This document shows positions 1-64,000 of a DNA stretch of 64,000 nucleotides, piece by piece; positions within the stretch are counted from its first letter, which is position 1, and each line of letters starts with the position of its first letter. Source of the stretch: an uncultured Actinomycetota bacterium (lineage in GTDB: Bacteria; Actinomycetota; CALGFH01); contig CAVTCL010000003.1 in NCBI GenBank assembly GCA_963733175.1, positions 11,640-75,639 on the forward strand, in the 5' to 3' direction. The position numbers were made by a program, and so were the translations under genes. Below the pieces are notes generated by a model, which was not told where the DNA came from, did not search any database, and was given only the letters and a program-made list of their open reading frames with translations.

Positions 1-689
1 AAGGTGATCAGGTCGACCCCCGGGTCCTCGGTCAGGGCCTGGCCGGCCTCGCCCGGCCCGAACCCCTGGACGACGTTGAGCGTCCCCGGCGGCAGGCCGG
101 CCTGGCCGGCCAGCAGGCCGAGGCGGTGGCAGGACGCCGGCGACTGCTCGGCCGGCTTGAGCACGACGGTGTTGCCGAAGGCCAGGGCGGGGGCGACCTT
201 CCAGCTGGCCAGCATGAGGGGGAAGTTCCAGGGCGAGATGGCCGCGGCCACGCCGACCGGCTCGTGCCGGGTGTAGACGTGGTGGCCGGTCGGCGAGGGC
301 AGCGCCTCGTCGGTGGCCAGGGCGGCGTAGTCGGCGAAGAAGCGGAAGTTCAGGGCCGCCCGGTGGGCGTCGTTGTCGCGGGCCTGGCGGATCGGCTTGC
401 CCATGTCGGTCGAGTCCAGCCGGCCGAGGGCGCCGGCCTGCTCCTCGATCAGGTCGGCCAGCCGGTGCAGGGCCGCCCCGCGCTCGGCCGGGGCCATCCG
501 CGGCCAGGGCCCGGCGTCGAAGGCGCGCCGGGCGGCGGCAACGGCCGCCGCCGCGTCCTCGGCCGACCCGCGGGCCACCCGGGCCCAGGCCGCCTCGGTG
601 GCCGGGTTGACCGACTCGAAGGTGCGGCCGTCGGCCGCCGGCCGCTCCTCCCCGTCGATCAGGTGCGGGATGTCGACCAGCTCGCTCAT
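1..689 (-). CDS. NAD-dependent aldehyde dehydrogenase, 2-hydroxymuconic/2-aminomuconic semialdehyde dehydrogenase type; C-terminus lies beyond the window start
   Basis: Minus-strand translation begins MSELVDIPHLIDGEERPAADGRTFESVNPATE...GKPIRQARDND...ISPWNFPLML..FGNTVVLKPAEQSP, the classic ALDH N-terminal half; ATG at 689 overlaps the stop of the upstream HAD gene (ATGA). Confidence 0.85.
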   Translation of the reverse strand, partial: MSELVDIPHLIDGEERPAADGRTFESVNPATEAAWARVARGSAEDAAAAVAAARRAFDAGPWPRMAPAERGAALHRLADLIEEQAGALGRLDSTDMGKPIRQARDNDAHRAALNFRFFADYAALATDEALPSPTGHHVYTRHEPVGVAAAISPWNFPLMLASWKVAPALAFGNTVVLKPAEQSPASCHRLGLLAGQAGLPPGTLNVVQGFGPGEAGQALTEDPGVDLIT

Positions 690-1345
690 GGGGTCCCTCC
701 GTCGTCGGACGCCAGGCCGAGGGCGTGGCGGACCTTCCGGTAGCTGTCGTCGGGCCGGGTGACGTCGAACCAGACGGCCGCCATGCCGGCGGCGGCGGCG
801 CCGGCGGCGTTGGCCGGCTGGTCGTCGACGAACACCGCCTGGTCGGGGGCGACCCCGAGGCGGTCAAGGACCAGCCGGTAGGCGGCCGGCTCCGGCTTGC
901 GGGTCCCGTGCCGGGAGGCGTCGACCACGCAGCCGACCTCGGCCAGGACCCGGATCCTGTCGATCCATGCCTGGTCGTGGAAGTCGTAGAGGTCGTTGGT
1001 GAGCACCGCCGTCTCCAGGCCGCGCCGCCGGGCGGCGGCGACCAGGTCGCGGGCCTGGGGGCGGACCAGCTCGGCCTCGGGCCCGTCGAACAGCCGGGCC
1101 ATCATGGCCGGGACCCCGTCGGTGCCCGAGACCGCCGCCACCTCGGCGGCCCGGGCCGCCCAGTAGTCCCGCTCGCCCAGCTCCCCCGCCTGCATGGCCC
1201 GCCACAGCGGGTCGGCGGCCGGGTCGAACGGCCCCCGCCAGGCGAAGGTGCCCGGCGGCACCCGCAGCGACCGCTCCATGGCGGCCACCCGCTCGAACGG
1301 GGTCACCAGCACCGGCCCGCCGAAGTCGAGCACCACCGCCTTCAC
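686..1345 (-). CDS. HAD-superfamily hydrolase, paralog 1
   Basis: VKAVVLDFGGPV...FVDDQPANAAGAAAAGMAAVWF; DxG at the N-terminus and a C-terminal DD motif; GTG start overlaps the Rieske ferredoxin stop (GTGA). Confidence 0.7.
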   Translation of the reverse strand: MKAVVLDFGGPVLVTPFERVAAMERSLRVPPGTFAWRGPFDPAADPLWRAMQAGELGERDYWAARAAEVAAVSGTDGVPAMMARLFDGPEAELVRPQARDLVAAARRRGLETAVLTNDLYDFHDQAWIDRIRVLAEVGCVVDASRHGTRKPEPAAYRLVLDRLGVAPDQAVFVDDQPANAAGAAAAGMAAVWFDVTRPDDSYRKVRHALGLASDDGGTP

Positions 1346-1719
1346 CGGTCGCCGCCCCGGGCCGGGATCCCCTCGCGGGCGTGGTCGAGGAGGAGCTCGC
1401 GCCAGGAGCGGGGCGGCGGGGCGGGCGGGACCGTGACCCGGACCTCGCCGTCGACCACCCGGACCGGGTAGCTGGCCACCGCCAGGCCCGGCTGGCCGAG
1501 CCGCCGGCCGCTGCGGACGTCGTAGCGCCACCAGTGCAGCGGGCAGACCAGCACCTCGCCGTCCAGGTAGCCGCAGGCCAGGGACCCGCCGCGGTGCAGG
1601 CAGGTGTCGTCGAGGGCGAACAGCTCCCCGCCGGCGTTGCCGACGGCCACCCGCCGCCCGGCCGCCTCCAGCAGCCGCACCGACCCGGCGGGGAGCTCCT
1701 CGACCCGTCCCGCCGCCAC
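1342..1719 (-). CDS. Rieske [2Fe-2S] ferredoxin
   Basis: CLHRGGSLACG...CPLHWW Rieske cluster motifs (CXH / CXXH); about 125 aa. Confidence 0.75.
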   Translation of the reverse strand: MAAGRVEELPAGSVRLLEAAGRRVAVGNAGGELFALDDTCLHRGGSLACGYLDGEVLVCPLHWWRYDVRSGRRLGQPGLAVASYPVRVVDGEVRVTVPPAPPPRSWRELLLDHAREGIPARGGDR

Positions 1720-1744
1720 CTCGACCGGCTCCGGCGAGGTCCGG

Positions 1745-1969
1745 TCATGCGTCGCCCTCGGACGGGCCGGGGTCGACCGGGCCCCTGGCCACCGAGTAGG
1801 GGACGCCGCCGATGCCCCACAGGTCCGGGTCGACCTCGTTGACCAGCACCCGGACCCGGTCGATGGGCGTGTCCAGGGTGCGGGCGACGACCTGCGACAC
1901 CTCCTCGACCAGCCGGATCAGCACCGCCTTGTCGCGGCCGCGGACCAGGTCGATGCGGACGAGGGGCAT
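1745..1969 (-). CDS. 4-oxalocrotonate tautomerase family protein
   Basis: MPLVRIDLVRGRDKAVLIRLVEEVSQVVARTL; N-terminal Pro-1 after Met; about 74 aa. Confidence 0.8.
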   Translation of the reverse strand: MPLVRIDLVRGRDKAVLIRLVEEVSQVVARTLDTPIDRVRVLVNEVDPDLWGIGGVPYSVARGPVDPGPSEGDA

Positions 1970-1988
1970 GGGTCCTCCTTGGGTCGGG

Positions 1989-2777
1989 TCAGCGGACGGC
2001 CAGCTCCACGGTCCCCAGCCGGCCCAGGCGGGCCACGACCACGTCGCCTGGCGCCACCGGCACCGCCTCGGTGAGCCCGCCCGACAGGACCACGTCCCCG
2101 GCGGCCAGGCCGCGCCCCCGGCGGTGGAGGGCCCGGACCAGCCAGGCCACGGCCGCGGCGGGGTGGCCGAGGGAGGCCGCCCCGGCGGCGGTCGCCCTGA
2201 CCTGCCCGCCCAGCTCCAGGACGCAGCCGACCAGGCGCAGGTCGATGCCGTCGACGGCCTGGCGGACACCCCCGAGGACCAGGCGGGCGGCCGAGGCGTT
2301 GTCGGCGACCACGTCGGGCAGGGTGAAGGCGTAGCCGGCGTAGCGGGAGTCGATCACCTCGATCGCCGGGGCCACGGCGGCGGTGGCGGCCAGCACCTGG
2401 GCGGCCCCGACGCGCTCCCCGGCCAGGTCGGTGCCGAGCAGGAAGGCGATCTCGGGCTCGACCCGGGGCTGGATGAGCCGGCCGGTGTCCAGCGGCTCGC
2501 CGACGTCGAGCAGCATGGCGTCGGTCAGCTCGCCGTAGAGCGGCTCGGCCACCCCCATCTGGGCCTGCTTGGCCCGGCTGGTCAGCCCGATCTTGTAGCC
2601 GGCCGGGCGCTCCCCCGCCGCCACCAGCAGCCGCACCCCGGCCTCCTGGACGGCGTAGGCCCCCTCGAGGTCGAGCCCGGGATGCTCGGCGGTCAGGCCG
2701 GTCCCGGCGGTGCGGCCTTCCCGCAGCCCGGCCAGCTGCCGGGCCAGGGCCTCCGGGTCGACGCCGGGGTGGCTCAC
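1989..2777 (-). CDS. 2-keto-4-pentenoate hydratase / 4-oxalocrotonate decarboxylase (MhpD fold), copy A
   Basis: 262 aa; [24 protein letters not shown]... typical MhpD/XylI/XylJ family; GTG start overlaps the aldolase stop (GTGA). Confidence 0.8.
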
Positions 2778-3817
2778 GCCGGCTGCTCCCGCGCGGCCGG
2801 CTGGCCCGCCGGGGTTGCCTTGCGGGCCAGCTCCAGGGCGACGTCGAGGATCATGTCCTCCTGGCCGCCGACGATGCGGCGGCGGCCGAGCTCGAGCACG
2901 ATCTCGCCGACGTCGACCCCGTAGCGGGCCGCGGCCCGCTGGGCGTGGAGCAGGAACGACCCGTACACCCCGGCGTAGCCGAGCAGCAGGCCGGCCCGGT
3001 CGATCACCCCCATCTCGGGCCGCAGCGGGCGCACCAGGTCCTCGGCCACCCCCATCGCCTCCAGCGGGTCGACCCCGGTGGTCAGGCCCAGCTTGTCGCA
3101 GGTGGCCACCAGCACCTCGGTCGGGCAGTTGCCGGCGCCGGCGCCGAGGCCGGCGCAGCAGCCGTCGAGCTGGTCGGCGCCCACCTCCAGGGCGGCCAGC
3201 GAGTTGGCCACGGCCAGCGACAGGTTGTTGTGGGCGTGGTGGCCGACCTGGCAGCCGAGCCCCTCGGCGAGCGTCCCCACCCGGGCCCGGGCGTCGGCGG
3301 TGGTCATGGCCCCGGCCGAGTCGACCACGTACACGCAGTCGGCCCCGTAGGACTCCATCAGCCGGGCCTGCTCCAGCAGCGCCGCGGGCTCGGCCATGTG
3401 GGCCATCATCAGGAACCCGACCGCCTCCATGCCGAGCCGCTTGGCCAGGCGGATGTGCTGGGCGGAGATGTCGGCCTCGGTGCAGTGGGTGGCGATCCGG
3501 GCCACCTGGACGCCGCGGTCGGCCATGTCGCGCAGGTCGTCGGCGACGCCGATCCCGGGCAGCAGCAGCACCGCGATCCGGGCGGTGGTGGCGGCGGCGA
3601 CCGCGGCCGAGACCAGGTCGCGCTCGTCGGTGCCGGAGAAGCCGTAGTTGAACGAGGAGCCGCCCAGCCCGTCGCCGTGGCTGACCTCGATCACCGGCAC
3701 CCCGGCGGCGTCCAGGCCGCGCACGATCGAGGTCACCTGCTCGGTGGTGTAGCGGTGCGACAGGGCGTGGGAGCCGTCGCGCAGGGTCGAGTCGGTCAGC
3801 CGGAAGGCGGCGCTCAT
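2774..3817 (-). CDS. 4-hydroxy-2-oxovalerate aldolase
   Basis: [19 protein letters not shown]...[45 protein letters not shown], the DmpG/MhpE/BphI signature; ATG overlaps the acetaldehyde dehydrogenase stop (ATGA). Confidence 0.9.
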
Positions 3818-4728
3818 ACCGGCACCTCCCGGTCGGCCCGCGCCTCGGCGATGGCCTCGCCGACCCGGACGGCGGCCGAGGTCATGATGTCGAGGTTGCC
3901 GGCGTACGGGGGCAGGTAGTCGCCGGCGCCCTCGACCTCCAGGAGGGCCACCACCCGGGCGGCGGCCGGCCCGCCCGGGGTCGCGTACGGCCCCTCCTCG
4001 AACACCGGTGGGCGCTTGAGCCGGTAGCCGGGCACGTACCTGGCGACCCGGGCCACCATGTCCTCGACCGCCTCGGCGACCGCCGCCTCGTCGTAGCCGT
4101 CGGGCAGGGCGCAGAACACGGTGTTGCGCATCAGGATCGGCGGGTCGGCGGGGTTGAGGATGATGATCGCCTTGCCGTGGCCGGCCCCGCCGACCTCCTC
4201 CAGGGAGCGGGCGGTGGTCCGGGTGAACTCGTCGATGTTCTGTCGGGTGCCCGGCCCGGCCGAGCGCGAGGCGACGGTGGAGACGATCTCGGCGTACGGC
4301 ACCGGGCTGGCCGAGGCCACCGCGGCCACGATCGGCGCCGTGGCCTGGCCGCCGCAGGTGATCAGGTTCATGTTCGGCGCGTCCAGGTGCTCGGTCAGGT
4401 TGACGCCTGGCACGACCGGCGGGCCCAGCCTGGCCGGGGTCAGGTCGACGGCGGTGATGCCGGCGGCGGCCAGCCGGGGCGCGTTGGCGGCGTGCACCCG
4501 GGCGCTGGTCGCCTCGAAGGCCAGGTCGATCTCGCCGGCATGGTCCTCGACCCAGTCGATCCCGGAGGCGGTCGCCTCCACGCCCAGCTCCCGGGCCCGG
4601 GCCAGGCCGTCGGACGCCGGGTCGATGCCGACCAGGGCCCGCAGCTCCAGCGACGGCGAGCGCAGCAGCTTGTGCACCAGGTCGGTGCCGATGTTGCCGG
4701 ACCCGATGACCACGCACGACAGCGTCAC
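3814..4728 (-). CDS. acetaldehyde dehydrogenase (acetylating), DmpF/MhpF type
   Basis: [17 protein letters not shown]...[16 protein letters not shown]; 304 aa; GTG start overlaps the hydratase copy B stop (GTGA). Confidence 0.9.
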
Positions 4729-5429
4729 GAGCTTCCTCCCCGGTGGACGACCAGGCCGACCGGGCCCAGCCAGTCGAACTCGGCCCGGAACACGTCGCCG
4801 TCGGCCAGCGGGACGGCGGCGTGGAGGGCGCCGGTCATGACCACGTGGCCGGCCTCCAGCGTCGCCCCGAGCGGGTGCAGGGTGTTGGCCAGCCAGGCGA
4901 CCGCGTGCAGCGGGTCGCCGAGGGCGGCCGCGCCGGCGCCGGTGCCGACCAGCTCGCCGTTGCGGGTGACGGCCACCCCGGCCAGCCCCGGGTCGACCTG
5001 GTCGAGGGGGACCAGGCGGCTGGACAGGGCGATGGCGGAGCTGGAGGCGAGGTCGGCGATGGTGTCGGCCAGCCGGATGCGCCAGTCGGCGATCCGGGAG
5101 TCGATGATCTCCATGGCGGCCACCGCCCCGGCGGCCGCCCGGCGGACGTCCAGGGCGGTGCAGTGGGGGCCGGCCAGCGGGGCCGCCAGGACGATGGCGA
5201 TCTCGGCCTCGACCTTGGGCTGGATCAGCCGGTCGAGGTCGACCCGGACGCCGTCGGGATGGACCCCGCCGGCCAGCACCGGGCCGTAGTCGGGCTCGTC
5301 GATGCCGAGCTGCTCCTGCATGGCCCGGCTGGTCAGGCCGAGCTTGTAGCCGACGACCTCGCCCTGGCCGTCGGCCTGGAGCAGCTCGACCAGGCGGCGC
5401 TGGACGGCGTAGGCCTCGGCGGCGGTCAT
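4725..5429 (-). CDS. 2-keto-4-pentenoate hydratase / 4-oxalocrotonate decarboxylase (MhpD fold), copy B
   Basis: [17 protein letters not shown]...[26 protein letters not shown]; 234 aa. Confidence 0.8.
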
Positions 5430-5528
5430 CTCCGGCCGCTCCGCCGGTCAGCGGCGGGACCGGGACCCGGTCGCGCCGGGCCCGGTACAGGGCCTGGGCA
5501 AGGTCCTCCACGGGCACCCCGGGCGCGG

Positions 5529-6329
5529 TCACGAGGCCCCTCGCACCCTGGAGCGCCAGCCGAGCTGGTCGGAGATGGCGTCGGCGGCCTCCATGACCGA
5601 GGCCCGGAAGAAGCGGCGCAGGGTGTCGCCGTTGACCCGCATCACCGGGCCGGCCACGCTGACGGCGGCGATCACCTCGCCGCGGGCGTTGCGGACCGGG
5701 GCGGCGACGCTGGCCACGCCGACCTCGCTCTCGCCGATGTTCTCGGCCCAGCCCTGGGCCCGGACCCGGTCCAGCTCGGCCCGGAGCTGGTCGAGGACCC
5801 AGATGGTGGCGTCGGTCTTGCGCTCGGGCCGCCACCCCTCCAGCAGCGCCGCCAGGCGCCGCTCCGGGATGTTGGCCAGCAGCACCTTGCCGGTGCTGGT
5901 GCAGTGGGCCCAGTTGCGGTGGCCGACCCGGCCGAAGAGCCGCAGCGTGTGCGGGCTCTCCAGGCGCTCGACGTAGACCACCTCGCGGCCGTCCAGCACC
6001 GCCACCTGGACCGTCTCCTTGGTGGCGTTGCGCAGCTCCTCGAGCACGGTGGTGGCGGCGTCGTGCAGGACCCGGTGCACCGACACCCTGGCCCCCAGCT
6101 CCCACATCATCAGCCCCAGCCGGTAGGTGCCGGTGGCCGGGTCGTGCTCCAGGATCCGCTCGGCGGTCAGGGTGGCCAGCAGCCGGTGCACGGTCGACTT
6201 GCCCAGCCCCAGCCGCCGGGCCAGCTCGGTCACCCCCAGCGACCCGTCGGCCGTGCCGAACTCCTTGAGCAGCCGCGCCGCGTTCTGCACCGACGTGAGC
6301 GTCGCCCCGTCCCGCCGCGCGCGATTCAC
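5529..6329 (-). CDS. IclR-family transcriptional regulator
   Basis: N-terminal helix-turn-helix [24 protein letters not shown] plus a C-terminal IclR effector domain; GTG start; 266 aa. Confidence 0.8.
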
Positions 6330-7084
6330 CCTGACCCACCTGGTTCTGGGGCCCCTGAACGGGAGGGTAGCCCACTCGGGTGGGAGGTGCCCTCGGTTGT
6401 CCCCAGGGCCTTGACCAGGGCGGCCCGGATGGCGGCGGGGTCGGTGGCGGCGGCGACGGCCTGGTCGCCGGGGGCGAGCTCGCGGGCCAGGAGGGCCTGG
6501 GCGCGGACCAGGCCGGCGGTGGTGGCCCCGGCGAGCTCGTCGACCAGCTCCTGGCGGCCCGGGGCGCGGGCCCGGATCGTCTCCAGCTCGCGGGCGGCGG
6601 TGGCGTGGGCGCTGGCCAGGCCGGTGCCGGCGTGGGTGGCGTGGTGCGGGGTGAGCTGGGAGCCGGGCTCGACCACCAGGTGGTACAGGTAGGTCCCGAC
6701 CCCGAGCACGCGGCGGACCTCCTCGGGGGCGGGCCCGTCGGTCTCGGCGACCAGGCCGAGCACGGGCAGCACCACCGGGTCGAAGAAGCGCAGCCGCCAG
6801 GCGAGCCCGTCGGCCTCCCCGGCCACCTCGACCTCCTGGCCGGCCGGGGCCGGGAACCGCTCGCCGGTCCCGATCACGTGCAGGTTGCGGGCCCCGGCGG
6901 CGGCCACCGTCAGCCGCGAGGCCGCCAGCAGCGGCAGCCGGGCCTGCTCGGCCGGTGGCAGCAGCCGGGCCTGGGCCAGGTAGGCCTCGTGCACGGCGGC
7001 CACGAAGTCGGCCATGGCCTGGCGCATCTGCTCCGGGCCGGCCGTCGCGGCCGGCGCCTGGGGCGGGAGGTCTGGCTGGGGCAT
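6326..7084 (-). CDS. hypothetical protein
   Basis: ORF from [36 protein letters not shown]; no domain recognised; sits between the IclR gene and the divergent catechol 2,3-dioxygenase promoter; the start choice is uncertain. Confidence 0.4.
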
Positions 7085-7187
7085 GGTCTGGCGACCATAG
7101 CCCACGTTCCTCCATGCGGGAAGGGACGCTATCCCGCGGAGCGGGACGCCCGTACCTTCTTCCAAGCCGCCCGGACAAGGAGCGCGC

Positions 7188-8100
7188 ATGGGGATCCTCC
7201 GCCTGTCGCACGTGGACGTGCGCGTGCCCGACCTCGACCTCGCCAGCGCCTACTACACCGAGGTCATGGGCCTGCTCGAGGTCGAGCGGACGGCCACCGA
7301 GGTGTTCCTCAAGTGCTGGGACGAGACCGACCACCACTCGGTCAAGCTGAGCTACGCCCCCCGGGTCGGCCTGGACCTGATCAGCTTCAAGGTCGAGGCC
7401 GACGAGGACCTGGCCGACCCTGGAGTCGCGGGTCGAGCGCTACGGCTTCCCGGTGCGCCGGGTCTCCCGCGGCGAGTCGGTCGGCCAGGGCGAGTCGATC
7501 CGCTTCGAGACCCCGTCGGGCCAGATGATGGAGCTGGTCCGCGAGGTCGAGCGGGTCGGCGGGCTGCTGCCCAAGCTCAACCCGCCCCCGTTCCCGCCCC
7601 AGGACCTGCGCGGCATCGCCCCGCCCCGCATCGACCACGTCCTGGTCACCGCCGAGGAGGTCGGCGAGGCCACCCGCTTCTACATGGAGGTGCTGGGGTT
7701 CCGGCTGACCGAGCAGCTGCTGGACGGCAACGGCCACCAGATCGGCGTCTGGATGGAGCGGTCCCACTCCCCCCACGACCTGGCCGTGGTCACCGGGGCC
7801 AACGGCGGGCTGCACCACTTCGCGTTCTGGCTGGACGACTGGGACCACGTGCGCAAGGCGGCCGACATCCTGGCCTACAACGGCGTCCAGATCGACGTCG
7901 GCCCGACCCGCCACGGCATCACCCGCGGCAACACCATCTACTTCTTCGACCCCCTGGGGACCCGCAACGAGGTGTTCACCGGCGGCTACCGGCCCGACCC
8001 GGACTTCCCCACCATCACCTGGACCGAGGACAACATCGGCCGGGCGATCTTCTACTACGAGGGCGACCTGAACGAGCGGTTCATGAAGGTCCACACCTGA
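7188..8100 (+). CDS. catechol 2,3-dioxygenase (extradiol, vicinal oxygen chelate), copy 1, with an apparent +1 frameshift
   Basis: MGILRLSHVDVRVPDLDLASAYYTEVMGLLE... continues in another frame from about 7420 (..GESIRFETPSGQMMELVREVERVGGLLP...HHFAFWLDDWDHV...); an extra C in gaccctggag at 7417-7420 relative to copy 2. Confidence 0.75.
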
Positions 8101-8101
8101 G

Positions 8102-9013
8102 ATGGGGATCCTGCGCCTGTCGCACGTCGAGGTCCGGGTGCCGGACCTGGAGCTGGCCACCGCCTACTACACCGAGGTGCTGGGGCTGCTGGAGACGGGC
8201 CGGGACGCCGAGCGGGTGTTCCTCAAGTGCTGGGACGAGCACGAGCACCACTCGGTGATCCTGCGCTATGCCGCCACCTACGGCCTGGAGCACATGGGCT
8301 TCAAGGTCGAGCACCCCGACGACCTGGAGCACTTCGAGCAGCGGGTCGAGAAGGACGGCGGCCAGGTGACCCGCCACGCCCGCGGCGAGCTCGCCCCCGG
8401 GCACGGCGAGGCCATCCGCTTCCAGACCCCGACCGGGCACCGCTGCGAGCTGGTCTGGGGGATGGAGAAGGTCGGCAACCTCCTCCCCCGCACCAACCCG
8501 CCGCCGCGGCCGCTGGGGCTGGTCGGGATCGCCCCGCCGCGCCTCGACCACATCTTCGTCACCGCCGAGGACGTCGACGAGGGGACCCGGTTCTTCCGCG
8601 AGGTGCTGGGGTTCCGGCTGACCGAGCAGATCCTGGCCGACGACGGCCACCAGCTCGCCACCTGGCTGGAGGTCTCCCACACCCCCCACGACATCGCCCT
8701 GGTCACCGGGCCCAACGGGGGCCTGCACCACTTCGCCTTCTGGCTCGACGACTGGAACGAGGTCCGCACCGCCGCCGACACCCTGGCCTACCACGGGGTG
8801 CCGATCGACGTCGGCCCGACCCGCCATGGGGCCACCCGCGGGTTCGCCGTCTACTTCTTCGACGCCGCCGGCAACCGCAACGAGGTGTTCACCGGCGGCT
8901 ACTGGGTCGACCCCGACCACGAGCCCGTCACCTGGACCGAGGCCGAGATGGGGCGGGCCATCTTCTACTACGAGGGCGCCGTCAACCAGCGGTTCCTGAC
9001 CGTGCACAGCTGA
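8102..9013 (+). CDS. catechol 2,3-dioxygenase, copy 2 (intact)
   Basis: 303 aa MGILRLSHVEVRVPDLELATAYYTEVLGLLE...LHHFAFWLDDWNEV...; full-length XylE/DmpB-type; tandem to copy 1. Confidence 0.9.
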   Translation: MGILRLSHVEVRVPDLELATAYYTEVLGLLETGRDAERVFLKCWDEHEHHSVILRYAATYGLEHMGFKVEHPDDLEHFEQRVEKDGGQVTRHARGELAPGHGEAIRFQTPTGHRCELVWGMEKVGNLLPRTNPPPRPLGLVGIAPPRLDHIFVTAEDVDEGTRFFREVLGFRLTEQILADDGHQLATWLEVSHTPHDIALVTGPNGGLHHFAFWLDDWNEVRTAADTLAYHGVPIDVGPTRHGATRGFAVYFFDAAGNRNEVFTGGYWVDPDHEPVTWTEAEMGRAIFYYEGAVNQRFLTVHS

Positions 9014-9340
9014 CAGGGAGGGGAGGCGAGATGGCCGAGGACCCGCCGCTGCCGCGGACCGAGCGGCCCGACGCGCCCCTGTACCTGGCCAGCTACCTGC
9101 GGCGGCGGGCCAGGGCGGCCGCTCCCGAGCCCGGCGGCGAGCCGGCACCGGCCGAGGCCGGGGCCGACGCGGCCACGCCGCTGTACCTGCGCCGGTTCCG
9201 GGAGCGGCGGGCCGACCCGGACGCCCCCGACGCCCCCCCGCCGGTCTGGAACGGCGAGCCGCTGGAGGTGACCAGGGCCTGGGCCGAGATCACCCGGACC
9301 AAGGAGATCGTCCCCGAGACCGGGCGCCGGCGCCTTCCGG

Positions 9341-10099
9341 GTGGCCGCCCAGGTCCACATCATCCGCCACGGCGAGACCCAGGGGTACTCGACCGAGAGC
9401 GGCCTCACCCCCCTCGGCGGCTGGCAGGCCCACCGGCGCGGCTTCGACCTGTCCAAGGGCATCCGCGACGGCGAGCAGGTCCGGATCGTCTGCGCCGACA
9501 CCAACCGGGCCCGCCAGACGGCCGAGCACCTCCACCGGGGCCTGCTCGACGGCCTCGACCTGTGGCGCCGCGACGCCAAGGTGGCCGAGCCGCGGCCCAT
9601 GGCCGAGTTCCGCAACTTCCAGGTCGCCACCCCCGACGGCCTGCGCGACGTGACCAGCGCCTTCCGCATGTACCACGCGCTGGCCGAGCGGTACGAGCGG
9701 GTCGCCCTCGGGGACCGGCCGATGTGGCTGGTCGAGGTGGACCGGTTCTGGAACGTCCAGCAGGGCGGGGCCGACCCCATCCACCACTGGATGACCATCC
9801 CCATGCTCCACTTCGAGCCGCCGGCGAGCTGCGTGCGCCGCTTCTGGGCCGGCTTCCAGCGCCTGGTCGACGAGGCCCCCGGGGCCCGGATCCTCTGCGC
9901 CACCCACTCCGGCCCCATCCGCGCGTTCGCCGCCTGGGCGGTCGGCTACGATCCCGGCGAGCCCTACAACACCGAGGAAGTGCTGGTGAAGCTGAAGGAG
10001 GGCGGCGGCGAGGCCCTGGTCGCCTACCGCAACCGGGTCCAGGAGGTCCAGGTCCCGCCCACCGGCGAGCGGCCCGACTGGTGGGAGGGCATCCGGTGA
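9341..10099 (+). CDS. histidine phosphatase family protein (phosphoglycerate mutase-like)
   Basis: VAAQVHIIRHGETQGYSTESGLTPLGGWQAH...CATHSGPIRAF; RHG catalytic motif; GTG start; stop overlaps the next gene (GTGA). Confidence 0.75.
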   Translation: MAAQVHIIRHGETQGYSTESGLTPLGGWQAHRRGFDLSKGIRDGEQVRIVCADTNRARQTAEHLHRGLLDGLDLWRRDAKVAEPRPMAEFRNFQVATPDGLRDVTSAFRMYHALAERYERVALGDRPMWLVEVDRFWNVQQGGADPIHHWMTIPMLHFEPPASCVRRFWAGFQRLVDEAPGARILCATHSGPIRAFAAWAVGYDPGEPYNTEEVLVKLKEGGGEALVAYRNRVQEVQVPPTGERPDWWEGIR

Positions 10100-11185
10100 G
10101 CTTCGTGCGCTGGCTGGACGGCTACGACCCGGCCGAGCGGGCCCGCCTGGGGGGCAAGAACGCCAGCCTGGGGGAGCTGCTGGCGGCCGGGCTGCCGGTG
10201 CCGCCCGGGTTCGCGGTCACCGTCGACGCCTACCACACCGTCCGCGGCCACCCCGAGGTCCGCCGGGCCGTCACCGGGCTGCTGGGCGAGGTCGACCTGG
10301 CCGACCCGGCCGCCCTGGAGGAGCTGAGCGCCGCCATCCGCCGCCGCATCGAGGAGGTCCCCCTGCACGACGGCGTGGCCGCCGAGGTCCGCGCCGCCTA
10401 CCAGGAGCTGTGCGAGCGCTGCGCCGGCGAGGCGGTGCCGGTGGCGGTGCGCTCCTCGGCCACCTCCGAGGACCTGCCCGACGCCAGCTTCGCCGGCGAG
10501 CACGACACCTACCTGTGGGTCCGCGGCCCCGACGACGTGCTCGCCCACCTCACCCGCTGCTGGTCGAGCCTGTTCACCGCCAGGGCGATCGCCTACCGGC
10601 GCGAGCGGGGCTACGACCACGACGTGGTCGCCATGTCGGTCGGGGTCCAGAAGATGGTCCGCCCCACCGCCTCGGGGGTGGCCTTCACCCTCAACCCCCG
10701 CGACGGCGACCGCTCCCAGGTCGCGGTCGAGTCCGCCTGGGGCTTCGGCGAGGGCATCGTGTCCGGCGAGGTCACCCCCGACAGCTTCCTGGTCGACAAG
10801 GTCCTTGGCGAGATCGTGCAGCGCACCATCTCCGACAAGGCGGTCGAGTACCGGCTGGGCGACGGCGACCGGGTCGAGCGGGCGCCGGTCGACCAGGACC
10901 AGGCGGACCGCCCCCAGCCTCACCGACGACCAGGTCAAGGCGGTGGCCCGCCTGGCCCGCCAGGCCGAGCGGCACTACCGCCGCCCCCAGGACGTGGAGT
11001 GGGCGCTGGACGGCGACCTGCCCGCCGGGCAGGCCGTGACCCTGCTCCAGGCCCGGCCGGAGACGGTCTGGAGCCGCAAGGCGGCCACGCCGGTCGCCAC
11101 CGCCGCCGACCCGATGGCCAGCATCGTGGCCACCCTCGTGTCGCCGCTGCACGCACGTGAAGCTTCGGACCAGCCCGGGCCCTGA
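10096..11185 (+). CDS. PEP-utilising enzyme N-terminal ATP/nucleotide-binding domain protein (PPDK_N; phenylphosphate synthase PpsB-like), copy 1, apparent frameshift
   Basis: VSFVRWLDGYDPAERARLGGKNASLGELL...VRSSATSEDLPDASFAGEHDTYLWV...MSVGVQKMVRPTASGVAFTLNP; the C-terminal ..LTDDQVKAVARLARQAERHYRRPQDVEWALDG...LLQARPETVWS is in another frame from about 10911 (C5 run). Confidence 0.75.
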
Positions 11186-11213
11186 CCCGGGCATCGACGG
11201 AAAGGACACGGCC

Positions 11214-13032
11214 ATGGCGGACCGGTTCCCGAGCCCCTTCGAGATCGAGACCCCGGCGGGGGCCGAGGGGTGGCAGGAGCTGTACACCTACTCGCTGCCG
11301 TTCTCGACCGACCGGCGCGAGTACGAGGACTCGATGTTCTGGTTCCAGGACGGGGTCCACTGGCCGGCGGTCATGAGCCCCTGGGACGCCACCTTCTACG
11401 AGTTCGCCCTGGCCTCGCTGTCGCAGTACAACACCCGCCACTACCTGATCCCGCCGGCCCTCGGGGTCGACTTCCGGGTGCTCAACGGCTACGCCTACCT
11501 GTCCCCGGTCGGGGTCGCCGACCCGGCCGAGATCGAGGCCAGGGTCCCCCACTTCCTGGAGCGGGCCGGCTTCTACTTCCAGAACTGGGCGACGCTGTAC
11601 GAGCAGTGGATGGGCAAGATCCGCGGGCTGATCGGCGAGATGGAGGCGCTCAGCTTCGAGCCGCTGCCCGACAAGGAGGACCTGGCCGTGGTCACCGAGG
11701 GCCGCGGCATGGGCTCGGGGTTCGAGCTCCAGCGCAGCTACCACCGGCTGGTCGACCTGGCCCTGCAGCTGTGGCAGTACCACTTCGAGTTCCTCAACCT
11801 CGGCTACGCCGCCTACCTGGACTTCTTCGGCTTCTGCAAGCAGGCCTTCCCCAGCATCCCCGACCTGGCCATCGCCAAGATGGTCGCCGGGGTCGAGGTC
11901 GACCTGTTCCAGCCCGACGAGGAGCTGAAGAAGCTGGCCCGCCTGGCCGTCGACTCCGGCGTCGGCGACGCCTTCGACCGGCCCTCGGCCGCCGAGGTGA
12001 TCGAGGCCCTGCGGGCCAGCGACGCCGGGCAGGCGTGGCTGTCGCAGTGGGAGGCGTCGGCCCAGCCGTGGTTCAACTTCTCGGCCGGCAGCGGCTTCTA
12101 CCACACCGACGAGGTGTGGCTGGAGCACCTGGAGATCCCGTTCGGGTTCGTGCGCGACTACATCGCCAAGCTCCGCGACGGGGTCGACATCAGCCGTCCC
12201 ATCGACGCCATCCGGGCCGAGCGCGACCGGATCGTCGGCGAGTACGGCGAGCTGCTGGCCACCGACGAGGACCGGGCCGCCTTCGAGCAGAAGCTCGGCC
12301 TGGCCCGGGTGGTGTTCCCCTATGTCGAGAACCACAACTTCTACGTCGAGCACTGGAGCCACTCGGTGCTGTGGCGCAAGATGCGCCAGCTCGGCGGCGT
12401 CCTGGCCAAGGAGGGCTTCTTCGGCGGCGAGGACGACATCTTCCTGCTCAAGCGGGACGAGGTCCCCGAGGCGCTGTGGGACTACTACAGCGCCTGGGCG
12501 GTCGGGACCCAGCCGCGCGGCCCGGCCTACTGGGGCCGGGAGCTGGAGCGGCGCCGGGGCATCCTGACCGCGCTGCGGTCCTGGTCGCCCCCGCCCGCCC
12601 TCGGCCGGCCGCCCGAGGTCGTGACCGAGCCGTTCACCATCATGCTCTGGGGCATCACCGGCGAGAGCGTCAAGCAGTGGCTGGGGGCCGGCGACGGCGC
12701 CGGCGACGGCACCCTCAAGGGCTTCGCCGCCTCCCCGGGGGTGGCCGAGGGGCCGGCCCGGGTGATCTTCTCGGCCGACCAGATCGGCGAGATCCAGGCG
12801 GGCGAGATCCTGGTCGCCCCCCTGACCGCGCCCGAGCTGGGCGCCCATCTTCGGCAAGATCGGGGCCACCGTGACCGACGTCGGCGGGATGATGGCCCAT
12901 GCCGCCATCGTCTGCCGCGAGTACGGGCTGCCGGCGGTGACCGGCACCGCCTTCGGGACCAAGACGATCAAGACCGGCCAGCGCATCCGCGTGGACGGCA
13001 ACCAGGGCACCGTCACCATCCTGGAACCGTAA
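11214..13032 (+). CDS. PEP-utilising enzyme with C-terminal mobile (swivel His) domain (PpsA-like), copy 1, apparent frameshift
   Basis: MADRFPSPFEIETPAGAEGWQELYTYSLPF...; C-terminal GFAASPGVAEGPARVIF...EILVAPLTAPE then a frame change at about 12845 to ..IFGKIGATVTDVGGMMAHAAIVCREYGLPAVTGT...VDGNQGTVTILEP; good Shine-Dalgarno (gaaagga) 8 nt upstream. Confidence 0.8.
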
Positions 13033-13044
13033 GGAGGCCGTTGC

Positions 13045-14295
13045 ATGCTGACCGCCGAGCAGAACGCCGAGCTGACCCGGGTCGGGCCGGGGACGCCCAT
13101 GGGCGAGCTCCTGCGCCGCTACTGGTACCCGGTGGCCTTCACCCGCCAGCTCGAGGAGTTCCCGGTGAAGCGGGTGCGGCTGCTCGGCGAGGACTGGGCC
13201 CTGTACAAGACCCCGGACGGGTCCTACGGGGTGGTCGAGGAGCACTGCCCCCACCGGCGGGCGTCGCTGGCCTACGGGGTGGTCGAGCCCGAGGGCCTGC
13301 GCTGCGGCTACCACGGCTGGCTGTTCGGCCGCGACGGGACCTGCCTGGACCAGCCGGCCGAGCTCGACAAGACCTCGTTCAAGGACCGGGTCCGGGCCCG
13401 GGCGGGCCGGGCCCAGGAGCTGGGCGGCATGGTCTGGGTGTACGTGGGCCCGGAGCCGGCGCCGCTGCTGCCCCGCTACGACGTGTACGTGATGGACGGG
13501 GTGCGCGACTTCGGCCACGCCCTGCTGCCCTGCAACTGGCTGCAGATCATGGAGAACGCCGTCGACCCCCACCATGTCGAGTGGCTGCACGGCCGCTACT
13601 TCGAGTTCCTCGGCAACCGGATGGGGTTCGAGGCCCCCAAGTCGTTCCAGCGCCGCCACGTCAAGGTCGCCTTCGACGAGTTCGACCACGGCATCATCAA
13701 GCGCCGGCTGCTGGAGGGCCACAGCGAGGACGACGACGACTGGGCCATCGGCCACCCGATGGTGTTCCCCTACTGCATGCGGGTCGGGGGCGCCGGCATC
13801 GAGCAGATGCAGATCCGGGTGCCGGTCGACGACACCACCACCTGGTTCGTGCTCTACACGGTCCACGCCCCCGAGGGGGCACCTGCCCCCGACCAGGCCG
13901 CCATCCCCGACTACGAGCTGCCCTGGCGCGACGAGCAGGGCAACCACATCGTCGACTACGTCGAGGGCCAGGACATCATGGCCTGGGTCACCCAGGGCCC
14001 GATCACCGACCGGACGGTCGAGCACCTCGGCAAGTCGGACGTGGGCATCGCCATGCTCCGCAAGCAGTTCAAGCAGCAGCTGGCCGCGGTGGCGGCCGGC
14101 CGCGACCCGATCGCCGTGGTCCGCGACCCGGCGGCCAACGCCCGCATCGACCTGCCGTGCGAGAAGAACAAGTTCGGCGCCGGAGCCGACTTCGCCCTCC
14201 AGTGGATGAACCTCGGCTTCACCCGGTACTCGCCGCAGCTCCAGGACCTGCTGCGCCTCCACACCGAGGCGGCCGAGGTCCGGGCCGATGCCTGA
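13045..14295 (+). CDS. Rieske non-heme iron aromatic-ring-hydroxylating oxygenase, alpha subunit
   Basis: CPHRRASLAYG...CGYHGW Rieske motif plus a mononuclear-iron domain (..NAVDPHHVEWLHG..); 416 aa; aaggagg Shine-Dalgarno; no beta subunit or reductase nearby. Confidence 0.85.
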   Translation: MLTAEQNAELTRVGPGTPMGELLRRYWYPVAFTRQLEEFPVKRVRLLGEDWALYKTPDGSYGVVEEHCPHRRASLAYGVVEPEGLRCGYHGWLFGRDGTCLDQPAELDKTSFKDRVRARAGRAQELGGMVWVYVGPEPAPLLPRYDVYVMDGVRDFGHALLPCNWLQIMENAVDPHHVEWLHGRYFEFLGNRMGFEAPKSFQRRHVKVAFDEFDHGIIKRRLLEGHSEDDDDWAIGHPMVFPYCMRVGGAGIEQMQIRVPVDDTTTWFVLYTVHAPEGAPAPDQAAIPDYELPWRDEQGNHIVDYVEGQDIMAWVTQGPITDRTVEHLGKSDVGIAMLRKQFKQQLAAVAAGRDPIAVVRDPAANARIDLPCEKNKFGAGADFALQWMNLGFTRYSPQLQDLLRLHTEAAEVRADA

Positions 14296-14551
14296 GGCGG
14301 ACCTGCTGCCGGAGGACCCGCACCCCCTGCCGCCGCCCACCGCCTGGTTCGCCCGCGACGCCGAGCGCCACCTGCTGGACGCCCCCCGCCACTGCCCCCG
14401 CTGCGGCGCCGCCATCGGCGGTCCCGACGGCCTGGTGGTCGAGTACTGGGCGGCCGACGACCGCGTCTTCTACTGCTGGTGCCGCTCCTGCGACTGGACC
14501 GGCACCGTGGTCCAGGTCGACCGCCACATCGGCCACGAGGCGGCCGACTAG
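14288..14551 (+). CDS. small zinc-ribbon-like hypothetical protein
   Basis: 87 aa with CPRCGAA...CWCRSC (two CxxC pairs); ATG overlaps the oxygenase stop (ATGCCTGA). Confidence 0.4.
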   Translation: MPEADLLPEDPHPLPPPTAWFARDAERHLLDAPRHCPRCGAAIGGPDGLVVEYWAADDRVFYCWCRSCDWTGTVVQVDRHIGHEAAD

Positions 14552-14809
14552 GGAGCGGGTCGGGTATCCGGGTTGAGGGGACTTGGATGGCCGGCGTCGG
14601 GTAGGGCCGGGGGCCGTCGGGTCCGGTGCGGGTGGAGCTGGGCAGCGGTCGGGTCGGGACTGGCACGGTCGGGCCCCATGCAGTTGCCTGGCACGGGGGT
14701 TGGCCTCGACCCGGCGGGCACGCTGCGACGACCCGGCTCGGTGGGAGAAGTTGTCCCCAGATGTGGTTGTGGTGCTTGCCTTGGAGTGAGGGGCTGATAG
14801 GTTGCTCCC

Positions 14810-16157
14810 ATGGACTCGAACACACATTCGACCAGCCAGCCGACCGGGACACCAGCGGGGTTGTCGGCGCTGGTCGCCGAGCTCCAAGAGCTGGCCGACC
14901 AGGACCCGGACCGGCTGGCCGACGGCGCCCGGGCCGAGCGGGTCATGGTGTTGCGACAGCTGGTCGAGCGCCTGGAAGGCCACTGGCTGGCCGAACTGGC
15001 CGCCTGGACGCCCGCGGGGCCGCCGGCGCCGAGCAGGGCGTCCAGGCCGGCTCCACCGCCGGCTGGCTGCGCCACCGGCTGCGCATGAGCGCCGGCACCG
15101 CCGCCAGCTTGCGTCCGGACCGCCCGGGCGCTGTACCGCGGCCCCCTGACCCGGCACCGGCCAGGCCCTGGCCGACGGGGAGCCATCTCCCCGGCCCACG
15201 CCCAGGTGCTGGCCGCCGGCACCCAGGATCTGCCCGACCAGGTCACCGCCGAGGCCGAACCGGTCCTGCTGGAGGCGGCCCGGCGGCTGGACCCACCCCG
15301 GCTGCGACGAGCCATCGCCCACCTGCGCCTGGTGGCCGACCCCGACGGCGCCGACGCACCAGGCCGAACGGCGCCACAGCAGCGGGGGCTGTGGCTGTCG
15401 CCGACCTGGGAGGGCATGGTCGCCGTCAACGGGCTGCTGGACCCCGAGGCCGGCCAGACCCTGCTGGCCGCCCTGGAGCCGTTGGCCCGCCCCACCAACG
15501 CCGACGACACCCGCAGCGGGTGGCCAGCGCCGGGCCGATGCCCTCACCGAGCTGGCCCGCCGCACCCTGGAAGCCGGCCAGCTCCCCCAGAGCGGTGGGG
15601 TCCGGCCCCAGCTGCTGGTGACCGTGGACCTGGACAGCCTCCTCGGCCACCCCGGACTGGGCTGGGCGGGGAGGCCGGCGGGCCCTGGCCGCTGGACCCC
15701 GAGACCTGCCGGCGGCTGGCCTGCGACGGCGCCGTCACCCGGGTGCTGGTCACCCGCCACCGGACCCACCACCACCAGGACCCCGGCGGCGATGGGCAGC
15801 CTGGCCGGCCGGCTCCAGGCGGCGGCGACCCGGCTCCCCCCGGCCCTTGGCGGCGCCCCCACCCAACCGCTGGAGGTCGGCCGCACCAGCCGGGTCGTCA
15901 CCGCCGCCCAACGGGCCGCCCTGGTCGTCCGCGACGGCGGCTGTGCGGTGCCCGGCTGCGACCGGCCCCCGGCCTGGTGCGAAGCCCACCATCTCCGCCA
16001 CTGGCTCCATGGCGGCCCCACCGACCTGGCCAACCTGGCCTTGCTGTGCCGGGCCCACCATCGCGCGGTCCACGAGGGCGGCTGGCGGCTCACCCGCGGC
16101 CCGGACGGCCGGCTGGCCGCCACCCCACCGCATCGAAAACACCGTGCCGCGGCCTGA
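14810..16157 (+). pseudogene. HNH endonuclease / DUF222 (13E12-repeat family) gene disrupted by several frameshifts
   Basis: Pieces are spread over three frames: ..LVAELQELADQDPDRLADGARAERVMVLRQLVERLEGHWLAELAAW / LDARGAAGAEQG..AGWLRHRLRMSAGTAASL / ..ISPAHAQVLAAGTQDLPDQVTAEAEPVLLEAARRLDPPRLRRAIAHLRLVADPDG / ..VRDGGCAVPGCDRPPAWCEAHHLRHWLHGGPTDLANLALLCRAHHRAVHEGGWRL (HNH motif). Confidence 0.65.
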
Positions 16158-16215
16158 CCCGGCGACCCGACAACCGCACCTGACCCGCGACCCCGCCCAT
16201 GACCGAACTCCGGCC

Positions 16216-16920
16216 CTAGCGGGGGTCGCGCCGGAGTCGCCGGCGGGTGACGAACACGTACTCCCGGCTGTCGTCGGCGAACGGCTCGCGGGCGAAGCCG
16301 CCGTACAGCGCCTCCAGCTCCAGGCCGGCGATGTCGATGAGCCCGAGCCACTCGTTCCTGGTCGCCCACCACAGCGAACTCCTCGCGCCGTCGTCGCGGA
16401 CGATGTCGACCCGGTTGTCCCCGACCGCGTAGCGGATCGTGTGCGGTACCGGCTCGTCCTGGTGCTCGCCGTCCAGGCGGGCCGCGATCCGGTGGTCGAA
16501 GGCGAAGGCGTTCCAGGCGAACCGCCCGCCCGGCCGGAGGCAGGCGGCGACCCGCTCGAAGGTGCGGCGGCGGTCGGCCCAGGTCGGCAGGTGCAGGAGC
16601 GCCCGGAACGGGCAGTAGATCAGCGCCGCCGGCTCGTCCAGGGCGAGGTCGCGCATGTCGCCCTCGCGCAGGTCGAGCTCCACGCCCGCCTCGGCCGCGC
16701 GGGCCCGGGCCTGGGCGAGCATCGCCGGCGAGGAGTCGATGCCGATGACCCGCCGGCCGGTCGCCTGCGCGACCGGGATCGCGACCCGCCCGTTCCCGAT
16801 CGCCAGCTCGACCAGCGGCCCGTCCGCCTCGCGGGCCAGCTCGACGTAGAAGCCGACGTCGGCCGTCATGTGCGCCGACCATTCCTCGTAGTGGTTCGCG
16901 AACGCCTCGTCCCAGCTCAT
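16216..16920 (-). CDS. class I SAM-dependent methyltransferase
   Basis: ..VLELAIGNGRVAIPVA...IGIDSSPAML... Rossmann motif I; 234 aa. Confidence 0.7.
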   Translation of the reverse strand: MSWDEAFANHYEEWSAHMTADVGFYVELAREADGPLVELAIGNGRVAIPVAQATGRRVIGIDSSPAMLAQARARAAEAGVELDLREGDMRDLALDEPAALIYCPFRALLHLPTWADRRRTFERVAACLRPGGRFAWNAFAFDHRIAARLDGEHQDEPVPHTIRYAVGDNRVDIVRDDGARSSLWWATRNEWLGLIDIAGLELEALYGGFAREPFADDSREYVFVTRRRLRRDPR

Positions 16921-17012
16921 CGGCCCATGTTCCCATGCGCGACCGGCGGGCGGTCGCGGCGGGCGCCGCACCCGTTGACTGGTGACGGGGCGAGGGGCAG
17001 ATTACGGCCGAC

Positions 17013-18421
17013 ATGGCGGTCATCGATCCAGGTGCCCTGCGCGCGCTCCGGCGTCGGTTCGGAGGGCGGGTCCTGGGTCCCGACGACCCCGGGTATCGCG
17101 ACGCGCGCCGCGTCTGGAACGCGATGGTGGACCGGCGTCCGGCGGTCATCGCCAGGTGCGGCAGCCGGGAGGACGTGGTCGCGGCCATCTCCTTCGCCCG
17201 CCAGACCGGGCTCGAGGTGGCGGTGCGCAGCGGCGGTCACAGCGTCTCGGGCCACTCCTCCACCGACGGCGGCATCGTCATCGACTTGACCGAGATGCGC
17301 ACCGTCACGGTGGACCCCGAGGCGCGCGTCGCCAGGGTGGACGGGGGTGCGCTCCTGTGCCACCTGGACGCCGGGACCCAGCGGTTCGGGCTGGCCACCA
17401 CCGGGGGATGGTGTCCCACACCGGCGTCGGCGGGCTGACCCTCGGCGGCGGGTACGGCTACCTGTCCCGGCGGTTCGGGCTGGCCTGCGACAACCTGCTC
17501 GCCGCCGAGGTGGTGCTGGCCGACGGGACGGTCACCGTGGCCAGCGACTCCAGCGAGCCCGACCTGTTCTGGGGGCTCCGGGGCGGCGGGGGCAACTTCG
17601 GGGTCGTCACCCGCTTCGAGTTCCGCCTGCACCCCGTCGGGCCGGCCGTCTTCTCCGCCGACCTCACCTTCGCGGCCGACGACGGCCCGGCGGTCCTGCG
17701 CGCCTTCCGCGACCTCGCCCTCGGGCGGCAGGACATCGTCAGCGGCGCCTACGCCGGCGCGGTGTCCCGGTCCTGGGCCGGGTTCGACGACCTGGTCGGG
17801 CGGCCGATCGTGAGCGTGGACTTCACGGTGACGGGGCCGGACCCCGGCGAGGGCGCGGCCGTCGTGGCGTCGCTGCGGAGCGTCGCCACCCCGCTCGCCG
17901 AGACCGTCGAGTCCCTGTCCTATGTCGAGCTCCAGTCCGCCGCCGGGGCGTCCTGGCGGCCGGGCACGTCGCGCTGCTACTGGAAGTCCTCGGTCTTCTC
18001 CGAGCTCCCCGACGGGCTGCTGGACGCCTTCGTCGAGCGTGGGGTGGCGTCGGCCGCCGTCTCCGAGGGCTGCGGCCTGGAGCTGGTCGCCGCCTTCGGT
18101 GGCGCCGTCTCGGAGGTGGGAGAGGACGACACCGCGTTCAGCCACCGCCACGCCCAGGTCGACTTCCTCGCCCTCGGGCGGTGGGACGACCCGGCCGACG
18201 ACGAGCTCCACATCGAGCTGTGCCGCCGGAACTGGGCGGCGCTGGCCCGGTTCTCCGACGCCGGCGTGTACGTCAACAACCTGGGGCAGGAGGACCGGGT
18301 GCGCGAGGCCTACGGCGAGGCGAAGTACCGGCGGCTGGTCGCCCTCAAGGACCGGTTCGACCCGGACAACCTGTTCCACCTCAACGCGAACATCCGGCCG
18401 TCCGCGGGCGCTCGCGGCTAG
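17013..18421 (+). CDS. FAD-binding oxidoreductase (VAO/PCMH / BBE-like), copy 1, apparent frameshift
   Basis: ..VIARCGSREDVVAAISFARQTGLEVAVRSGGHSVSGHS.. then a frame change at the G5 run (about 17405) to ..VSHTGVGGLTLGGGYGYLSRRFGLACDNLLAAEVVLADG...GGGGNFGVVTRFEF...; C-terminal BBE-like domain. Confidence 0.75.
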
Positions 18422-18924
18422 CGTCGGCGGTCGCGCCGGACCACCAGCTCCAGCTCGACCGCGAACCCGAGCGGGAGGGCGGCCACCCCGACCGCCGAGC
18501 GGGCATGGCGGCCGCGGTCGCCGAACAGCTCCACCAGCAGGGCCGAGGCGCCGTCGACCACGGCCGGGACGGCGGTGAAGCCGGGGGTGCAGGCGACGAA
18601 GCCGACCAGCTTGACGACCTGGCCCACCTGGTCCAGGTCGCCGAGGGCGTCGCGGGTCTGGGCGAGCAGGTTCAGCGCGCAGTCGCGGGCGGCCTTCTGG
18701 CCCTGCTCGACGGTGAGGTCGGCCCCGAGGCGGCCGACCCAGCCGTCGGCGCCCTGGCCGGACAGGAACAGCAGGTCGCCGGCTGACACCCAGCCCTCGT
18801 ACAGCCCGGCCCTTGGCCGCAGCGCCGGCAGCTCCAGGCCCAGCTCGGCCAGCCGCCGTTCCGGGCCGGGTCCCTCCGGTGGCCGGCCGCGGGGTGGGAC
18901 GGCGAACACCCGGCCCGGGCTCAT
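18418..18924 (-). CDS. RidA/YjgF/TdcF-family protein (enamine/imine deaminase); candidate 2-aminomuconate deaminase
   Basis: 168 aa ..LVGFVACTPGFTAVPAVVDGASALLVELFGDRGRHARSAVGVAALPLG..; the RidA fold. Confidence 0.7.
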   Translation of the reverse strand: MSPGRVFAVPPRGRPPEGPGPERRLAELGLELPALRPRAGLYEGWVSAGDLLFLSGQGADGWVGRLGADLTVEQGQKAARDCALNLLAQTRDALGDLDQVGQVVKLVGFVACTPGFTAVPAVVDGASALLVELFGDRGRHARSAVGVAALPLGFAVELELVVRRDRRR

Positions 18925-19526
18925 CGGACGCTGAACACCCGGCCGGGCCCGGGCGGCGGCGGGTCGGGGTCGAGCCCGAGACGGGCGAGCAGGGCGGCGA
19001 TCGAGCCGGCGGGGTCGCGGACCTCGAACAGCAGCGTCTGCATCCCGACGGCGGCGGCACCTTCCAGGTTGACCGCCAGGTCGTCCACGAACAGGCAGCG
19101 CCCGGGGGCCTCGCCGATCTCGGCCGCGGCCAGCCGGAACGCCTCCGGGTCGGGCTTGAGCACCCCCAGGCGGGCCGCCTCCACCACCTGGTCGAACCCG
19201 CCCAGCTCCGGGAACCGCCCCGGCCAGTCAGGCCCGAACCAGTGCGCCATGTCGTTGGTGAACGCCACCAGCCGGACCCGCCCGGCCAGCGCATCCACCG
19301 CCGCCCGGACCTCGCCCCGCACCCGCGAGCAGGCCCGCCACAGCGCCCCCACGTCCAGGTCGGGCCGCCGCTCGCCCAGCCGGGCCCAGTAGTCCCGCTC
19401 GGCCAGCTCCCCCCGCTCCACGGCCGCGTACTCGGCCTCCCCCCGGAACGGCCCCCCGGGAAACCCCGCCACCGCCACCGACTCGAACAGGGTCGGGATC
19501 ACCACCCCACCCATGTCCAGCAGCAC
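18921..19526 (-). CDS. HAD-superfamily hydrolase, paralog 2
   Basis: VLLDMGGVVIPTLFE...CLFVDDLAVNLEGAAAVGMQTLLF; similar to the HAD genes at 686 and 30605; the start (GTG vs ATG 19514) is uncertain. Confidence 0.65.
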   Translation of the reverse strand: MLLDMGGVVIPTLFESVAVAGFPGGPFRGEAEYAAVERGELAERDYWARLGERRPDLDVGALWRACSRVRGEVRAAVDALAGRVRLVAFTNDMAHWFGPDWPGRFPELGGFDQVVEAARLGVLKPDPEAFRLAAAEIGEAPGRCLFVDDLAVNLEGAAAVGMQTLLFEVRDPAGSIAALLARLGLDPDPPPPGPGRVFSVR

Positions 19527-19924
19527 CGCCGCCGGCGCCCGCCCCGCCCTCCCGGCCCGGCCCCCGGCCCTGGCCCCGGCGGCCCGCCACAGCGCCCGCC
19601 GCCGCCGCACCGCCCAGTCGTCCAGGTCCACCGGAGCCCCAGCCCGCGCGGCCCCGGGGTCGACCGCGCAGAGGTCACCCGAGGGTGCACCTGGGGGCCA
19701 TGCACCCAGAAGGTGCACCCACCGCTCCTCGGATTGCCGCCGCTACCCCCCCAAGGGGGAGCGTAGACGACCCCGGATCTGGGTCCGGGTGCTCGTCCAC
19801 AGCCCCCTGGGGTCCTGGCGACCCCGGACCCGGGTCCCGTTGCCTGTCCACGGGCCCATCGGGTCCCCGGGTTCTCCTGGGCCCTCCGGGTCCCTCGGCA
19901 GCGACCATCGATCCGGTCCGCGGC

Positions 19925-21754
19925 CTACCCGAGCACCGTGACGACGCCTTCGCTGCCGTCGACCCGGATGCGCTGGCCGGTCTTGATGGTGGCGACCGCC
20001 TTGCCGGTGCCGATCACCGCCGGGAGGCCGTACTCGCGGCAGATGATGGCGGTGTGGCTCATGATCCCGCCGACGTCGGAGACGGTGGCGGCGATCCGGG
20101 AGAACACCGGCGACCACGACGGCGAGGTGGCCGGGCAGACCAGGATCTCGCCCTCCTGGACCTGGTCCAGCTCGGTGACGTGGCGCACGACCCGGGCCGG
20201 GCCCTCGACCACCCCGGGCGACCCGGCCACCCCGCGCAGGGTCGCCTGGCCGTCGCCGTCGCCCTCGCCTTCCCGGAGCCATTCGCCGACCGTGTCGGTG
20301 GTGATGCCCCAGAGCATGACCGTGAACGGCTCGCTCACCTCGGCCGGCGGCGGCCCGAGGGCGGGGACGGCGTCGGCCGCCGACAGCGCCGCGTGGATGC
20401 GGCGCCGCTCGGTCACGATCGGCCGCCAGTAGTCGGCCCCCCGGGCCCTGCTCCCCACCGACCAGGCGGCCACGGCGTCGTACAGCGCCTCCATGACCTC
20501 GTAGCGGCGCAGGAAGAACATGTCCTCGGGGTCGTCGAAGATGCCCATGGCCTGGAGGGCCCGCGACAGCTCCTTGGACTTGCCCCAGAAGGTGGCCCAC
20601 AGCCAGTGCTCGATGTAGAGCACGTGCTCCTCGATGTAGACGAACACCTTGCGGGCCAGGGCGACCATCTCGTCGAAGGCGGCCTGGTCGCCTTCGGCCA
20701 GCAGCGCCCGGTACTCGGCGGTGATCCGGTCGCGCTCGGCCAGGACCTGCTCGGTCGGGCGGTCGAGGGCCTCGCCGGCCCGCAGCCGGCGCACGTACTC
20801 CTTGACCGAGGCCAGCGGGATGCCGGGGTCGTCCAGCCAGGTGTCGTAGTAGTGGTAGCCGCCCGGGTGCCCGGGGTCGGTGTTGAACAGGAACCACGGG
20901 TCCGAGGTCCGCTCCCAGTCGGCCACCCACTCGCGGCCGCCCTCGCTCCCCTTGAGCTCCTCGAACAGCGAGCCCGGGTCGCCGGCGCCAAGGACGGCCT
21001 CGCCGACCCCGAGGCGCTCGGCCTCCTTGGCCAGGCGCTTGAGCTCGTCGTCGGGCCGGTACAGGTCGACGTGGAGGCCGCCCACCATGCGCGAGATCGA
21101 CTGGTCGGTGATGTCACCGAACGCCTGCTTGGCGAACATGAAGAAGGTCAGGTAGGCGGCGTAGCCGACGTTGAGCAGCTCGAAGTGGTACTGGTAGGTC
21201 TTGTACATGGTCAGGACGAGGTTGGAGAAGTCCTCGATCATCCGGTACCCGGACGAGTAGCCGACGTGGTCGAAGACCACCGACTCGTCCTCCAGCTCGG
21301 GCAGGGGCTCGAACCGGATCGCCTTGATCTCCTCCAGGTGGGCGGTGACCTTGTCCTTCCACTCGGCGTAGATCTGGTCCCAGTGCTCGTAGTAGTGGCC
21401 GCCGCGGCGGCCGAACAGCTCGGCCCGCGCGGGCACGCTCTCGGGCGGCGCCGGGACCGGGGTCACGTACAGGTAGCCGTTGAGGATCCGCTGGTCCACC
21501 CCGAAGGCGGGCGGCATGGCGAAGATGCGGGTGTTGAACGCCCCCAGGGCCTGCCACCAGCACTCGCACTGGATCTCGTCGTAGGGGTGGAGCACGCCCG
21601 GGTGGTGCAGCCGGTCCTGGAACCAGAACCGCTGCTCGTCCAGGTCGCGGCGGTCGTCGCCGAACAGGTGGTACCAGTTGTACATCTGCTCCCAGCCCTC
21701 GGCCCCCTCGGGCGTCGGCACCTCGAACGGGCTGGGGAAGCGGTCCTGGCTCAA
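19925..21754 (-). CDS. PEP-utilising enzyme with mobile (swivel His) domain (PpsA-like), copy 2 (intact)
   Basis: 609 aa (M/L)SQDRFPSPFEVPTPEGAEGWEQMYNWYHLF...GVAGSPGVVEGPARVV...EILVCPATSPSWSPVFSRIAATVSDVGGIMSHTAIICREYGLPAVIGTG; TTG start overlaps the BMC vertex gene stop (TTGA). Confidence 0.85.
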   Translation of the reverse strand: MSQDRFPSPFEVPTPEGAEGWEQMYNWYHLFGDDRRDLDEQRFWFQDRLHHPGVLHPYDEIQCECWWQALGAFNTRIFAMPPAFGVDQRILNGYLYVTPVPAPPESVPARAELFGRRGGHYYEHWDQIYAEWKDKVTAHLEEIKAIRFEPLPELEDESVVFDHVGYSSGYRMIEDFSNLVLTMYKTYQYHFELLNVGYAAYLTFFMFAKQAFGDITDQSISRMVGGLHVDLYRPDDELKRLAKEAERLGVGEAVLGAGDPGSLFEELKGSEGGREWVADWERTSDPWFLFNTDPGHPGGYHYYDTWLDDPGIPLASVKEYVRRLRAGEALDRPTEQVLAERDRITAEYRALLAEGDQAAFDEMVALARKVFVYIEEHVLYIEHWLWATFWGKSKELSRALQAMGIFDDPEDMFFLRRYEVMEALYDAVAAWSVGSRARGADYWRPIVTERRRIHAALSAADAVPALGPPPAEVSEPFTVMLWGITTDTVGEWLREGEGDGDGQATLRGVAGSPGVVEGPARVVRHVTELDQVQEGEILVCPATSPSWSPVFSRIAATVSDVGGIMSHTAIICREYGLPAVIGTGKAVATIKTGQRIRVDGSEGVVTVLG

Positions 21755-22059
21755 GGGCTGGTCCTTTCCGCTCGGCGTTCCGCTCGGCGGGGCTTGGGGG
21801 AGGTGGGCGGGGTCGGGAGCCGGTCGGCGCCCGCGACCAGGGCGACCACGGCCGCGTCGACGGCCGCCCCGCCGGTGGCGGTCTGGGCGGCGTCGTCGGT
21901 GACGACCAGCACGGTGTTGCCGGCGGCCACGTCGACCAGGTCGACGGCCACGTGCGCGGCCGAGGTGGACAGGTCCCGGACCAGCACCATGCGGCGGCCG
22001 TCCAGGTCGGGCACCTGGCGCTCGGACCAGACCCGGCCGAGGACCTCGGCCAGCAGCAT
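21751..22059 (-). CDS. bacterial microcompartment vertex protein (BMC-P, EutN/CcmL/PduN family)
   Basis: 102 aa MLLAEVLGRVWSERQVPDLDGRRMVLVRDL...GNTVLVVTDDAAQTATGGAAVDAAVVALV matches the PF03319 pattern (V.G.vw..r...l.g..l.lv...G..vl...g.a....vDaavv); ATG overlaps the BMC-H stop (ATGA). Confidence 0.8.
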   Translation of the reverse strand: MLLAEVLGRVWSERQVPDLDGRRMVLVRDLSTSAAHVAVDLVDVAAGNTVLVVTDDAAQTATGGAAVDAAVVALVAGADRLPTPPTSPKPRRAERRAERTSP

Positions 22060-22397
22060 CAGGCGCTCCCGCGGGACTTCTTGCCGGACTCGATCGCCCG
22101 GCCCGAGAGCTGCTCGGCGGTGCCGTTGGCCAGCAGCGCCGAGGCGACCTCGTGCGGCTTGGGGTAGATCTGGGCCGAGCGCAGGTCGCCGTAGCGGCGG
22201 ACCGCCTCGGCGCCGGCGTCCATGGCCTGGCGGACGGCGGCGATGCTGCCCTGGATGGCGGCGGCGAAGTAGCCGCTGGACACCCGCTCGACGGCGACGC
22301 ACTCCACGTCGGCGGTCTTCATCATGGCTTCGATCCCGGCCGTGAGCCCGACCACCCCGCGGGTCTCGAACAGGCCGATGGCACGCTCCGACGGCAT
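22059..22397 (-). CDS. bacterial microcompartment shell protein, BMC-H (PF00936), copy 1, with a C-terminal tail
   Basis: MPSERAIGLFETRGVVGLTAGIEAMMKTADVECVAVERVSSGYFAAAIQGSIAAVRQAMDAGAEAV then about 35 aa of tail; aggagg Shine-Dalgarno. Confidence 0.85.
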   Translation of the reverse strand: MPSERAIGLFETRGVVGLTAGIEAMMKTADVECVAVERVSSGYFAAAIQGSIAAVRQAMDAGAEAVRRYGDLRSAQIYPKPHEVASALLANGTAEQLSGRAIESGKKSRGSA

Positions 22398-22406
22398 CTG
22401 GGCCTC

Positions 22407-22700
22407 CTATCCGTCCAGCAGCCGCGGGTTGCCGGCGATGGCCGCGACCGGCCGGCTCGGGCTGGCGAAGATGATCGACTTGACCTTGCCCCGGGAGACG
22501 GCCCTGGCCGTCTCCTCCCCGATCTCCACCGCCTCCTCGACGGTGGCCAGGTCGCCCCCGAGGGCGACCGCGACCAGTCCCCCGCCCAGGCGCATCACCC
22601 CGTTCACCCGCACCTCGGTCGCCTTCACCATCGCGTCGATGGCGTCGAAGATGGGGACGAACCCTTCGGCCTCGATGAACCCGGCCGCCTCGTTGGCCAT
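22407..22700 (-). CDS. bacterial microcompartment shell protein, BMC-H, copy 2
   Basis: MANEAAGFIEAEGFVPIFDAIDAMVKATEVRVNGVMRLGGGLVAVALGGDLATVEEAVEIGEETARAV; ggagg Shine-Dalgarno. Confidence 0.85.
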   Translation of the reverse strand: MANEAAGFIEAEGFVPIFDAIDAMVKATEVRVNGVMRLGGGLVAVALGGDLATVEEAVEIGEETARAVSRGKVKSIIFASPSRPVAAIAGNPRLLDG

Positions 22701-22723
22701 GCCGCTCCTCCCTCTCGTGCGTG

Positions 22724-23549
22724 TCAGGTGCCGTCCAGCCAGGTGACCACGGCCGCCCCGGTCCCCCAGACCGGGCCGTACTCGAGCACCCGGGCCTGGC
22801 CGTCGCAGGCGCCGCTGCCGGCCAGGAAGGCCAGCGCCCGGAACTGGCTGTCCGCCTGCGCCTCGCGGGCGTACTGCTCGCGCAGGGCCAGCGACCTCGT
22901 CGGTCCGGCCGGCGGCGAGCAGGTCGAGCACGCGGCGGTTCCAGGCGTCGTGGCCGGCGTCCTCGAAGCGGTCCTCGGCCGGCTCGATCCAGCGCTGGAT
23001 GAGGCCCGAGGACAGGCCCGAGATGGCCACGAAGGCGACCCGCCGGCCGAGCTCGCCGGCCGCCCGGGCCGCCGCCTCGGCGATCCGGCCGAGGTCGCCG
23101 GCGGCGGCGTACAGGTTGCAGGAGACCAGCGCGATCGGGCGCGAGCGGTCGGGGTCGACCAGCCGGCCGGCGACCACCGTGCCGGTGTCGACCGGGAAGC
23201 CGTCGTAGCGGGTGCGCCTGGCCTGGAAGCCCATGTCCTCGGCCTGGCAGGCCCAGGCCTCGGCCAGCTCCACGTCGACCCGGAGGTCGTAGTCGAGGGT
23301 GCCGTAGTCGTAGGCGTACCAGTTCTCGTCGACGTGGTGGCCGCGGGGGTTGGGGTCGACCTGGAACTGGTGGCCGAGCACGGTGAACCACTGGGTCGAG
23401 AGGACCACGAACGCGTCCGGGCCGGCCGCCAGGAGGTCCCGGCCGGCCTGCCGGGCCGCGTCGGCCAGCAGCTTCCAGCTCGGCGCCGGCTCGGCCGCCA
23501 GCAGGTGCGGCATCCCCGGGACGAGGGCCGCCCCGACGACCGCCTTCAT
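22724..23549 (-). CDS. LigB-type (class III) extradiol ring-cleavage dioxygenase subunit, copy 2 (AmnA/AmnB-like), apparent frameshift near the 3' end
   Basis: MKAVVGAALVPGMPHLLAAEPAPS...VVLSTQWF...HQFQVDPNPRGHHVDENWYAYDYGTLDYDLRVDVELAEAWA...; the C-terminal ..LALREQYAREAQADSQFRALAFLAGSGACDGQARVLEYGPVWGTGAAVVTWLDGT* is found in another frame from about 22895. Confidence 0.75.
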
Positions 23550-23562
23550 CGGGCACCCCGCT

Positions 23563-24528
23563 CACGAACGGGCTCCGGTCATCGGGGCGGGGCCGGCCGG
23601 CGTCGTCGGGGCCGGGGGCCCAGCCCGGCGGGGCGGGATGGGCCAGGGCCGGGCTGGCCGGGTCCCATTCGATCACCGCGTTGCCGGTGCCGATGATGGT
23701 CCCGTAGCCGAGCACGTCCCCCGGGATCTCCGGCCAGCCGAGGGCCGACAGCAGCCACGACAGGCTGCCCGCCTTGACCTCGGCCGCGGTGGCCTCGATG
23801 TGGCGGGGCAGGAACGCCCGCAGCTCCCGGGTCCTGCCCGCCCGGACCAGGGTGAGGAGATCCATGTCCCAGCGGTACTGGTGGTCGTCGTAGGGGTGCT
23901 CGGCGGCCATGTCCTCCGGCACCTCCGGCTCCCGGTCCCAGTGGAGGTGGGAAAGCGAGTTCGACCCGGCCAGCACGGCCCGCCGCCCGGTCTGCTCGAC
24001 GGCCCGGCGGGTGGCCGCGCCGAGGCGTTCCATCTGCTCCAGGTCGGCGTCGGAGTAGAAGTAGGGGTTGTTGTTGGCCGACAGCGACACCACCGGGACG
24101 TCCCAGTCCGGGTTGAGCAGGTGCAGGGCGCCGATGGTGGCGTAGTCGACCCGCACCCCCGGGTTGGTCATCTTGCGGGTGACCAGGCCGGCGTCGGCGG
24201 CGCAGTCGGCGATCGCCTCGGCCAGCTCGACGTCGGTGCGGAAGTCGTACCGGTAGCGCAGCAGGTGCGGGAAGATCGGCTCGACCGACAGGCCGCGGGG
24301 GTTGGGCACGCAGTTCACGTGGTGGCCGACCATGGTGATCCAGTGGGGGGCGTGGACCACGATCACGTCGGGCCGGTGCCGCTCCCGCAGCCGCCGCCTG
24401 GCCTCCTGATAGGCCCAGCGCAGCAGCTCCCAGCCACCCCGGGAGCGGGGCTCGTTCTGGGGCGGGTTCTCGGCGTAGATCAGATGCGGCGGGTGCGGCG
24501 CCAGGTACCCGGCCACGATCCCCGGCAT
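23563..24528 (-). CDS. LigB-type (class III) extradiol ring-cleavage dioxygenase subunit, copy 1 (AmnB/AmnA-like); 3' end uncertain
   Basis: MPGIVAGYLAPHPPHLIYAENPPQNEP...VVHAPHWITMVGHHVNCVPNPRGLSVEPIFPHLLRYRYDF...GYGTIIGTGNAVIEWD; no stop in this frame, while the +1 frame has a TGA at 23563-23565, 14 nt before the next ATG, so an indel near 23570-23660 is likely. Confidence 0.7.
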
Positions 24529-24679
24529 GCGGTCGTCGCCGTCCGGGCCCGGTCCGGCCGCCGGGACGGCCGCCGGAGGCTGGGCCGTCCGCGGCGCCCG
24601 CCGCCGGTCCCCCACGGTGACGTGGAAGACACGCGACATGCCCGGACGCTAGCCACCGGCTCGCCCGTTGCCTACGCTT

Positions 24680-24700
24680 GTGTCCGGTATCACCGGACAC
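24680..24700. promoter_or_regulatory. perfect inverted repeat GTGTCCGGT-atc-ACCGGACAC in the divergent IclR / dioxygenase-BMC promoter region; candidate operator
   Basis: 9-bp arms are exact reverse complements with a 3-bp spacer, 18 nt upstream of the IclR ATG (24718) and about 150 nt upstream of the dioxygenase ATG (24528). Confidence 0.55.
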
Positions 24701-24717
24701 CTGGCGGTAGGGCTGGG

Positions 24718-25479
24718 ATGACGAACAACGTCGCCCGGGTGGGCTCGGTCACCAAGGCGGCGCGGGTGCTGCAGGCGTTCACGCCGTTGGTGACCTTGCT
24801 CAGTGTGCGGCAGGTGGCCGAGCGGACCGGGATCCCGCGGAGCACCGCGCATGCGCTGTGCGTGACCCTGTGCGATGCCGGGCTGCTGGAGGAGGCGGCG
24901 GGCCGGGGATACCGGCTGGGGCCGGCCCTGGTCGGGCTCGGCGGGCAGGTGATCGAGCGGACCGGGCTGGTCGACGCCGCCGAGGGGGTGCTGGACCGCC
25001 TGGGTCCCGGGGACGGGCTCGAGATCCACCTGGGCCAGCTCGTCGGGGGGTGGGTCGTGTACCTGGACCGGGCCAGCGGGCCGGTGCGGGCGCCGATGCA
25101 CAACCGGGTCGGGCTGCGGGCCCCGGCCCACCTGACCGGGTGCGGCAAGGCCGCCCTGGCGCTGCTGCCGCCGGCCGAGGTGGCGGCCCGGGTCGAGGCG
25201 GTGTGCGCGGCCGAGTCGCGCCAGCTCCCCGACCTGCGCGCCCTGGCCGGGGAGCTGGCCGCCGCCCGGCGGGCCGGGTTCGTGGTCAGCGACACCTTCC
25301 AGGCCGGCCGCACCTCGGTGGCCGCCCCCGTCCCCGACCCGGCCGGCCAGCCGGCCGGCGGCATCTCGGTCGCCGGCCCGACCCCGCTGCTGGCCGGCGC
25401 CCGCCTCGACCGGATCCGGGACCAGGTGGTGGCGGCGGCCAGCCTGATCGGCCAGCGCCTGGCCGGCCCCGGCCGCTGA
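24718..25479 (+). CDS. IclR-family transcriptional regulator, divergent from the BMC/dioxygenase operon
   Basis: MTNNVARVGSVTKAARVLQAF...LSVRQVAERTGIPRSTAHALCVTLCDAGLL (helix-turn-helix) plus an effector domain; 253 aa. Confidence 0.8.
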   Translation: MTNNVARVGSVTKAARVLQAFTPLVTLLSVRQVAERTGIPRSTAHALCVTLCDAGLLEEAAGRGYRLGPALVGLGGQVIERTGLVDAAEGVLDRLGPGDGLEIHLGQLVGGWVVYLDRASGPVRAPMHNRVGLRAPAHLTGCGKAALALLPPAEVAARVEAVCAAESRQLPDLRALAGELAAARRAGFVVSDTFQAGRTSVAAPVPDPAGQPAGGISVAGPTPLLAGARLDRIRDQVVAAASLIGQRLAGPGR

Positions 25480-25503
25480 GCGGCCAGGGCATCCGCACGT
25501 CCG

Positions 25504-26656
25504 TCAGGCCCGGTCCGGGGACGGGGACCTGACGGCCCCGGCGATCTGGCCGGCGATCCGCTCGGCGTCCCGGCCGACCCCGCCGAGCAGCGAGGAGGTG
25601 AACCCGCTCAGGAACCACAGGCCGATGAAGTACAGGCCGGGCTGGGACGCGACCACGCCGCGGTCGTGCCGCGGGAGGCCGTCCTGGTCGAAGACCGGCA
25701 GGTCGACCCAGCCGAAGTCGGGCCGCGACCCGGTGCACCAGATGAGGTTGGCCACCTCCATGACGCGGCCGTCCTCCAGCACCGGGAGGCCGTCGCGCAC
25801 CCCGACCGTCCGCGGCACCCGCTCGACCCCGGCGGCGGCCAGCTCCTTGGGCCGCACCCGCTCCAGCGGCGCGGGGGTGATGCAGGGCCTTGGGCCGGAC
25901 CTTGCGGCCGACGGGGGTGTCGACGGTCAGCACGCGCGAGGCGAACCACCAGAACGGCGGGGTGAGCAGCCGGTCCCAGCGGCCGCCGGCGCGCACCGGG
26001 ATGTGGCCGGTGTCGGGGCCCGACAGCCAGGTCGGGTGGGCGCGCGAGACCTCCCAGGCGATCTCGGCCCCGGAGTTGCCGGCCCCCACCACCAGCACCC
26101 CGCCGGGCGCGCAGCTGGGAGGGGTTCCGGTAGCGGCTGGTGTCGAGCTGGACGATGCCCGGGTCGAGCTCGGCGGCGAAGGCGGGCACCCGGGGGCGCT
26201 GGTAGGCGCCGCTGGCCACCACCACCTGGTCGGCCTCCCAGCGGCGGTCGCCGGCCGCCACCAGGAAGCGGCCGCGCTGCCCAGGCGAGCCGGTCGACGC
26301 GGACGCCGTGGCGCACCGGGAGCTCGAACCGGGCGGCGTAGGCCTCCAGGTAGTCGGCGACCTCGTCCCTGGTCGGGGAACGACCAGGCCGGCGCGGGGA
26401 AGGGCAGGCCGGGCAGCCCCGAGTAGCGCGCCGGGGTGAACAGGCGCAGCGAGTCCCAGCGCCGCCGCCAGGCGTCCCCGGTCCGCTGGTCGGCGTCGAG
26501 GATCACGAACGGCCGGTCCCGCCTGGCCAGGTGGTAGCCGACGGCCAGGCCGGCCTGCCCGCCGCCGACGATCACGGTCTCGATCCGCTCCCCCGCCCGG
26601 CGGGGCCCTGGCCGGGCCGCAGGCACGTCCTGCTGGTTGCCCATGGCCGCCTCCAT
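25504..26656 (-). CDS. FAD/NAD(P)-binding flavin-containing monooxygenase (CzcO/TrkA-C-like), multiple apparent frameshifts
   Basis: ..ETVIVGGGQAGLAVGYHLARRDRPFVILDADQRTGDAWRRRWDSLRLFTPARYSGLPGLPFP.. / ..FLVAAGDRRWEADQVVVASGAYQRPRVPAFAAELDPGIVQLDTSRYRNPSQL.. / GVLVVGAGNSGAEIAWEVSR.. / ..ELAAAGVERVPRTVGVRDGLPVLEDGRVMEVANLIWCTGSRPDFGWVDLPVFDQDGLPRHDRGVV..PGLYFIGL are spread over three or more frames. Confidence 0.7.
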
Positions 26657-27540
26657 CAGGACGCTCCCGAGCGCGGCCCGCAGCGCCTGCAGGAACGCCT
26701 CGGGCTGCTCGACGGCGGGGTCGTCGGCGGCCCGCTCGACCACGTGCAGGGGCCAGCCGTAGCGGGCGCTGGCCGCCTCGGCGAGGCCGAGCCGCACCTG
26801 CCGGTCGTGGCGCCCCCAGATCAGGGTGGTGGGGGCGGCGATCCGGGCCAGCTCGGCCGGCGGGATCGCCGGCACCCCGAGCTGCGGCATCAGGTGCTTG
26901 AGGGCCTTGTTCACCCCGGGCGCGCGGGCCCGGTCGAGCGCGTACGCCTCCACCAGCTCGCCGCGCTCCCCCAGCCGCTCGCGCAGCCCGTCGAGGTCGA
27001 AGACGCACTGGCGGAACAGCCGCTCCTGGGTGCCCTCGGTCGGGCGGGCGGCGTAGGCGACCATGGCCAGGGCGTAGCGCGGCGTCGGCCAGAACCGGCC
27101 GAGGCCATAGGTGTCGACCAGCACCAGCCGGCCGAGCCGGTCCGGGTGGTCGATGGCGAAGCGGGCGGCGATCGCGCCGCCGAGCAGGTGGCCCGACCAG
27201 CGCCGGCGGCGACGGGCAGGTGCGCTCGACCAGCTCGCCCAGCCAGGCGAGTCACCCCCGCGGTGTCCAGCGGCGCGCCGGCGAGTCCCGAGGCGCCGTG
27301 GCCGGGCAGGTCGGGGGCGATCACCCGGTGGGTCCGGACCAGCTCGGGGATCACCTGCAGCCAGCAGGCGGCGAACTCCCCGGGGCCGTGCAGCAGCACG
27401 ACCGGCGGGCCGTCGCCGCCCTCCAGCACCGCGGTCGGGTGGCCGGCCAGGGTCAGCCGTCGCTCGCGCACGGGAGCGCCGGCGAGCAGGCGTTCGCGGA
27501 TGCCCTCCCCGGCCCGCTGGCGGGCCTGCAACCTCGGCAT
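26656..27540 (-). CDS. alpha/beta-fold hydrolase, apparent frameshifts
   Basis: ..PVVLLHGPGEFAACWLQVIPELVRTHRVIAPDLPGHGASG.. then ..GHLLGGAIAARFAIDHPDRLGRLVLVD... then ..IWGRHDRQV..; GxSxG-like HLLGG nucleophile elbow; two indels at about 27215-27270; the stop is implied by a TGA/ATG junction at 26654-26658. Confidence 0.65.
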
Positions 27541-27679
27541 CGGAACTGGTCATGGCGGACTCCTCCTGGTCGTTCGGTGACCCTGCCCGGCCAGGATGGG
27601 ACCGGACGGGCGGGCCACGCATCGGCCGAACCCGCCAGCTCGACCGGACGGCCGGCATGGGTGATTGCCGCCAGGACGC

Positions 27680-29325
27680 TCAGATGAGGCCGTGCTGGTA
27701 GGCGTGGGCGGTGGCCGCGGCCCGCGAGGAGACGCCCAGCTTGGCGAGGATGTTGCTCATGTGCCGGTCCACGGTCCGCTCGCTGACGAACAGGTCGGCG
27801 GCGATGGCCCTGTTGGTCTCGCCGGCCGCCACCAGGCGCAGCACCTCCAGCTCGCGCGGGGTCAGCCCGCCCGCCCCGGCGGCCGCCCCACCGGAGAGCG
27901 CCTCCACCCGGGCCAGGTCGGGGGCGGCCGCCAGCTCGCGGAAGACCAGGCGGGCGGCCGCCAGCTCCAGCTCGGCGCAGTCCCGGTCTCCCAGCTCCCG
28001 GCAGGCCAGCCCGATCAGGGCCCTGACCCGCCCCGCCTCGTACGGCACCTCCAGCTCCTGCCAGGCCGTCCAGGCGGCGGCGCAGGGCGCCCAGCGCGGC
28101 CCGCGGGTCGCCCTGGGCGAGCAGGACCGCCCCGTTGGCGTGGGCGGCCACCGCGGTCAGGTAGGGCGCGCCGAGGTCGTCGGCGAGCCGGGTCAGCTCG
28201 TCGGCGGCGGCGCCGCGCCGCCTCCACCTCGCCGGCGGCCAGCAGGATCTCGACCTGCGCCGGGAGCAGCCGTGAGCGGGACACGCGGTCGGCCGCCTCG
28301 TCCACCACCCGGCGGATCGCGGCCGCGGCGGTGTCGACCTGGCCCTGGGCCAGCCGCAGCAGGGCCAGGCCGGGCTGGGGGTCGCGGCCCCACTGGCTGG
28401 CCTGGCGGTAGGCCTCCTCGGCTCTGGCGAACTCGCCGCGCAGCCGGTGGAGCTCGCCCTGCTGGTAGTAGGCCAGCCCGGCCGCCGGATGGCCAGGCGG
28501 GTCCGAGAGCCGCTCGGCGGCCCGCTCGGCCTCCTCCATGGCGTCCGGCCAGGCGCCGTGGAGGGCCATGATCTCGGAGCGGTGGACCAGGCACTGGCCC
28601 CGGAAGGGGACCAGCTCCGGCTGGGCGGCGCACCAGCGGGTCAGCGCCGCCGTCCACTGCTGGGCCCGGCCCAGGTCGTAGATCTCCTGGCAGGCTTCGA
28701 TCACGGCGCAGTAGACGATCCCGGCCACCATCGGCGACACCTCGTCGGCCTCGACGGCGACCATGGCCTCGTCCAACAGGGCCACGCCCGCCACCGTCTC
28801 CCCCTCCAGCAGCCGCGCCCCGCCCAGGCCGAGGCGACCCAGCGCCATCAGGTCCGGGTCGCCGAAGCGGGCGCCGATCCTGGCCACCTGGTCGAAGTCG
28901 GCCCCGGCGGCCGTGGCGTCGCCCTCGACCAGGGCCTGGAGCGCCCCCGGGAACAGCAGGTAGCCCCGCTCGACGCAGTCGAGCTGGCCGTCGTCGAGCA
29001 GCCGGCGGGCCCGGGCCATCCAGCCCCCACCCCGGGCATGGTCGCCCCGGTTGAGGTACGCGTAGGCCAGCCAGAACGCGCCCCGCACGGCGCGCTCCAC
29101 CTCGCCCCGGTGCAGGAACGCGTGATGGGCGCGCGTCCCGAACTCGGCGCCGTCGTCGTCCCGGCCCACCAGGTAGGCGGCGGTGGCCAGCAGCTCCAGG
29201 TCCTCCGGGCCCAGCGGGGCCTGGCGGTCGGCGGCCGACAGCTGGGCGAAGGCTCCCGCCCATGCCCGCCGCGCGAAGGCCCGCCGACCCTCCTCGAGAG
29301 CATCAGCGCCTGCCATTTCCGGCAC
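27680..29325 (-). CDS. LuxR-family transcriptional regulator (N-terminal helical/TPR-like region plus C-terminal LuxR helix-turn-helix), apparent frameshifts
   Basis: The C-terminus [45 protein letters not shown] is the canonical LuxR helix-turn-helix; the N-terminal [33 protein letters not shown]...[15 protein letters not shown] is typical of actinobacterial LuxR regulators; three frames are used between 27700 and 28150. Confidence 0.7.
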
Positions 29326-29370
29326 CTTACCGGTCCGGCCGGCCGGCGGACAGCCCCGGGGCCGCCCTCG

Positions 29371-29850
29371 TCAGCGGCCCGGGTCGACCGGGGTCCGCTG
29401 GTCGGGGACGGCGGTCGGGTCGAGGACCCAGTGCTGGCTGACGGTGGCCCGGTAGAGGCGGTACAGGGAGGGCGCCAGGACGTCGGCGGGGGTCTTGCTG
29501 CGGGCCCCGGCGCGCAGGCCGGCCTCGCCCGGGTAGACCTGGAGGCCGCGCTCCAGGTCGGGGCCGGACAGCTCGGCGGCCGTGGCCGCCATGTAGACGG
29601 CCTGGCCGGTGCCGACGGGGGCCTGGGAGTCGAACACGACGATGCTGAGCTCGGGTCGGGCGGCCAGGTTCCGCGAGTGGGTCGCCTCCGGGGAGGAGAT
29701 CCAGTAGAGGTCGCGGTAGTCGTCGGCGGCGAAGAACACCGGCGACACCCAGGGGTTGCCGGCGGCGTCGGCGGTGCCGAGGGTCATGTAGTGGTTGGCG
29801 TCGAGGATGGCCCTGGCGACGGCGTCCAGGTCGGGCTGCTGCTGGGTCAC
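29371..29850 (-). CDS. pyridoxamine 5'-phosphate oxidase (PPOX)-family protein, possibly F420/FMN-binding
   Basis: 159 aa ..AILDANHYMTLGTADAAGNPWVSPVFFAADD.. split-barrel motif; GTG start with ggagg Shine-Dalgarno; overlaps the esterase stop (GTGA). Confidence 0.65.
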   Translation of the reverse strand: MTQQQPDLDAVARAILDANHYMTLGTADAAGNPWVSPVFFAADDYRDLYWISSPEATHSRNLAARPELSIVVFDSQAPVGTGQAVYMAATAAELSGPDLERGLQVYPGEAGLRAGARSKTPADVLAPSLYRLYRATVSQHWVLDPTAVPDQRTPVDPGR

Positions 29851-30608
29851 GTGAACCTCCCGAGTCGGCGGGTGACCTCGGCCCAGGCGGGCGAGGCGGG
29901 GTCGATCACGGCCATGTGGTCGACGCCGGCCAGCTCGACCAGCTCGACGGGGTCGCCGGCGGCGGCCGCGGCCGCGGCGTGGGCCCGGCTCTGCTCCACC
30001 GGCACCCGGTCGTCGGCGTCGCCGTGGACCAGGAGCTGGGCGACGCCCAGGGGCAGCCGGGCCAGGGGGGAGGCGAGCCGGTAGCGCTCGGGGTCCTGGT
30101 CAGGGGTGGCGCCGAGGAACTCGGCGACGGCGCCCTCCCCGATGCCGCCGGCCGCTCCGGCGTGCAGGTCGCACACGCCGGCCAGGCTCACCACCAGGCG
30201 CGGGGCGACCAGCGGCCCCGCCCCGGGGGCGCCGGCCGGCAGCCCCGCCCGGGCGGCCGACCACAGCGCGAGGTGGCCGCCGGCCGAGTGCCCGGCCACG
30301 ACCAGCCGGTCCAGGTCCAGCGGTTCCCGCCCGGCCAGCCGGGCCAGATGGTCCAGGCCGGCGGCCACGTCCTCGCAGGTGCCCGGCCAGCCGCCGCCGG
30401 GCTGGCCGACCCGCCGGTACTCCAGGTTCCAGGCCGCGAACCCCCGGCCGGCCAGGTCGGCGGCGAGCGGCCGCATCAGCTCCAGGGTCCGCTGGGCCCG
30501 CCAGAACCCGCCGTGCAGCAGCACCACCACCGGCCAGGGCCCGTCGCCGGCGGGCCGCCACAGCTCCCCGAACCGGTCCGCCCCCGGACCGTAGGCCTCG
30601 ACCGTCAC
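29847..30608 (-). CDS. alpha/beta hydrolase (esterase/lipase, BD-FAE type)
   Basis: ..VVVLLHGGFWRAQ...VVAGHSAGGHLALW...HGDADDRVPV; oxyanion HGG, GHSAG nucleophile and Asp/His; GTG start overlaps the HAD stop (GTGA). Confidence 0.75.
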   Translation of the reverse strand: MTVEAYGPGADRFGELWRPAGDGPWPVVVLLHGGFWRAQRTLELMRPLAADLAGRGFAAWNLEYRRVGQPGGGWPGTCEDVAAGLDHLARLAGREPLDLDRLVVAGHSAGGHLALWSAARAGLPAGAPGAGPLVAPRLVVSLAGVCDLHAGAAGGIGEGAVAEFLGATPDQDPERYRLASPLARLPLGVAQLLVHGDADDRVPVEQSRAHAAAAAAAGDPVELVELAGVDHMAVIDPASPAWAEVTRRLGRFT

Positions 30609-31258
30609 AGCCCGAGCCGGCGCCGGACCCGGGCGAAGGACCCGGCCGGGTCGGCGATGTCGAAGTGGACCCCGGACATGCCGGCGGCGGTGGCGCCGGC
30701 CACGTTGGCCGGGTCGTCGTCGACGAACACGATCGCCGGCGGGTCCAGGCCCATCGCCGCCGCGGCCTGGTCGTAGGCCCGAGGGTCGGGCTTGGCCACG
30801 CCGGTCTCGCTCTCGTCCAGGAGCACGTCGAAGGAGCTGAGGAAGTCGCTGCGCTCGACCACCTCCCGGCTCAGGAACGCCACCAGCTTGCTGGTGAGCA
30901 GGCCGGTGCGCCGCCCGGCGGCGCGGGCGTCGGCGACCAGGGCACGACCCTCCGGCCGCACGGCCAGCCCGGCCGGCGTCTCGAACATCGCCCTGGTCAC
31001 CTCCGGCCAGCTCACGGGCCGGCCGAGCAGCGCGCTGATCTCGGCCGCCCGCCGGTCGAAGTAGCCGGCGGAGGCCAGCTCGCCGGCCCGGACCGAGCGC
31101 CACAGCGGGTCGGTGGCCGGGTCGAGCGGGCCCCGCCAGGGCAGGGTCCCTGGCGGCCAGCCGTTGCGGGCCTCGAACTCCTCCAGCAGCTCCCACGGGG
31201 TGGGGAGCAGGACCCCGCCCACGTCGAGCAGGACCCCCTTGCCGTCGGCACCCGCCAT
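30605..31258 (-). CDS. HAD-superfamily hydrolase, paralog 3
   Basis: MAGADGKGVLLDVGGVLLPTPWE...IVFVDDDPANVAGATAAGMSGVHF; 217 aa. Confidence 0.7.
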   Translation of the reverse strand: MAGADGKGVLLDVGGVLLPTPWELLEEFEARNGWPPGTLPWRGPLDPATDPLWRSVRAGELASAGYFDRRAAEISALLGRPVSWPEVTRAMFETPAGLAVRPEGRALVADARAAGRRTGLLTSKLVAFLSREVVERSDFLSSFDVLLDESETGVAKPDPRAYDQAAAAMGLDPPAIVFVDDDPANVAGATAAGMSGVHFDIADPAGSFARVRRRLGL

Positions 31259-32299
31259 TCAGCCGGGCCCGGCCTGGCCGGGTGCGCCGGGTCGGCCCAG
31301 GTAGGCGAGCATCCGGTCCATGGCCGAGGTCCCAGGGGGGACAACGGCCTGGCGGGGCCGGCGGCTCCACACCGTCTCCGGCCGGGCCTGGAGCAGCCAC
31401 AGCTCGCGCCCGCCCGCCGCTCCGGGGGCCGCGCCCGCCGCCGTCGTTCCCGGTGCGGCCGGCGGCCCGACCGCCCACTCGACGTCCTGGGGCACGCCCA
31501 GCGCCTGCTCGACGCGCTTGCCCAGCCTGGCCAGCTCGGCCACCTCGGCGTCGTCCAGGCACGGCCGCGCCCGGTCGGCGGCCGGCACCTCGACCCGGGC
31601 GACCCGCCCGGCGGCCGGGTCGAACCGGTAGGCGAACGCCTTCTCGCCGACCGAGCGGGAGCGCAGCTCCAGGGTGACCTTGTCGACGGCGAACCGGTCG
31701 GGGGTGACCTCCCCCTCGACCACCGCGGTGCCGAGCCCGTAGGCGGCCTCGATGGTGACCTGGGAGCGGTCGCCGGTCAGCGGGTCGAGGGTGAGCAGCA
31801 CCCCGGCGGCCTCGGCCGGGACCATGGCCTGGACGACCACGCCCATGGCGACCTCGTCGTCACCGATGCCCAGCCGGGCCCGGTAGGCGACCGCGCGGTC
31901 GGTGAACAGGCTCGCCCAGCAGCGGGCGACGTTGGCCAGCACGGCATCGGCGCCCCGGACCCACAGGTAGGTGTCCTGCTGGCCGGCGAAGGAGGCCTCG
32001 GCGGTGTCCTCGGCGGTGGCGCTGGAGCGGACCGCCACCGGCGGGTCCCGGTCCCCGGCCCGGCCGAGGCGCCGGTAGGCGGCGACGAGCTCGGCGGCCA
32101 GGCGGTCGCCGACCGTCGCCGGCCGGCCGCCGGCGGCCAGCGCCTCCCGGTAGGCGGCGGTGGTGACGGCGAACCCGGGCGGCACCCGGTGGCCCTGGCG
32201 GACCAGGTGGCCGAGCCCGACCGCCTTCCCCCCGACCAGCGGCGCGGCGTCGGCGCCGCACGCCTCCAGCGGGAGGACATGGCTGGCCGGGTCGCGCAC
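31259..32299 (-). CDS. PEP-utilising enzyme N-terminal ATP-binding domain protein (PPDK_N; PpsB-like), copy 2 (intact)
   Basis: 346 aa ..GGKAVGLGHLVRQGHRVPPGFAVTTAAY...VAVRSSATAEDTAEASFAGQQDTYLWV...MGVVVQAMVPAEAAGVLLTLDP...LDDAEVAELARLGKRVEQALGVPQDVEWAV...LWLLQARPETVWS; GTG start with ggagg Shine-Dalgarno. Confidence 0.85.
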   Translation of the reverse strand: MRDPASHVLPLEACGADAAPLVGGKAVGLGHLVRQGHRVPPGFAVTTAAYREALAAGGRPATVGDRLAAELVAAYRRLGRAGDRDPPVAVRSSATAEDTAEASFAGQQDTYLWVRGADAVLANVARCWASLFTDRAVAYRARLGIGDDEVAMGVVVQAMVPAEAAGVLLTLDPLTGDRSQVTIEAAYGLGTAVVEGEVTPDRFAVDKVTLELRSRSVGEKAFAYRFDPAAGRVARVEVPAADRARPCLDDAEVAELARLGKRVEQALGVPQDVEWAVGPPAAPGTTAAGAAPGAAGGRELWLLQARPETVWSRRPRQAVVPPGTSAMDRMLAYLGRPGAPGQAGPG

Positions 32300-32369
32300 C
32301 TGGGCACCTCCAGAGTTCGGGCGGCACCCTCACCGTAACAGCCCCAGGGCGTCGTGGCTGGCGCGGCGC

Positions 32370-33269
32370 CTAGCCCTTGACCGCGCCCATGGTGAAGCCG
32401 GAGATGAAGCGGTCCAGGAACAGGTTGAACACCAGGGCGATCGGGACCGCGACCAGGATCGCCGCCGCCTGCAGCGACTGCCAGAAGAACACGTCGCCGC
32501 GGATCAGCTCGGTGGGGACGCCGGTGGAGACGACCTTCTCGGTGGTGGGTGAGACAAAGGCCAGGGCGTAGATGAACTCGCTGGCGGTGAGGGTGAAGGC
32601 GAACACCACCACGGCCACGATGCCGGGGAAGGCCAGCGGGAGGACGACCCGGACGAACGCGGCCAGGCGGCTGTAGCCGTCGACCATGGCCTGCTCCTCG
32701 ACGTCCCTGGGGATGGCCTTGAGGAACCCGATCAGCAGCCAGATCGAGACCGGGATGGTGATGGTCGGGTAGACCAGCACCAGCGACCAGGTGGAGTCCT
32801 GCAGGCCGGTGGCCACGACCAGCCGCGACAGCGACAGGAACAGCAGGGTCGGCGGGACCAGGTAGACGAAGAAGATGGCGATGGCCATCGGGCCCGACCA
32901 GGGCCGGTCCAGCCGGGCCAGCGAGTAGGCGGCGGGCAGCCCCAGCACCAGGGTGATGGCCACCACCAGCAGCCCCACCCACAGGGTGTTCCAGATGAAG
33001 GTGAGGAAGGCGGTGTCGCGCAGCAGGTACAGCAGGTGGTCGGGGGTGGCGGCCAGGTTGAAGAAGAACGGGCTGTTCTCGGGGTTGTAGAGGTCGCGGT
33101 TCTGCTTGAACGCGGTGACCAGGCTCCACAGGAACGGGGCGGCGCAGATGAAGGCGGCCAGCACCGCCGCCACGTAGAGGCCGACCCGGGCCATGACATG
33201 GCGGCGCCGGTAGTGCCGCCGCAGCCGCTCGGCCGCGACGCCCTTGGGCACCTCGGCGGTGGCGACCAC
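32370..33269 (-). CDS. carbohydrate ABC transporter permease (MalG-like)
   Basis: 299 aa, six predicted TM segments, EAA-like loop ..IPRDVEEQAMVDGYSRLAAFVRVVLP. Confidence 0.85.
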   Translation of the reverse strand: MVATAEVPKGVAAERLRRHYRRRHVMARVGLYVAAVLAAFICAAPFLWSLVTAFKQNRDLYNPENSPFFFNLAATPDHLLYLLRDTAFLTFIWNTLWVGLLVVAITLVLGLPAAYSLARLDRPWSGPMAIAIFFVYLVPPTLLFLSLSRLVVATGLQDSTWSLVLVYPTITIPVSIWLLIGFLKAIPRDVEEQAMVDGYSRLAAFVRVVLPLAFPGIVAVVVFAFTLTASEFIYALAFVSPTTEKVVSTGVPTELIRGDVFFWQSLQAAAILVAVPIALVFNLFLDRFISGFTMGAVKG

Positions 33270-34205
33270 CTACAGCACCTCCATGCGCCGGACCGCCCGC
33301 AGGATGGCGATGGCCGCGGCCAGCAGCAGCGGGAACAGGAACAGCGCCACCGCCGCCCCCTGGGCGACGTCGCCGCCCTCGATGCCGCGGATGAACGCCC
33401 AGCTGGCCAGCACCTGGGTGGAGTTGGTGGGGCCGCCGCGGGTGAGCACGTACACCACCGTCATGTCGGTGAAGGTCAGGATGGCCCCGAACAGGGCCGC
33501 GACCGCGACCACGGGCAGGGTCAGGGGGATGGTCACCTCGAGCATGCGCCGCCAGAAGCCGGCCCCGTCGACCCGGGCCGCCTCCTCGATGTCCTTGGGG
33601 ATGGCGACCAGGCCGGCCAGGATGATGACCGCCGACAGCGGGACCAGCCGCCACACGTGGACGGCGATCACCGACGCCATGGCCAGGTGCGGCCGGCCCA
33701 GCCAGTAGACGTTGCTGTCGATCAGGCCCAGGTTGCGCAGCACCCAGTCGATCGGGCTGAAGACCGAGTCCAGCATCCACAGCCAGGCCACCGCCGACAG
33801 GGCCACCGGGGTCGTCCAGGGCAGCAGGACCAGGAACCGGACCAGCCACTTGCCGCGGAAGTCGGCCACCAGGATGTTGGCCAGGACCTTGCCGAGGACC
33901 ACGATCAGGGCCATCGAGACCACGGTGAAGACGAAGGTGTTGCGCAGCGAGCGCCAGAACACCGGGTCGTCGAGGGCGCGCTGGAAGGTCTGCAGGCCGG
34001 CCCACTGGAAGCTGGGGTCGCCGGCGGTCACGTCGCTGAAGGCGAACCCGATGGCCAGGAAGAACGGCACCGCCACGAGCGCGACCACGTACAGGATCGA
34101 CGGCAGCAGGAACCAGATCGCCATCTGGCGCTCGTTGTCGGCGAAGTGCCGGGCCGGCCTCCTCCCGGCGCGGACGCCGGGGCGCTCGGTGGTGGCCGCG
34201 TCCAT
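33270..34205 (-). CDS. carbohydrate ABC transporter permease (MalF-like)
   Basis: 311 aa, ..IPKDIEEAARVDGAGFWRRMLEVTIPL.. EAA motif. Confidence 0.85.
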   Translation of the reverse strand: MDAATTERPGVRAGRRPARHFADNERQMAIWFLLPSILYVVALVAVPFFLAIGFAFSDVTAGDPSFQWAGLQTFQRALDDPVFWRSLRNTFVFTVVSMALIVVLGKVLANILVADFRGKWLVRFLVLLPWTTPVALSAVAWLWMLDSVFSPIDWVLRNLGLIDSNVYWLGRPHLAMASVIAVHVWRLVPLSAVIILAGLVAIPKDIEEAARVDGAGFWRRMLEVTIPLTLPVVAVAALFGAILTFTDMTVVYVLTRGGPTNSTQVLASWAFIRGIEGGDVAQGAAVALFLFPLLLAAAIAILRAVRRMEVL

Positions 34206-34209
34206 GGCC

Positions 34210-35253
34210 TCAGCCCCCGACCGGGACGGGGTCGGCCCGGTGCCCGCTTTCGGCGTCGAAGAACCGCAGCCGGTCGGGGTGCACGGCGAACTCGTACGTC
34301 TCGCCGGCGGCGATCGGGGTCGCGACCGTGGCCGGCAGCCGGGCGATGACCCGGGTCTCCTCGCCGATGCGCGTGGCCGTGCCGTACACGTGCCGGTCGC
34401 CGGAGAGGTACTCGATCCGGTCCACCTTGAACGGCACCAGCGTTCGCTCGGGCCCTCCGACGTGCTCGGCCGGCAGCAGGTGCTCGGGGCGGAACCCGAC
34501 GAAGCGGCCGTCGCGGGGCACCAGGTTCATCGGCGGGGAGCCGATGAAGGTGGCCACGAAGGTGTCGGCCGGGTCGTCGTAGACCTCGACCGGCCGGCCG
34601 AGCTGGCGCACGCGGCCGTGGTCCATGACCGCGATCCGGTCGCCCAGGCCCATGGCCTCGGCCTGGTCGTGGGTCACGTAGATGGTGGTCGTCCCGACCC
34701 GCTGCTGGAAGCGCTTGAGCTCGTCGCGGGCGCTGGTGCGCAGCTTGGCGTCCAGGTTGGAGAGCGGCTCGTCCAGCAGGAACACGTGGGGCTCGCGGAC
34801 CATCGCCCGGGCCAGGGCGACCCGCTGGCGCTCGCCGCCCGACAGCTGGCGGGGCCGGCGGTCCAGCAGCTGGTCGATGCCGAGCAGCTCGGCCGCCCAG
34901 CGGGCCTTGCGGACCTGCTCGTCCTTGTCCATCCGCTCGGCCTTGAGCGGGAAGACGATGTTCTGGAGGACGTTCTTGTGCGGGTACAGGGCGTAGCTCT
35001 GGAAGACCATGGCGATCTTGCGGGCCCGCGGCGGCAGGTCGTTGACGACCTGCCCGTCGATGCGGACCTCCCCCTCGCTCGGCTGCTCCAGCCCGGCGAT
35101 GGTGCGCAGCAGGGTGGTCTTGCCGCACCCCGAGGGGCCGAGGAGGACGAGGTACTCGCCCTCCTCGGTGGCCAGGTCGATGCCGTCCACGGCGTGGACC
35201 CGCCCGCCCTCGAACTGCTTGACGAGCCCCCGGACCTCGACGACCTTTGTCAC
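34210..35253 (-). CDS. ABC transporter ATP-binding protein (MalK/UgpC-like)
   Basis: Walker A GPSGCGKTT, signature LSGGERQRVALARA, Walker B FLLDEPLSNLD; 347 aa with a C-terminal TOBE-like domain. Confidence 0.9.
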   Translation of the reverse strand: MTKVVEVRGLVKQFEGGRVHAVDGIDLATEEGEYLVLLGPSGCGKTTLLRTIAGLEQPSEGEVRIDGQVVNDLPPRARKIAMVFQSYALYPHKNVLQNIVFPLKAERMDKDEQVRKARWAAELLGIDQLLDRRPRQLSGGERQRVALARAMVREPHVFLLDEPLSNLDAKLRTSARDELKRFQQRVGTTTIYVTHDQAEAMGLGDRIAVMDHGRVRQLGRPVEVYDDPADTFVATFIGSPPMNLVPRDGRFVGFRPEHLLPAEHVGGPERTLVPFKVDRIEYLSGDRHVYGTATRIGEETRVIARLPATVATPIAAGETYEFAVHPDRLRFFDAESGHRADPVPVGG

Positions 35254-35266
35254 GGCCGGCCGCCGA

Positions 35267-36707
35267 TCACGTGCCGCCGACCAGGCCGCGCTTGCGCCAC
35301 TTCTCGAAGATCGGCTTGATCTGGGCCTCGGCCTGGGCCACGGCCTCCTTGGGCGAGGCCTCGCCGCGGGCCGCGCTGGCGAACATGTTCGGGATCACGA
35401 AGGTCCCGAACACCTCGCCGATGGCGGTGTTGGACGGCCCCGGGTAGCCGATGTTGGTGCTCCAGTCGGTGGCGTCCTTGAGGAAGGCCAGCTTGTCGGC
35501 CGGGTTGGCCCCGTAGGGGTCCTTGGCCAGCCAGCCGTCGAGCTGGGGCACCCGCTCGGCCCAGGCCGGGAAGTCGTACAGCTTGGAGTGCCAGGTGGCC
35601 GAGGCGAAGTTCTCGGTGTAGTAGAGCAGGAACTCCTTGGCCGCGTCGGCGTTGGCCGCGTGCTTGGGGATGATCCAGTTGTAGAGCACGTGCTGGGCGG
35701 CGCGGGCGTCGGCGGGCCCGCGCAGCGCCGGGACGAAGCCGACGTCGTTGGCCACGTCGGGGTTGGCCCCCTGGGCGGTCCGCCAGGCCGAGATCGAGTT
35801 GAGGATGTAGGAGAGCTTGCCCGGCGACCAGGCCCTGGTTGTTGGAGGCGGCGTTCCAGGAGAAGACCTCGTCGGTCATGGCCTGCTTGAACAGCTTGGT
35901 CATGAACTCGACGGCGGCCACGGTCTCCTCGGAGTTGATCACCACCTGCTCGTTCTCGTCCTGGACCGAGGCGCCGTAGGACCACATCAGGGCCCGGCCG
36001 GCCATGTTGGAGTCGATCTCCTGGGACATGCCGATGCCGAGCTGGGTCCCCTTGCTCTTCTTGATCTCGGCGCCGCCCTGCAGGAGCTCGTCCCAGGTGG
36101 TGGGGCCCTTGGGCAGGCCCACAGCCGTCCACAGCGAGGTCCGGTAGTCGCCGGGGTCGGGCACCCAGCCAGGCGAGTAGGAGTAGAAGCGGCCGGTGGC
36201 CGGGTTGAAGCTGGACTGCTTGCTCAGCTCCAGCTGCTGGCCCCAGCGCTTGGTGGCCTCGTCGGTGATGTCCTTGAGGTCGAGGACGCTGGGCTCGAAC
36301 TGCGACAGCGGGGCGATGTACTGGATCACGTCATGACCCTGGCCGGCCTGGATCTCGGCCGCGATCCGGGTCGGGATCTGGGCGTTGTCGATGTGGTCGA
36401 CGGTCACGTTGACCCCGACCTTCTTGCCCCAGTCCTGGGCGAAGGGACGGAACCACTGGTCGTGGCTGGGCACGAAGTGGCTCCAGAGCAGGATCTTGAG
36501 GTCACCCGAGAGCTTGGTCCTCGGCTCGGTGAAGCTGACCGACGGCGCCTGGCCGGCCGCCTCCTCTCCGCCGCCGGGGCCGCCGCCGCCCGGTTCGCTG
36601 GTGCAGGCGGCGATGGCCGCCCCCATGCCCGCGACCCCCACCGCCCGCAGGAACTGTCGTCGGTCGGGTGTCCACAACGAGTGTGATCGGGATCCGCTGT
36701 CGGCCAT
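35267..36707 (-). CDS. ABC transporter substrate-binding lipoprotein (sugar), apparent frameshift
   Basis: RRQFLRAVGVAGMGAAIAAC Tat/lipobox signal; the frame changes at about 35820 (extra base in gcccggc); the C-terminal ..ANDVGFVPALRGP...AVAQAEAQIKPIFEKW is in a second frame. Confidence 0.75.
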
Positions 36708-36788
36708 GTGGGAGCCTCCCTTGACCCACCCAAGGGCGTCGTTCGCGCCCCGACGTCCAAAGGGCCGCTTTACCCAGGTTCAGCGCGC

Positions 36789-37865
36789 TTATGCCTCGGA
36801 GTTCGGTTCCCAGGTCCCGGCGGGGATGGCCGGCGGCAGGACCAGCACGCTCAGGCCGAGGCCGCTGAGCGACGCCATGCCGAGCACGCCGGCCCACAGC
36901 TCCGGCGGCCAGGCGATCCCGTAGGCGAGGGCGTAGGCGGCCATCCAGGCGCCCCAGAGCAGCACCGGGGCCAGGGCGGCGACGGCCCGGAACGCGCCAG
37001 GGCGGTCGGGGCCGGGCCGCAGCCGGGCGATCAGGAGGTCGGTGGCCAGCCCGCCGGCCAGCATGGCCGGGACCAGCGCCCCCAGGACGAACTCGCGCAG
37101 CGAGGTGAGCCCGACCGCGCCGACGCCGGCCAGCAGGGTCACGGTGCCGAAGGGCAGCCGCCAGCGGCGGGCCAGCAGCAGCACCGGCGCGACCACGATC
37201 AGGTTGGTGACCAGCACGCTGGCCACCCCGACGATGGTGGTGAGGAGCCCGGCCGGGCCGTCGGCCTCGGCCATGGACGGGGCGCGGCTGACGAACGCCG
37301 ACAGGTACTGGAAGAAGAACAGCACCACGGCGGTGGTCAGGGCGGTCGCCCACAGGGCGGGCAGCAGGGACCGGGCCGGGGAGCGGGCGGGCAGGTCGGG
37401 CGACGACCAGGCCGAGCGGACCGGGCTGGTCACCATCAGCAGGCCGCCGCCGAGCAGCAGCAGGTGGGAGGGGCTGAGCAGCGCGGCCACGCCCGTCTCG
37501 ACCCCGAACATGGTGTGCCAGGCGCCGTCGGCGACCCCGCCGGCCACGAACAGCACCACCCCGACCAGCCCGAGGCCGTAGCCGGCCGGCACCAGGGCGG
37601 GGTCGAAGCGGCCGCGCTGGTGGCGGGCGACGAGCCGGGCCAGCACCACCGTCGAGACCGCGAAGCCCAGGTAGAACACGGCGTGCCAGGGACTGAAGAA
37701 GGTCTCGAGGCCGGGCTGGTTGAGGTGCGCCCAGCCGTCGAGGAACAGCCCCCCGACCACCCAGGTGCCGAGCAGGGCCGCGGCCAGGTCGTCGCCCCAG
37801 CCGGCCCGCGGCCGCCCGGGGGTGGTGGCCGCGCCCGCCGGCGGGGTCGTCCTGACGCTCGCCAT
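36789..37865 (-). CDS. integral membrane protein, function unknown
   Basis: About 359 aa, ten or more hydrophobic segments; no catalytic motif recognised. Confidence 0.5.
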   Translation of the reverse strand: MASVRTTPPAGAATTPGRPRAGWGDDLAAALLGTWVVGGLFLDGWAHLNQPGLETFFSPWHAVFYLGFAVSTVVLARLVARHQRGRFDPALVPAGYGLGLVGVVLFVAGGVADGAWHTMFGVETGVAALLSPSHLLLLGGGLLMVTSPVRSAWSSPDLPARSPARSLLPALWATALTTAVVLFFFQYLSAFVSRAPSMAEADGPAGLLTTIVGVASVLVTNLIVVAPVLLLARRWRLPFGTVTLLAGVGAVGLTSLREFVLGALVPAMLAGGLATDLLIARLRPGPDRPGAFRAVAALAPVLLWGAWMAAYALAYGIAWPPELWAGVLGMASLSGLGLSVLVLPPAIPAGTWEPNSEA

Positions 37866-38261
37866 GGGTCGCCTCCTGCTGTTGCCCGCTCCCAGCATTG
37901 ATGCGCGCCCGGGGCCGGACGGTCAACCGGTGGGGGTGGCGGGTCGGATTCCGGCGTGGCCGGGATCAGGAGGCGAGGACGTGGCGGTTGCGGCCCTCGG
38001 CCTTGGACGGTCAAGATGCCTCCTCGAGGCTGTGGGCCAGGCCGTTGCCGCGGGTCAGGGCGTAGACGGCGATCCCGACGACATGCAGCCACAGCAGCCA
38101 GACGATCCCGCGGTGGCGGCGCGCCCAGACCTCGGGCGTGAGGAGCTGGCCGGAGGGCAGCAGTCCCCTGCGGGTCCGTCCCACCTTGGCCGCGGCACCG
38201 GTGATCCCGCTCATGCCACCATGTCGGCAACTTCCAGGCCGACCTTAGCCGCGGGGGCACG

Positions 38262-38729
38262 ATGGCCAAGCGCAGCGCGGGGATCCTGCTCTACCGGCGA
38301 CGGGGCGATGGCGTGGAGCTGCTGCTGGTGCATCCGGGCGGGCCGTTGTGGGCCAGGAGGGACGCCGGCGCCTGGTCGATCCCCAAGGGCGAGTACGGCG
38401 ACGGCGAGGACCCGCTGGCGGTCGCCCTGCGGGAGTTCGAGGAGGAGACGGGCCACCGCCTCCCGGAGGGTGGGCTGGTGGCGCTGGGCGAGGTCCGCCA
38501 GCGCGGCGGCAAGGTCGTCAGCGCCTGGGCCGCGGCCGGCGACGTCGACCCGGACGCGATCACCAGCAACACCTTCACCCTGGAGTGGCCGCCCCGCTCC
38601 GGGACCCGGCGGGAGTTCCCCGAGGTCGACCGGGCCGGCTGGTTCGACCCGGCCACGGCCAGGGAGAAGCTGCTGGCCGCCCAGGCCGAGCTGGTCGACC
38701 GGCTCCTGGCCGTCCTCGGCGAGGGCTGA
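38262..38729 (+). CDS. NUDIX hydrolase
   Basis: Nudix box GEYGDGEDPLAVALREFEEETG (GX5EX7REUXEEXGU); 155 aa. Confidence 0.85.
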   Translation: MAKRSAGILLYRRRGDGVELLLVHPGGPLWARRDAGAWSIPKGEYGDGEDPLAVALREFEEETGHRLPEGGLVALGEVRQRGGKVVSAWAAAGDVDPDAITSNTFTLEWPPRSGTRREFPEVDRAGWFDPATAREKLLAAQAELVDRLLAVLGEG

Positions 38730-39204
38730 GCCGTCAGAGGTTGAGTCCGCGGCCTGGCATCGGCGCCGCGGACCAGCGGCGCCAGCGGGTCCCCCGGCGC
38801 GGGCCCGCTGCGTAGGTCCGCACCACCGGCCCGCGTCGTCCGCCACGACCAGGAGACACACCACGATCGCGCCGGGTCGCCGCCCCGCAACGTAGTCGAC
38901 TCCGACCCCGGCGGTCGGCCGGGGTCGGCCGCCTCGGCCGGCGCGACCGAGGCCGTCCCGGACGCGGTGCAGCGCGGCAACGGTCCCCCGAGCCCACCGG
39001 ATGGGCGGCCTTGCGCCCAGCGGTGTGCGCCTGCCACCGCTCGACGTCGGCTCCCCTGCCGGTGATCGGCACCTGGCCGCCCCACGCCTGAGCGATGCAG
39101 GCAGGTACGGGGGGTGGTACGACGCCCGCGCACCCCGACCCGGTGATCGGCTACGCTCCGGACCACCGGGAGCGAGAGGGTTCGCACGGCGGCGGGAGGA
39201 TGCA

Positions 39205-39645
39205 ATGGACGAGGTGACGGTCGGGCTCGCGGCCCTTGAGCGGATGCCCCTGTTCGCGGGGCTCGACCGCGAGCACCTCGAGGCCGTCCTGGCGGTGGGA
39301 CGCCGGGCGTCGTACGAGGCCGGGCAGGCGATCGTGGAGCGGGGCGACCCGGGCGACGCCATGTACATCGTGCTCGGCGGGGCCGCCGAGGTGGACGTGG
39401 GCGGCCGCTTCCACCGGCTGGAGCGGGGCGACTTCTTCGGCGAGATGGCCGTGCTGGCGGGTAGGCCGCGGGAGGCGACCGTCCGGGCGGTCGAGCCGCT
39501 GGAGGCGCTGCGGATCCCGGCCGACGAGTTCCAGGCGTTCCTGGCCGGCAACCCCCAGGTCGCCGTGGGCATGCTCAAGAGCCTGGTCGAGCGCCTCCGG
39601 GAGGTGCAGGACCGGCTCGACACCTGGATCGGCGGGGTCTGGTAG
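39205..39645 (+). CDS. cyclic-nucleotide-binding domain protein
   Basis: ..LFAGLDREHLEAVLAVGRRASYEAGQAIVERGDPGDAMYIVLGGAAEV....GDFFGEMAVLAGRPREATVRAVEP; cNMP-binding PF00027; gggagga Shine-Dalgarno. Confidence 0.8.
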   Translation: MDEVTVGLAALERMPLFAGLDREHLEAVLAVGRRASYEAGQAIVERGDPGDAMYIVLGGAAEVDVGGRFHRLERGDFFGEMAVLAGRPREATVRAVEPLEALRIPADEFQAFLAGNPQVAVGMLKSLVERLREVQDRLDTWIGGVW

Positions 39646-39654
39646 CGGCCGGCG

Positions 39655-41461
39655 TCACTTGGCGTCGGCGTAGCAGTCGACCACGGCCACGCTCAGGGGG
39701 AACCGGACGGTGGTGTCGCCGAACACCAGGCGGCGGCTCTCCTCGGCGGCGTCGCCCACCGCGGCCGCCACCCGGTCGGCGTCCTGGCGCTGGCAGTGCA
39801 CCACCACCTCGTCGTGCTGGAAGAACACCAGGTGCGGACCGGTGGGCCGGTCGGGCGGGCCGAGCCCCTCGGGCCGGTCGGCCAGGCGGCGGCGGACGGC
39901 GGCCAGCAGCACCAGCGCCCAGTCGGCGGCGCTTGCCTGGACCACGAAGTTCCGGGTGAACCGCCCCCGGTCCCTGGCCGCCCGCCGCCGCGCCCCGGCC
40001 TCGGCATCGGCCTCGGCGGCGGGCTCGGGCGCGGCTGGCCTGGAGGTGGCGGTCAGCCAGGCGGTGGAGGGGGGTGGGCAGGTCCTGCCCAGGCGCGAGC
40101 GGACCAGGGCGCCCTCCTCGCCGGCCCTGGCCGCCGCCTCCACGTAGCCGACGGCGGCCGGGAAGCGCCGCCGCAGCACCGTCATCAGGGAGCCGACGTC
40201 GCCGCCGTACATGGCGGCCAGCAGGGCGGTCTTGGCCCGCGCCCGGTCGCCCGCGAAGGCGTCGGCGGCCAGGGCGGCGTAGAGGTCGCCGCCGGCCGCC
40301 GCCCGGGCCAGCCCGTCGTCGCCGGACAGGGCGGCCAGCACCCGCGGCTCGAGCTGGCTGGCGTCGGCGACCACGAAGGTCCAGCCCGGGTCGGCCACCA
40401 CCGCCCGGCGCAGGGCGTGGGGGATCTGGAGGGCGCCGCCGCCGCGCGTCGCCCAGCGGCCCGACACGACCCCGCCGGGCACGTACTCGGGCCGGAACCG
40501 GCCGCCCGCGACCCAGGCGTCCAGCCAGGTCCAGCCGTGGGCGGCGTGCAGCCGCGACAGCTCCTTGTAGGCCAGCAGCAGCGGCACGGCCGGGTGGTCG
40601 ACGGCGCGCAGGACATGGGACCGGGTCGAGGGCAGCGGCGTCCCGGCGTTGGCGAAGGCCCGCAGCACCTGGGCGGGCGAGTCGGGGTTGAGCGGCTGGC
40701 CGCCGAAGGCGGCGCCGATCTGGGCGGCCAGCTCGCCCAGCCGCCGCGGCGCGGTCCCGGCCCGGGGCCGGGGTCCGAGCAGCTCGCTGAGGATGGCGTC
40801 GTGCACCTCCGGCCGCCAGGGCAGCCCGGCCGCCCCCATCTCCCCCGCGGCCAGCGCCCCCGCCGACTCGGCCGCCACCAGCAGCTCAAGCCCCCGACGC
40901 TCCGGGGGACCGCCCGGCGGTCCCCCGGACCCTCCGGACTCTCCGGGGGACCACCCCGGCGGTCCCCCGGACCCCCCCGGGCCAGGCGGCGTTGCTGGTC
41001 GGCGTGGACGGCCACCACCCCCTCCAGCAGCTCGGCGGGGTCGGGCAGCCCGAGCAGGTGGTGGTCGAACAGGGCCGGCTGGCCGGCCGCCGGGCCCCAG
41101 CCGTCGGGGGCCGGCCGCCGGAGCCCCTGGCGGTGTCGTCGGGGACCGGCAGGCCGCGCAGGCGGGCCCAGGCGGCCGGGAACGAGCGCGGCTCGCCCCA
41201 GCGGCCGTCGGCGGCCAGGAGGATCCCCTCGGCCAGGGCCAGGTCGTGGCAGCGCTCGACCCGGACCCCGGCCCGCAGCAGCCCCGGGTACACCTCGGCG
41301 GTCGCCGCCCAGACCCAGCGTGGCCGCCCCGCCCGCTCCCGCTCGGCCACGGCCGCGGCCAGGTCCCGGACCGGCTCCGGCGGCCCCTGGGGCGTGCCGT
41401 CGTCGGCGACGGCCTGCAGCAGTCCCCCACCGTCCGCATCCACCACCACGGCGACCCGCAT
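39655..41461 (-). CDS. family-A (PolA-like) DNA polymerase domain protein with a degenerate N-terminal exonuclease-like region, apparent frameshifts
   Basis: C-terminal ..RARAKTALLAAMYGG.. (motif B-like) and ..VFFQHDEVVVHC.. (motif C); the N-terminal MRVAVVVDADGGGLLQAV... is in another frame; a Gly/Pro-rich repeat linker is encoded by a 41-bp tandem repeat. Confidence 0.65.
40902..40985. repeat. about 41-bp imperfect tandem direct repeat (2 copies) inside the polymerase-like coding region
   Basis: ccgggggaccgcccggcggtcccccggaccctccggactct / ccgggggaccaccccggcggtcccccggacccccccgggcc; encodes the ..GGPPGWSPGESGGSGGPPGGPP.. linker. Confidence 0.5.
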
Positions 41462-41493
41462 CGCGCCAGTCTGCCCGGACCCAGCGACAGCGG

Positions 41494-41709
41494 TCAGCGC
41501 TTGAGGATGACGAGCACCTGGCCGGGGACGATCTCGTCGGGGTCGGGGACGATGTCGCGGTTGAGCCGGGCGATCTCGGGCCAGCGGTTGGCGTCGCCCA
41601 GCTTCTTGGCGGCGATCCCCGACAGGGTGTCGCCCTTCTTGACCTTGTAGAGTCCGGTCGGCGGCTTGATCGGCGCGGCCCCGGGCCAGGGCCTCGTGGC
41701 CGAGGACAT
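41494..41709 (-). CDS. LysM domain protein
   Basis: ..LYKVKKGDTLSGIAAKKLGDANRWPEIARLNRDIVPDPDEIVPGQVLVI; LysM PF01476. Confidence 0.7.
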   Translation of the reverse strand: MSSATRPWPGAAPIKPPTGLYKVKKGDTLSGIAAKKLGDANRWPEIARLNRDIVPDPDEIVPGQVLVILKR

Positions 41710-41887
41710 GGCGGTTGTCCAGGTCGATCAGGGGCTGGAAGACCGGCTGCACGGCCCGCTCGTCCAGGACCCGGCGGAAGTCCTCCACCGTCGTCGGGGA
41801 GGGGTGGGAGACTCCAGGCGTCGTCATGGTGGTCTGATCGACCACCGGCGAGCCGAGGTTGAGCGACCCGACCACAAGGAGCGCGCG

Positions 41888-42662
41888 ATGAGCTTCGTCA
41901 CCGAGCAACCAGCCGGACGGCACCCCGACCTGGATCGACCTCGGCGTCCCCGACCTGGAGCGGGCGATGGCCTTCTACGGGGCCGTGTTCGGCTGGGAGT
42001 TCGAGGTCGGGACGCCCGAGACGATGCGCTACACCCAGTGCCTGCTGGGCGGGCGGCGGGTGGCGGGCCTGGCCGAGAACCCCGACCCGTCGGCCACCGC
42101 GTTCTGGTGGACCGTGTACCTGGCCACCGCCGACTGCGAGGCCACCGCCCGGCGGGTCACCGACGCCGGCGGCACCATCGTCATGGACCCGATGCAGGTC
42201 ATGGACCAGGGCAGCATGGCGATCGCCAAGGACCCCGTCGGGGCCCAGTTCGGCCTCTGGCAGGGCGGCGCCCACATCGGCTGCGAGGTCGTGAACGAGC
42301 CCGGTTCGCTGCTCCGCAACGACCTGGTCACCTCCGACCCCGAGCCCGCCCGGGCGTTCTACGCGGCCGTGTTCGACTTCACCCTCGACGGCAACCCGGA
42401 CCTGCCCGACTTCGACTTCACCTTCCTGCGCCGGCCCGACGGCCACGAGATCGGCGGGATCATGGGCGTCCCCGGCGTGCCGTCGGGCTGGACGACCCTG
42501 TTCGAGGTCGCCGACGCCGACGAGGCGGTCGCCAAGGCCGCCGAGGCCGGGGGCACCGCCGGCACCCCCGAGGACTTCGTCTACGGCCGCATGGCGACCA
42601 TCACCGACCCCTTCGGGGCCGAGTTCTCGGTGGGCTCCCGCCCGGCGGCTCAGCGGGGCTGA
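41888..42662 (+). CDS. VOC-family (glyoxalase/bleomycin-resistance/dioxygenase fold) protein, apparent frameshift
   Basis: MSFVTEQPAGRHP then a frame change (C4 run at about 41925) to ..TWIDLGVPDLERAMAFYGAVFGWEFEV...; two tandem VOC modules. Confidence 0.7.
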
Positions 42663-43799
42663 GCGTCCCGGGCGACCAGGAACCAGGTGACCAGCTCGCC
42701 CTTGCCCTTGACCTGGACCGGTCCCCGCCGCTCGAAGCGGTAGCCGTCCCGCAGCCGCCGGTAGGTCCGCTCGGTCACCTGGATGCAGCCGACCACCCCG
42801 CGCGACTCCATGCGGCTGGCCGTGTTCACGGTGTCGCCCCACAGGTCGTAGCTGAACTTGGTGGTGCCGATCACCCCGGCCACCACCGGGCCGGTGTCGA
42901 TGCCGATGCGCACGGCCAGGGGCTGGCCGGCCGGGTCGAGGTGGCGGGGGACCTCCTCGCGCACGGCCAGGGCCATCTCGGCCACCGCCTCGGCATGGTC
43001 GGGCCGGGGCTCGGGCAGCCCACCGACGGCCATGTAGGCATCCCCGATGGTCTTGATCTTCTCCAGCCCGTGGCGCTCGGCCAGCCGGTCGAGGGCCGAG
43101 AACAGGCCGTCGAGGACCTGCACCACCTGCTCCGGCGTGGTCTCCTGGCTGCGCCGGGTGAAGTCCACCAGGTCGGCGAAGAGCACGGTGACCTCCGGAG
43201 AACCCGTCGGCGATGACCGCCTCGCCCTGCTTGAGCCGGGCCGCGATCGGGGACGGCAGGACGTTCAGCAGCAGCCGCTCGGAGCGGTGCTGCTCGGCCA
43301 GCAGCAGGCGGCGGCCGCGCACCGCCTCCCCGAACAGCAGCACGGCGGCGAACATGGCGGCGCTCTGCATGGTCCCGCTGACCAGCGGCGCCAGCGGCTC
43401 GTCCCCCTCCCAGAGCTGGTAGAGGAGGTAGACGAGCGGCGCGAGCACGAACCAGACGACGATCGCCAGGGTCCAGCGCCGGTAGCCGGCGATCCAGGCG
43501 GTGGCCACCGCCACCGACAGCGGCACCGCGGGGAGGATGCCGGGATAGTTGGTCAGGCCGTAGAGCTGGAGGGCCGCCGCCGAGGCCAGCAGCACGGCCA
43601 GGGGCCAGCGCCGCCGGAACAGCACCAGGGCGGCGACGGTCAGCCCCAGGGTGTAGGCGCCGGGGGCGCGCCCGTCGCCGCGGGTCGAGGCCACGTCGAT
43701 CGCGGCCGTCACCGCCACGGCAAGGGCCAGGGCCAGCCCCGCGTCCACCACCGGCGCGGGCACCTGGCGCAGCCGCGACCACCAGGATGTCCCAGCCAT
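42650..43799 (-). CDS. membrane-anchored class III adenylate/guanylate cyclase, apparent frameshift
   Basis: The N-terminus has about six TM helices; C-terminal ..VTVLFADLVDFTRRSQ...KTIGDAYMAVGG...IGIDTGPVVAGVIG..WGDTVNTASRMES catalytic motifs; frame change at about 43195. Confidence 0.8.
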
Positions 43800-43850
43800 C
43801 TTCCCCGGTACGGTACCCCCGATGGGCGCGGCGGAGCCCGGGGCGGCGCC

Positions 43851-44741
43851 CTACAGCAGCGGGTAGGGGTCCCAGGCCGGGCCGGGGGCTGGGGCGCCCT
43901 CCTCGACCACGACGGCCTCGATCAGGCCGTAGGGGCGGTCGTCGGCGTGGAAGACCTCGTTGTCATTGGCCAGCCCGAAGGGCGACAGGTCGACCACGAA
44001 GTGGTGCTTGTTCGGCATCGACATGCGCACCTCGACCACCTCGGGGCGGGTGGTGATGGCCGCGGTGGCCATGGCGTACAGGCTCTGCTGGAGCGACAGG
44101 CTGTGGGTGGTGGCGAAGGCCTCCAGCATGAGCTGGCGGGTGTCGGCGAAGGACTTGGCCCAGTCGACGTCCAGGGTGCCGTGGCGCCACTGGGCGGTGA
44201 CCGCGGTGGCCAGGATGCGGTCGGTGGTCTCCTTGAGGGTGGTGTAGCGGTCCTTGATGTAGCCGGTGAACTCCGACCCGGTCGACTTGAGGACCACCAG
44301 GTCGCCGAGGCCGGAGACGACCCAGGCCCGGCCCTCCTCGGCCACCACCGTTGCCGTGCGCCGCTCGGCGCTGGACCGCAGGAAGGCGTGGTCGTGGGGG
44401 GCGCCGCCGACCTCGATCCTGGCCCACGGGTACTCCTCCAGGTGCACCCGGGCCCGGGTGATGGTCTCGAAGTCGTCCACGAAGTGGCGGGCCAGCCGCA
44501 GCCCGAACTCCTCGATCTCACCGACCGGCGCCTCCTTGGCGAAGGCGTAGACGGTGTTCTTCTGGGTGTCGGTCGGGACCACGTTGGCGTTGTCGCCGGT
44601 CAGGTGCACGTCGGCCATGTCGCCGGACAGGGTGACGCCGACGTTGAGGTCCTTGAGCTCGTGGCGGTCGCCGTCCCTGGTGACGCGGACCATGCGCGTC
44701 TCCGCCTTGCCATACTGGTTGTGTCCGAGCGCGACGGCCAT
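43851..44741 (-). CDS. urate oxidase (uricase)
   Basis: 296 aa MAVALGHNQYGKAETRMVRV...T8-barrel uricase signature ..VLKSTGSEFTGYIKDRYTTL.. Confidence 0.85.
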   Translation of the reverse strand: MAVALGHNQYGKAETRMVRVTRDGDRHELKDLNVGVTLSGDMADVHLTGDNANVVPTDTQKNTVYAFAKEAPVGEIEEFGLRLARHFVDDFETITRARVHLEEYPWARIEVGGAPHDHAFLRSSAERRTATVVAEEGRAWVVSGLGDLVVLKSTGSEFTGYIKDRYTTLKETTDRILATAVTAQWRHGTLDVDWAKSFADTRQLMLEAFATTHSLSLQQSLYAMATAAITTRPEVVEVRMSMPNKHHFVVDLSPFGLANDNEVFHADDRPYGLIEAVVVEEGAPAPGPAWDPYPLL

Positions 44742-44825
44742 CCCGTTCCCCTCCGTTCTCGTCTTCCACAGGGCGAGAAGGGTATTCTGTCATACGGGAG
44801 AAGGCCGGCCTAGGGTACTGTTCAT

Positions 44826-50804
<5,979 letters not shown>

Positions 50805-50808
<4 letters not shown>

Positions 50809-51728
50809 CCCTTGGTCGCGCCCAGGGTCAGGCCGGCCACGAACTGCTTCTGGAGCAGGAAGAACACCACCAGGACGGGGATGGCGACGACGACCGACCC
50901 GGCCGAGAGCAGGTTGTAGTCGGTGAAGAACTGGCCCCGGAGGTTGGTGAGGGAGCTGGTGATGGGGAACTTGTCGCCGGACTGCATCAGCACCGTGGCC
51001 CAGTAGAACTCGTTGTAGATCCAGGTCACCTGGAGGGTGGCCAGCGCGGCCAGGGCCGGCCGGCACAGGGGCAGGGTGATGCGGAAGAACTGGGTGGGGA
51101 CGCCGGCCCCGTCGACCCGGGCCGCCTCGAACATCTCGTGCGGCAGGGCCTTCATGTAGTTGCTGAGCACGAAGGTGCAGAAGCCCGTCTGGAAGGCGAC
51201 GTTGACCAGGATCAGCCCCCAGAAGCTGTCCAGCAGCTGCCCCGAGTCGCTCATCCACAGCGGCAGCGGGACCTCGCGGTAGAGCCGGAACAGCGGGATC
51301 AGCAGCGCCTGCTGGGGCAGCAGGTTGGCCGCGGTGAACAGCCCGAGCAGGACCAGGTTGAACCGGAAGCTGAAGCGGGCCACCACGAAGGCCACGCAGG
51401 AGGCGAGGAACAGCGTGATCAGCACCGCGGGCACGGTGATGATACAGCGAGTTGAGGAAGTGGCGGGTGAACTCGCCCTGCTCCCAGGCGTTCAGGTAGT
51501 TCTGGAAGGTGAACCCGCCCAGGGACACGTAGCCGTTGCTCCGAGGTGTAGTCGTAGTCGCGGAAGGAGTTGAGCACCGCCCACACCACCGGGAACAGCC
51601 AGGCCAGGGCGGTCAGCGATGAGGAAGACGTGAGCACGACCCGCCCGGCGGCGAGGCGGCCGCCGCCTGGCCTCGGCGGCGGTCGCTCCGGGTCGCGTGG
51701 CGCCGCGGGTGACGGTGGCGCTGGTCAT
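50805..51728 (-). CDS. carbohydrate ABC transporter permease (MalG-like), about three apparent frameshifts
   Basis: The C-terminal 209 aa are intact (..EAARVDGAGVPTQFFRITLP.. EAA loop); N-terminal pieces (MTSATVTRGA.. / ..LTALAWLFPVVWAVLNSFRDYDYTSE / GYVSLGGFTFQNYLNAWEQGEFTRHFLNSL) lie in three frames. Confidence 0.7.
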
Positions 51729-52664
51729 CGCCGCTCCCCCCGCATGACGGTGGACAGGAAGATGGTGATGAACACCAGCGAGATCACCAGCATGATGGTG
51801 GCCAGCGCCGAGCCGAAGCCGATCCGGCTCGCCTCGCCGACGACGTTGGCGGTGACCAGGGTCGAGATCAGCTCCAGGCCGTTGGTGCCCTTGTTGATCA
51901 CCCAGACGATGTCGAAGGCCCGCAGCGCCTCGATCACCGTGACCACGAGGACGATGATGTTGATGGGGCGCATCACCGGGAACACGACCGAGAAGAAGGT
52001 CCTGGCCTGGCTGGCGCCGTCCACCGCGGCCGCCTCCCGCAGCGAGGGGTCGACGCCCTTCAGCCCGGCCAGGTACAGCAGCATGATGTAGCCGGCGTGC
52101 TTCCAGCCGGCGGCCACCAGCACCGCCCAGAGGTTGACGTTGGAGTCGCCGTACCAGTCGATCTGGGTGCCGAGCACGGCGTTGAGCAGCCCCTGGTCGC
52201 GCGAGTAGATGAGCTGCCAGATGAACCCGACCAGGGCCAGCGACAGCACCACCGGCAGGAAGAGCGCCGTCTGGTAGAAGCGGGTCCCGCGCAGCTCCCG
52301 GTCCAGCAGCACGGCCAGGAAGATCCCGAGCAGGGTGGGGATGACGAACAGGAACACCAGCCAGATCAGGTTGTGCTGGAGGGCCGGCTCGAACGGCGGG
52401 TAGATGGTGAAGACGTTGACGTAGTTCTCGGTCCCGATCCACTCGATGGTGTCCAGGCCGCCGACGCCGGTCCAGCTGGCGAACGACAGCACCACCGAGG
52501 CGATCGCGGGCAGCCAGACCAGGCCCACGACCAGGGCCGTGGGGATGGCCACCATCAGGACCAGGAAGATCCGGTCGGTGCCGGTCGCCTGGACGCGGCG
52601 GCCGCGCCGCGGCCGGGCCGGCGGCGCGGCGCCGCCTCGGCGGGCGCGGCCGGGACGGTCGGCA
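51725..52664 (-). CDS. carbohydrate ABC transporter permease (MalF-like), apparent frameshift near the 5' end
   Basis: 276 aa core with ..LREAAAVDGASQARTFFSVVFPV.. EAA loop; the N-terminus MTDLPTVPAAPAEAAP.. is in another frame; ggaaggagg Shine-Dalgarno; ATGA overlap with the downstream permease. Confidence 0.75.
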
Positions 52665-52693
52665 GGTCGGTCATCGGCGCCTCCTTCCCGGTC

Positions 52694-54039
52694 TCAGGAG
52701 GTGAAGATCGACTTCTTCTGGCTCTCCAGGCTCTTGGTCAGGCCGTCGACGTCGTCGGGGTTCTTGAGGAAGGTCTGGAGGCCGGGGATCATGACCGTCG
52801 AGGCGAAGTCGGGCCGGGTGTCGCGGTCCAGGAACTGGGCGATCGACTCGGCCGAGCCGATGAACTCGACCGCCTTCTTCTGCAGCCCGGTGTAGGCGCT
52901 GGTGTCGGCCTCGCTGCTGGCCCCGATGACGGTGGGGTCGGCCTTGAGGAGCGATGTTCTCGGCCTCGGCGGTGCCGAGGTACTTGAGGAGCTGCCTTGG
53001 CGCCCTCCTCGTTCTTGGGCTCGGCGCGCATCATGAAGCCGTCGATCGGGGCCTCGATCGCGCCCGTGCCGATGGCCGGGTCGATCTCGGGGAAGGCGAA
53101 GAAGTCGAGGTCGTCCTGCTCGGCGCCTCTCGGGGAACTGCTGGCCGACGAACATGCCCAGCAGGTACATGCCCGACTCCTTCTTCTGCAGCGACTGGGC
53201 CGCCTCCTGCCACTCGCGCCCCAGGGCGTCCTCCTGGTGGTAGGGCAGCAGCCCCCGCCAGGTGTCGAACACCTTCTTGACCTGCGGCGAGTCCCAGGCC
53301 TCCTTGCCGGCCATCAGGTCGACGTGGAACTGGTAGCCGTTGATGCGCAGGTTGAGCTGGTCGAAGGTGCCCATCGCCGGCCAGCCGTCCTTGTCGGCGA
53401 AGGCGATCGGGACCAGGCCGTCCTTCTGCATCTGCTTGGACAGGGTGACCAGCTCGTCGAGGGTCGTCGGGGGGCTCGTAGCCCTTCTCCTCCCAGACCG
53501 ACTTGCGGTAGAACAGCGCCCACGGGTAGGTGGTCAGGGGCACGAAGTACTGCTTGCCGTCGTCGCCGGTGGAGGCCTGCCTTCAGCGCCTCGCTCATGC
53601 CGGAGATGCCGCCCCAGACGTCGCTGATGTCGCCGGCCAGGCCCTGGGCGGCGAAGAACCGCATCCGGTAGCCGGCGAACCAGGTGAACACGTCGTCGGG
53701 GTTGCCCTGCAGGTAGTTGTTGATGTTCTCCTGGAAGGTCTCGTGGTCGACGGTGTTGACCTTCACGGTCAGCCCCGAGGCCGCCAGCATGTCGGCGTAG
53801 GCCTTCTTGGGCACCTCGTCGGACTGGTTGGAGCCGAAGGTCACCTCCTGGGAGGCGCTGCCGCCACCACCGCCGCCGTCGTCGCCGCCACCGCAGGCCG
53901 CGAGCAGGCTGGAGAGCGACAGGGCCGCCCCGGCGCCCAGGGTGCCCTTGAGGAAGCCGCGACGGCTGAGGCCGGCCGCCGCCACCGACGGCGGGATGAG
54001 ACGGGCCAGGTACTCGGACTCCGACCGGGGACGGGACAT
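52694..54039 (-). CDS. ABC transporter substrate-binding lipoprotein (sugar), multiple apparent frameshifts
   Basis: MSRPRSESEYLARLIPPSVAAAGLSRRGFLKGTLGAGAALSLSSLLAACGG.. Tat/lipobox; the mature-domain pieces lie in three frames (ORFs 53314.., 53031.., 52694..). Confidence 0.7.
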
Positions 54040-54047
54040 GTCGCCTC

Positions 54048-54923
54048 CTAGCGTGGCGCTCGGGCGCCGTGGTCGTGGACCGGGGACGGTGGTGCGGTCG
54101 TTCGGGCCTCGCCGGCGTACTCCACCTGGCAGCCGGCGGCGGCGATCTCGGCCACCACCTCGGGGTCGGCGGTGGGGTCGGTGATCAGAAGGCTCACCTC
54201 CTCGATGTCGCACACCTTGGCCAGCTCGACCTCGCCGATCTTGGAGCCGTCGGCGACGATCACCCGGCGCCGGGCGGCCAGCAGCATGGCACGTTTGACC
54301 TCCGCCTCGGGCAGGTTGACGTTGGTGATCCCGACCTCGGGGTCGACGCCGTTGCAGCCGACGAAGGCCACCGCGGCGTGCAGGCGCTCCAGCAGGGTCG
54401 TGCCCAGCGGGTTGACCAGCGAGTGCTGGAGGGGGCGCAGGGTGCCGCCGGTGACCACCACGCTGATGCGGGGGGTGGCCCGCTCCAGCTCGAGGGCGAT
54501 GTTCAGCCCGTTGGTGACGACGGTGACGTCGTGCAGCTCGGTCCGGAGCACCAGCGCGCGGGCGATGGCGGTGGTGGTCGTGCCCACGTCCAGGATCACG
54601 GTGTCGCCGGCGGCGATCATCCCGGCGGCGTGCACACCGATGCTGGACTTCTGCAGCGGCGCCTCCCACTGCGACGATTCGAAGGGCCGCTCCCCCAGCA
54701 GCCCCGACGGCGGCACCGCCCCGCCGCGGACCCGCCGGACCCGCGCCCTGGCCTCCAGCGCGGTCAGGTCGGCCCGGACCGTGACCGCCGACACCCCGAA
54801 CCGGCCGGCCAGGTCGGTGACCCGCGCGAACCCCTCGTCCCAGATGATCCCGGCCATGCGCGCCTGGCGCACCTCCGCGAGCGGGTTCAGCTCGGAGACG
54901 CCATCGCCTGGCCGGTCGCCCAC
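54048..54923 (-). CDS. DeoR/GlpR-family transcriptional regulator
   Basis: N-terminal helix-turn-helix ..FARVTDLAGRFGVSAVTVRADLTALEA.. plus a C-terminal DeoR sugar-phosphate-binding domain (..VADGSKIGEVELAKV..). Confidence 0.8.
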   Translation of the reverse strand: MGDRPGDGVSELNPLAEVRQARMAGIIWDEGFARVTDLAGRFGVSAVTVRADLTALEARARVRRVRGGAVPPSGLLGERPFESSQWEAPLQKSSIGVHAAGMIAAGDTVILDVGTTTTAIARALVLRTELHDVTVVTNGLNIALELERATPRISVVVTGGTLRPLQHSLVNPLGTTLLERLHAAVAFVGCNGVDPEVGITNVNLPEAEVKRAMLLAARRRVIVADGSKIGEVELAKVCDIEEVSLLITDPTADPEVVAEIAAAGCQVEYAGEARTTAPPSPVHDHGARAPR

Positions 54924-55030
54924 CTCTGCCCTCCCACCGGGGACAGTCCACCTGTCCGCCCATTGCGAACGCTTACGCGAGGTATGTCAAGTCTTCGCTG
55001 TCGTTCGCATTCCGCAAGTGCGGTGGCGGG

Positions 55031-56434
55031 TCAGGCGGGCCCGGGGGCCGGGGGGATGTTCTGGTTGCGGCGGAACAGGTTGCCCGGGTCGTAGCGGCGC
55101 TTGACCTCGACCAGCCGGTCCCAGGTGGGGCCGGGGTAGGCCTCGCGGACCCGCTCGGGCCCCTCGTCGCTGAGGAAGTTGACGTAGACGCCGGGGCGGC
55201 TGTCCCGGCGCAGCGCCGCCGCGAAGCCGTCGGCCCAGGCATGGTGGACGGGCCGGTCGGCGGCGTGCTCGTAGATGCAGCCGACCGCGGCCATGAACCT
55301 CCGGTCGCGGTGGGCGAAGGCGGTCGCCTCGGCCGGCACCCGGGCCATGGCCCCGCCGAGCACCCGCAGCTGGGCCACGGCCATGGGGGCGGTCGAGGCC
55401 CGCAGGTGCTCGACCACGGCCTCGGCGGCGGCGCGGTCGAAGCGGTCCAGGAACAGCGACCGGGCCGACTCCTCGACCACCTCGATCTCCTCGGCGGGCT
55501 CGAACAGGCCGGCGTACGGCATGGGCTGGACCATGTCGGCGATCGGCTCGGCCAGGGCCCGGAACGGGGCCAGCGCCCGCTCCCCGGCCTCGGCCTCGCC
55601 GGCATAGGCCAGCAGGGCCATCACCACCAGCTGGCCGTGGGCCTGCTCCGGCACGGACGGCATCGGCGGGGCGACCATGACGTTGGCGATGCCCGACAGC
55701 TCCTCGGGCGCCGCCTCGGCCGCGGCCACCAGCCCCTCGATCACCTCGGGGCTGCCCGGCAGCAGCAGCATCCCGCCCACGATCGAGGGCAGCTCGTGCA
55801 GCCGGAACCTGAGCCGGGTGGCCACCCCGAAGTTCCCCCCACCACCCCGGATCGCCCAGAACAGCTCCGGGTGCTGGTCGTCATCGACCGCCAGGACCTG
55901 GCCGTCGGCGGTCACCAGCTCGGCCGCGAGCAGGCTGTCGATGGTCAGCCCGTGCTTGCGGACCAGGAACCCGATCCCGCCGCCCAGGGTGAGCCCGCCG
56001 ATCCCGACCGAGCCGGTGTCGCCGAACCCGGTGGCCAGCCCGTGGGCGCCGACGGCGGCGGTGTAGGCGCCGGCGGTCAGCCCGCCCTGGGCCCAGGCGG
56101 TGCGTCCCTCCAGGTCGATGTCCAGGGCCGTCATCGCCGACAGGTCGAGCACGATCCCACCCTCGCTGGTGCTGTGCCCGGCCAGGCTGTGGCCGCCGCC
56201 GCGCACCGCCAGCTCCACCCCGGTGTCGGCGGCCAGCGCCACGACCCGCGCCACCTCGGTCGGCGTCTGGACGGCCGCACCACGGCCGCCGGCCGCCGGT
56301 CGAACTTGCCGTAGAAGACCTTGCGGGCCTGGTCGTAGCCGGGGTCGCCGGGGGCGACCACCCGCCCGTCGAAGCGGTCGCGGAGCCGGGGGATCGAGAT
56401 GGAGGTGGTGGACGAGAAGGACAAGAGAGCACTC
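55031..56434 (-). CDS. FAD-binding oxidoreductase (VAO/PCMH / BBE-like), copy 2, apparent frameshift
   Basis: ..VVALAADTGVELAVRGGGHSLAGHSTSEGGIVLDLS...GGLTLGGGIGFLVRKHGLTIDSLLAAELVTADG..GGGGNFGVATRLRF..; the N-terminal ..IPRLRDRFDGRVVAPGDPGYDQARKVFYGKFDRRPAAVV is in another frame; putative TTG start. Confidence 0.7.
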   Translation of the reverse strand, partial: ECSLVLLVHHLHLDPPAPRPLRRAGGRPRRPRLRPGPQGLLRQVRPAAGGRGAAVQTPTEVARVVALAADTGVELAVRGGGHSLAGHSTSEGGIVLDLSAMTALDIDLEGRTAWAQGGLTAGAYTAAVGAHGLATGFGDTGSVGIGGLTLGGGIGFLVRKHGLTIDSLLAAELVTADGQVLAVDDDQHPELFWAIRGGGGNFGVATRLRFRLHELPSIVGGMLLLPGSPEVIEGLVAAAEAAPEELSGIANVMVAPPMPSVPEQAHGQLVVMALLAYAGEAEAGERALAPFRALAEPIADMVQPMPYAGLFEPAEEIEVVEESARSLFLDRFDRAAAEAVVEHLRASTAPMAVAQLRVLGGAMARVPAEATAFAHRDRRFMAAVGCIYEHAADRPVHHAWADGFAAALRRDSRPGVYVNFLSDEGPERVREAYPGPTWDRLVEVKRRYDPGNLFRRNQNIPPAPGPA

Positions 56435-56552
56435 CCTGTTGCGCGTGGCTCGCTGATCTCCAACAGAAAACGGTACCCGCCCCCCACGACAGCCGCGCCC
56501 GCTCCGCCGCCGACGGTTAGGATCGGGCCGAACTCAGCCAACGTCGCATCCT

Positions 56553-57595
56553 GTGACCGGCTGGGCGGTTGACGACGACCACGACGGGCCGATCACCGTC
56601 GCGCTGTACCTCGACGGGCGGTTCTGGCGGCGGGTCACCGCCGACCTGGAACGGCCCGACCTGGAGGGCCAGGGAGCGGGGCGGCACGGGTTCTCGGTCC
56701 CCCACGCCCTGGAACCCGCCAGCAGGTCACGGCGCTGGCGCTCGGGGTGCGCTCGGACGGCTCCCGCGAACGGCACCACGTGCCGCTGGCCGGATCGCCG
56801 GGCACCACCCCGGACGGCTACCTGGCTCCGGGCGTGGTCCACCTGGCGACCACCGACCCGAGCGGGCCGTTCGCCATCAACGTGGTCACCGTCGACCTGG
56901 CCGCCTCCTCGAAGATCGACGTCGCCCTGGCCCTTGACGTGCTCCCGGGCCAGGAGACGACCTCGTCGATGGCCAGGCGCCGGGGGGCGACGGTGGCCGT
57001 CAACGGCGACTACGTCCACCCGACCGGCGCCCCCGACCTGGCCGCGCTCGAGCCGGGCGACCAGGTCACCGTGGCCTGGTCCTTCGCCGCCTGGCCGGGG
57101 ATCCTCGAGACCAGCGGCGGCAACCCCACCCTGGTCCGGAACGGCCGGGTCCTGAGCGGCAACGTCGACGGGACCACCCCCTTCCACCGCCGCAACCCCC
57201 GGACCGCCGTCGGGGCCACCGCCGACGGGCGGCTGCTGATCGTGACCGTCGACGGCCGCCAGCCCGGCCACAGCGTCGGCATGAGCCTGCGGGAGCTGGC
57301 CGAGTTGTTCGTGCGCCTTGGCGCCCGGTCGGCCATCAACCTGGACGGCGGCGGGTCGACCACCATGGTGATCGACGGCACGATCGTCAACCGGATCTCC
57401 GACCCGCAGGAGCGTCGGGTGCCGACGGCCCTGCTGGTCATGCGTGCGCCCGCTCCAGCGGTCCCGCCGGTCGAGGCCGCCCTGGCCCCCGAGGCGGAGG
57501 CGGCCGGCCAGCGGGCCGATCTCGACGCAGCCGCCGCCGACCCGGGCTCGACCGGGGGGCTGCTCCGGTGGCTGGCCGCGCGGGACCCCGGCTGA
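56553..57595 (+). CDS. phosphodiester glycosidase family protein (NAGPA / PF09992-like), apparent frameshifts
   Basis: ..GATVAVNGDYVHPTGAP...GRQPGHSVGMSLRELAELFVRLGARSAINLDGGGSTTMV..; the N-terminal part is in another frame. Confidence 0.6.
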
Positions 57596-57610
57596 CCCCG
57601 GGCCGCCGGG

Positions 57611-58477
57611 TCAGCCGGGGCCGGCGAGGAAGGCGAGCAGCTCGGCGGCCAGGGCGTCGGGGGCTTCCTCGGCCATGTGGTGGCCGGAGGGGAAGGGGCG
57701 GCCACGCAGGTCGGCCGCCCAGGGACGCCAGACGCCGAGGACGTCGCCGTACAGGTCGGGCAGGTCGTCGCCGGTGGCCCACAGGACCAGGGTGGGGCAG
57801 GCGACCTGGCGGCCGGCGCGCCGGTCCTCGTCGTCGTGGCGGCGGTCGGGACCGAGGCCGGCCCGGTAGTCCTCCATCATGGCGTGGACGGTGGCCGGGT
57901 CGTGGATGGCCCGCCGGTAGTCGGCGTAGGCCTCCTCCCCCATGGCCTCCGGCCCAAAGGCGTACCAGCCCTCGGGGTCGGCGCTGATCACCCGCTCGGC
58001 CCGCTTGGCCGTCTGGCCGTAGAAGAACCAGTGCCACCAGCTGGCGGCGAAGCGGGCGTCGCAGCGGGCCAGCGCCTCCCCGATGGGGACGGCGTCCAGC
58101 ACGGCCAGGGCGGTCACCGCCGACGGATGGTCGAGCGCGGTCCGCAGGGCCACGTACGCGCCGCGGTCGTGGCCGACCACGGCGAAGCGCCGGTGCCCGA
58201 GGGCGCCCATGAGGGCCAGGCAGTCGGCGGCCATGGCCCGCTTGGCGTAGGGCTCGTGGCCGGGGGTGGTCGGCGGCTTGGACGACTCGCCGTAGCCCCG
58301 CAGGTCGGGGCAGACCACGGTGTGCGACCGGGCCAGCAGCGGCGCCACCCGGTGCCAGGTGGCGTGGGTCCGCGGGTGGCCGTGCAGCAGCAGCACGGCC
58401 GGCCCGGCCCCGCCGTGGCGGACCCGCAGGACCGCCTCGCCCACGTCGACCCGCTCCAGGGTGAAGCCGTCGAACAC
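57611..58477 (-). CDS. alpha/beta hydrolase (haloalkane/fluoroacetate dehalogenase / epoxide hydrolase-like)
   Basis: 288 aa ..VLLLHGHPRTHATWHRVAPLL...VVGHDRGAYVAL...; HGxP oxyanion, GHDRG nucleophile elbow (Asp nucleophile), C-terminal His. Confidence 0.8.
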   Translation of the reverse strand: MFDGFTLERVDVGEAVLRVRHGGAGPAVLLLHGHPRTHATWHRVAPLLARSHTVVCPDLRGYGESSKPPTTPGHEPYAKRAMAADCLALMGALGHRRFAVVGHDRGAYVALRTALDHPSAVTALAVLDAVPIGEALARCDARFAASWWHWFFYGQTAKRAERVISADPEGWYAFGPEAMGEEAYADYRRAIHDPATVHAMMEDYRAGLGPDRRHDDEDRRAGRQVACPTLVLWATGDDLPDLYGDVLGVWRPWAADLRGRPFPSGHHMAEEAPDALAAELLAFLAGPG

Positions 58478-58486
58478 CGGGCCTCC

Positions 58487-58918
58487 TCAGCCGACGGGGC
58501 GGGAGTTGACGCGGAACTCGGCCGGGGTGGTGCCGTCGCCGTCCTCCAGGCCCCAGCTGACGATGTGGGTGGGGCGGATGCGGAGGAACTCCTCGGCGAA
58601 GTTGGGGAAGCGCGGGTTGATGGTGCCGCCGCCGCTGGCCAGGGCCTCGGCCCGACCGCGGACCTCGAGCGCCCGGGCCCGGCGGGGGTCGCGCAGGACG
58701 TCGTCGAGCAGGAGGGTCACCTTCGGGTTGCGGCGGGCGTCCCGCCACTTCTTGGACTTGCCGAAGTTCACCCCGCCGACGTCGATCGCGTCCTCCTCGG
58801 CGTTGAAGGTGAAGGTCAGCGGGACCAGGTGCGGCTGGCCGTCAGGGCCGACGGTGGCCAGCCGGGCCAGGCCCTGGCTGTTGAGGTAGTCGATCTCGGT
58901 CGGCGTGAAGGCGCTCAT
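58487..58918 (-). CDS. PPOX-class (F420/FMN-dependent split-barrel) family protein
   Basis: 143 aa MSAFTPTEIDYLNSQGLARLATVGPDGQPHLVPLTFTF.. Confidence 0.7.
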   Translation of the reverse strand: MSAFTPTEIDYLNSQGLARLATVGPDGQPHLVPLTFTFNAEEDAIDVGGVNFGKSKKWRDARRNPKVTLLLDDVLRDPRRARALEVRGRAEALASGGGTINPRFPNFAEEFLRIRPTHIVSWGLEDGDGTTPAEFRVNSRPVG

Positions 58919-59033
58919 CGGGCTCCTCTCGTTCGGTTCCCGGTAGCCTACGACCGGGGCGGCGGCGGAGGAGGAGGGCGGCCGCCGGGAGGCCGGGGGC
59001 GAAGCCGTAGCCGGCGCCGTAGCCCGACCACGC

Positions 59034-59729
59034 TCAACCGCGGGTGAGGGCGAGGAGGAACTCGATCTCGCCGCTGTCCTCGGTGGTGACCGGGCCGAAG
59101 CTCGGGCTGGCGATGCCGTAGTCGGCGAAGGTGACGGGGATCGAGCCGCTGGCCTGGACGGTGTCGCCGCTTCGCTGGACGGTGACGTCGACCGTCACCT
59201 GCCTGGTGGTGCCGTGCAGGGTGAGCGCGCCGGTGGCGCTGGCCGTGACCGTCCCGCCGTCGGCGGGGAGCGACGCCAGGGTGATCGGCTCGGCCAGCTC
59301 GAAGGTGGCGGTCGGGTAGCTGGCGGTCTCCATGATGCGGCCCTGGAACTGGCTGTCGCGCCGCTCCTCGTCGCTGGTCACCTGGGTCAGGTCGACGGTG
59401 AAGGAGCCGCTGGAGACCTCGCTGCCGGACAGGGTGAGCTCGCCGGTGACGGCGCTGGTGCGGCCGACGGCCTCGGTGTCCTGGCCGAACAGGACCTCCT
59501 TGACCCGGTAGCCGGCCTGCGAGCCGGTGGCCGCGGTCCAGGTGCCGTCCAGCGGGGCCGCGGCGTCGGCCGTGGCCCCGCCGGTGGTCGCCGTCGCCGC
59601 CAGCCGTTCGGGGGCGTCACCCTGGAGGTAGTTGATGTAGACGAACGGCCCGCCGACGGCCAGCACCACCGCCACCACGGCGGCCGCCACCAGCATGCGC
59701 CTTGGGCCCCTGGACCTTGACTGCTGCAC
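59034..59729 (-). CDS. YceI-like domain protein with an N-terminal membrane anchor
   Basis: Basic N-terminus plus a TM helix LVAAAVVAVVLAVGGPFVYI, then a YceI lipid/polyisoprenoid-binding domain (..TWTAATGSQAGYRVKEVLFG...ALTLHGTTRQVTVDVTV..); GTG start with gggagga Shine-Dalgarno. Confidence 0.7.
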   Translation of the reverse strand: MQQSRSRGPRRMLVAAAVVAVVLAVGGPFVYINYLQGDAPERLAATATTGGATADAAAPLDGTWTAATGSQAGYRVKEVLFGQDTEAVGRTSAVTGELTLSGSEVSSGSFTVDLTQVTSDEERRDSQFQGRIMETASYPTATFELAEPITLASLPADGGTVTASATGALTLHGTTRQVTVDVTVQRSGDTVQASGSIPVTFADYGIASPSFGPVTTEDSGEIEFLLALTRG

Positions 59730-59954
59730 GACATCCTCCCTGTCACTGGCTGAGATGGGGCAAGTGTGGGCGCCCAACCTTGGAGTTCCCTGAAAGAACC
59801 CTGTGAGGGTGGTGGACGGCCGCCCGGTCGCGGCCGGGAAGATAGGGAACGGGCGGCCCGAAGATAGGGACCCCCTCCGGATGTGGCCCGGTGGGGGCTG
59901 TTCGACACTCCTGGCCAGCCGGACCTTCCGGCGCGCACACGACAGGAGGCGAGC

Positions 59955-60227
59955 ATGCCCCGTTACGTGGTCGAGCGCACCTTCGCCGACGGCCTGCGGA
60001 TCCCGGCCGACGAGCAGGGCGCCAAGGCCTGCATGGCCGTGGTCGAGGTCAACGCCAGCGAAGGCGTCACCTGGGTCCACTCCTACGTCACCGACGACCG
60101 GAACAAGACCTTCTGCGTCTACGACGGCCCCAACCCCGAGGCGATCCGCGGCGCCGCCGAGCGCAACGGCCTGCCCGTCGACCGGATCTCCGAGGTGCGG
60201 GTCCTCGACCCGTACTTCCACCGTTGA
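59955..60227 (+). CDS. DUF4242-domain protein
   Basis: MPRYVVERTFADGLRIPADEQGAKACMAVVEVNASEGVTWVHSYVTDD..; aggagg Shine-Dalgarno. Confidence 0.65.
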   Translation: MPRYVVERTFADGLRIPADEQGAKACMAVVEVNASEGVTWVHSYVTDDRNKTFCVYDGPNPEAIRGAAERNGLPVDRISEVRVLDPYFHR

Positions 60228-60241
60228 GCAGAGGAGGAACG

Positions 60242-60895
60242 ATGCGACGGATCCTGATCGCCACGCTCGGCGTGGCGCTGCTCACCGGCACCGTGCTGGC
60301 GGTCCGGGGCGCGGCCGCCGGTCCCGCGGCGCCGCCGGCCCAGGCCGCCGAGGCGGCGGCCGCGGCGGGCCACCAGCACCCGGCGGCCGCGACCAGCGGC
60401 GGGGGCGGCAAGGGGCTGGCCAACCAGCTCGCCAAGGCCCGCCTGGCCACCGCCAGGTACGCCACCAGCCTGAAGGCCGCCAAGGCCGACGGCTACGGGA
60501 TCATCACCCGCATGATCCCCGACATGGGCTACCACTTCCTCAACCCGACCATCCAGGGCTTCGACGTCACCAAGCCGCACATCCTGGTCTACGAGCGCCG
60601 CGGCGGCGCCTGGACCCTCGGCGCCCTCGAGTGGGTGTTCCCCTCGACGCCGACCACCCCGCCGCTGCCCGGGGCGACCTACGGCTCCTTCGGCGCCGCC
60701 TGCCACTACAAGGACGGCACCTTCGTGTTCGCGTCCGCCCAGGACCAGTGCGCCAGGCGCAGCCCCCAGACCGGCGCCGCCTTCAATTTCTGGCACCCGG
60801 ACCTGGTGACCCTGCACGTGTGGCTCTGGTACCACAACCCCGACGGCCTCTACAGCGGCACCAACCCCCTGGTCCAACCCTTCAACCGGGGGTAG
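60242..60895 (+). CDS. secreted hypothetical protein
   Basis: Signal peptide MRRILIATLGVALLTGTVLAVRGAAA; gaggagga Shine-Dalgarno; no known domain recognised. Confidence 0.55.
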   Translation: MRRILIATLGVALLTGTVLAVRGAAAGPAAPPAQAAEAAAAAGHQHPAAATSGGGGKGLANQLAKARLATARYATSLKAAKADGYGIITRMIPDMGYHFLNPTIQGFDVTKPHILVYERRGGAWTLGALEWVFPSTPTTPPLPGATYGSFGAACHYKDGTFVFASAQDQCARRSPQTGAAFNFWHPDLVTLHVWLWYHNPDGLYSGTNPLVQPFNRG

Positions 60896-61015
60896 GCACA
60901 GCGGGTCGCGCCGGCGGCGACCAACCGGTCGGCCTCGGCGTCGACCCGCTCCCGGCGGTCGCCATGGCCCGAGCCTACATGGCCGGTGTGTCAGCCCGGG
61001 TTACCCTGATGGGCC

Positions 61016-61903
61016 ATGCGCGTCTTCCTGGTCGACGGCACCTACGAGCTGTTCCGCCACTACTACGGGGTGCCGCCGCACCGCACCGCCGAGGGTGCCG
61101 AGGTGGCGGCCACCCGCGGGGTCCTCTGGTCGGTGCTGCGCCTGGTCGAGCAGGGCGTGACCCACCTGGGGGTGGCCACCGACCACGTCATCGAGTCGTT
61201 CCGCAACGACCTGTGGCCGAGCTACAAGTCGTCGGCCGGGCTCGACCCCCGGCTGCTGGGCCAGTTCGGGCTGCTGGAGGTGGCCCTCGAGGCCATGGGG
61301 GTGGTCGTGTGGCCGATGGTCGAGCTGGAGGCCGACGACGCCCTGGCCAGCGCGGCCGCCGTCGCCGACGACGACCCCAGGGTCGAGCAGGTGGTGATCT
61401 GCACCCCCGACAAGGACCTCGGCCAGTGCGTCCGCGGCGGCCGGGTGGTCCAGCTCGACCGGCGCAACCAGGTCGTCTACGACGAGGCCAGGGTGACGGC
61501 GAAGTTCGGCGTCGGCCCCCCGTCGATCCCCGACTACCTGGCCCTGGTCGGCGACTCGGCCGACGGCTTCCCCGGCCTGCCCGGGTGGGGGGCCAAGTCG
61601 GCCGCCACCGTGCTCGCCCACTACCACCACATCGAGCAGATCCCCGACACCCCGGGCCAGTGGGCGGTGGCGGTCCGCGGCCGGCCCGCCCTGGCCGCCA
61701 CCCTGCGGGAGCTGCGCCGCGACGCCATGCTGTTCAAGGACCTGGCCACCCTCCGGGTCGACCGCTCCCTGCTCGCCGACGTCGACGAGCTGCGCTGGAC
61801 CGGCCCCACCCCGGTGTTCGCCGACGTGTGCGAGCGCATCGACGCCCGCTCCCTGGCCACCCAGGCGGCCAGGGTCGCCGGTCAGCGGGTACGCCCGGAT
61901 TGA
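61016..61903 (+). CDS. 5'-3' exonuclease family protein (FEN/PIN plus H3TH)
   Basis: MRVFLVDGTYELFRHYY...EADDALASAA...ICTPDKDLGQCV...GDSADGFPGLPGWGAKSAATVLAHY; canonical 5'-3' exo motifs. Confidence 0.85.
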   Translation: MRVFLVDGTYELFRHYYGVPPHRTAEGAEVAATRGVLWSVLRLVEQGVTHLGVATDHVIESFRNDLWPSYKSSAGLDPRLLGQFGLLEVALEAMGVVVWPMVELEADDALASAAAVADDDPRVEQVVICTPDKDLGQCVRGGRVVQLDRRNQVVYDEARVTAKFGVGPPSIPDYLALVGDSADGFPGLPGWGAKSAATVLAHYHHIEQIPDTPGQWAVAVRGRPALAATLRELRRDAMLFKDLATLRVDRSLLADVDELRWTGPTPVFADVCERIDARSLATQAARVAGQRVRPD

Positions 61904-61935
61904 CAGGGCGCCGACCGTCGGTGCAGCGTGCCATC

Positions 61936-63528
61936 ATGCAAAGCAGGCAGCAGCGGCCCCTGCCGGGCCTGGCCGGCGCCGACCAGTTCCGGCTGCTGGT
62001 CGAGGCCGTCAAGGATTACGCGATCTTCCTGCTCGACCCCGACGGCCGGGTGGTCAGCTGGAACGCGGGCGCGGAACGGATCAAGGGGTACACGGCCGAC
62101 GAGATCCTCGGCCAGGAGTTCACCCAGTTCTACGAGCCGGACGACGTCGCCGCCGGCCTCCCGGCCACCATGCTCGCCCGGGCGGCCAAGGAGGGCCGCG
62201 CCCAGGATCGGGGCTGGCGGGTCGGCAAGGACGGCCGCCGCTTCTACGCCCAGGTCACCATCACCGCCCTGTTCGACGCCCAGGGCCGGCTCATCGGGTA
62301 CGCCAAGATCACCCAGGACGTGACCGCCGAGCTGGAGGCCGAGCAGGCCCGCCGCGAACGGGAGTACCAGCTCGCCGAGGCCCAGCGGGTCGCCAAGCTG
62401 GGCAGCTTCGAATGGGCGCTGGCCAGCGGCCAGGTGACCTGGAGCGCGGAGCTGTGCCGGATCCTCGGCCTCGACCCCGAGGCGTGCCGGGGCACCATCG
62501 ACGGGCTGCTGCACCGGATCCACCCCGACGACCGCCCGGAGGCGGCCGCGACCCTGCGCCGGGCGGCCACCGACGGGACCTCGTTCCGCATGCAGGCCCG
62601 GATCCTGCGGCCCACCGGCGAGCAGCGGGTCCTGTCCGGCTGGGGCGACGTCACCCGCGACGAGCAGGGCCGGCCGTCACGGATGCTCGGGGTCTGCCAG
62701 GACGTCACCGACTGGCGCCAGCGCGAGGAGCAGCTCGTCGACGCCCAGGCCCAGGCCGAGCTGTCGCGGCGGCTGCAGAGCGGGCTGCTGCCCAGCCTGT
62801 CGCTGCCCGACCCGGCGCTGGAGCTGCGCACCCGGTACCGGCCGGGGCACGAGCGGGCGCTGCTGGGCGCGGACTTCTTCGACGCCCTGCCGCTGGCCGA
62901 CGGCACCGTCGCCCTGCTGATCGGCGACGTCGCCGGGCATGGCCCGGCCGAGGCCGCGGTCGGGGTCGCGCTGCGGTCCGCCTGGCGCGCGCTGGTGCTG
63001 ACCGGCCACGAGCCCGACGACCTGCTCGACGGGCTGGACAAGGTGCTGGTCTGCAACCGTCAGTCGGAGGAGCTGTTCGCCACCGTCTGCTGCTGCTGGG
63101 TCGGCCCCGGCCACGACCGGATCACCGTCGCCCTGGCCGGCCATCCCCCGCCGCTGCTCGCCCGGGCCGGCCGGGTGGAGGTGGTCGAGGTCCCGGGCGG
63201 GCCCGCCCTCGGCATCCTCGACCAGCCCCACCCCTGGGAGGCGGGCGTGCTCGAGGTCAGCGACGGCTGGACCCTGCTGTGCTACACCGACGGGCTGGTC
63301 GAGGGCCGCGGCGCGCCCGGCGCGGTGGAGCGGTTCGGGATCGAGGCCCTGGTCGAGCAGGCCACCGGGCTGCTGGCGGGCGCCGCCGGGCTCGACGACG
63401 TGCTCGACCGGCTGCTCGACGTCGTCCACGAGGCCAACGGCGGCGACCTGTCGGACGACGTCGCCATCCTCTGCCTGTCCCGGGCCACCGCCGATCCCCC
63501 GACCCCGGAGCGCCCCCCGGATGCCTGA
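61936..63528 (+). CDS. PAS-domain sensor with a PP2C (SpoIIE/RsbU-type) serine phosphatase domain
   Basis: Two PAS modules (..FRLLVEAVKDYAIFLLDPDGRVVSWNAGAERIKGYTADEILGQ.. and ..AQRVAKLGSFEWALASGQVTWSAELCRILG..) then a PP2C domain (..ALLIGDVAGHGPAEAAVGV...LLCYTDGLVEGRG..). Confidence 0.85.
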   Translation: MQSRQQRPLPGLAGADQFRLLVEAVKDYAIFLLDPDGRVVSWNAGAERIKGYTADEILGQEFTQFYEPDDVAAGLPATMLARAAKEGRAQDRGWRVGKDGRRFYAQVTITALFDAQGRLIGYAKITQDVTAELEAEQARREREYQLAEAQRVAKLGSFEWALASGQVTWSAELCRILGLDPEACRGTIDGLLHRIHPDDRPEAAATLRRAATDGTSFRMQARILRPTGEQRVLSGWGDVTRDEQGRPSRMLGVCQDVTDWRQREEQLVDAQAQAELSRRLQSGLLPSLSLPDPALELRTRYRPGHERALLGADFFDALPLADGTVALLIGDVAGHGPAEAAVGVALRSAWRALVLTGHEPDDLLDGLDKVLVCNRQSEELFATVCCCWVGPGHDRITVALAGHPPPLLARAGRVEVVEVPGGPALGILDQPHPWEAGVLEVSDGWTLLCYTDGLVEGRGAPGAVERFGIEALVEQATGLLAGAAGLDDVLDRLLDVVHEANGGDLSDDVAILCLSRATADPPTPERPPDA

Positions 63529-64000
63529 CCCGCCGACCCGCTCCATGCGACGGCCGGAGGCCGCCCGGATCGCGCTCCCCCGCAGCCCGTCCAGCGTCGC
63601 CGCGGCCCGCCGCTTCATCGAGGCCAGGGCCGCGGCCTGGTCGTTCCCGGAGCGGGCCAGCGAGCAGCTCGTCCTGATCGGCTCGGAGCTGGTCACCAAC
63701 GCCGTGCTGCACGCCCGGACCGAGCTCACCCTCACCCTGGAGCTCCGCGAGGACCGGGTCCGCATCAGCGTCAAGGACCGGTCGCAGGCCCCGGCGACCC
63801 TGCGCCACTACCGGACCGACGCCCTCACCGGCCGGGGCCTCGGGGTGGTGGCCGCCCTCAGCGACACCTGGGGGGTCAGCGCGGCCGCCGACGGCAAGGT
63901 CGTCTGGGCGGAGCTGGGCGCCAACGGCGACGAGCCGACGGCCCCCCGGCCGCCCGACCTGCGCGACGCCCCCTCCACCCCGTCGACCGGCACCCCCGGG
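63521..64000 (+). CDS. anti-sigma regulatory factor (RsbW-like Ser/Thr kinase, HATPase_c); 3' end beyond the window
   Basis: ..QLVLIGSELVTNAVLHARTELTLTLELREDRVRISVKDRS...GRGLGVVAALSDTWGV.. ATP-binding N and G boxes; ATG overlaps the phosphatase stop (ATGCCTGA). Confidence 0.75.
   Translation, partial: MPDPPTRSMRRPEAARIALPRSPSSVAAARRFIEARAAAWSFPERASEQLVLIGSELVTNAVLHARTELTLTLELREDRVRISVKDRSQAPATLRHYRTDALTGRGLGVVAALSDTWGVSAAADGKVVWAELGANGDEPTAPRPPDLRDAPSTPSTGTPG

Follow-up and report, generated by a model that had tools for sequence, protein, structure and literature searches.

Rieske ferredoxin and HAD hydrolase genes in an actinobacterial catechol lower-pathway operon: probable accessories of a divergent phenol-kinase/Rieske-oxygenase module

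Among aerobic actinobacteria, the combination of a PpsAB-like kinase with a later phosphohydrolase has precedents in HpeHI/HpeD and CreHI/CreD (PMC9618137; PMC12167813). The kinase-then-phosphatase logic of these Hpe (hydroxyphenylethanone) and Cre (4-cresol) pathways is paralleled by the route proposed below for the present locus. Among oxygenase systems, TodB, BphF and CarAc are known as electron-transfer ferredoxins, whereas PDO_KF1 and RO_CH34, the nearest solved relatives of the oxygenase found here, are two-component enzymes that receive electrons straight from a reductase without a ferredoxin. A literature search found no paper on the type of gene cluster described in the present study.

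The window, i.e., the whole 64-kb stretch of DNA analysed, was studied by GC3 frame analysis, ORF translation and Pfam/NCBIfam scans, which confirmed a predicted run of eight consecutive minus-strand genes within 1-5429. These are the distal eight of an operon of ten tightly packed genes extending on the minus strand from 7084 to beyond position 1, listed here with the region upstream of it:

1..689, minus strand: aldehyde dehydrogenase, N-terminal 229 aa, running off the window (Pfam Aldedh, E = 3e-65)
686..1345, minus strand: HAD-IA hydrolase, predicted phosphatase, 219 aa (Pfam Hydrolase, E = 8e-17)
1342..1719, minus strand: stand-alone Rieske [2Fe-2S] ferredoxin, 125 aa (Pfam Rieske, E = 1e-15)
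1745..1969, minus strand: 4-oxalocrotonate tautomerase, 74 aa (Pfam Tautomerase, E = 3e-14)
1989..2777, minus strand: MhpD-fold paralogue, DmpH-like decarboxylase (NCBIfam)
2774..3817, minus strand: 4-hydroxy-2-oxovalerate aldolase, DmpG type (TIGR03217, 494 bits, cut-off 286)
3814..4728, minus strand: acetylating acetaldehyde dehydrogenase, DmpF type (TIGR03215, 421 bits, cut-off 282)
4725..5532, minus strand: 2-oxopent-4-enoate hydratase, DmpE-like, with a +1 insertion near 5445 (catechol_dmpE, 213 bits)
5529..6329, minus strand: IclR-family regulator (Pfam HTH_IclR and IclR_C)
6326..7084, minus strand: conserved His-rich protein, 252 aa (alignment of relatives)
7085..7187, no strand: divergent intergenic region (sequence reading)

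All five 4-bp start/stop overlaps of the original prediction are present on the minus strand (ATGA at 686-689 and 3814-3817; GTGA at 1342-1345, 2774-2777 and 4725-4728), most of them preceded at 5-10 nt by a GGAGG-like Shine-Dalgarno sequence, and the remaining two junctions among the eight genes are spacers of 19 and 25 nt. As to the tight translational coupling that had been claimed, the gene packing is compatible with it. According to junction counts from a crude gene caller, 4-bp overlaps occur at 6/9 junctions of the operon region (7/9 after frameshift repair) versus 4 of the 36 co-directional pairs in the rest of the window, and are therefore enriched in the operon; such overlaps are frequent in high-GC actinobacterial operons. 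The operon had been thought to begin at 5429, but the chain extends upstream by two more GTGA overlaps, one at 5529-5532 (iclR stop and original hydratase start) and one at 6326-6329 (His-rich gene and iclR), to an ATG at 7084.

Both this boundary and the hydratase start were misplaced because of a frameshift, a single additional base near 5445 that two relatives (L013 and L014) lack. The predicted hydratase of 4725-5429, a 234-aa ORF with an ATG at 5429, was thus rejected as native, being an artefact of the +1 insertion; in intact relatives the gene starts at the GTGA shared with the iclR stop. Its catechol_dmpE match begins only at model position 30, with the N-terminal 29 model positions encoded in another frame (5446-5532), and an intact orthologue scores 240 bits across positions 3-249. 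From these comparisons, the native start is read as the GTG at 5532, overlapping the iclR stop, as also seen for the 266-aa hydratase of L002. Intact genes in the same order, with the same 4-bp overlaps, were found in this NCBI MAG locus (L002) and in the GTDB MAG loci L013 and L014 (91-94% DNA identity). In close relatives, a thioredoxin-reductase-like flavoprotein adjoins the dehydrogenase, a feature limited to that lineage.

At the operon head, iclR overlaps its neighbours on either side, a translational linkage, and the operon would be under the control of its own IclR regulator. The His-rich protein had no match in the Pfam and NCBIfam scans; its gene, the first of the operon, serves as a marker for the cluster type, and tblastn confirmed 116 GTDB species loci. 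The intergenic region at 7085..7187, which contains an inverted repeat (TCCCGC-GGA-GCGGGA) at 7132-7146, is likely a promoter/operator region; a consensus promoter scan found nothing.

The family assignments agree with the prediction of the dehydrogenase (4-oxalocrotonate) branch of lower meta-cleavage with two MhpD-fold paralogues. The order of hydratase, acetaldehyde dehydrogenase, aldolase, decarboxylase and tautomerase is that of dmpEFGHI, and the core is a catechol lower pathway of the dmpEFGHI type, to which an aldehyde dehydrogenase is added. For the two paralogues, whose assignment as decarboxylase or hydratase had been left to alignment, NCBIfam scores favour DmpH for one and DmpE for the other: the product of 1989..2777 scores best as a 4-oxalocrotonate (2-oxo-3-hexenedioate) decarboxylase (catechol_dmpH 248 bits vs catechol_dmpE 208 bits, both under the equivalog cut-offs). 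The tautomerase translation contains Pro1, Arg11 and Arg39, and the DmpG aldolase matches both HMGL-like and DmpG_comm in Pfam. Aldehyde dehydrogenase orthologues have 478 aa, and a full-length one (L013:16650-18086) scores 563 bits with HpaE and 535 bits with OH_muco_semi_DH, both under the equivalog cut-offs; the product of 1..689 is accordingly annotated as a 2-hydroxymuconic-semialdehyde-dehydrogenase-like enzyme. Because of these family assignments, it is well supported that the operon turns a catechol ring-fission product into pyruvate and acetyl-CoA, and 1-5429 belongs to an ordinary catechol meta-cleavage operon. The steps would run from the aldehyde dehydrogenase through 4-oxalocrotonate tautomerase and decarboxylase to 2-oxopent-4-enoate hydratase, the aldolase and the acetylating acetaldehyde dehydrogenase.

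Across the intergenic region lies a divergent upper module (7188-14551):

7188..9013, plus strand: two tandem catechol 2,3-dioxygenase paralogues (TIGR03211, 380 bits, cut-off 320)
9031..10099, plus strand: histidine-phosphatase-superfamily protein, frameshifted near 9325 (Pfam His_Phos_1)
10096..13032, plus strand: two-subunit PpsAB/CreHI/HpeHI-like dikinase (PPDK_N, E = 4e-86; PRK08296, 730 bits)
13045..14295, plus strand: phthalate-family (LigXa-like) Rieske oxygenase, 416 aa (Pfam Rieske, LigXa_C and VanA_C)
14288..14551, plus strand: small 87-aa protein with invariant CPxC...CxxC (alignment of relatives)

In the first dioxygenase copy (7188-8100), an insertion near 7416 shifts the frame; the second (8102-9013) is intact, as are both 303-aa copies in L002 and L013; orthologues of the histidine-phosphatase-superfamily protein have 349 aa. 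The dikinase, which matches RPH and PEP synthase domains in the PDB, comprises an ATP-grasp subunit (10096-11185, frameshift near 10901) and a swivel-His subunit (11211-13032, frameshift near 12830), whose intact orthologues have 362 and 605 aa. The best PDB match of the oxygenase is the phthalate dioxygenase PDO_KF1 (E = 1.5e-48). A motif scan of the 64-kb window found exactly two Rieske motifs, those of the ferredoxin and of the oxygenase at 13045, which is therefore the single Rieske oxygenase of the window. It had been called a lone oxygenase, yet the small four-cysteine gene at 14288-14551 overlaps its stop and accompanies the oxygenase in 49 of the 51 oxygenase-positive loci; this conserved partner could itself be a redox carrier.

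The HAD hydrolase and the ferredoxin had been regarded as an unusual insertion; instead, they constitute a conserved, sometimes fused module of a widespread actinobacterial cluster. The HAD protein exceeds the TIGR01509 cut-off (52 vs 29.4 bits), alignment showed all four HAD motifs to be conserved, with a DFGG motif I like that of YihX-type enzymes, and its closest PDB matches are YihX and the N-terminal phosphatase of soluble epoxide hydrolase. The HAD gene directly follows the ferredoxin gene in 13 loci and lies beside the oxygenase module in nine. In L064 and L078, where lower-pathway genes are absent, ferredoxin and HAD form one ORF right behind iclR. At least eight fusion protein clusters were found, two at just 43-44% identity, and all eight retain the Rieske ligands and the four HAD motifs; the divergent fusions belong to the same cluster type (L093, L094), and the L094 fusion gene sits immediately upstream of a PEP-utilizer gene. 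The original account of the HAD enzyme left out the phenylphosphate-synthase-like kinase that it tracks: HAD occurs in 11/13 kinase-positive vs 2/30 kinase-negative loci, and the window holds three HAD paralogues, each with dikinase subunits.

The ferredoxin has CLH-x16-CPLH as its ligands, and its C-terminal extension (SWRELLLDHA) is conserved; its best NCBIfam match is HcaC-like (72.7 bits, under the cut-off of 113), and in the PDB it best matches TodB, BphF and CarAc. In 43 species-level loci of the cluster type with complete 10-kb flanks, it was present in 42, a LigXa-like oxygenase in 35 and both in 34, as raw counts in which shared ancestry is ignored. The two genes are on opposite strands in every case, at distances from 0.46 to 17 kb, and their link therefore outlasts rearrangement. 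The proposal that the ferredoxin is the donor to the 13045 oxygenase gains from this co-occurrence and from their 0.5-kb spacing in Pseudonocardia; that no PDR-type reductase sits beside the oxygenase in L010, L011 and L012 also counts in its favour. Against it, 8 of the 43 loci have the ferredoxin without a Rieske oxygenase inside 10 kb, the oxygenase's nearest solved relatives work without a ferredoxin, its family is far larger than that of the ferredoxin (>6,800 vs 74 matches), and neither the examined parts of the window nor the related loci yielded a ferredoxin reductase. Moreover, L011 and L012 contain the oxygenase but lack the ferredoxin, which is tied more tightly to the dioxygenase/lower-pathway core than to the oxygenase.

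The best reading of these gene contexts is that ferredoxin and HAD are accessory genes of the divergent upper module rather than lower-pathway enzymes. With moderate confidence, it is proposed that the 13045 oxygenase receives its electrons through the ferredoxin and that the HAD enzyme removes a phosphate installed by the dikinase. The dikinase would phosphorylate a phenolic substrate, and the Rieske oxygenase would act on the phosphorylated compound with electrons that a reductase encoded at another site would deliver through the ferredoxin. The HAD enzyme, paired or fused with the ferredoxin, would then strip the phosphate to give a catechol for cleavage by the two dioxygenases. The ATP cost of a kinase step ahead of aerobic hydroxylation counts against this mechanism.

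It is unlikely that the ferredoxin is instead a XylT/DmpQ analogue re-reducing the oxidatively inactivated iron of both dioxygenases, with HAD as a separate accessory enzyme. Such a role would suit its place in an invariant core with the two dioxygenases, tautomerase and decarboxylase (42/43 loci), its retention in the eight loci mentioned above, its co-transcription with meta-pathway genes, like xylT, and the lack of an encoded reductase-ferredoxin-oxygenase trio. However, the reactivating ferredoxins known so far are Cys4 proteins of the plant type, with genes immediately upstream of that for the dioxygenase, whereas this protein is Rieske-type, has oxygenase ferredoxins as its nearest relatives and has its gene in the divergent operon, at the far end. 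Its recurrent fusion to HAD would also go unexplained, the ferredoxin occurs in 34 of the 35 oxygenase-containing loci, and the literature search found no precedent.

The single-polypeptide fusions in several lineages, in which the conserved ferredoxin extension serves as linker, together with the way in which HAD tracks kinase presence and the reductase-free cluster, might alternatively point to a redox-sensing or regulatory phosphatase, e.g., one setting how far the dikinase or an intermediate pool is phosphorylated, according to oxygen or redox state. This is given only a slim chance: in most loci the ferredoxin stands without any HAD (42 vs 13 of 43) and so has its own function, by sequence it is an ordinary low-molecular-weight oxygenase ferredoxin, and no Rieske-regulated HAD enzyme is known to us as a precedent. 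Least probable, at long odds, are unrelated passengers placed by operon shuffling, with the ferredoxin serving an oxygenase elsewhere in the genome and HAD acting as a housekeeping phosphatase. Gene order is indeed highly fluid across the loci, the aldehyde dehydrogenase, aldolase and acetaldehyde dehydrogenase are each present in just 9-11/43, and HAD-IA hydrolases are abundant and promiscuous. Yet across Pseudonocardiales, Acidimicrobiia and Nanopelagicales, at identities as low as 35-56%, the ferredoxin still comes directly after the tautomerase or decarboxylase, its fusions with HAD arise repeatedly, and HAD is found with the kinase again and again, both from locus to locus and three times inside the window. 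In many actinobacteria, cultured and uncultured alike, the ferredoxin-HAD pair probably serves the neighbouring phenol-kinase/Rieske-oxygenase module.

With a G+C content of about 76% and a third-codon-position G+C close to 1.0, the window carries open reading frames in every frame; the real frames were therefore picked by codon-position composition, and family identity was taken from the translations together with Pfam and NCBIfam scans. By codon-position composition, all coding segments from 1 to about 7100 lie on the minus strand, and the genes up to 5429 are listed below with their NCBIfam scores and equivalog cut-offs, unless otherwise indicated.

4725-5429, minus: DmpE-like 2-oxopent-4-enoate hydratase (dmpE 213 versus dmpH 175 bits)
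3814-4728, minus: acetylating acetaldehyde dehydrogenase (TIGR03215, 421 bits, cut-off 282; AcetDehyd-dimer domain)
2774-3817, minus: 4-hydroxy-2-oxovalerate aldolase (TIGR03217, 494 bits, cut-off 286; DmpG_comm domain)
1989-2777, minus: DmpH-like decarboxylase (dmpH 248 versus dmpE 208 bits)
1745-1969, minus: 4-oxalocrotonate tautomerase (Pfam Tautomerase, 52.9 bits, cut-off 22)
1342-1719, minus: Rieske ferredoxin, 125 aa
686-1345, minus: HAD-IA hydrolase, 219 aa
1-689, minus: aldehyde dehydrogenase, first 229 residues

The adjacent, overlapping aldolase and acetylating acetaldehyde dehydrogenase genes both score above their equivalog cut-offs. The two MhpD-fold paralogues (1989-2777 and 4725-5429) follow a dmpH/dmpE best-model pattern, with all scores below the cut-offs (350-409 bits), and the tautomerase translation (MPLVRIDLVRGRDK...DRVRV) retains Pro1, Arg11, and Arg39 while falling below the NCBIfam equivalog cut-offs. 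For the aldehyde dehydrogenase, only 229 aa lie inside the window, with the catalytic Cys beyond its edge, and a full-length orthologue scored 563 bits against HpaE (cut-off 638) and 535 against OH_muco_semi_DH (cut-off 693). These family assignments indicate a lower-pathway function, and the presence of the dehydrogenase branch with no hydrolase gene points to catechol or a 4-substituted catechol as the substrate.

The original prediction described an eight-gene operon at 1-5429, chained by start/stop overlaps. Its gene set and its five minus-strand overlaps (ATGA, GTGA, GTGA, ATGA, and GTGA, most preceded by GGAGG-like sites) were found as described, and 4-bp overlaps occur at 6 of 9 junctions in the operon region versus 4 of 36 co-directional pairs elsewhere in the window as called by a crude gene caller, somewhat above the background rate, such overlaps being normal in high-GC operons. 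The limit at 5429 did not hold. The stop of an iclR gene (5529-6329) is overlapped by four bases by the GTG that starts the hydratase N-terminus, and iclR itself overlaps by four bases a 252-aa His-rich gene (6326-7084, minus strand), which makes the operon one of ten genes starting at 7084, where it borders a divergent intergenic stretch of 103 bp. The His-rich protein has no Pfam or NCBIfam match and contains invariant His, Tyr, Trp, and Asp residues; its gene always comes first in the operon, overlapping iclR, and specifically marks clusters of this type (116 GTDB species loci). The region that separates the operon from the dioxygenase genes contains an inverted repeat (TCCCGC-GGA-GCGGGA, 7132-7146), which may be the operator of IclR. 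Promoter and terminator consensus scans of 1-7600 returned no sites, a result of little weight at 76% GC and no test of internal terminators.

The core of the operon is of a known kind, a textbook lower pathway. It is predicted to encode the same 4-oxalocrotonate-branch enzyme set as the Pseudomonas dmp/xyl operons (dmpCDEFGHI, xylGFJQKIH), in the same inner order of hydratase, acetaldehyde dehydrogenase, aldolase, decarboxylase, and tautomerase. In contrast to dmp/xyl, the hydrolase gene (DmpD/XylF) is absent, the aldehyde dehydrogenase gene lies at the 3' end rather than upstream, the dioxygenase genes are divergent, iclR and the His-rich gene belong to the operon, and a Rieske ferredoxin and a HAD gene are inserted, without a plant-type XylT/DmpQ ferredoxin.

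Across the intergenic region, an upper module is encoded on the plus strand (7188-14551), in the following order.

7188-9013, plus: two tandem catechol 2,3-dioxygenases (TIGR03211, 380 bits, cut-off 320)
after the dioxygenases, plus: histidine-phosphatase-like protein
upper module, plus: PPDK_N ATP-grasp protein
upper module, plus: PRK08296/PEP-utilizer protein
13045-14295, plus: LigXa-like Rieske oxygenase, 416 aa, with LigXa_C and VanA_C domains
14288-14551, plus: 87-aa protein with an invariant CPxC...CxxC motif, overlapping the oxygenase stop

The dioxygenase paralogues are about 78% identical in DNA, and their duplication is kept in all related loci, suggesting that it is old and presumably functional. 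The PPDK_N and PRK08296/PEP-utilizers genes encode the two subunits of a predicted dikinase with RPH-like domains (orthologues of 362 and 605 aa), both frameshifted in the window, and the cluster combines this two-subunit PpsAB-like dikinase with phosphohydrolases (HAD, His_Phos). The four-Cys protein, zinc-ribbon or rubredoxin-like, is present in 49 of the 51 loci that have the oxygenase, for which it might act as an accessory subunit or, alternatively, carry electrons. The closest relatives are syntenic with the window up to exactly 14551; beyond this point the window carries DUF222/HNH-type endonuclease fragments (14551-16200), and L013, a close relative, carries a 7TM membrane protein followed by RidA and HAD genes.

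Several window genes are interrupted. The hydratase model match starts at model position 30, and the missing N-terminus is encoded just upstream in another frame, owing to one extra base near 5445 relative to L013 and L014, the two closest loci (91-94% DNA identity); in the NCBI MAG locus L002, the hydratase is intact (266 aa) and overlaps iclR. Further uncompensated single-base insertions relative to two relatives were located at about 7416 (first dioxygenase copy), 9325 (histidine phosphatase), 10901 (kinase small subunit), and 12830 (kinase large subunit). Since all five lesions are insertions, and since the frames after them stay close to 1.0 in GC3 and about 90% identical to the relatives, they are read as probable sequence errors rather than gene decay, and true pseudogenisation of the hydratase was judged less likely on the same grounds. 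Elsewhere in the window, an FAD/BBE oxidase gene (17013-18421) changes frame near 17400-17440, and the HNH endonuclease gene (14626-16183) is in pieces; the overall pattern looks more like an indel-prone assembly than decay. As at least five window genes are broken in this manner, annotation must allow for such insertions.

The same cluster was found in the gene tables of several contigs. With the His-rich protein as the survey marker, 80 species-level loci were retrieved of 116 confirmed, and the window proteins were scored against them by tblastn. The cluster is present in Pseudonocardia, Actinomycetospora, Acidimicrobiia, Nanopelagicales, and others, its cultured carriers including Pseudonocardia sulfidoxydans NBRC 16205 (L028) and Actinomycetospora sp. 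CA-101289 (L035). Presence was counted in the 43 loci flanked by a full 10 kb.

Presence of cluster genes among the 43 fully flanked loci
Marker gene, IclR, dioxygenases, histidine phosphatase: 43/43
Hydratase: 42/43
Rieske ferredoxin: 42/43
Decarboxylase: 41/43
Tautomerase: 37/43
LigXa-like oxygenase: 35/43
Close-type kinase pair: 13/43
HAD: 13/43
Aldehyde dehydrogenase, aldolase, acetaldehyde dehydrogenase: 9-11/43

The ferredoxin gene nearly always directly follows that of the tautomerase or the decarboxylase. Its product carries the ligands CLH-x16-CPLH (1534-1602; Pfam Rieske E = 1e-15), and the oxygenase ferredoxins TodB, BphF, BphA3, and CarAc come closest to it among characterised proteins, with TodB, BphF, and CarAc as the best PDB matches; it scores below the equivalog cut-offs of PRK09965 (HcaC; 72.7 versus 113 bits) and AndAb (59.8 versus 150 bits). 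Close homologues (74-95% identity) were found only in Actinomycetota metagenomes and MAGs, the next being about 50% identical. Like TodB, BphF/BphA3, HcaC, CarAc, and AndAb, it contains just one Rieske domain, bearing CxH...CxxH ligands, and it resembles CarAc also in location, as in the car operon carAc lies among meta-cleavage genes and not beside its oxygenase. Unlike these three-component ferredoxins, it has a conserved C-terminus extending about 25 residues past those of TodB, BphF, BphA3, and CarAc, occurs in a pair or a fusion with a HAD protein, has no cognate reductase encoded in the loci examined, and has as its presumed partner a phthalate-family homo-oligomeric oxygenase rather than an alpha-beta dioxygenase.

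On these gene contexts, the most economical reading is that the ferredoxin would pass electrons to the LigXa-like oxygenase, as the original prediction had proposed for the lone oxygenase at 13045. A six-frame motif scan of the 64 kb identified only two Rieske centres, those of the oxygenase and the ferredoxin. The two genes occur together in 34 of the 43 loci, always on opposite strands, at distances from 0.46 kb (convergent, in Pseudonocardia sulfidoxydans, L028) up to 17 kb. Counted against a simple partnership are eight loci with the ferredoxin but no Rieske oxygenase of any kind within 10 kb, two loci with the oxygenase and no ferredoxin, and the oxygenase family itself, which is very large and whose nearest solved members, PDO_KF1 (phthalate dioxygenase) and RO_CH34, work as two-component systems that lack a ferredoxin. 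LigXc, the ferredoxin of the LigXa system, is not known to be of the Rieske type. As for the reductase, no ferredoxin reductase was found in the loci whose annotation was read or among the window genes, those beyond 25 kb scanned in part, and the cluster has no conserved reductase gene. A 554-aa flavoprotein (receiver domain plus thioredoxin-reductase-like), which adjoins the dehydrogenase in close relatives, was considered as the missing reductase; it is confined to four close loci and, though a candidate, was not adopted.

The ferredoxin might instead be a XylT-like reactivator of the dioxygenases. Both it and XylT/DmpQ are small [2Fe-2S] proteins encoded in a meta-cleavage cluster with no obvious reductase. 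XylT/DmpQ, however, carry a plant-type Cys4 motif and are encoded immediately before the dioxygenase gene, whereas the window ferredoxin has Rieske ligation, and its gene and those of the dioxygenases are 5.5 kb apart on opposite strands; a six-frame motif scan of the 64 kb found no credible plant-type ferredoxin motif, and a literature search on Rieske ferredoxins in dioxygenase reactivation returned nothing relevant. Two other rivals concern the ferredoxin and HAD together, which might form a redox-regulated phosphatase or be unrelated passenger genes. On the HAD side, the motifs LDFGG, LTND, RKP, and FVDD are all present and are kept across paralogues and fusions, and the residue two after the nucleophile Asp is Gly, as it is in the YihX phosphatase. 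The protein scored 52 bits against TIGR01509 (cut-off 29.4) and 75 bits against TIGR02247, the epoxide-hydrolase-N-terminal-like phosphatase model, below the cut-off of 125 for subfamily membership; among proteins of solved structure, YihX and the soluble epoxide hydrolase phosphatase domain come closest. Across loci, the HAD gene directly follows the ferredoxin gene in 13 cases and ends the kinase-oxygenase operon in 9, and it is found in 11 of 13 kinase-positive versus 2 of 30 kinase-negative loci (Fisher p ~1e-6, uncorrected for phylogeny). Both other HAD paralogues in the window lie directly downstream of a dikinase subunit gene: the paralogue at 18921-19718 after the subunit at 19925-21754, and that at 30605-31258 after the subunit at 31259-32299. 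The latter belongs to a minus-strand gene run (29371-32299) of PPDK_N (31259-32299), HAD (30605-31258), alpha/beta hydrolase (29847-30608), and PNPOx-like (29371-29850) genes, in which two junctions are 4-bp overlaps.

Moreover, ferredoxin and HAD form a single open reading frame in four loci of the same cluster type.

Single-ORF Rieske-HAD fusions
L064: 11486-12520
L078: 11541-12566
L093: 4456-5415
L094: 3522-4583

In L064 and L078, the fusion (341-344 aa) directly follows iclR, and these loci have no lower-pathway genes at all. In the fusions, the ferredoxin tail (SWRExLLxHA) forms the linker, and the Rieske ligands and HAD catalytic residues are retained. When a fusion was used as a database query, eight fusion clusters were recovered with identities from 43% to 98% to the query; two of them, only 43-44% identical, both come from the same cluster type, and in one the next gene is a PEP-utilizer. 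Such joining of the two domains suggests that dephosphorylation may be physically coupled to the oxygenase reaction, and the most economical reading of the ferredoxin and the HAD is that both would be upper-module genes, the HAD taking off a phosphate that the dikinase has added.

A precedent for combining a kinase with a phosphatase is provided by the Cre (4-cresol, Corynebacterium glutamicum) and Hpe (hydroxyphenylethanone, Rhodococcus rhodochrous GD02) systems, in which, as here, a PpsAB-like dikinase is accompanied by a later phosphohydrolase. In the Cre pathway, the aryl phosphate is the substrate of a P450 that has a ferredoxin of its own. In these aerobic actinobacterial aromatic clusters, the PpsAB-like dikinase has two subunits of about 40 and 70 kDa (PMC9618137, PMC12167813), CreHI initiates 4-cresol catabolism (PMC9618137, PMC12167813), and HpeHI, HpeCBA, and HpeD have been characterised (PMC9618137), so that phosphorylation, transformation, and dephosphorylation are known in aerobic actinobacteria. 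The ATP-grasp and PEP-utilizer pair described here matches the two-component phenol dikinases PpsAB, CreHI, and HpeHI in sizes and domain split (PMC12167813). The Cre and Hpe systems differ from the present cluster in that the oxygenase here is a Rieske enzyme rather than a P450 or carboxylase, the predicted phosphatases are HAD-IA (YihX/sEH-N-like) and histidine-phosphatase-like whereas HpeD is NagD-like, and the product would enter catechol meta-cleavage rather than yield 4-hydroxybenzoate or vanillate. Searches of the literature for a PpsAB-like kinase combined with both a Rieske oxygenase and meta-cleavage yielded no relevant work.

The neighbourhood also includes an ARO-like microcompartment locus (18418-25479), with shell and LigB-type dioxygenase genes 13-20 kb from the operon, at 18.4-25.5 kb, of which BMC-H, EutN, and two LigB genes occupy 21751-24639.

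24718-25479: divergent IclR
23579-24639: LigB dioxygenase subunit
22407-23549: second LigB-like ORF running into a BMC domain
22059-22397: BMC-H
21751-22059: EutN
19925-21754, next on the same strand: PEP-utilizer dikinase subunit
18921-19718: HAD paralogue
18418-18924: RidA-like protein

The LigB-like/BMC ORF could reflect a genuine fusion or an artefact of an indel. In L011 (1-6000), one of the relatives, the core of dioxygenase, oxygenase, and IclR adjoins UbiD, UbiX-like flavoprotein, NagD-type HAD, AMP-ligase, and PEP-utilizer genes, a gene set like the phenylphosphate carboxylase system by which anaerobes degrade phenol. ARO satellite loci have been described as carrying late meta-pathway genes, including a tautomerase, downstream of IclR (Doron et al. 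2023, PMC10470539), in a paper that makes no mention of a Rieske protein, ferredoxin, phosphatase, or kinase. The window operon, with iclR (5529-6329) upstream of the pathway genes, fits this description; unlike it, the window also has class I catechol 2,3-dioxygenases, and thus the operon need not serve the microcompartment. The kinase and phosphatase inside the ARO operon could bear on its upper pathway.

Taken together, the observation behind the original prediction is confirmed, and its interpretation is supported in part and extended here in the operon limits, the HAD-kinase link, and the fusion. The ferredoxin-HAD module is filed as a variant of meta-cleavage operons and phospho-protection pathways; the module, its fusion, and the whole cluster architecture, which were not found in the searchable literature, would be the new element beside an operon core already known. 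Tentatively, and with a good deal of doubt, the pair may mark an undescribed aerobic route in which the PpsAB-like dikinase would put a phosphate on a phenolic compound, the LigXa-like Rieske oxygenase would act as a monooxygenase on the resulting aryl phosphate, and the HAD, tethered to the ferredoxin as a fusion or complex, would remove the dikinase-added phosphate to unmask a catechol for meta-cleavage. Such a route would occur widely across Actinomycetota, with Pseudonocardia, Actinomycetospora, Acidimicrobiia, and freshwater Nanopelagicales among its carriers, and here it could be the missing upper pathway of ARO.

What the present comparison adds is a lead from gene context. The Rieske ferredoxin and the HAD phosphatase recur together, sometimes as one protein, in a cluster that is found in at least 116 GTDB species, carries a phenol-kinase-like enzyme and a Rieske oxygenase, and on which no literature was found. 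If the proposed model is right, the phosphorylate-transform-dephosphorylate strategy of Cre and Hpe would extend to Rieske oxygenases and catechol meta-cleavage, the very large family of orphan LigXa-like oxygenases would gain a candidate electron donor, and candidate upper-pathway genes would lie beside the ARO microcompartment.

Follow-up and report, generated by a model that had tools for sequence, protein, structure and literature searches.

Many genes in the DNA analysed here, a stretch of 64,000 nt called the window below, can be followed from end to end only if the reading frame is changed on the way. The question is whether these genes are broken in the cell or only in the assembly, and, in the latter case, what kind of error has broken them. 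A sequence-only reading of the window took the changes to be sequencing or assembly errors, namely homopolymer-length miscalls in the G/C runs of uncorrected long reads. In what follows, the lesions are placed by base-level alignment of the window to related contigs, and the possible origins are weighed against each other. The contig itself is very GC-rich and comes from a soil actinobacterium.

Results

The GC3-based six-frame Viterbi path through the window contains 21 multi-frame gene chains, with an undiminished GC3 coding signal. When these chains are translated, single Pfam domains continue over the frame junctions of catechol 2,3-dioxygenase copy 1 (C23O-1), PPDK_N/PpsB-1, the DUF222/HNH gene, both FAD oxidases, the α/β hydrolase, the monooxygenase, both solute-binding proteins, β-galactosidase and α-galactosidase. 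Together with the base-level alignments, these results confirm that the interruptions exist, mostly 0–20 nt from where they had been read before. About 45 small indels interrupt at least 24 genes in the 4.7–57 kb range, and among those resolved to the base insertions outnumber deletions by 33 to 5 (sign test, p = 4e-6). The overall density is about one indel per 1.2 kb, yet the indels are clumped, with an index of dispersion of 2.2 and 32 of the 54 one-kb bins free of them. Apparent shifts at 6378, 11152, 21815, 22076 and 22731 turned out to be ordinary gene junctions.

The related contigs include four long-read-style sister contigs with 'contig_N' names (L001–L004) and a set of short-read/JGI contigs, of which L005–L008 and L010–L012 belong to the same population (95–98% identity).

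We begin with the 5–24 kb part, where three broken genes had been overlooked. The 2-keto-4-pentenoate hydratase-like gene (4739–5542, minus strand; Pfam FAA_hydrolase) has an extra T at 5440..5442, with the Viterbi frame switch at 5442/5443. BLAST clustering finds this T missing from all three covering JGI relatives, and base-by-base alignment shows this for L102 and L106. In the histidine-phosphatase gene (9008–10094, plus strand; frame switch at 9335) there is an extra C at 9325, GGG[C]GCC, that L011 (98% identity), L012 (97%) and L102 all lack. The DUF222/HNH endonuclease gene (15523..15792, plus strand) changes frame three times, at about 15523, 15660 and 15792, positions that are approximate because they come from the Viterbi path without a close relative; its DUF222 match (residues 1–187) covers two of the junctions.

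The other sites in this part had been noticed earlier. C23O-1 (7184–8098, plus strand), with a shift read at 7417, has one extra base at 7417..7420. The window is GACCCTGG there and the relatives have GACC-TCG or GCGC-TGG, the extra base occurring in none of seven; Pfam Diox-like_N bridges the junction, and a paralogue alignment is further evidence. For the PpsB-like-1 gene (plus strand) the break is borne out and its location is not: instead of a change in the C5 run at 10911–10915 there is an extra A at 10898..10901, with the PPDK_N match unbroken over the junction. L004, L106 and L107 are without this base, and which base has to be removed varies with the relative. PpsA-like-1 (plus strand) has an extra G at 12834 (read before at 12845), CCC[G]AGC, directly 5' of the PEP-utilizers domain, where alignment and translation give C or G in the relatives and CG in the window. 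In FAD oxidase-1 (17403..17408, plus strand) one base is missing beside the G5 run 17403–17407, just as had been read; FAD_binding_4 bridges the junction and the frames join ...GLATTGG to MVSHTGVGG.

LigB-2 (minus strand) has an extra A at 22894, GCG[A]CCT, one position from the earlier 22895. The long-read-style L004 has it too, and the short-read L005, L006 and L008 do not. The length-variable start of LigB-2 also has two extra bases, at 23551. LigB-1 (entry 23551..23584, minus strand) has a +1 at 23583/23584, inside the 23570–23660 interval suspected before; it falls within the last codons, adjoins the ATGA stop/start overlap and puts the stop out of frame. This column is C or G in the relatives and CG in the window, and the +1 is seen in none of four relatives. 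The corrected LigB-1 has 358 aa and is 99.7% identical to that of L003.

In the 25–44 kb part, the flavin monooxygenase (minus strand), for which several shifts had been announced, has seven +1 insertions relative to L003, at 25882, 26105, 26274, 26374, 26588, 26602 and 26619. Pyr_redox_2/3 matches bridge the junctions, the corrected gene has no internal stops, and L003 has an intact gene of 381 aa. The α/β hydrolase (minus strand) has the three expected shifts, +1 each at 26662 (directly before the stop), 27195 and 27252, and again no internal stops after correction. For the LuxR/TPR regulator (28069..28212, minus strand), also flagged earlier, we find two +1 events, one at either 28069 or 28076 and one at 28212, with L003, itself frameshifted there, as the sole relative. 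Solute-binding protein 1 (35820..35822, minus strand) has an extra C relative to L003, CC to CCC, exactly at the 35820 read before, and SBP_bac_1 bridges the junction. The VOC/glyoxalase gene (plus strand) has an extra C in codon 7–8 at 41906, GAG[C]AAC, placed earlier at 41925; the evidence is alignment and translation against L099 and a Pfam match on the corrected N-terminus. Beside it, the EAL/LysM junction at 41677..41686 (minus strand) was considered as a small indel and rejected: relative to L099 it is the junction of a deletion of about 2.9 kb that leaves an EAL-domain gene's N-terminus joined to a LysM C-terminus. The adenylate cyclase (minus strand) has an extra C at 43195..43196, CT[C]CGG, between its membrane part and catalytic domain; the position agrees exactly with the earlier one, and the call is made against one relative, L098.

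Two genes that had been listed as indels do change frame, although not by a simple indel. The PolA-like gene (DNA_pol_A; 40893..41117, minus strand) is read in three frames: a tblastn search with the L129 protein returns three HSPs, each in a different frame. At 40893–40974 the window has a 41-nt palindromic unit twice in tandem, which makes it about 65 nt longer than L129 there, and a second shift lies at about 41100–41117, so that a homopolymer indel was rejected for this gene. In β-galactosidase (46388..46614, minus strand) one base is missing at 46388–46390 and there is a net +1 within 46563–46614. According to tblastn HSPs in two frames and a multi-relative alignment the two shifts compensate each other, and both fall in the linker that separates domains 4 and 5, which is hypervariable and bears repeats.

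The remaining sites, up to 57 kb, are as follows. In α-galactosidase (minus strand) there are +1 insertions at 50363/50364 (relatives C or G, window CG) and 50546–50551 (relatives G or C, window GC), read before at 50375 and 50560. Tblastn finds three frames, and Glyco_hydro_36N bridges both junctions. In local alignment both insertions are present in the long-read-style L001 and lacking in 4–6 JGI contigs; by clustering, 50546 is in none of the 4–7 covering relatives and 50363 is missing from five of six, the exception being L001. Alignment also bears out the breaks noted earlier in both permeases, solute-binding protein 2, FAD oxidase-2 and the phosphodiester glycosidase (NAGPA). ABC permease 2 (minus strand) has three +1 insertions, at 51442 (window ATA, alleles AT and TA), 51536 and 51615, and then one base missing at 51627; none of six relatives has these lesions, and the L001 gene is intact (305 aa). 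ABC permease 1 (minus strand) lacks one base at 52620, towards its N-terminus, relative to one contig, L001, with an intact 316-aa gene. Solute-binding protein 2 (minus strand) has five frame-shifting insertions, at 52950, 52994, 53115–53128, 53465 and 53576, and its SBP_bac_1 match (residues 94–365) bridges junctions at residues 160, 199, 312 and 354. The four single-base insertions occur in none of four relatives, and the 53115–53128 event is +4 against two relatives and +1 against the other two. The gene is intact in L001 (445 aa), and the corrected window gene has no internal stops. FAD oxidase-2 (56260..56268, minus strand) has two extra Ts 7 nt apart, and in NAGPA (plus strand) one base is missing at 56718, CCC[G]GCC. 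There is also a 408-nt in-frame deletion at 57032.

We now consider how far the lesions are shared. They are private to this assembly but for three exceptions among the approximately 38 base-resolved indels, each in one other long-read-style contig (22894 in L004; 50363 and 50546 in L001), as would be expected of an assembly artefact. The extra bases at 7417, 51442, 51536, 52950, 52994, 53465 and 53576 are found in none of the 4–7 relatives covering each site. L005–L008 and L010–L012 are without those at 9325, 22894 and 23583, and no frame-breaking coding indel can be attributed to these contigs, their few length differences lying at or near gene ends. The sister contigs have lesions of this kind too, but elsewhere: about 25 indels in L004, one in L001 (its position 5311, breaking FAD oxidase-2), one in L003 (window 36313, breaking solute-binding protein 1) and six deletions in the NAGPA gene of L002. 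The density of frameshift candidates is 0.48/kb in the window and 0.14–1.08/kb in L001–L004; in the short-read/JGI contigs it is mostly zero, and at most 0.22/kb except in three short ones (L007, L104 and L130).

Once the extra bases are deleted, six genes become as long as their counterparts in the relative and show no internal stop; together they comprise about 2,100 codons and had carried about 25 frameshifts. The corrected cluster genes have dN/dS values of 0.27–0.57, where lower ones would be expected for conserved genes.

As to the homopolymer mechanism, between 3 (strictest placement) and 8 (most generous) of the 33 insertions fall in a run of at least three, compared with 23% expected at random (binomial p = 0.84). 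Nearly all sites had been placed in runs of 3–7 G or C, which thus does not hold, and among the 33 insertions no enrichment at runs beyond base composition was found. The inserted base is unlike both neighbours in 21–26 of the 33 (51.5% expected). G/C runs of at least three occur 51 times per kb, 74% of positions being within 10 nt of one and 85% within 15 nt; an association with runs at the precision of the sequence-only reading is therefore at chance level.

The extra bases have a different regularity. Two or more relatives cover 16 of the sites, and at 12 of these the base that has to be removed depends on the relative, compared with a null of 12.5% window-wide (p = 1.6e-8) or 17.5% locally (p = 7e-7). 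The window thus reads as if both alleles stood in tandem, for example CC[CG]AGC at 12834, CAT[CG]GGG at 23583, TA[CG]GGC at 50363, G[ATA]C at 51442 and CT[GC]CTT at 52994. The other four sites (5440, 9325, 22894 and 51536) are without this signature. The test is limited to these 16 sites, many cluster sites having L003 as their only relative, and the alleles are those seen in contigs of other samples. The events also cluster where the mismatch between the window and L003 is 4–14% (25.2–28.2 kb), and hardly any occur below 1% (Spearman 0.55, p = 0.002). The errors hence coincide with polymorphic columns and strain-divergent stretches, as a collapse of strains would predict.

Discussion

Taken together, the results point to a consensus artefact: a long-read metagenome assembly would have collapsed mixed strains. 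We assign this reading a probability of about 78%. A single actinobacterial population would have contributed reads from at least two strains living side by side, and these reads would have been merged into one consensus. At a strain substitution, the consensus step would often keep both alleles in tandem, giving a spurious extra base, and would more rarely lose a base. The doubling would arise in the consensus or polishing step. The platform is probably long-read, judging from the Flye-style 'contig_N' names, the neighbouring ENA accession numbers of the four sister contigs and their same defect. The pipeline of PMC12313526 is Flye with a single Medaka round. As described in PMC9262707, indels remain in nanopore metagenome assemblies below about 40x coverage, and microdiversity affects MAGs. 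Against strain collapse speak the three insertions (22894, 50363, 50546) that a long-read-style contig of another assembly also has. A wholly random error would not come back; either both samples share the allele pair, or the error is systematic, or the mutation is real. The four sites lacking the both-allele signature, the dN/dS values and the origin of the alleles in other samples also count against it.

The mechanism proposed in the sequence-only reading, homopolymer miscalling, fits a few sites: the base missing beside G5 at 17403–17407, the only site that matches the description well, G3 to G4 at 26602, G2 to G3 at 26105, and CC to CCC at 35820 and 7417. With insertions in runs at the random level, inserted bases mostly unlike their neighbours and the PpsB-1 base an A outside the C5 run, the base-level alignment refutes it as a general explanation, and we consider it highly improbable. 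Moreover, nanopore homopolymer errors in consensus sequences are mostly deletions, and here insertions prevail. The more general variant, in which plain stochastic read errors are left in a low-coverage long-read consensus and no strains are mixed, is unlikely but not as easily dismissed. It would account for indels private to each long-read-style contig, for a density that varies from 0.14 to 1.08/kb as coverage would, and for the four testable sites without the signature, and indel persistence at low nanopore coverage is described in PMC9262707. What it leaves unexplained are the both-allele pattern at 12 of 16 sites (p about 1e-6), the confinement to strain-divergent stretches of one contig, and the three recurring indels.

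If the indels were instead real, the catabolic and sugar-uptake genes would have undergone recent massive pseudogenisation, which we regard as very unlikely. The region does have real structural variation, namely the 2.9-kb and 408-nt deletions and the PolA-like palindromic insert, and the second assembly in which the three insertions recur is 96% identical. However, bacterial genome decay is generally deletion-biased, the opposite of the 33:5 excess here; the corrected codons contain no nonsense codon, the GC3 signal is intact, and one 381-aa gene would have suffered up to seven independent lesions. The lesion spectrum is not mixed and close relatives have not inherited it: short-read contigs have no attributable frame-breaking coding indel, and long-read-style ones would be 'decayed' at different sites. 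We also know of no mutational mechanism for the both-allele signature. One conceivable source of real tandem insertions is inter-strain recombination, e.g. aberrant heteroduplex mismatch processing that keeps both bases. This would also explain the three recurrent insertions and, if true, would constitute a previously undescribed mutational footprint of such recombination, but we judge it extremely improbable. The chance that cells still make the whole proteins, through programmed ribosomal frameshifting or transcriptional slippage, is next to nil: the full-length frame-corrected proteins are nothing specific to it, relatives stay in one frame across the sites, the shift sites are not conserved, and a gene may need up to seven of them. 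By eye, neither slippery A/T heptamers nor long runs of A/T were noticed in the sequence printed around the sites.

It is instructive to compare the strain-collapse reading with known systems. Protein truncation by indels in uncorrected long-read assemblies is the target of the IDEEL test and of proovframe (bioRxiv 10.1101/2021.08.23.457338), and is discussed in PMC9262707. The window resembles it in having many genes split by 1-nt indels, proteins that are full-length once the frames are joined, and a defect confined to long-read-style contigs and not seen in short-read ones. It differs in that homopolymer-length errors dominate the classical case, as the abstracts of PMC9262707 and PMC8812927 describe it, whereas here a base unlike its neighbours is mostly inserted, at strain-polymorphic columns. 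The abstracts of Strainberry (PMC8302730) and Strainy (bioRxiv 10.1101/2023.01.31.526521) present them as tools that use long reads to separate and phase the haplotypes of strains. As in a collapsed-strain consensus, one contig would stand for several co-occurring haplotypes, with the defects concentrated where these diverge. Neither abstract describes the two alleles of a SNP being kept side by side as an additional base; we infer this signature from the window. The window resembles bacterial pseudogenes in that non-essential genes of catabolism and transport carry several frame-disrupting lesions; unlike them, it has no nonsense codons, an insertion in place of the usual deletion bias, and lesions that near-identical short-read sequences do not have, assemblies of the same population being broken elsewhere.

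That the window's lesions are artefact and not biology, as the sequence-only reading held in spite of its mechanism, is supported by the privacy of the indels, the differently broken sister contigs, the lack of internal stops and the insertion excess. A homopolymer-aware fix would not repair the extra bases. The frame breaks are, on the sequence evidence, almost certainly ordinary assembly errors: the genes would be frameshifted in silico and intact in the cells, and they should be treated as intact.

Results and Discussion

At a G+C content of 74.5%, the window has long open frames in all six frames, which makes ORF lists uninformative. The coding frame was therefore derived from third-position GC by means of a seven-state Viterbi path in which in-frame stops were forbidden, and consecutive same-strand segments without a terminal stop were joined into chains. 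In the window, 21 chains require more than one frame. A Pfam scan of the joined chains gave uninterrupted single domain matches that cross the frame junctions: Diox-like_N (residues 63-120) crosses junction 78 in catechol 2,3-dioxygenase copy 1 (C23O-1), PPDK_N (residues 17-334) crosses junction 274 in PpsB-like-1, and four junctions each are crossed by Pyr_redox_2 in the flavin monooxygenase (residues 321-633) and by the match in the second solute-binding protein, SBP-2 (residues 94-365). Domains also span junctions in SBP-1, the alpha/beta hydrolase, the DUF222/HNH gene, FAD oxidases 1 and 2, and the beta- and alpha-galactosidases. With homologues from 80 genome loci, tblastn placed the HSPs of both galactosidases in two or three adjacent frames, and those of the PolA-like gene were likewise found in several frames with a JGI relative. 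The interruption of genes by frame breaks, as claimed in the sequence-only reading, is thus real. It affects at least 24 genes, and the hydratase (5440), the histidine phosphatase (9325) and the DUF222/HNH gene have to be added to those listed there.

It is important to point out that ordinary gene boundaries mimic shifts at 6378, 11152, 21815, 22076 and 22731, the last three being borders among the PpsA-like, EutN and two BMC shell genes. The Viterbi path erred in two places, where it put 12828-13045 on the minus strand and read 41670-41934 as a single minus-strand gene; translation and relatives set both right.

For the comparison with relatives, exact-protein look-ups led to two kinds of contig: four metagenome contigs from ENA that are named in the style of Flye and have neighbouring accessions (L001, ERZ25039541; L002, ERZ25039469; L003, ERZ25039591; L004, ERZ25039576), and short-read contigs (L005-L012; SPAdes NODE_, JGI and Logan). 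The look-ups for 13045-14295, 43851-44741, 41967-42662 and 38262-38729 were without match, probably as a result of different start codons or nearby frameshifts. Scanning metagenomes with a chimera of unresolved junction regions as query brought in further JGI contigs, at 80-96% identity. Most of 1.8-14.6 kb, 18.4-38 kb and 39.6-64 kb is represented in one relative or another. No close genome was found among the GTDB species representatives, the best match of an alpha-galactosidase query being Micromonospora at 62-63% amino-acid identity, and such matches served only for protein-level confirmation of frames. With lenient gap costs, blastn spanned non-homologous stretches of the window in the alignments to L004 (25.5-28.5 kb) and L001 (58.0-58.5 kb), and these events were dropped.

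Base-level alignment to the relatives reveals one extra base in the window at nearly all frame junctions. Examples, with the extra base in brackets, are 9325 GGG[C]GCC, 10901 AGG[A]CC, 12834 CCC[G]AGC, 22894 GCG[A]CCT, 25882 GAT[G]CAG, 27252 GAG[T]CAC, 41906 GAG[C]AAC, 51442 ATG[A]TAC and 52950 AGG[A]GCG. The base-resolved events comprise 33 insertions versus five one-base deletions (17403-17408, 46388, 51627, 52620 and 56718; sign test p = 4e-6), and three more switches in the HNH gene have approximate positions.

The sequence-only reading had put nearly all breaks in G/C runs. This does not hold at base resolution: only 3-8 of the 33 insertions lie within a run of at least three, which is at chance level (random expectation 23%, p = 0.84), and the inserted base is unlike both neighbours in 21-26 of the 33, the expectation for random insertion being 51.5%. 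G/C runs of at least three occur 51 times per kb, and 74% of positions are within 10 nt of one (85% within 15 nt), so that a run is nearly always close by at the positional precision of that reading. The PpsB-1 break, for instance, had been assigned to a C5 run, but is an extra A at 10898-10901. For FAD oxidase-1, on the other hand, the proposed G5 run is plausible, with one base missing beside it.

We now turn our attention to the origin of the breaks. The window's indels are absent from short-read contigs at 95-98% identity, to which no frame-breaking coding indel was attributed. The long-read-style contigs each have their own indels at other places: about 25, of both signs, in L004; an extra G at position 5311 of L001 that breaks FAD oxidase-2; an extra C in L003 at window position 36313 that breaks SBP-1; and six deletions in the phosphodiester glycosidase (NAGPA) gene of L002. 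With one test throughout, the frame-switch density is 0.48/kb for the window and ranges over 0.14-1.08/kb among L001-L004, while most short-read and JGI contigs have 0 and nearly all at most 0.22/kb, with higher values in the short L007, L104 and L130. Once the extra bases are removed, the hydrolase, the monooxygenase, SBP-2, both permeases and LigB-1 reach the same length as in the relatives and contain no internal stop. Up to seven lesions occur in a single gene, and there are no nonsense codons in these six corrected genes. Bacterial genome decay is generally deletion-biased, and an insertion-dominated, nonsense-free, multi-hit spectrum therefore makes gene decay unlikely by our expectation. 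The evidence from these comparisons says that the affected genes would be intact in the organism. The earlier attribution to technical error rather than biology is supported, and there is nothing biologically new in the frame breaks.

The homopolymer mechanism proposed along with it, however, fails, as the extra bases are mostly outside runs and sit instead at polymorphic columns. At 12 of the 16 sites with at least two relatives, the window carries both states of a strain-polymorphic column in tandem, the relatives differing in which base must go: 50363 (C/G), 50546 (G/C), 12834 (C/G), 23583 (C/G), 52994 (G/C), 51442 (AT/TA, giving ATA), 52950, 53465, 53576, 10900, 51615 and 7417. In simulations, random insertions gave such tandem states at a rate of 12.5% across the whole window (p = 1.6e-8) and of 17.5% when confined to 150 nt around the sites (p = 7e-7). 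The events are unevenly spread, with an index of dispersion of 2.2, and sit where the mismatch between window and L003 is 4-14% (25.2-28.2 kb), not where it is below 1% (Spearman 0.55, p = 0.002). We infer that co-occurring strains would have been collapsed into one consensus that retained both alleles, which would yield the extra base; the platform would be a long-read one, to judge from the names and accession numbers of L001-L004, and the doubling may arise in consensus or polishing. For one large nanopore soil project (PMC12313526) the documented pipeline is Flye with Medaka; no link between the ERZ accessions and that project was found.

A systematic context error is disfavoured, since most events are not common to contigs with identical context; this also speaks against a context effect of the CCWGG methylation motif, which was noticed near several sites. 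A fine-scale mosaic of two groups of relatives was also considered. The window switches between the groups every 2.4 informative sites, but the groups are arbitrary and ordinary phylogeny could produce such alternation, which does not enter the argument. As for the collapsed-strain consensus, the dN/dS of the corrected cluster genes (0.27-0.57), which is above our expectation for conserved genes, would fit a chimeric sequence without being diagnostic.

Several events are of a different kind. Three insertions are common to one other long-read-style contig, 22894 (L004) and 50363 and 50546 (L001), and absent from the short-read and JGI contigs; they may be recurrent artefacts or real variants. 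For the PolA-like and beta-galactosidase genes, the suggested frame changes are borne out, but not as homopolymer indels. The PolA-like gene is interrupted by two tandem 41-nt units (40893-40974), which make it about 65 nt longer than in the JGI relative L129, and by a second shift near 41100-41117. The units are near-perfect GC-rich palindromes, TCCGGGGGACCRCC and GGCGGTCCCCCGGA, and may represent either the insertion of a small hairpin repeat or an artefact of assembly. In the beta-galactosidase, a base missing at 46388 and a net +1 in 46563-46614 compensate each other within a repeat-bearing linker between domains 4 and 5. This linker (46400-46620; compared in L093, L097, L098 and L099) is hypervariable in length with a conserved motif, CTGTGGACAACC...GGGCTACGCTCCCCCACCGGGGGACC, and has additional tandem repeats in L097. 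The motif is not a known RNA, as nothing in the whole window matched Rfam. L097 (JGI, 96% identity) shows a frame switch of its own in this gene (position about 1910, window 48262), with C4 versus C5 in the window; this is a homopolymer-type lesion in the relative, not in the window.

What looked like an EAL/LysM shift at 41677-41686 is a deletion junction, with about 2.9 kb missing relative to L099. The greater part of an EAL-domain gene is lost, as is that of a gene ending in LysM, and the N-terminus of one is joined to the C-terminus of the other. At 57032, the NAGPA gene has a 408-nt in-frame deletion relative to L001, which is probably a real strain difference because L002 has the same deletion.

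Regarding gene content, 19928-24630 (-), with 7184-14295 (+) and 31294-32303 (-), is a predicted aromatic-catabolism microcompartment locus. Two BMC-H shell genes and one EutN/BMC-P gene stand with two LigB-type dioxygenases and a PpsA-like gene, and in the vicinity there are a second PpsB/PpsA-like pair, a Rieske oxygenase, a third PPDK_N gene and two copies of catechol 2,3-dioxygenase. L004-L010 share the order of the core genes, and the locus may resemble the 'ARO' type of published BMC catalogues. A complete-looking meta-cleavage lower-pathway operon occupies 1-5542 (-), with aldehyde dehydrogenase, HAD hydrolase, Rieske ferredoxin, 4-oxalocrotonate tautomerase, two FAA-hydrolase-type hydratase/decarboxylase genes, DmpG-type aldolase and acetaldehyde dehydrogenase. 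The stretch 14549-18437 holds the DUF222/HNH endonuclease, a possible methyltransferase (by translation alone) and FAD oxidase-1; as L004 has only part of it, it may be an island that varies between strains and surrounds a mobile HNH gene.

Conclusion

Polishing or filters aimed at homopolymers would overlook most of these errors, and haplotype-aware polishing or accurate reads are required. The both-allele extra base at a strain SNP may be usable as a diagnostic for this class of error when microdiverse populations are assembled from long metagenomic reads. What the gene models need is repair, not a pseudogene label. If the sequence were accepted as it stands, the annotation would list about 24 genes as fragments or pseudogenes, including those of the aromatic-compound microcompartment-type locus, the meta-cleavage pathway and the galactoside-uptake operon, and the metabolism of the organism would be misjudged.

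What the first reader, a model, noticed from the sequence alone, without database searches (positions are those of the whole stretch)
10096..13032. Split PEP-utilising enzyme pairs (phenylphosphate-synthase-like PpsB + PpsA), duplicated, each next to a phosphatase
The window has two PPDK_N-only proteins (10096..11185, 31259..32299) and two swivel-His-domain proteins with the conserved N-terminus DRFPSPFE (11214..13032, 19925..21754). This split organisation resembles phenylphosphate synthase (PpsA/PpsB) of anaerobic phenol degraders, or split rifampin-phosphotransferase-like enzymes, but here it is embedded in an aerobic ring-cleavage and BMC context. Every copy has a phosphatase neighbour: a histidine phosphatase (9341..10099, GTGA-coupled to PpsB-1), HAD-2 (18921) after PpsA-2, and HAD-3 (30605) after PpsB-2. 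This hints at an ATP- or PEP-dependent phosphorylation and dephosphorylation cycle acting on a phenolic substrate, a function not described for ring-cleavage or BMC loci.
Basis: partly seen in the sequence, partly recalled or inferred. Interest (0 to 1): 0.82.

Follow-up and report, generated by a model that had tools for sequence, protein, structure and literature searches.

The report
Split phenol kinases beside phosphatases
The window encodes two members of a known family of two-part ATP-driven kinases that phosphorylate phenolic compounds, each with its own phosphatase; what is new is that one of them is a conserved but so far unremarked part of the operon for a protein-shelled microcompartment that breaks down aromatic rings.

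Summary
There are two PPDK_N-only ATP-grasp proteins. There are also two ~605-aa proteins with an RPH-like substrate domain plus a swivel-His domain. Phosphatases sit beside them. In this window both genes of pair 1 carry a +1 frameshift, as do the adjacent His phosphatase, a dioxygenase and at least six other genes. A 94%-identical relative has these genes intact, so I read the breaks as assembly errors.

The proteins belong to the described two-component small-molecule dikinase family (PpsAB, CreHI, HpeHI). Kinase/phosphatase cycles on phenols are therefore already known in aerobic actinobacteria.

The two sets are distinct clades (47% identity), not recent duplicates:
- Set 1 sits in a conserved non-BMC cluster: two extradiol dioxygenases, His phosphatase, PpsB, PpsA, VanA/LigXa-type Rieske oxygenase.
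- PpsA-2 and HAD-2 sit in the ARO microcompartment operon. That placement (shell genes, PpsB, PpsA, HAD) recurs in Euzebya, Pseudonocardia, Amycolatopsis and Thermoleophilia. It was mutually exclusive with HyuAB in the nine lineages sampled, and the ARO texts held do not mention it.

Verdict: new variant of a known kind, moderately interesting.

The parts
7188..8100 (+). Type I (VOC/glyoxalase-fold) extradiol dioxygenase 1, first gene of the module-1 operon. It is broken by a +1 insertion at ~7416.
   Evidence: Pfam Glyoxalase plus Diox-like_N. There is a frame switch and an uncompensated gap against L004. The L004 orthologue is intact and so is the L037 one.
8102..9013 (+). Type I extradiol dioxygenase 2.
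   Evidence: Pfam Glyoxalase x2 plus Diox-like_N. It is 94-97% identical to the genes in L004 and L037.
9031..10099 (+). Histidine-phosphatase-superfamily protein (about 355 aa in relatives). The RHGE motif is present. There is a +1 insertion at ~9325. The stop overlaps the PpsB-1 start (GTGA).
   Evidence: Pfam His_Phos_1, E 2e-13, on 9341..10099. Orthologues are 354-357 aa. The gap against L004 at 9325 is.
10096..11185 (+). PpsB-1: the ATP-grasp (PPDK_N) small subunit of a two-component dikinase. It has a +1 insertion between 10901 and 10915.
   Evidence: The corrected 362-aa protein hits PPDK_N at E 1e-108. PDB hits are PEP-synthase ATP-grasp domains and HpeI 9GOJ at 232 bits. The L004 orthologue is intact.
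11214..13032 (+). PpsA-1: the large subunit (RPH-like substrate domain plus swivel His). It has a +1 insertion at ~12830, upstream of the catalytic His.
   Evidence: The corrected 605-aa protein hits NCBIfam PRK08296.1-2 at 859 bits, above the cutoff. P0241 is an intact 605-aa protein with 96% identity. The motif is TDVGGMMAH.
13045..14295 (+). Rieske non-haem-iron oxygenase of the VanA/LigXa type, always downstream of PpsA-1-type genes.
   Evidence: Pfam Rieske, LigXa_C and VanA_C. It is conserved in L004, L037, L038 and L039.
14290..14551 (+). Small conserved ORF after the Rieske oxygenase (81-95 aa in relatives). The start is approximate.
   Evidence: There is a coding signal and a weak DUF7837 hit. 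An 81-95 aa gene sits at the same position in L037-L039.
689..1340 (-). HAD-1: a HAD-IA (DxGG) hydrolase in the divergent lower meta-cleavage operon of module 1.
   Evidence: Pfam Hydrolase and HAD_2. The same position is occupied in L037.
18421..18903 (-). YjgF/RidA-family protein (a 2-aminomuconate-deaminase-like position), last gene of the ARO operon.
   Evidence: Pfam YjgF_endoribonc and Ribonuc_L-PSP. The same position is occupied in Euzebya, L007 and L008.
18921..19718 (-). HAD-2: a HAD-IA (DxGG) phosphatase with a conserved Arg-rich N-terminal peptide (DDWAVRRRRALWRAAG). It always follows the BMC-associated PpsA.
   Evidence: Pfam Hydrolase. Orthologues with the peptide are found in 9 loci. 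A helix at residues 32-51 is predicted at low confidence.
19925..21754 (-). PpsA-2: intact large subunit of the BMC-associated clade. Its TTG start overlaps the stop of the BMC-P gene.
   Evidence: NCBIfam PRK08296.1-5 at 774 bits. AlphaFold pLDDT is 91. RPH is the only full-length structural match. Orthologues of 66-76% identity sit next to shell genes.
21751..22059 (-). BMC-P (EutN/CcmL) shell pentamer protein.
   Evidence: Pfam EutN_CcmL, E 9e-14.
22059..22397 (-). BMC-H shell protein 2.
   Evidence: Pfam BMC, E 2e-19.
22407..23549 (-). LigB-type dioxygenase alpha subunit and BMC-H shell protein 1. They read as one ORF only because of a +1 insertion at ~22892.
   Evidence: Pfam LigB (residues 23-224) and BMC (292-362). 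There is a frame deviation at 22741-22860. They are separate genes in L004.
23579..24639 (-). LigB-type (AmnB-like) ARO dioxygenase beta subunit. A +1 insertion at ~23585-23589 puts the stop out of frame.
   Evidence: Pfam LigB, E 2e-27. Homologues are named 2-aminophenol 1,6-dioxygenase beta subunit.
24661..25479 (+). IclR-type regulator, divergent from the ARO operon.
   Evidence: Pfam HTH_IclR and IclR_C. It is conserved in ARO loci.
31259..32299 (-). PpsB-2: intact orphan ATP-grasp small subunit and the candidate partner of PpsA-2. It follows ABC-transporter genes.
   Evidence: Pfam PPDK_N, E 6e-91. Its best PDB hit is HpeI 9GOJ, 45% identity over 263 aa. In the NJ tree it branches next to the group containing the BMC-associated PpsB clade, but not inside that clade.
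30605..31258 (-). HAD-3: a HAD-IA (DxGG) hydrolase immediately after PpsB-2. It has no N-terminal peptide.
   Evidence: Pfam Hydrolase and HAD_2.

Best explanation
The window holds two members of the two-component small-molecule (phenolic) dikinase family, whose characterised members are PpsAB, CreHI and HpeHI.

Mechanism, by homology:
1. The small subunit (PpsB, an ATP-grasp) presents ATP.
2. The swivel His of the large subunit (PpsA) is pyrophosphorylated and keeps the beta-phosphate.
3. The swivel domain carries it to the RPH-like substrate domain.
4. An aromatic hydroxyl is phosphorylated, giving aryl phosphate, AMP and Pi.
5. A cognate phosphatase later removes the phosphate, so the free catechol or 2-aminophenol-type compound reaches the ring-cleaving dioxygenase.

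Set 1 is His phosphatase, PpsB-1, PpsA-1 and a VanA/LigXa-type Rieske oxygenase, after two extradiol dioxygenases and opposite a meta-cleavage lower pathway. It is a conserved, BMC-independent catabolic cluster. By analogy with the Cre and Hpe pathways, the phosphate probably serves as a handle or protecting group while the Rieske oxygenase modifies the ring substituent.

Set 2 is PpsA-2 and HAD-2 in the ARO microcompartment operon, with the ATP-grasp partner supplied in trans, most likely by PpsB-2. It is the local version of a conserved shell-PpsB-PpsA-HAD module of 'type II' ARO loci. It probably forms the missing upstream step that feeds the encapsulated dioxygenase.

Shown here: domain architecture, motifs, fold, clade structure, synteny.
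Inferred: the substrate class, the order of the reactions, the PpsB-2/PpsA-2 partnership, and that the frameshifts are assembly errors.
For: Architecture:
- PPDK_N-only small subunits, and large subunits with only a C-terminal PEP-utilizers domain.
- The large subunits score above the cutoff for NCBIfam PRK08296.

Motif:
- T/SxxGGxxxH with Met at His-2 in both copies, as defined for HpeH, CreH and PpsA in PMC12167813.
- The His, and the GG and Met just before it, are invariant in 45 homologues.

Fold:
- The AlphaFold model of PpsA-2 has pLDDT 91.
- Those figures nearly repeat the ones published for HpeH.

Small subunit:
- The best PDB hit of PpsB-2 is HpeI (9GOJ), 45% identity over 263 residues.

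Synteny of set 1:
- The gene order is the same in L004, L037 (90% identity), L039 (Acidimicrobiia) and partly in L038 (Pseudonocardia bannensis).

Synteny of set 2:
- LigB-LigB-BMC-BMC-EutN-PPDK_N-PpsA-HAD is found in Euzebya, Pseudonocardia asaccharolytica, Amycolatopsis rhabdoformis (there also with His_Phos_1) and two Thermoleophilia MAGs.
- Twelve further contigs carry both a PpsA-2-type protein and an ARO LigB-beta, judged by matching contig lengths.

Precedent:
- CreHI, HpeHI/HpeD and the 3-hydroxypyridine cluster.

Frameshifts as assembly errors:
- All six single-base differences I could check against relatives of 92-95% identity are insertions in the window.
- They also hit unrelated genes.
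Against: - No biochemical data exist for either clade, and the substrate is unknown.
- I could not place the large subunits in a tree with CreH, HpeH and Thauera PpsA, because those sequences were not obtainable here. 'Distinct clades' is shown only relative to each other.
- None of the partner enzymes of the characterised pathways is present: no UbiD-type carboxylase, no biotin carboxylase, no P450. The downstream chemistry must therefore differ.
- In this window PpsA-2 has no adjacent ATP-grasp gene.
- Four of the frameshifts fall within the 6-kb set-1 operon, while none falls in the neighbouring 7-kb lower-pathway operon. Real decay of set 1 in this strain is therefore not excluded.
- The HADs have DxGG rather than DxDxT in motif I. 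From memory, E. coli YihX is an active phosphatase with the same variant. I did not test this here.
Confidence: 0.75

Rival explanations
1. Set 1 is dead in this organism. On this view the frameshifts in dioxygenase 1, the His phosphatase, PpsB-1 and PpsA-1 are real mutations and the operon is a recently decayed pseudogene cluster. Only PpsA-2 and PpsB-2 would function.
For: There are four +1 frameshifts within 6 kb (7416, 9325, ~10901-10915, 12830), against none in the adjacent 7-kb lower-pathway operon. The PpsA-1 shift removes the catalytic His from the frame.
Against: GC3 stays at 0.9-1.0 on both sides of every shift. Frame breaks also occur in at least seven other genes across the window, including LigB alpha and beta, two transporter binding proteins and a GH36 enzyme. 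All six that I could compare with relatives are insertions in the window, which suggests a technical bias. Orthologues at 94-96% identity are intact.
Confidence: 0.15
2. The dikinases act on something other than a phenolic OH. One candidate is the amino group of an aromatic amine, giving a phosphoamidate as proposed for aniline in Desulfatiglans. Others are a hydroxylated N-heterocycle or an enol of a ring-fission product.
For: The ARO operon is of the 2-aminophenol type, with AmnAB-like LigB subunits and a RidA-type deaminase. A homologous pair is required for 3-hydroxypyridine conversion in Ensifer. The same trio sits next to a tryptophan 2,3-dioxygenase in another BMC locus. The aniline case rests on my memory of the literature and was not checked here.
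Against: All biochemically characterised two-component members phosphorylate a phenolic hydroxyl. The neighbours are catechol and aminophenol ring-cleavage enzymes, whose substrates carry such hydroxyls.
Confidence: 0.15
3. They are ordinary PEP synthase or pyruvate phosphate dikinase fragments that recycle pyruvate, an end product of the meta pathway. Alternatively they are a split rifamycin-type antibiotic phosphotransferase.
For: NCBIfam and JGI names say 'pyruvate, water dikinase'. The fold of the large subunit matches RPH.
Against: No subunit has a PEP-utilizers_C (PF02896) pyruvate/PEP-binding domain, whereas a genuine three-domain PEP synthase is seen elsewhere (L039). All scores lie far below the PEP synthase and RPH equivalog cutoffs. 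Identity to RPH is only 18-21%. The operon context is catabolic and conserved.
Confidence: 0.03

Closest known systems
HpeHI / HpeD of Rhodococcus rhodochrous GD02 (hydroxyphenylethanone pathway; PMC9618137, PMC12167813; HpeI structure 9GOJ)
   Same: Both have a two-polypeptide dikinase, made of an ATP-grasp subunit and a subunit with an RPH-like substrate domain plus swivel His. Both have the T/SxxGGxxxH motif with Met at His-2. Both come from aerobic actinobacteria and have a dedicated phosphatase in the cluster. PpsB-2 is 45% identical to HpeI.
   Different: There is no biotin-dependent carboxylase, CoA ligase or hydrolase here. The phosphatases are HAD-IA (DxGG) and His_Phos_1, not the NagD-like type. 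The partner enzymes are extradiol dioxygenases, a Rieske oxygenase and BMC shell proteins. The large subunits could not be compared directly.
CreHI with CreJEF/CreD of Corynebacterium glutamicum (4-cresol pathway), as described in PMC9618137 and the 3-hydroxypyridine preprint
   Same: The phenolic OH is phosphorylated first, an oxygenase then works on the phosphorylated compound, and the phosphate is removed later. This is the best functional analogy for set 1, with its Rieske oxygenase and phosphatases.
   Different: The oxygenase there is a P450, and the pathway ends in 4-hydroxybenzoate and ortho cleavage. No P450 is present here, and the pathway leads to meta cleavage.
Phenylphosphate synthase PpsABC of Thauera aromatica (anaerobic phenol degradation)
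   Same: The two-subunit architecture and the catalytic scheme are the same.
   Different: There is no PpsC and no UbiD-type phenylphosphate carboxylase in the window. The context is oxygen-dependent ring cleavage.
ARO bacterial microcompartment locus (Sutter 2021, PMC8217296; Doron 2023, PMC10470539)
   Same: The window at 18.4-25.5 kb has the defining set: two LigB-type dioxygenase subunits, two BMC-H, one BMC-P and a divergent IclR. The dioxygenase beta subunit is 70-77% identical to ARO homologues in Micromonospora, Pseudonocardia and Euzebya.
   Different: The published text names HyuAB as the only candidate upstream enzyme and does not mention a dikinase or a phosphatase. Here, and in the Pseudonocardiales, Euzebya and Thermoleophilia loci, HyuAB is absent. 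A PpsB-PpsA-HAD module follows the shell genes instead. No AldDh lies next to the shell genes in this window.
Rifampin phosphotransferase RPH (5HV1, 5FBT)
   Same: It is the only solved structure that matches the whole large subunit. It uses the same three-domain logic.
   Different: It is a single chain, shares 18-21% identity, and is an antibiotic-resistance enzyme.

Membership tests
Two-component small-molecule (phenolic) dikinases (PpsAB / CreHI / HpeHI) | Two separate polypeptides: an ATP-grasp subunit (~340-370 aa, PPDK_N only) and a ~600-aa subunit ending in the swivel phospho-His domain. | tested here: met
   Pfam. Lengths after frameshift correction are 362/605 aa and 346/609 aa.
Two-component small-molecule (phenolic) dikinases (PpsAB / CreHI / HpeHI) | Swivel motif T/SxxGGxxxH with the catalytic His, and Met rather than the regulatory Thr at His-2 (PMC12167813). 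| tested here: met
   TDVGGMMAH in PpsA-1 and SDVGGIMSH in PpsA-2. The His, the GG and the Met are invariant in 45 homologues.
Two-component small-molecule (phenolic) dikinases (PpsAB / CreHI / HpeHI) | The substrate domain of the large subunit is homologous to the rifampin-binding domain of RPH, and there is no PEP/pyruvate TIM-barrel domain. | tested here: met
Two-component small-molecule (phenolic) dikinases (PpsAB / CreHI / HpeHI) | About 40-45% pairwise identity to characterised members. | tested here: inconclusive
   Small subunit: PpsB-2 is 45% identical to HpeI 9GOJ over 263 residues, and PpsB-1 scores 232 bits to it. Large subunit: the reference sequences of HpeH, CreH and PpsA were not obtainable.
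Two-component small-molecule (phenolic) dikinases (PpsAB / CreHI / HpeHI) | ATP-dependent formation of aryl phosphate plus AMP plus Pi. | not testable with these tools
   This needs an enzyme assay.
Phenylphosphate synthase / carboxylase system of anaerobic phenol degraders | Linked UbiD-type phenylphosphate carboxylase (PpcABCD) and PpsC. | tested here: not met
   Pfam annotation of nearly every coding region I delimited found no such genes.
Hpe pathway | Biotin-dependent carboxylase HpeCBA, with HpeE and HpeF, next to the kinase. | tested here: not met
   There is no biotin carboxylase, carboxyltransferase or AMP-ligase in the window.
Cre pathway | P450 CreJ with its redox partners next to the kinase. 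| tested here: not met
   No P450 was found. A Rieske oxygenase follows PpsA-1 instead.
ARO bacterial microcompartment locus | [quoted passage not shown] | tested here: met
   The alpha subunit and BMC-H1 are separate genes once the +1 insertion at 22892 is allowed for.
ARO bacterial microcompartment locus | ARO-type aldehyde dehydrogenase co-located with the shell genes. | tested here: not met
   No Aldedh lies in 18.4-25.5 kb. The only one, at 3..752, is cut by the window edge and lies 17 kb away. It is 42-45% identical to the AldDh in the ARO loci of L016 and L033-L036.
PEP synthase / PPDK | C-terminal PEP/pyruvate-binding domain (PF02896) and scores above the equivalog cutoffs. | tested here: not met
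   348 bits against a cutoff of 598 for the small subunit alone, and no PF02896 hit.
Rifampin phosphotransferase | A single ~860-aa chain that scores above the NF041857 cutoff. | tested here: not met
   The genes are split. Scores are 284 and 113 bits against a cutoff of 999.

The most novel reading that the evidence does not exclude
The PpsB-PpsA-HAD trio may be a working part of the microcompartment itself. On this reading the reactive, membrane-permeant aromatic (a 2-aminophenol or catechol-type compound) is phosphorylated in the cytosol to a stable anionic aryl phosphate. That ester is the species that passes the shell pores. The HAD phosphatase, carried inside by its conserved Arg-rich N-terminal helix, then unmasks it next to the encapsulated ring-cleaving dioxygenase. 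This would be an ATP-driven, group-translocation-like import into a BMC. HyuAB would be the alternative ATP-dependent feeder in type I ARO loci. The same trio would serve a second, uncatalogued BMC type built around a tryptophan 2,3-dioxygenase.
Probability: 0.2. Interest if true: 0.85.

Novelty: new variant of a known kind. Interest (0 to 1): 0.6.

Why it matters
Doron et al. (2023) state that the physiological substrate and the upper pathway of the ARO microcompartment are unknown. They state that 2-aminophenol itself is toxic and does not serve as the sole carbon and nitrogen source. They name HyuB as the only candidate upstream enzyme in the locus.

A dikinase-phosphatase module sits directly after the shell genes in every non-HyuAB ARO locus sampled. 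This gives a concrete, testable proposal for how the substrate is prepared or delivered. It also identifies two new clades of the recently defined two-component dikinase family and links them to meta-cleavage pathways. This is relevant to lignin- and aminoaromatic-degrading biocatalysts.

If the phosphatase really is encapsulated, this would be the first case I am aware of where a phosphate tag is used to feed a BMC.

Tried and rejected
- An exact-sequence look-up of a window protein (the Rieske oxygenase) found nothing on record, so the source assembly could not be identified.
- I could not obtain the CreH, HpeH or Thauera PpsA sequences. The planned phylogeny against characterised large subunits was replaced by the motif test, the fold test and the HpeI comparison.
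- The apparent LigB-BMC fusion protein was rejected as an artefact of a +1 insertion.
- The idea that the two sets are recent duplicates was rejected (47% identity, different clades).
- I searched for the HAD-2 Arg-rich peptide on other proteins of the BMC loci, as a shared encapsulation tag. It occurs only on the HAD.
- The AlphaFold run on HAD-2 had only three sequences in its alignment. The helix it predicts for the N-terminal peptide has pLDDT below 45 and is weak evidence.
- A hydrophobic-moment calculation on that peptide was unremarkable, at 0.4-0.55.
- The rest of the window (38-64 kb) is unrelated: DNA polymerase A family, adenylate cyclase, uricase, GH2/GH36 sugar genes and a PAS-SpoIIE protein.
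- I searched the ARO papers, their held supplements and the wider library for any mention of a dikinase, kinase or phosphatase in the ARO locus and found none. The figures are not held, so genes drawn but not discussed cannot be excluded.

Full report
**What is in the sequence.** The window is about 75% G+C, so raw ORF lists are uninformative. I delimited coding regions from third-position GC and annotated nearly all of them with Pfam and NCBIfam.

- 10096..11185 and 31259..32299 are PPDK_N-only ATP-grasp proteins.
- 11214..13032 and 19925..21754 are ~605-aa proteins. Their only Pfam hit is the C-terminal PEP-utilizers swivel domain. Both score above the cutoff for the NCBIfam 'hypothetical protein' family PRK08296.

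The N-terminal DRFPSPFE and the catalytic-His motifs are present. A His_Phos_1 protein overlaps PpsB-1 by GTGA. HAD hydrolases follow PpsA-2 and PpsB-2, and a fourth HAD lies in the lower-pathway operon.

**Frameshifts.** The two genes inside the finding's coordinates are not open frames. The third-position GC signal jumps frame at ~10.85 kb and ~12.8 kb. Removing one base from each restores proteins that align end to end with the intact paralogues.

A MAG contig that is 94.5% identical over the whole operon (L004) lacks exactly these bases and has intact genes. An intact 605-aa protein with 96% identity is also on record (P0241).

The same comparison shows further uncompensated +1 insertions in the window:
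- at 7416, in dioxygenase 1;
- at 9325, in the His phosphatase, which is 354-357 aa in relatives and so starts near 9031;
- at 22892, in LigB alpha;
- at ~23585-23589, just before the LigB beta stop.

Split Pfam hits reveal more frame breaks:
- a DUF222-HNH gene;
- an FAD/BBE oxidase;
- an alpha/beta hydrolase;
- a first solute-binding protein;
- probably a second solute-binding protein and a GH36 enzyme.

That makes roughly a dozen breaks in 64 kb. All six that I could check are insertions in the window, and coding bias is undisturbed on both sides. I therefore read them as assembly errors. Genuine decay of the set-1 operon cannot be excluded, because four of the breaks fall in it.

**What the proteins are.** The literature search turned up the relevant family.
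- Dexter et al. 2022 (PMC9618137) showed that Rhodococcus HpeHI phosphorylates acetovanillone and 4-hydroxyacetophenone. Only the phosphorylated compounds are then carboxylated, and HpeD removes the phosphate.
- They place HpeHI with CreHI of Corynebacterium glutamicum (4-cresol) and with PpsAB of Thauera (phenol).
- Dexter et al. [quoted passage not shown] HpeI is the ATP-grasp of rifampin phosphotransferase (RPH). HpeH is the RIF-binding plus swivel domains. The motif is T/SxxGGxxxH, with Met where PEP synthase has its regulatory Thr.

The window proteins meet each testable criterion:
- Both large subunits have the motif.
- The best PDB hit of PpsB-2 is HpeI itself (9GOJ), at 45% identity over 263 residues.
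- There is no PEP/pyruvate-binding domain.

None of the partner enzymes of the three characterised pathways occurs in the window (UbiD-type carboxylase, biotin carboxylase, P450). These are therefore new pathway contexts, not copies of Pps, Hpe or Cre.

**Two different modules, not a duplication.** PpsA-1 and PpsA-2 are 47% identical, and so are PpsB-1 and PpsB-2. Neighbour-joining trees of both subunits put set 1 and the BMC-associated proteins in separate, congruent clades.

*Set 1* belongs to a cluster conserved at 75-90% identity in Actinomycetes and Acidimicrobiia MAGs, and in Pseudonocardia bannensis.
- The gene order is extradiol dioxygenase x2, His phosphatase, PPDK_N, PpsA, VanA/LigXa-type Rieske oxygenase, then a small ORF.
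- Opposite lie an IclR gene and a meta-cleavage lower pathway that includes a HAD and a Rieske ferredoxin.
- No shell genes accompany it.
- More distant relatives in Chloroflexota also keep a His phosphatase beside the pair.

*PpsA-2* belongs to a clade that is unusually well conserved, at 66-76% identity across three classes. In every locus examined it lies next to BMC shell genes.

**The microcompartment link.** The window from 18.4 to 25.5 kb is an ARO BMC locus as defined by Sutter et al. 2021 and Doron et al. 2023. It has an IclR gene, then LigB beta, LigB alpha, BMC-H, BMC-H and BMC-P. These are followed by PpsA-2, HAD-2 and a RidA-type protein.

The operon reads LigB-LigB-BMC-BMC-EutN-PPDK_N-PpsA-HAD, followed by RidA and/or AldDh, in these genomes:
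- Euzebya tangerina;
- Pseudonocardia asaccharolytica;
- Amycolatopsis rhabdoformis;
- a Thermoleophilaceae MAG;
- a Solirubrobacteraceae MAG.

Amycolatopsis additionally has a His_Phos_1 gene and the complete lower pathway in the same operon. Twelve more contigs appear to carry both a PpsA-2-type protein and an ARO LigB beta.

The window's own lineage (L004, L005, L009) has lost the ATP-grasp gene from this position. The PpsA-2 start overlaps the BMC-P stop. The orphan PpsB-2 lies 9.5 kb away behind an ABC transporter. In the tree it branches next to the group containing the BMC-associated PpsB clade, though not inside that clade, and it is the likeliest partner. This is an inference. [quoted passage not shown]

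ARO loci of Micromonospora maris, Streptosporangium and Actinocorallia carry HyuA/HyuB and no dikinase or HAD. No HyuAB homologue lies within 10 kb of any dikinase-type ARO locus, or anywhere in the window. In the nine lineages sampled the two ATP-dependent modules are mutually exclusive.

Doron et al. wrote that they could not identify upper-pathway enzymes in the locus apart from HyuB. They also wrote that the true substrate is an unknown precursor of 2-aminophenol. Their text, their held supplements and the Sutter catalogue supplements contain no mention of PF01326, PF00391, a dikinase, a kinase or a phosphatase for ARO. No later paper on ARO BMCs is in the library.

**How it most likely works.**

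Shown here: the architecture, the motifs, the fold and the synteny.

By homology (named family, PMC12167813): PpsB binds ATP. The PpsA swivel His takes the beta-phosphate and transfers it to an aromatic hydroxyl bound in the RPH-like domain.

Inferred:
- In set 1 the phosphate ester is the substrate of the Rieske oxygenase. This parallels CreJ and HpeCBA, which accept only phosphorylated compounds. The His phosphatase and/or HAD-1 then release a catechol for the two extradiol dioxygenases.
- In the ARO module the dikinase and HAD-2 prepare or deliver a 2-aminophenol-type compound to the encapsulated LigB dioxygenase.

One extra observation fits delivery into the shell. All nine BMC-adjacent HAD-2 orthologues carry a conserved Arg-rich N-terminal peptide, whose consensus is W-x2-RRRR-x2-(W/R)-R. 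The window's two non-BMC HAD paralogues lack it. It is predicted helical, but at low confidence. I treat this as a lead, not as evidence of encapsulation.

**Verdict.** The finding is a real feature. Its biochemical reading is essentially right but already has precedent, so the genes are new members of a known family. The value lies in the two new conserved contexts. The more important is the dikinase-phosphatase module inside ARO (and one other) microcompartment operons, which makes the open question of the ARO substrate experimentally approachable.

Noticed in passing
window 7416, 9325, 10901-10915, 12830, 22892, 23585-23589; also ~15.5k, ~17.4k, ~27.2k, ~35.8k, ~50.4k, ~53.4k: There are about a dozen single-base frame breaks in 64 kb. 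The six that can be compared with relatives of 92-95% identity (L004, L005) are all insertions in the window. This looks like a systematic assembly or consensus error. Any gene call from this sequence needs frameshift-tolerant translation.
   Followed up: partly
window 22407-23549 (-): One ORF seems to encode a LigB dioxygenase subunit fused to a BMC shell domain. It is an artefact of the +1 insertion at ~22892. In L004 the two are separate genes in different frames.
   Followed up: yes
window 14551-18454: A 3.9-kb block separates the set-1 operon from the ARO operon here. It holds a frameshifted DUF222-HNH endonuclease, a SAM methyltransferase and a frameshifted FAD/BBE oxidase. In L004 only 1.3 kb lies in its place, so it is probably an insertion.
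   Followed up: partly
L001/L006 8386-17523; L032 (Actinoplanes sp.) 8266-17686: This is a second kind of BMC locus with the same PPDK_N-PpsA-HAD trio (PpsA 75-76% identical to PpsA-2). Here the trio sits between BMC-H genes and a tryptophan 2,3-dioxygenase, BMC-P, BMC-H, a PALP enzyme, DUF1611 and an MR_MLE enzyme. PrnB, a luciferase-like oxygenase and, in L032, TrpBA lie upstream. PF03301 is not in the held Sutter 2021 tables, so this may be an uncatalogued BMC type.
   Followed up: partly
window 19560-19630 (-), N-terminus of HAD-2; L001, L002, L004, L007, L008, L016, L032, L033: A conserved Arg-rich peptide (DDWAVRRRRALWRAAG here) precedes the HAD core only in BMC-adjacent HADs. It is absent from HAD-1 and HAD-3. 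It is a candidate targeting or interaction peptide, and no other protein in these loci carries it.
   Followed up: partly
L034 (Micromonospora maris), L035 (Streptosporangium sp.), L036 (Actinocorallia sp.) versus L002, L007, L008, L016, L033 and the window: ARO loci carry either HyuA/HyuB or the dikinase plus HAD, and never both, within 10 kb in the nine lineages sampled. Both are ATP-dependent enzyme families known from the anaerobic activation of aromatics and ketones.
   Followed up: partly
window 29374-37892 (-): PpsB-2 and HAD-3 sit at the end of an operon that begins with an unknown protein and an ABC importer (SBP, ATPase with TOBE domain, two permeases). The operon continues with a BD-FAE alpha/beta hydrolase and a PNPOx-like flavoprotein. 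A PNPOx-like gene also lies next to a second dikinase pair in Pseudonocardia bannensis (L038).
   Followed up: no
window 3-752 (-) and 18.4-25.5 kb: No aldehyde dehydrogenase is encoded next to the shell genes, although Doron et al. report an ARO AldDh in all ARO loci. The only Aldedh is cut by the window start. It is 42-45% identical to the AldDh in the ARO loci of L016 and L033-L036, and 65% identical to one in the Thermoleophilaceae locus L007. The Euzebya operon also lacks an adjacent AldDh.
   Followed up: partly
window 6329-7171 (-): A ~250-aa protein with no Pfam hit lies next to the IclR gene. It is conserved at the same position in L037, L038 and L039 (229-248 aa) and appears to be an uncharacterised member of the set-1 cluster.
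   Followed up: no

Follow-up and report, generated by a model that had tools for sequence, protein, structure and literature searches.

The window, which is the whole 64-kb stretch of DNA analysed here, contains an ARO microcompartment operon in which the genes for a HAD hydrolase and a Rid1-type protein lie downstream of the PEP-utilizer, BMC-P, two BMC-H and two LigB genes, all on one strand (Table 1). The first-pass annotation had placed a RidA-family gene and a HAD gene downstream of a BMC/PpsA operon; it was confirmed that both open reading frames are real and are the terminal genes of the published ARO operon. The gene order matched that of the M. rosaria locus (L042) and is the order of published ARO loci. 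The block LigB-LigB-BMC-H-BMC-H-BMC-P-(PPDK_N)-PEP-utilizer-HAD-Rid recurred in all of the contexts examined, with homologues down to 59% identity, and the Rid1 gene stood at its end in 7 of 7 contexts checked (73-98% identity) and in 22 further loci. This recurrence indicated that the placement of the Rid1 and HAD genes was not due to chance. A convergent gene for a BBE-type FAD oxidase, broken by a frameshift, ends at 18421, where its stop codon overlaps that of Rid1.

Table 1 Features of the window, with coordinates and strand
Feature	Coordinates	Strand	Remarks
Lower meta-cleavage operon, separate	3-5429	-	
Aldehyde dehydrogenase, partial	3-689	-	Lower operon; cut by window edge
HAD	686-1345	-	Lower operon
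Rieske ferredoxin	1342-1719	-	Lower operon
4-Oxalocrotonate tautomerase	1745-1969	-	Lower operon
4-Oxalocrotonate decarboxylase	1989-2777	-	Lower operon
DmpG	2774-3817	-	Lower operon
DmpF	3814-4728	-	Lower operon
Hydratase	4725-5429	-	Lower operon
Two catechol-2,3-dioxygenase-type genes	7188-9013		
Candidate Rid1-subfamily (PF14588) imine/enamine deaminase	18418-18924	-	168 aa; profile matches
N-terminal peptide MSPGRVFAVPP of Rid1, candidate targeting tag	18892-18924	-	Variable-length linker behind
29-nt tandem duplication over HAD stop and Rid1 start	18895-18950	-	Read from sequence
HAD-IA (variant 3) hydrolase	18921-19631	-	236 aa from GTG at 19631; PF00702, TIGR01509, TIGR02247
C-terminal peptide PGRVFSVR of HAD, candidate targeting tag	18924-18947	-	Pro-rich linker before it
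PEP-utilizer (mobile His domain), PRK08296 family	19925-21754	-	609 aa; PF00391, NF006153 at 773 bits
BMC-P (EutN/CcmL) pentamer shell protein	21751-22059	-	PF03319
BMC-H shell protein, 112 aa	22059-22397	-	PF00936; 97-99% identity with MAG loci L010-L012
BMC-H shell protein, 97 aa	22407-22700	-	Start MANEAAGF
ARO dioxygenase alpha subunit (LigB family, non-catalytic)	22724-23549	-	Frameshifted, 1-nt insertion near 22893
ARO dioxygenase beta subunit (2-aminophenol 1,6-dioxygenase type)	23562-24639	-	N-terminal extension MSRVFHVTVGDRRR...
IclR-type regulator, divergent	24718-25479	+	PF09339, PF01614; conserved in ARO loci
PPDK_N (ATP-grasp half of dikinase) and paralogous HAD	30605-32299	-	PPDK_N 31259-32299; HAD 30605-31258

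The beta subunit was 55% identical to CnbCb, and the comparison supported the assignment of the presumably encapsulated dioxygenase to the 2-aminophenol 1,6-dioxygenase type; it was also close in sequence to the M. rosaria subunit. Its N-terminus carried the ARO-specific extension, about 37 residues ahead of the GIVAG core; the corresponding sequence in M. rosaria is MSRVFRVPLAPTRGG..., and the N-terminal MSRVF was common to the window protein and the characterised M. rosaria enzyme. Single-nucleotide insertions affected both dioxygenase genes. The beta gene had lost its stop codon by an insertion near the 3' end, and the alpha subunit was recovered by tblastn in two pieces (99% and 93% identity), with one extra G in the alignment with locus L001. 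A 1-nt insertion was the sole cause of the apparent fusion of the 97-aa BMC-H to LigB-alpha. The PEP-utilizer represents one half of a split dikinase, the half with the swivelling domain, and only its C-terminal 100 residues matched PEP synthase and rifampicin phosphotransferase structures. Its immediate upstream neighbour in relatives is a PPDK_N gene; in the window lineage its partner is likely the PPDK_N gene at 31259-32299, and the same PPDK_N-HAD-hydrolase block was also found upstream of IclR in loci L005, L045, L047 and L049.

The first-pass annotation had counted an aldehyde dehydrogenase, a tautomerase and a decarboxylase, along with the LigB dioxygenases, as neighbours of the deaminase gene. 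The dioxygenases do share its operon, but the other three lie 13-18 kb away in the separate satellite operon, where the partial gene at the window edge is the only aldehyde dehydrogenase seen in the window. The remaining pathway genes are otherwise complete within the window. A CoA-independent aldehyde dehydrogenase is expected alongside ARO shell genes, and in Solirubrobacterales-type relatives the aldehyde dehydrogenase follows Rid1 in one operon.

The Rid1 open reading frame, the only Rid-family gene in the window and so its one candidate of that family for the deaminase step, scored 71.5 bits against PF14588 (cut-off 35) versus 51 bits against PF01042, and 25.5 bits against the RidA model TIGR00004 (cut-off 106.25). 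The closest solved structures, by PDB sequence and fold matches, were 3d01, 2otm, PA0814 (9bk9) and ACIAD3089 (9bkb). Rid1 structures were matched by Foldseek with E values of 1e-18 to 1e-15, TM of about 0.8 and 27-43% identity, whereas RidA structures were matched at only about 1e-7 (1e-18 for Rid1). The AF2 model had a pLDDT of 91.7. On these profile and fold matches the protein is assigned to the Rid1 subfamily; an archetypal housekeeping RidA, a type of about 125 aa that lacks an N-terminal helix, was rejected on the TIGR00004 score below cut-off and the weaker Foldseek match. Arg142, Glu157 and Glu159 were unchanged across 65 homologues. Arg142 sits in GRHARSAVGV, a stretch that lines up with the HAR motif in 3d01 and in PA0814, and by this alignment it would be the equivalent of Arg105 of RidA, the residue that predicts imine deaminase activity. 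Such activity has been proven for PA0814 and ACIAD3089, both placed in Rid1 (PMC5619798).

The 2-aminomuconate deaminases of AmnE/NbaF type, to which the first-pass annotation had assigned the protein, form one tight clade that matched PF01042 alone and whose members in Pseudomonas, Polaromonas, Burkholderia, Streptomyces and Micromonospora keep 64-76% identity even between phyla. Membership of the window protein in this clade was rejected, since its identity to five clade members was 22-27% and its best family was PF14588, not PF01042; in a PDB sequence search with the window Rid1, 6IZH was not matched even at E<=10. In the tree the AmnE type and the Rid1 group formed separate clades (bootstrap 100% and 84.5%) with the deepest split between them, and in the proposed comparison of NbaF/AmnE-type deaminases with canonical RidA the protein fell into neither group. 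Because it lies outside the AmnE/NbaF clade, its deaminase candidacy draws its support from comparative genomics rather than from family, and on that ground it is the best candidate for the pathway step.

For the HAD gene, the open frame extends up to 19718, and the GTG in Table 1 is the start in gene calls of 98%-identical relatives. The upper limit of 19526 given earlier is an internal GTG (Val36), so that the conserved N-terminal extension was lost from that span while the catalytic Asp39 was retained. Motifs I-IV were all found, and residues D39, T125, K159 and D183/D184 were unchanged in nine orthologues and paralogues. Motif I read DxGGV in every copy, with Gly at Asp+2; the general acid/base Asp at nucleophile+2 (DxD) was looked for in the HAD copies and was not found. 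A weak match was obtained to NF006991, the model of the YihX-type glucose-1-phosphatase, and YihX also has a DxG motif. The HAD gene was present in all dikinase-type ARO loci reaching far enough. It goes together with the split PPDK_N/PEP-utilizer dikinase, which sets type II ARO loci apart from type I. The HAD probably hydrolyses a phospho-intermediate made by the dikinase, and it would take no part in the deamination step.

Among about 35 ARO loci, Rid1 without the AmnE type was found in 29 (about 22 distinct) and the AmnE type without Rid1 in 7 (M. rosaria, A. viridis, two Amycolatopsis, Kibdelosporangium, Kutzneria and a Gemmatimonas MAG); neither was found in 3, and the two together in none. 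The Rid1 loci had no AmnE type within about 20 kb, and exclusivity was scored within about 10 kb of the shell genes. Fisher's test of this exclusivity gave p = 3.6e-5, a figure that takes no account of phylogeny or shared ancestry. In about 29 loci Rid1 was encoded in one operon with the AmnBA-type dioxygenase. Amycolatopsis, Kibdelosporangium and Kutzneria retained PPDK_N-PEP-utilizer-HAD-HisPhos with a deaminase of AmnE type, and in A. jejuensis (L035) Rid1 lay directly 3' of the dioxygenase alpha gene in a locus free of HAD and dikinase. These two arrangements indicated that the deaminase was swapped independently of the HAD.

The nearest relatives outside ARO loci came from a Bacillus sp. 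F19 plasmid, Aneurinibacillus and Peribacillus, and were 48-54% identical to the window Rid1. Their context was HpaB / 3-hydroxyanthranilate dioxygenase / ACMSD / Rid1 / aldehyde dehydrogenase / FAA / DmpF / DmpG / FAA, and an AmnE-type gene was not found in these clusters. The Bacillales anthranilate/3-hydroxyanthranilate clusters are a second 2-aminomuconate-producing pathway with Rid1. The spacing from SGQ to G[RK][LV]G was six residues in ARO and Bacillales Rid1 versus 10-11 in Rid1 from unrelated contexts. This short loop, a 5-residue deletion by the active-site Ser-Gly, is a derived feature common to ARO and Bacillales Rid1. In AmnE, the Ser-Gly of the SGQ motif forms part of the wall of the ligand cleft (PMC6742747).

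Given this distribution, Rid1 would most likely fill the 2-aminomuconate deaminase step of the type II ARO microcompartment pathway, with a probability of roughly two in three, as a distant paralogue that displaced the usual AmnE/NbaF-type deaminase. The AmnBA-like dioxygenase (24639-22724) would cleave a 2-aminophenol-type ring to 2-aminomuconate semialdehyde, which an NAD-dependent aldehyde dehydrogenase would convert to 2-aminomuconate. The Rid1 trimer would then hold the 2-imino tautomer via the conserved Arg142 and yield ammonium and 4-oxalocrotonate, which the lower operon (3-5429) would take to pyruvate and acetyl-CoA. The earlier preference for 2-aminophenol over catechol fits the dioxygenase type and was already published for ARO microcompartments, in the text of PMC8217296 and PMC10470539, but the substrate need not be exclusive. 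The tautomerase and the two catechol-2,3-dioxygenase-type genes of the window also make a catechol route without deaminase available. Clusters of genuine amino pathways, pCNB1 and those of Bacillales among them, contain tautomerases too. A further point against the deaminase role is that human RIDA did not accelerate the deamination of 2-aminomuconate and that a specialised fungal 2-aminomuconate deaminase was inactive on 2-iminopropanoate (bioRxiv 10.64898/2026.06.05.730449), so that Rid proteins do not generally deaminate 2-aminomuconate.

Alternatively, Rid1 might not be a committed pathway step but act in damage control, quenching reactive imines or enamines in or near the compartment. Its targets might be 2-aminomuconate semialdehyde that has not yet cyclised to picolinate, or the quinone-imines that form when aminophenol auto-oxidises, and 2-aminomuconate would decay spontaneously or by another enzyme. 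Spontaneous deamination of 2-aminomuconate does occur, with a half-life of about 160 min (bioRxiv 10.64898/2026.06.05.730449), and the position of the Bacillales Rid1 between ACMSD and the aldehyde dehydrogenase suits a semialdehyde-stage substrate equally. However, the one-for-one exclusivity with the AmnE type is predicted by replacement at the same step and is unexpected for an accessory protector, and the common loop deletion by the cleft indicates a specialised substrate; damage control was judged unlikely.

It was considered quite improbable that Rid1 acts with the HAD and dikinase module, deaminating or hydrolysing the product of phosphorylation and dephosphorylation with ring-cleavage intermediates uninvolved. 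HAD and Rid1 are translationally coupled, the TGA stop of HAD overlapping the Rid1 ATG as ATGA in the window, the HAD-Rid1 order is retained in about 28 loci and a 29-nt duplication joins the two gene ends, but the loci of Amycolatopsis, Kibdelosporangium, Kutzneria and P. acaciae have HAD and lack Rid1, and A. jejuensis and every Bacillales cluster have Rid1 and lack both HAD and dikinase. That Rid1 is a housekeeping RidA of the ordinary kind, or the partner of the convergent oxidase, and stands beside the operon by chance is scarcely credible and already contradicted: Rid genes frequently cluster with FAD amine oxidases (PMC4433059) and the two stop codons overlap here, but TIGR00004 scores 25.5 where the cut-off is 106, the oxidase is frameshift-split in the window and missing beside Rid1 from all relatives examined, which carry a methyltransferase or other genes there, and ARO operon synteny is universal in the Rid1 clade.

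Of the 72 closest homologues listed, 61 had the N-terminal peptide of Rid1 almost unchanged, and the remainder differed by a residue or were truncated N-terminally. The 10-30 residues behind it varied in length and sequence with the frame maintained, and orthologous loci carried synonymous changes in the tag. Residues 1-20 had low pLDDT and no predicted secondary structure in the AF2 model. The tag resembled the dioxygenase beta N-terminus MSRVFH. At the C-terminus of the HAD protein, R[VA][FWY] was found within the last 14 residues in 23 of 36 HAD proteins versus 0 of 767 other predicted proteins (55 loci). The core of the tandem duplication, ccgggtgttc, lies at 18933-18942 and again at 18904-18913. 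Since the offset of 29 nt matches the difference in frame between HAD and Rid1, GRVF is encoded by both copies. The N-terminal R-V-F copy of Rid1 evidently arose, in the window lineage, by this duplication of the HAD 3' end. R-V-F is carried at the N-terminus of the dioxygenase beta subunit (nearly all ARO loci), at the C-terminus of HAD (nearly all dikinase-type loci) and, in the window lineage, at the Rid1 N-terminus.

The motif R-V-F-x-(V/P) on a variable Pro/Gly/Arg-rich linker may be an ARO cargo-targeting or core-assembly signal, a tentative reading to which we give somewhat less than even odds. If it is true, the HAD phosphatase and the deaminase would be organelle cargo, and type II ARO compartments would hold, or receive the product of, a phospho-activation step. 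The split PPDK_N/PEP-utilizer dikinase, phenylphosphate synthase-like, would then act on a phenolic or aminophenolic substrate, with dephosphorylation inside the compartment. The tag was judged not to be a canonical BMC encapsulation peptide, which would be an amphipathic alpha-helix some 18 residues long, as it has no predicted helix and a core of just R-V-F-x-V/P; the flexible linker of such peptides is present in Rid1. The text of Doron 2023 (PMC10470539) describes the ARO beta-subunit extension as non-helical.

ARO has been described as the most unusual microcompartment: its substrate is aromatic, its shell is minimal and an encapsulation peptide has not been recognised. [quoted passage not shown] The dikinase, HAD and histidine-phosphatase module is a possible clue to the real substrate of ARO. 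In the text of PMC8217296 and PMC10470539, the figures of Doron 2023 aside, the PPDK_N/PEP-utilizer dikinase, HAD and histidine phosphatases are not mentioned, nor are a Rid1-type deaminase and a shared terminal motif; the figures of Doron 2023 may already mark the gene as the deaminase in Pseudonocardiales loci. The observation of R-V-F on the dioxygenase beta subunit, HAD and Rid1 is new, and its presence on three enzymes makes ARO cargo targeting directly testable. The published two-way split of ARO loci, with a deaminase for aminophenol versus a tautomerase for catechol, needs revision, because many seemingly deaminase-free loci carry the Rid1 type. Deamination of 2-aminomuconate would have been solved twice in the Rid superfamily, the second time by short-loop Rid1 in actinobacterial microcompartment loci and Bacillales anthranilate pathways. 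The short loop offers a sequence signature to locate 2-aminomuconate pathways and corrects a likely annotation trap, as such proteins are all labelled 'RidA family protein'.

Compared with known systems, the window is closest to the type II ARO loci of Pseudonocardiales (Sutter 2021, PMC8217296; Doron 2023, PMC10470539), with which, as far as their text describes them, it shares the beta N-terminal extension and the 2-aminophenol/catechol meta-cleavage logic. Published ARO loci are described there with a deaminase or a tautomerase, whereas the shell operon of the window contains Rid1 and its satellite lower-pathway operon a tautomerase. The R-V-F candidate signal, known here from sequence, resembles BMC encapsulation and encapsulin cargo-loading peptides in its short conserved terminal segment, poorly conserved linker and several cargo candidates per locus. 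Unlike BMC encapsulation peptides it has no amphipathic helix and is N-terminal on some proteins and C-terminal on another, a form nearer to encapsulin loading peptides.

Among the Rid1 proteins, PA0814 (9BK9), ACIAD3089 (9BKB) and Atu1372 (3D01) share subfamily, fold and HAR motif with the window protein, but their SGQ loop is long (10-11 residues) and their genes are not set among aromatic-pathway genes. In the ARO Rid1 clade the loop has the 5-residue deletion, to which the window lineage adds the N-terminal MSPGRVFAVPP extension. In the Bacillales clusters Rid1 has the short loop and is placed like a 2-aminomuconate pathway gene; in contrast to ARO, they are without microcompartment, HAD, dikinase or N-terminal tag, and their ring cleavage is by the cupin 3-HAO instead of LigB-type AmnAB. 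The AmnE/AmnD/NbaF type (PDB 6IZH from Pseudomonas sp. AP-3; B. cenocepacia AMD), which also serves as deaminase in type I ARO loci, M. rosaria among them, is marked by the signatures GKATPRGRFPH and SGTSSRRPDNT, whereas the window protein belongs to PF14588/Rid1. Both have the Rid/YjgF superfamily and the conserved Arg in common, and they share the niche beside 2-aminophenol 1,6-dioxygenase or 3-hydroxyanthranilate dioxygenase/ACMSD and the semialdehyde dehydrogenase; the reaction predicted for the two is identical.

Codon-position-aware gene calling and profile searches of the window, whose G+C content was about 75%, revealed two intact minus-strand genes encoding a Rid-family protein (Rid1) and a HAD hydrolase, confirming the gene pair that the first-pass annotation had reported downstream of the bacterial microcompartment (BMC) operon. 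The upper limit of 19526 given there corresponded to an internal GTG, and the HAD start is called further upstream in relatives. The TGA of HAD and the ATG of Rid1 overlapped as ATGA. Against the archetypal RidA model TIGR00004 the Rid protein scored 25.5 bits, for a cut-off of 106. The four catalytic motifs of HAD (D39, T125, K159 and D183/D184) were all present, with Gly in place of Asp at the nucleophile+2 position. A conserved basic segment, W..RRRR.L.R.A, was observed within the N-terminal extension of HAD (window 19520-19718; comparison locus L007, 9111-9320; also L009, L013, L014 and L018), and upstream of this segment the loci of Solirubrobacterales type had a stretch rich in Cys, CxCxC...C.

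Features of the window bearing on the microcompartment operon and the aromatic pathways
Feature	Position	Strand	Remarks
Rid-family protein, 168 aa	18418-18924	-	PF14588 71.5 bits, PF01042 51 bits
HAD-IA hydrolase	3' end 18921, start GTG 19631 (236 aa)	-	start as called in relatives; frame open to 19718
PEP-utilizer, PRK08296 family	19925-21754	-	upstream of HAD
BMC-P	21751-22059	-	upstream of PEP-utilizer
BMC-H, two genes	22059-22397 and 22407-22700	-	upstream of BMC-P
LigB-type dioxygenase alpha subunit	~22724-23549	-	upstream of BMC-H pair
LigB-type dioxygenase beta subunit	~23562-24639	-	upstream of alpha
IclR gene	24718-25479		divergent from operon
PPDK_N	31259-32299	-	adjoins paralogous HAD
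4-oxalocrotonate tautomerase	1745-1969		
Two glyoxalase-type extradiol (catechol-2,3-dioxygenase-type) dioxygenase genes	7188-9013	+	

The operon is a microcompartment locus of the ARO (aromatics) type, as described by Sutter et al. 2021 (PMC8217296) and by Doron et al. 2023 (PMC10470539). Degradation of 2-aminophenol had been proposed for it by these authors, and this framing is already known. The beta subunit was 55% identical to CnbCb of pCNB1 and, like the M. rosaria enzyme of known crystal structure, had "MSRVF" at its N-terminus. Compared with relatives of 98-99% identity, single-base insertions were detected at ~23585 (3' end of the beta gene) and ~22893 (alpha gene), which are probably long-read assembly errors or could be real inactivating mutations. 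An apparent LigB::BMC-H fusion (ORF 22407-23549) and a 962-aa ORF (21751-24639) were discarded as artefacts of single-base insertion, because the genes are separate in the same relatives. In one close relative, L001, an IS605-family OrfB/TnpB gene (5774-7012) was inserted between BMC-P and PEP-utilizer, and in L002 no BMC-P was called at that site.

The characterised 2-aminomuconate deaminases formed one tight clade (AmnE type). A protein of the Pseudomonas veronii amn cluster matched PDB 6IZH (AmnE) at 5.8e-72 and was 64-76% identical to Rid proteins of nba/3-hydroxyanthranilate clusters from Polaromonas, Burkholderia and Streptomyces; the Rid gene in the ARO locus of M. rosaria, the reference locus, fell in the same range. 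Members of this clade matched PF01042 only. The window Rid protein was 22-27% identical to them, 6IZH was not among its PDB matches even at E<=10, and its separation from the AmnE clade was the deepest split of the neighbour-joining tree, with bootstrap values of 100% for the AmnE clade and 84.5% for the ARO Rid1 clade. The protein was thus placed outside the AmnE/NbaF clade, and the NbaF-type membership proposed in the first-pass annotation had to be abandoned. Among proteins of solved structure, its nearest relatives in both sequence and fold were Atu1372 (3d01), SO_1960 (2otm), PA0814 (9bk9) and ACIAD3089 (9bkb), of which the last two belong to the Rid1 subfamily and are imine deaminases (PMC5619798). 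Arg142, which by motif alignment corresponds to RidA Arg105, and Glu157/159 were invariant across 65 homologues. The phylogenetic test thus returned neither NbaF/AmnE nor housekeeping RidA.

The window Rid1, a candidate 2-aminomuconate deaminase, probably does have the activity guessed for it, on grounds of synteny, complementarity, context, a loop and the lack of another Rid gene in the window, and not for the reasons offered at the time. The neighbours named there, an aldehyde dehydrogenase, a tautomerase and a decarboxylase, were located in a separate lower-pathway operon at 3-5429. The order LigB-LigB-BMC-H-BMC-H-BMC-P-[PPDK_N]-PEP-utilizer-HAD-Rid1 was retained in all homologues with readable context, from 98% down to 59% identity, across uncultured Actinomycetes, Pseudonocardia, Solirubrobacterales and Thermoleophilia. 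Among ARO loci with adequate flanks, 29 (~22 distinct) contained Rid1 without AmnE type, 7 contained AmnE type without Rid1, 3 had neither and 0 had both (Fisher p = 3.6e-5, ignoring phylogeny and scored per locus). Amycolatopsis, Kibdelosporangium and Kutzneria carried AmnE type along with the full PPDK_N/PEP-utilizer/HAD/histidine phosphatase block, and in A. jejuensis Rid1 was located directly 3' of the alpha-subunit gene without HAD, which indicated that the swap affected the deaminase slot and not the HAD module. An obligate functional pair of HAD and Rid1 was ruled out by the phyletic patterns.

The nearest non-ARO relatives of Rid1 (48-54% identity) were found on a plasmid of Bacillus sp. 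F19 and in Aneurinibacillus and Peribacillus. All three were located in clusters of HpaB / 3-hydroxyanthranilate 3,4-dioxygenase / ACMSD / Rid1 / aldehyde dehydrogenase / FAA / DmpF / DmpG / FAA, the other bacterial route to 2-aminomuconate, and no AmnE-type gene was found in these 3 clusters. The spacing from SGQ to G[RK][LV]G was 6 residues in ARO and Bacillales Rid1, compared to 10-11 in Rid1 of unrelated context (Paenarthrobacter pTC2, Sphingomonas, Hymenobacter and Streptomyces NBC_01727), and the shorter spacing is a shared derived character of the two groups. The Ser-Gly of the SGQ motif lines the ligand cleft of AmnE (PMC6742747). All other steps of the pathway are encoded within the 64 kb of the window, but no second Rid gene was detected there. 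Activity on 2-aminomuconate is not generic among Rid proteins; human RIDA is inactive on this substrate (bioRxiv 10.64898/2026.06.05.730449). A second, different RidA-type gene was observed in proteobacterial amn/cnb/nba clusters (L041 8527-8955, L040 8497-8916 and L092 2583-2969), either preceding the dioxygenase gene or following that of the dehydrogenase; its copies were 51-57% mutually identical and ~30% identical to AmnE type.

HAD and PEP-utilizer were found together in every dikinase-type (type II) locus of sufficient extent, and HAD was not present in HyuAB-type (type I) loci. The PEP-utilizer consisted of the swivelling His domain only, and its ATP-grasp partner PPDK_N adjoined it in most lineages; in the window the likely partner is the PPDK_N at 31259-32299, beside a paralogous HAD. 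This split dikinase of PPDK_N and PRK08296-family PEP-utilizer was accompanied by HAD, often with a histidine phosphatase, in type II loci (window 19925-21754 and 30605-32299; L007 6174-9109; L087 11760-15942), where type I loci have HyuAB. We infer that HAD hydrolyses a phospho-intermediate from the split dikinase, which we take to resemble phenylphosphate synthase, HAD itself presumably being like DxG-type phosphatases such as YihX. The module hints at a phosphorylated phenolic intermediate in type II loci.

In almost every ARO locus the beta subunit started with M-[SA]-[RSN]-V-F-[HRQ] (window 24619-24639). The extension of this subunit might direct encapsulation according to the text of Doron et al. 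2023 (PMC10470539). HAD terminated in R-(V/A)-(F/W/Y)-x-x after a Pro-rich linker (window 18924-18947), reading up to the stop codon PGRVFSVR in the window, RRVFSAPRIGR in Pseudonocardia, GRVFRLT in Amycolatopsis and RRVFRP in Kibdelosporangium, with RAFR... in Solirubrobacterales. In the window's lineage Rid1 started with MSPGRVFAVPP (18892-18924), which was intact in 61/72 of the closest homologues among the matches listed; its codons showed synonymous changes, and the linker behind it differed in length and sequence with the frame preserved. MSGVFRAGGG was found at this position in a Pseudonocardia MAG. In the AF2 model the tag was unstructured and of low confidence. It arose through a 29-nt tandem duplication (window 18895-18950) that covers the stop codon of HAD and the start codon of Rid1. 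Both copies encode GRVF because the 29-nt offset equals the frame difference of the two genes, which accounts for the gain of the tag by Rid1 in a different reading frame.

An unbiased scan for R[VA][FWY] in 803 predicted proteins from 55 loci located the motif in the last 14 residues of 23/36 HADs and 0 other proteins, and in the first 10 residues of 27/44 beta subunits, 6/26 Rid1 and 7/733 others. It was not found in PEP-utilizer, PPDK_N, histidine phosphatase, aldehyde dehydrogenase, alpha, shell or AmnE-type proteins, all of which were scanned. Across L001-L087, an R-V-F-x-(V/P) core with variable linker was common to the beta N-terminus, the HAD C-terminus and the Rid1 N-terminus of this lineage, and in the 55 loci no other protein family had this terminal peptide. 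One Thermoleophilia-type lineage (L020, L039, L058, L060 and L065) was without the motif on both beta and HAD; its alpha subunit carried a C-terminal extension (..VWQAAMRPGRRR..ARSWSRP) instead. The ribosome-binding site of Rid1 was ruled out as the cause of this conservation, since HAD keeps the motif where the next gene is a histidine phosphatase instead, and the motif also occurs on the dioxygenase N-terminus. These termini suggest a common targeting or assembly signal, and the R-V-F peptide is a candidate ARO cargo-targeting signal. Within the literature that could be searched, the presence of its core on two further enzymes is new.

A catechol route coexists in the window, as a tautomerase and two extradiol dioxygenases are encoded. 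The tautomerase was rejected as proof of a catechol-only pathway and is no argument against the amino route, because genuine amino-pathway clusters (pCNB1, Bacillales) contain tautomerase genes as well. A second, convergent block (7188-14551, plus strand) comprised the two catechol-2,3-dioxygenase-type genes together with a histidine phosphatase, further copies of PPDK_N and PEP-utilizer (the latter split by a frameshift), an 87-aa ORF and a Rieske oxygenase resembling LigXa/VanA. This block, conserved in L001-L005 and L012, may represent the upper pathway. A BBE-type FAD oxidase (16982-18421, plus strand) was inserted beside Rid1 in convergent orientation, with overlapping stop codons. Frameshift-split near 17400 and absent from all relatives, this oxidase (17013-18421) was dismissed as the source of the Rid1 imine.

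According to the text of Doron et al. 2023 (PMC10470539), figures aside, some ARO loci have a tautomerase instead of a deaminase, and RidA/YjgF, HAD, kinases and phosphatases are not mentioned there. The split dikinase, HAD, histidine phosphatase and HyuAB are likewise unmentioned in the text of both ARO papers (PMC8217296, PMC10470539). Literature searches for NbaF, and for Rid1 with 2-aminomuconate, gave nothing beyond the cited papers. A replacement of the deaminase by a Rid1-type protein, the type II dikinase/HAD module and the shared R-V-F terminal peptide are new here. [quoted passage not shown] The contigs of these loci had been assigned by binning to Verticiella, Rhodospirillaceae and Gemmatimonas, apart from a metagenome contig of 419 kb. 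ARO has been published as confined to Actinobacteria; if this binning is true, it extends beyond them, contrary to publication.
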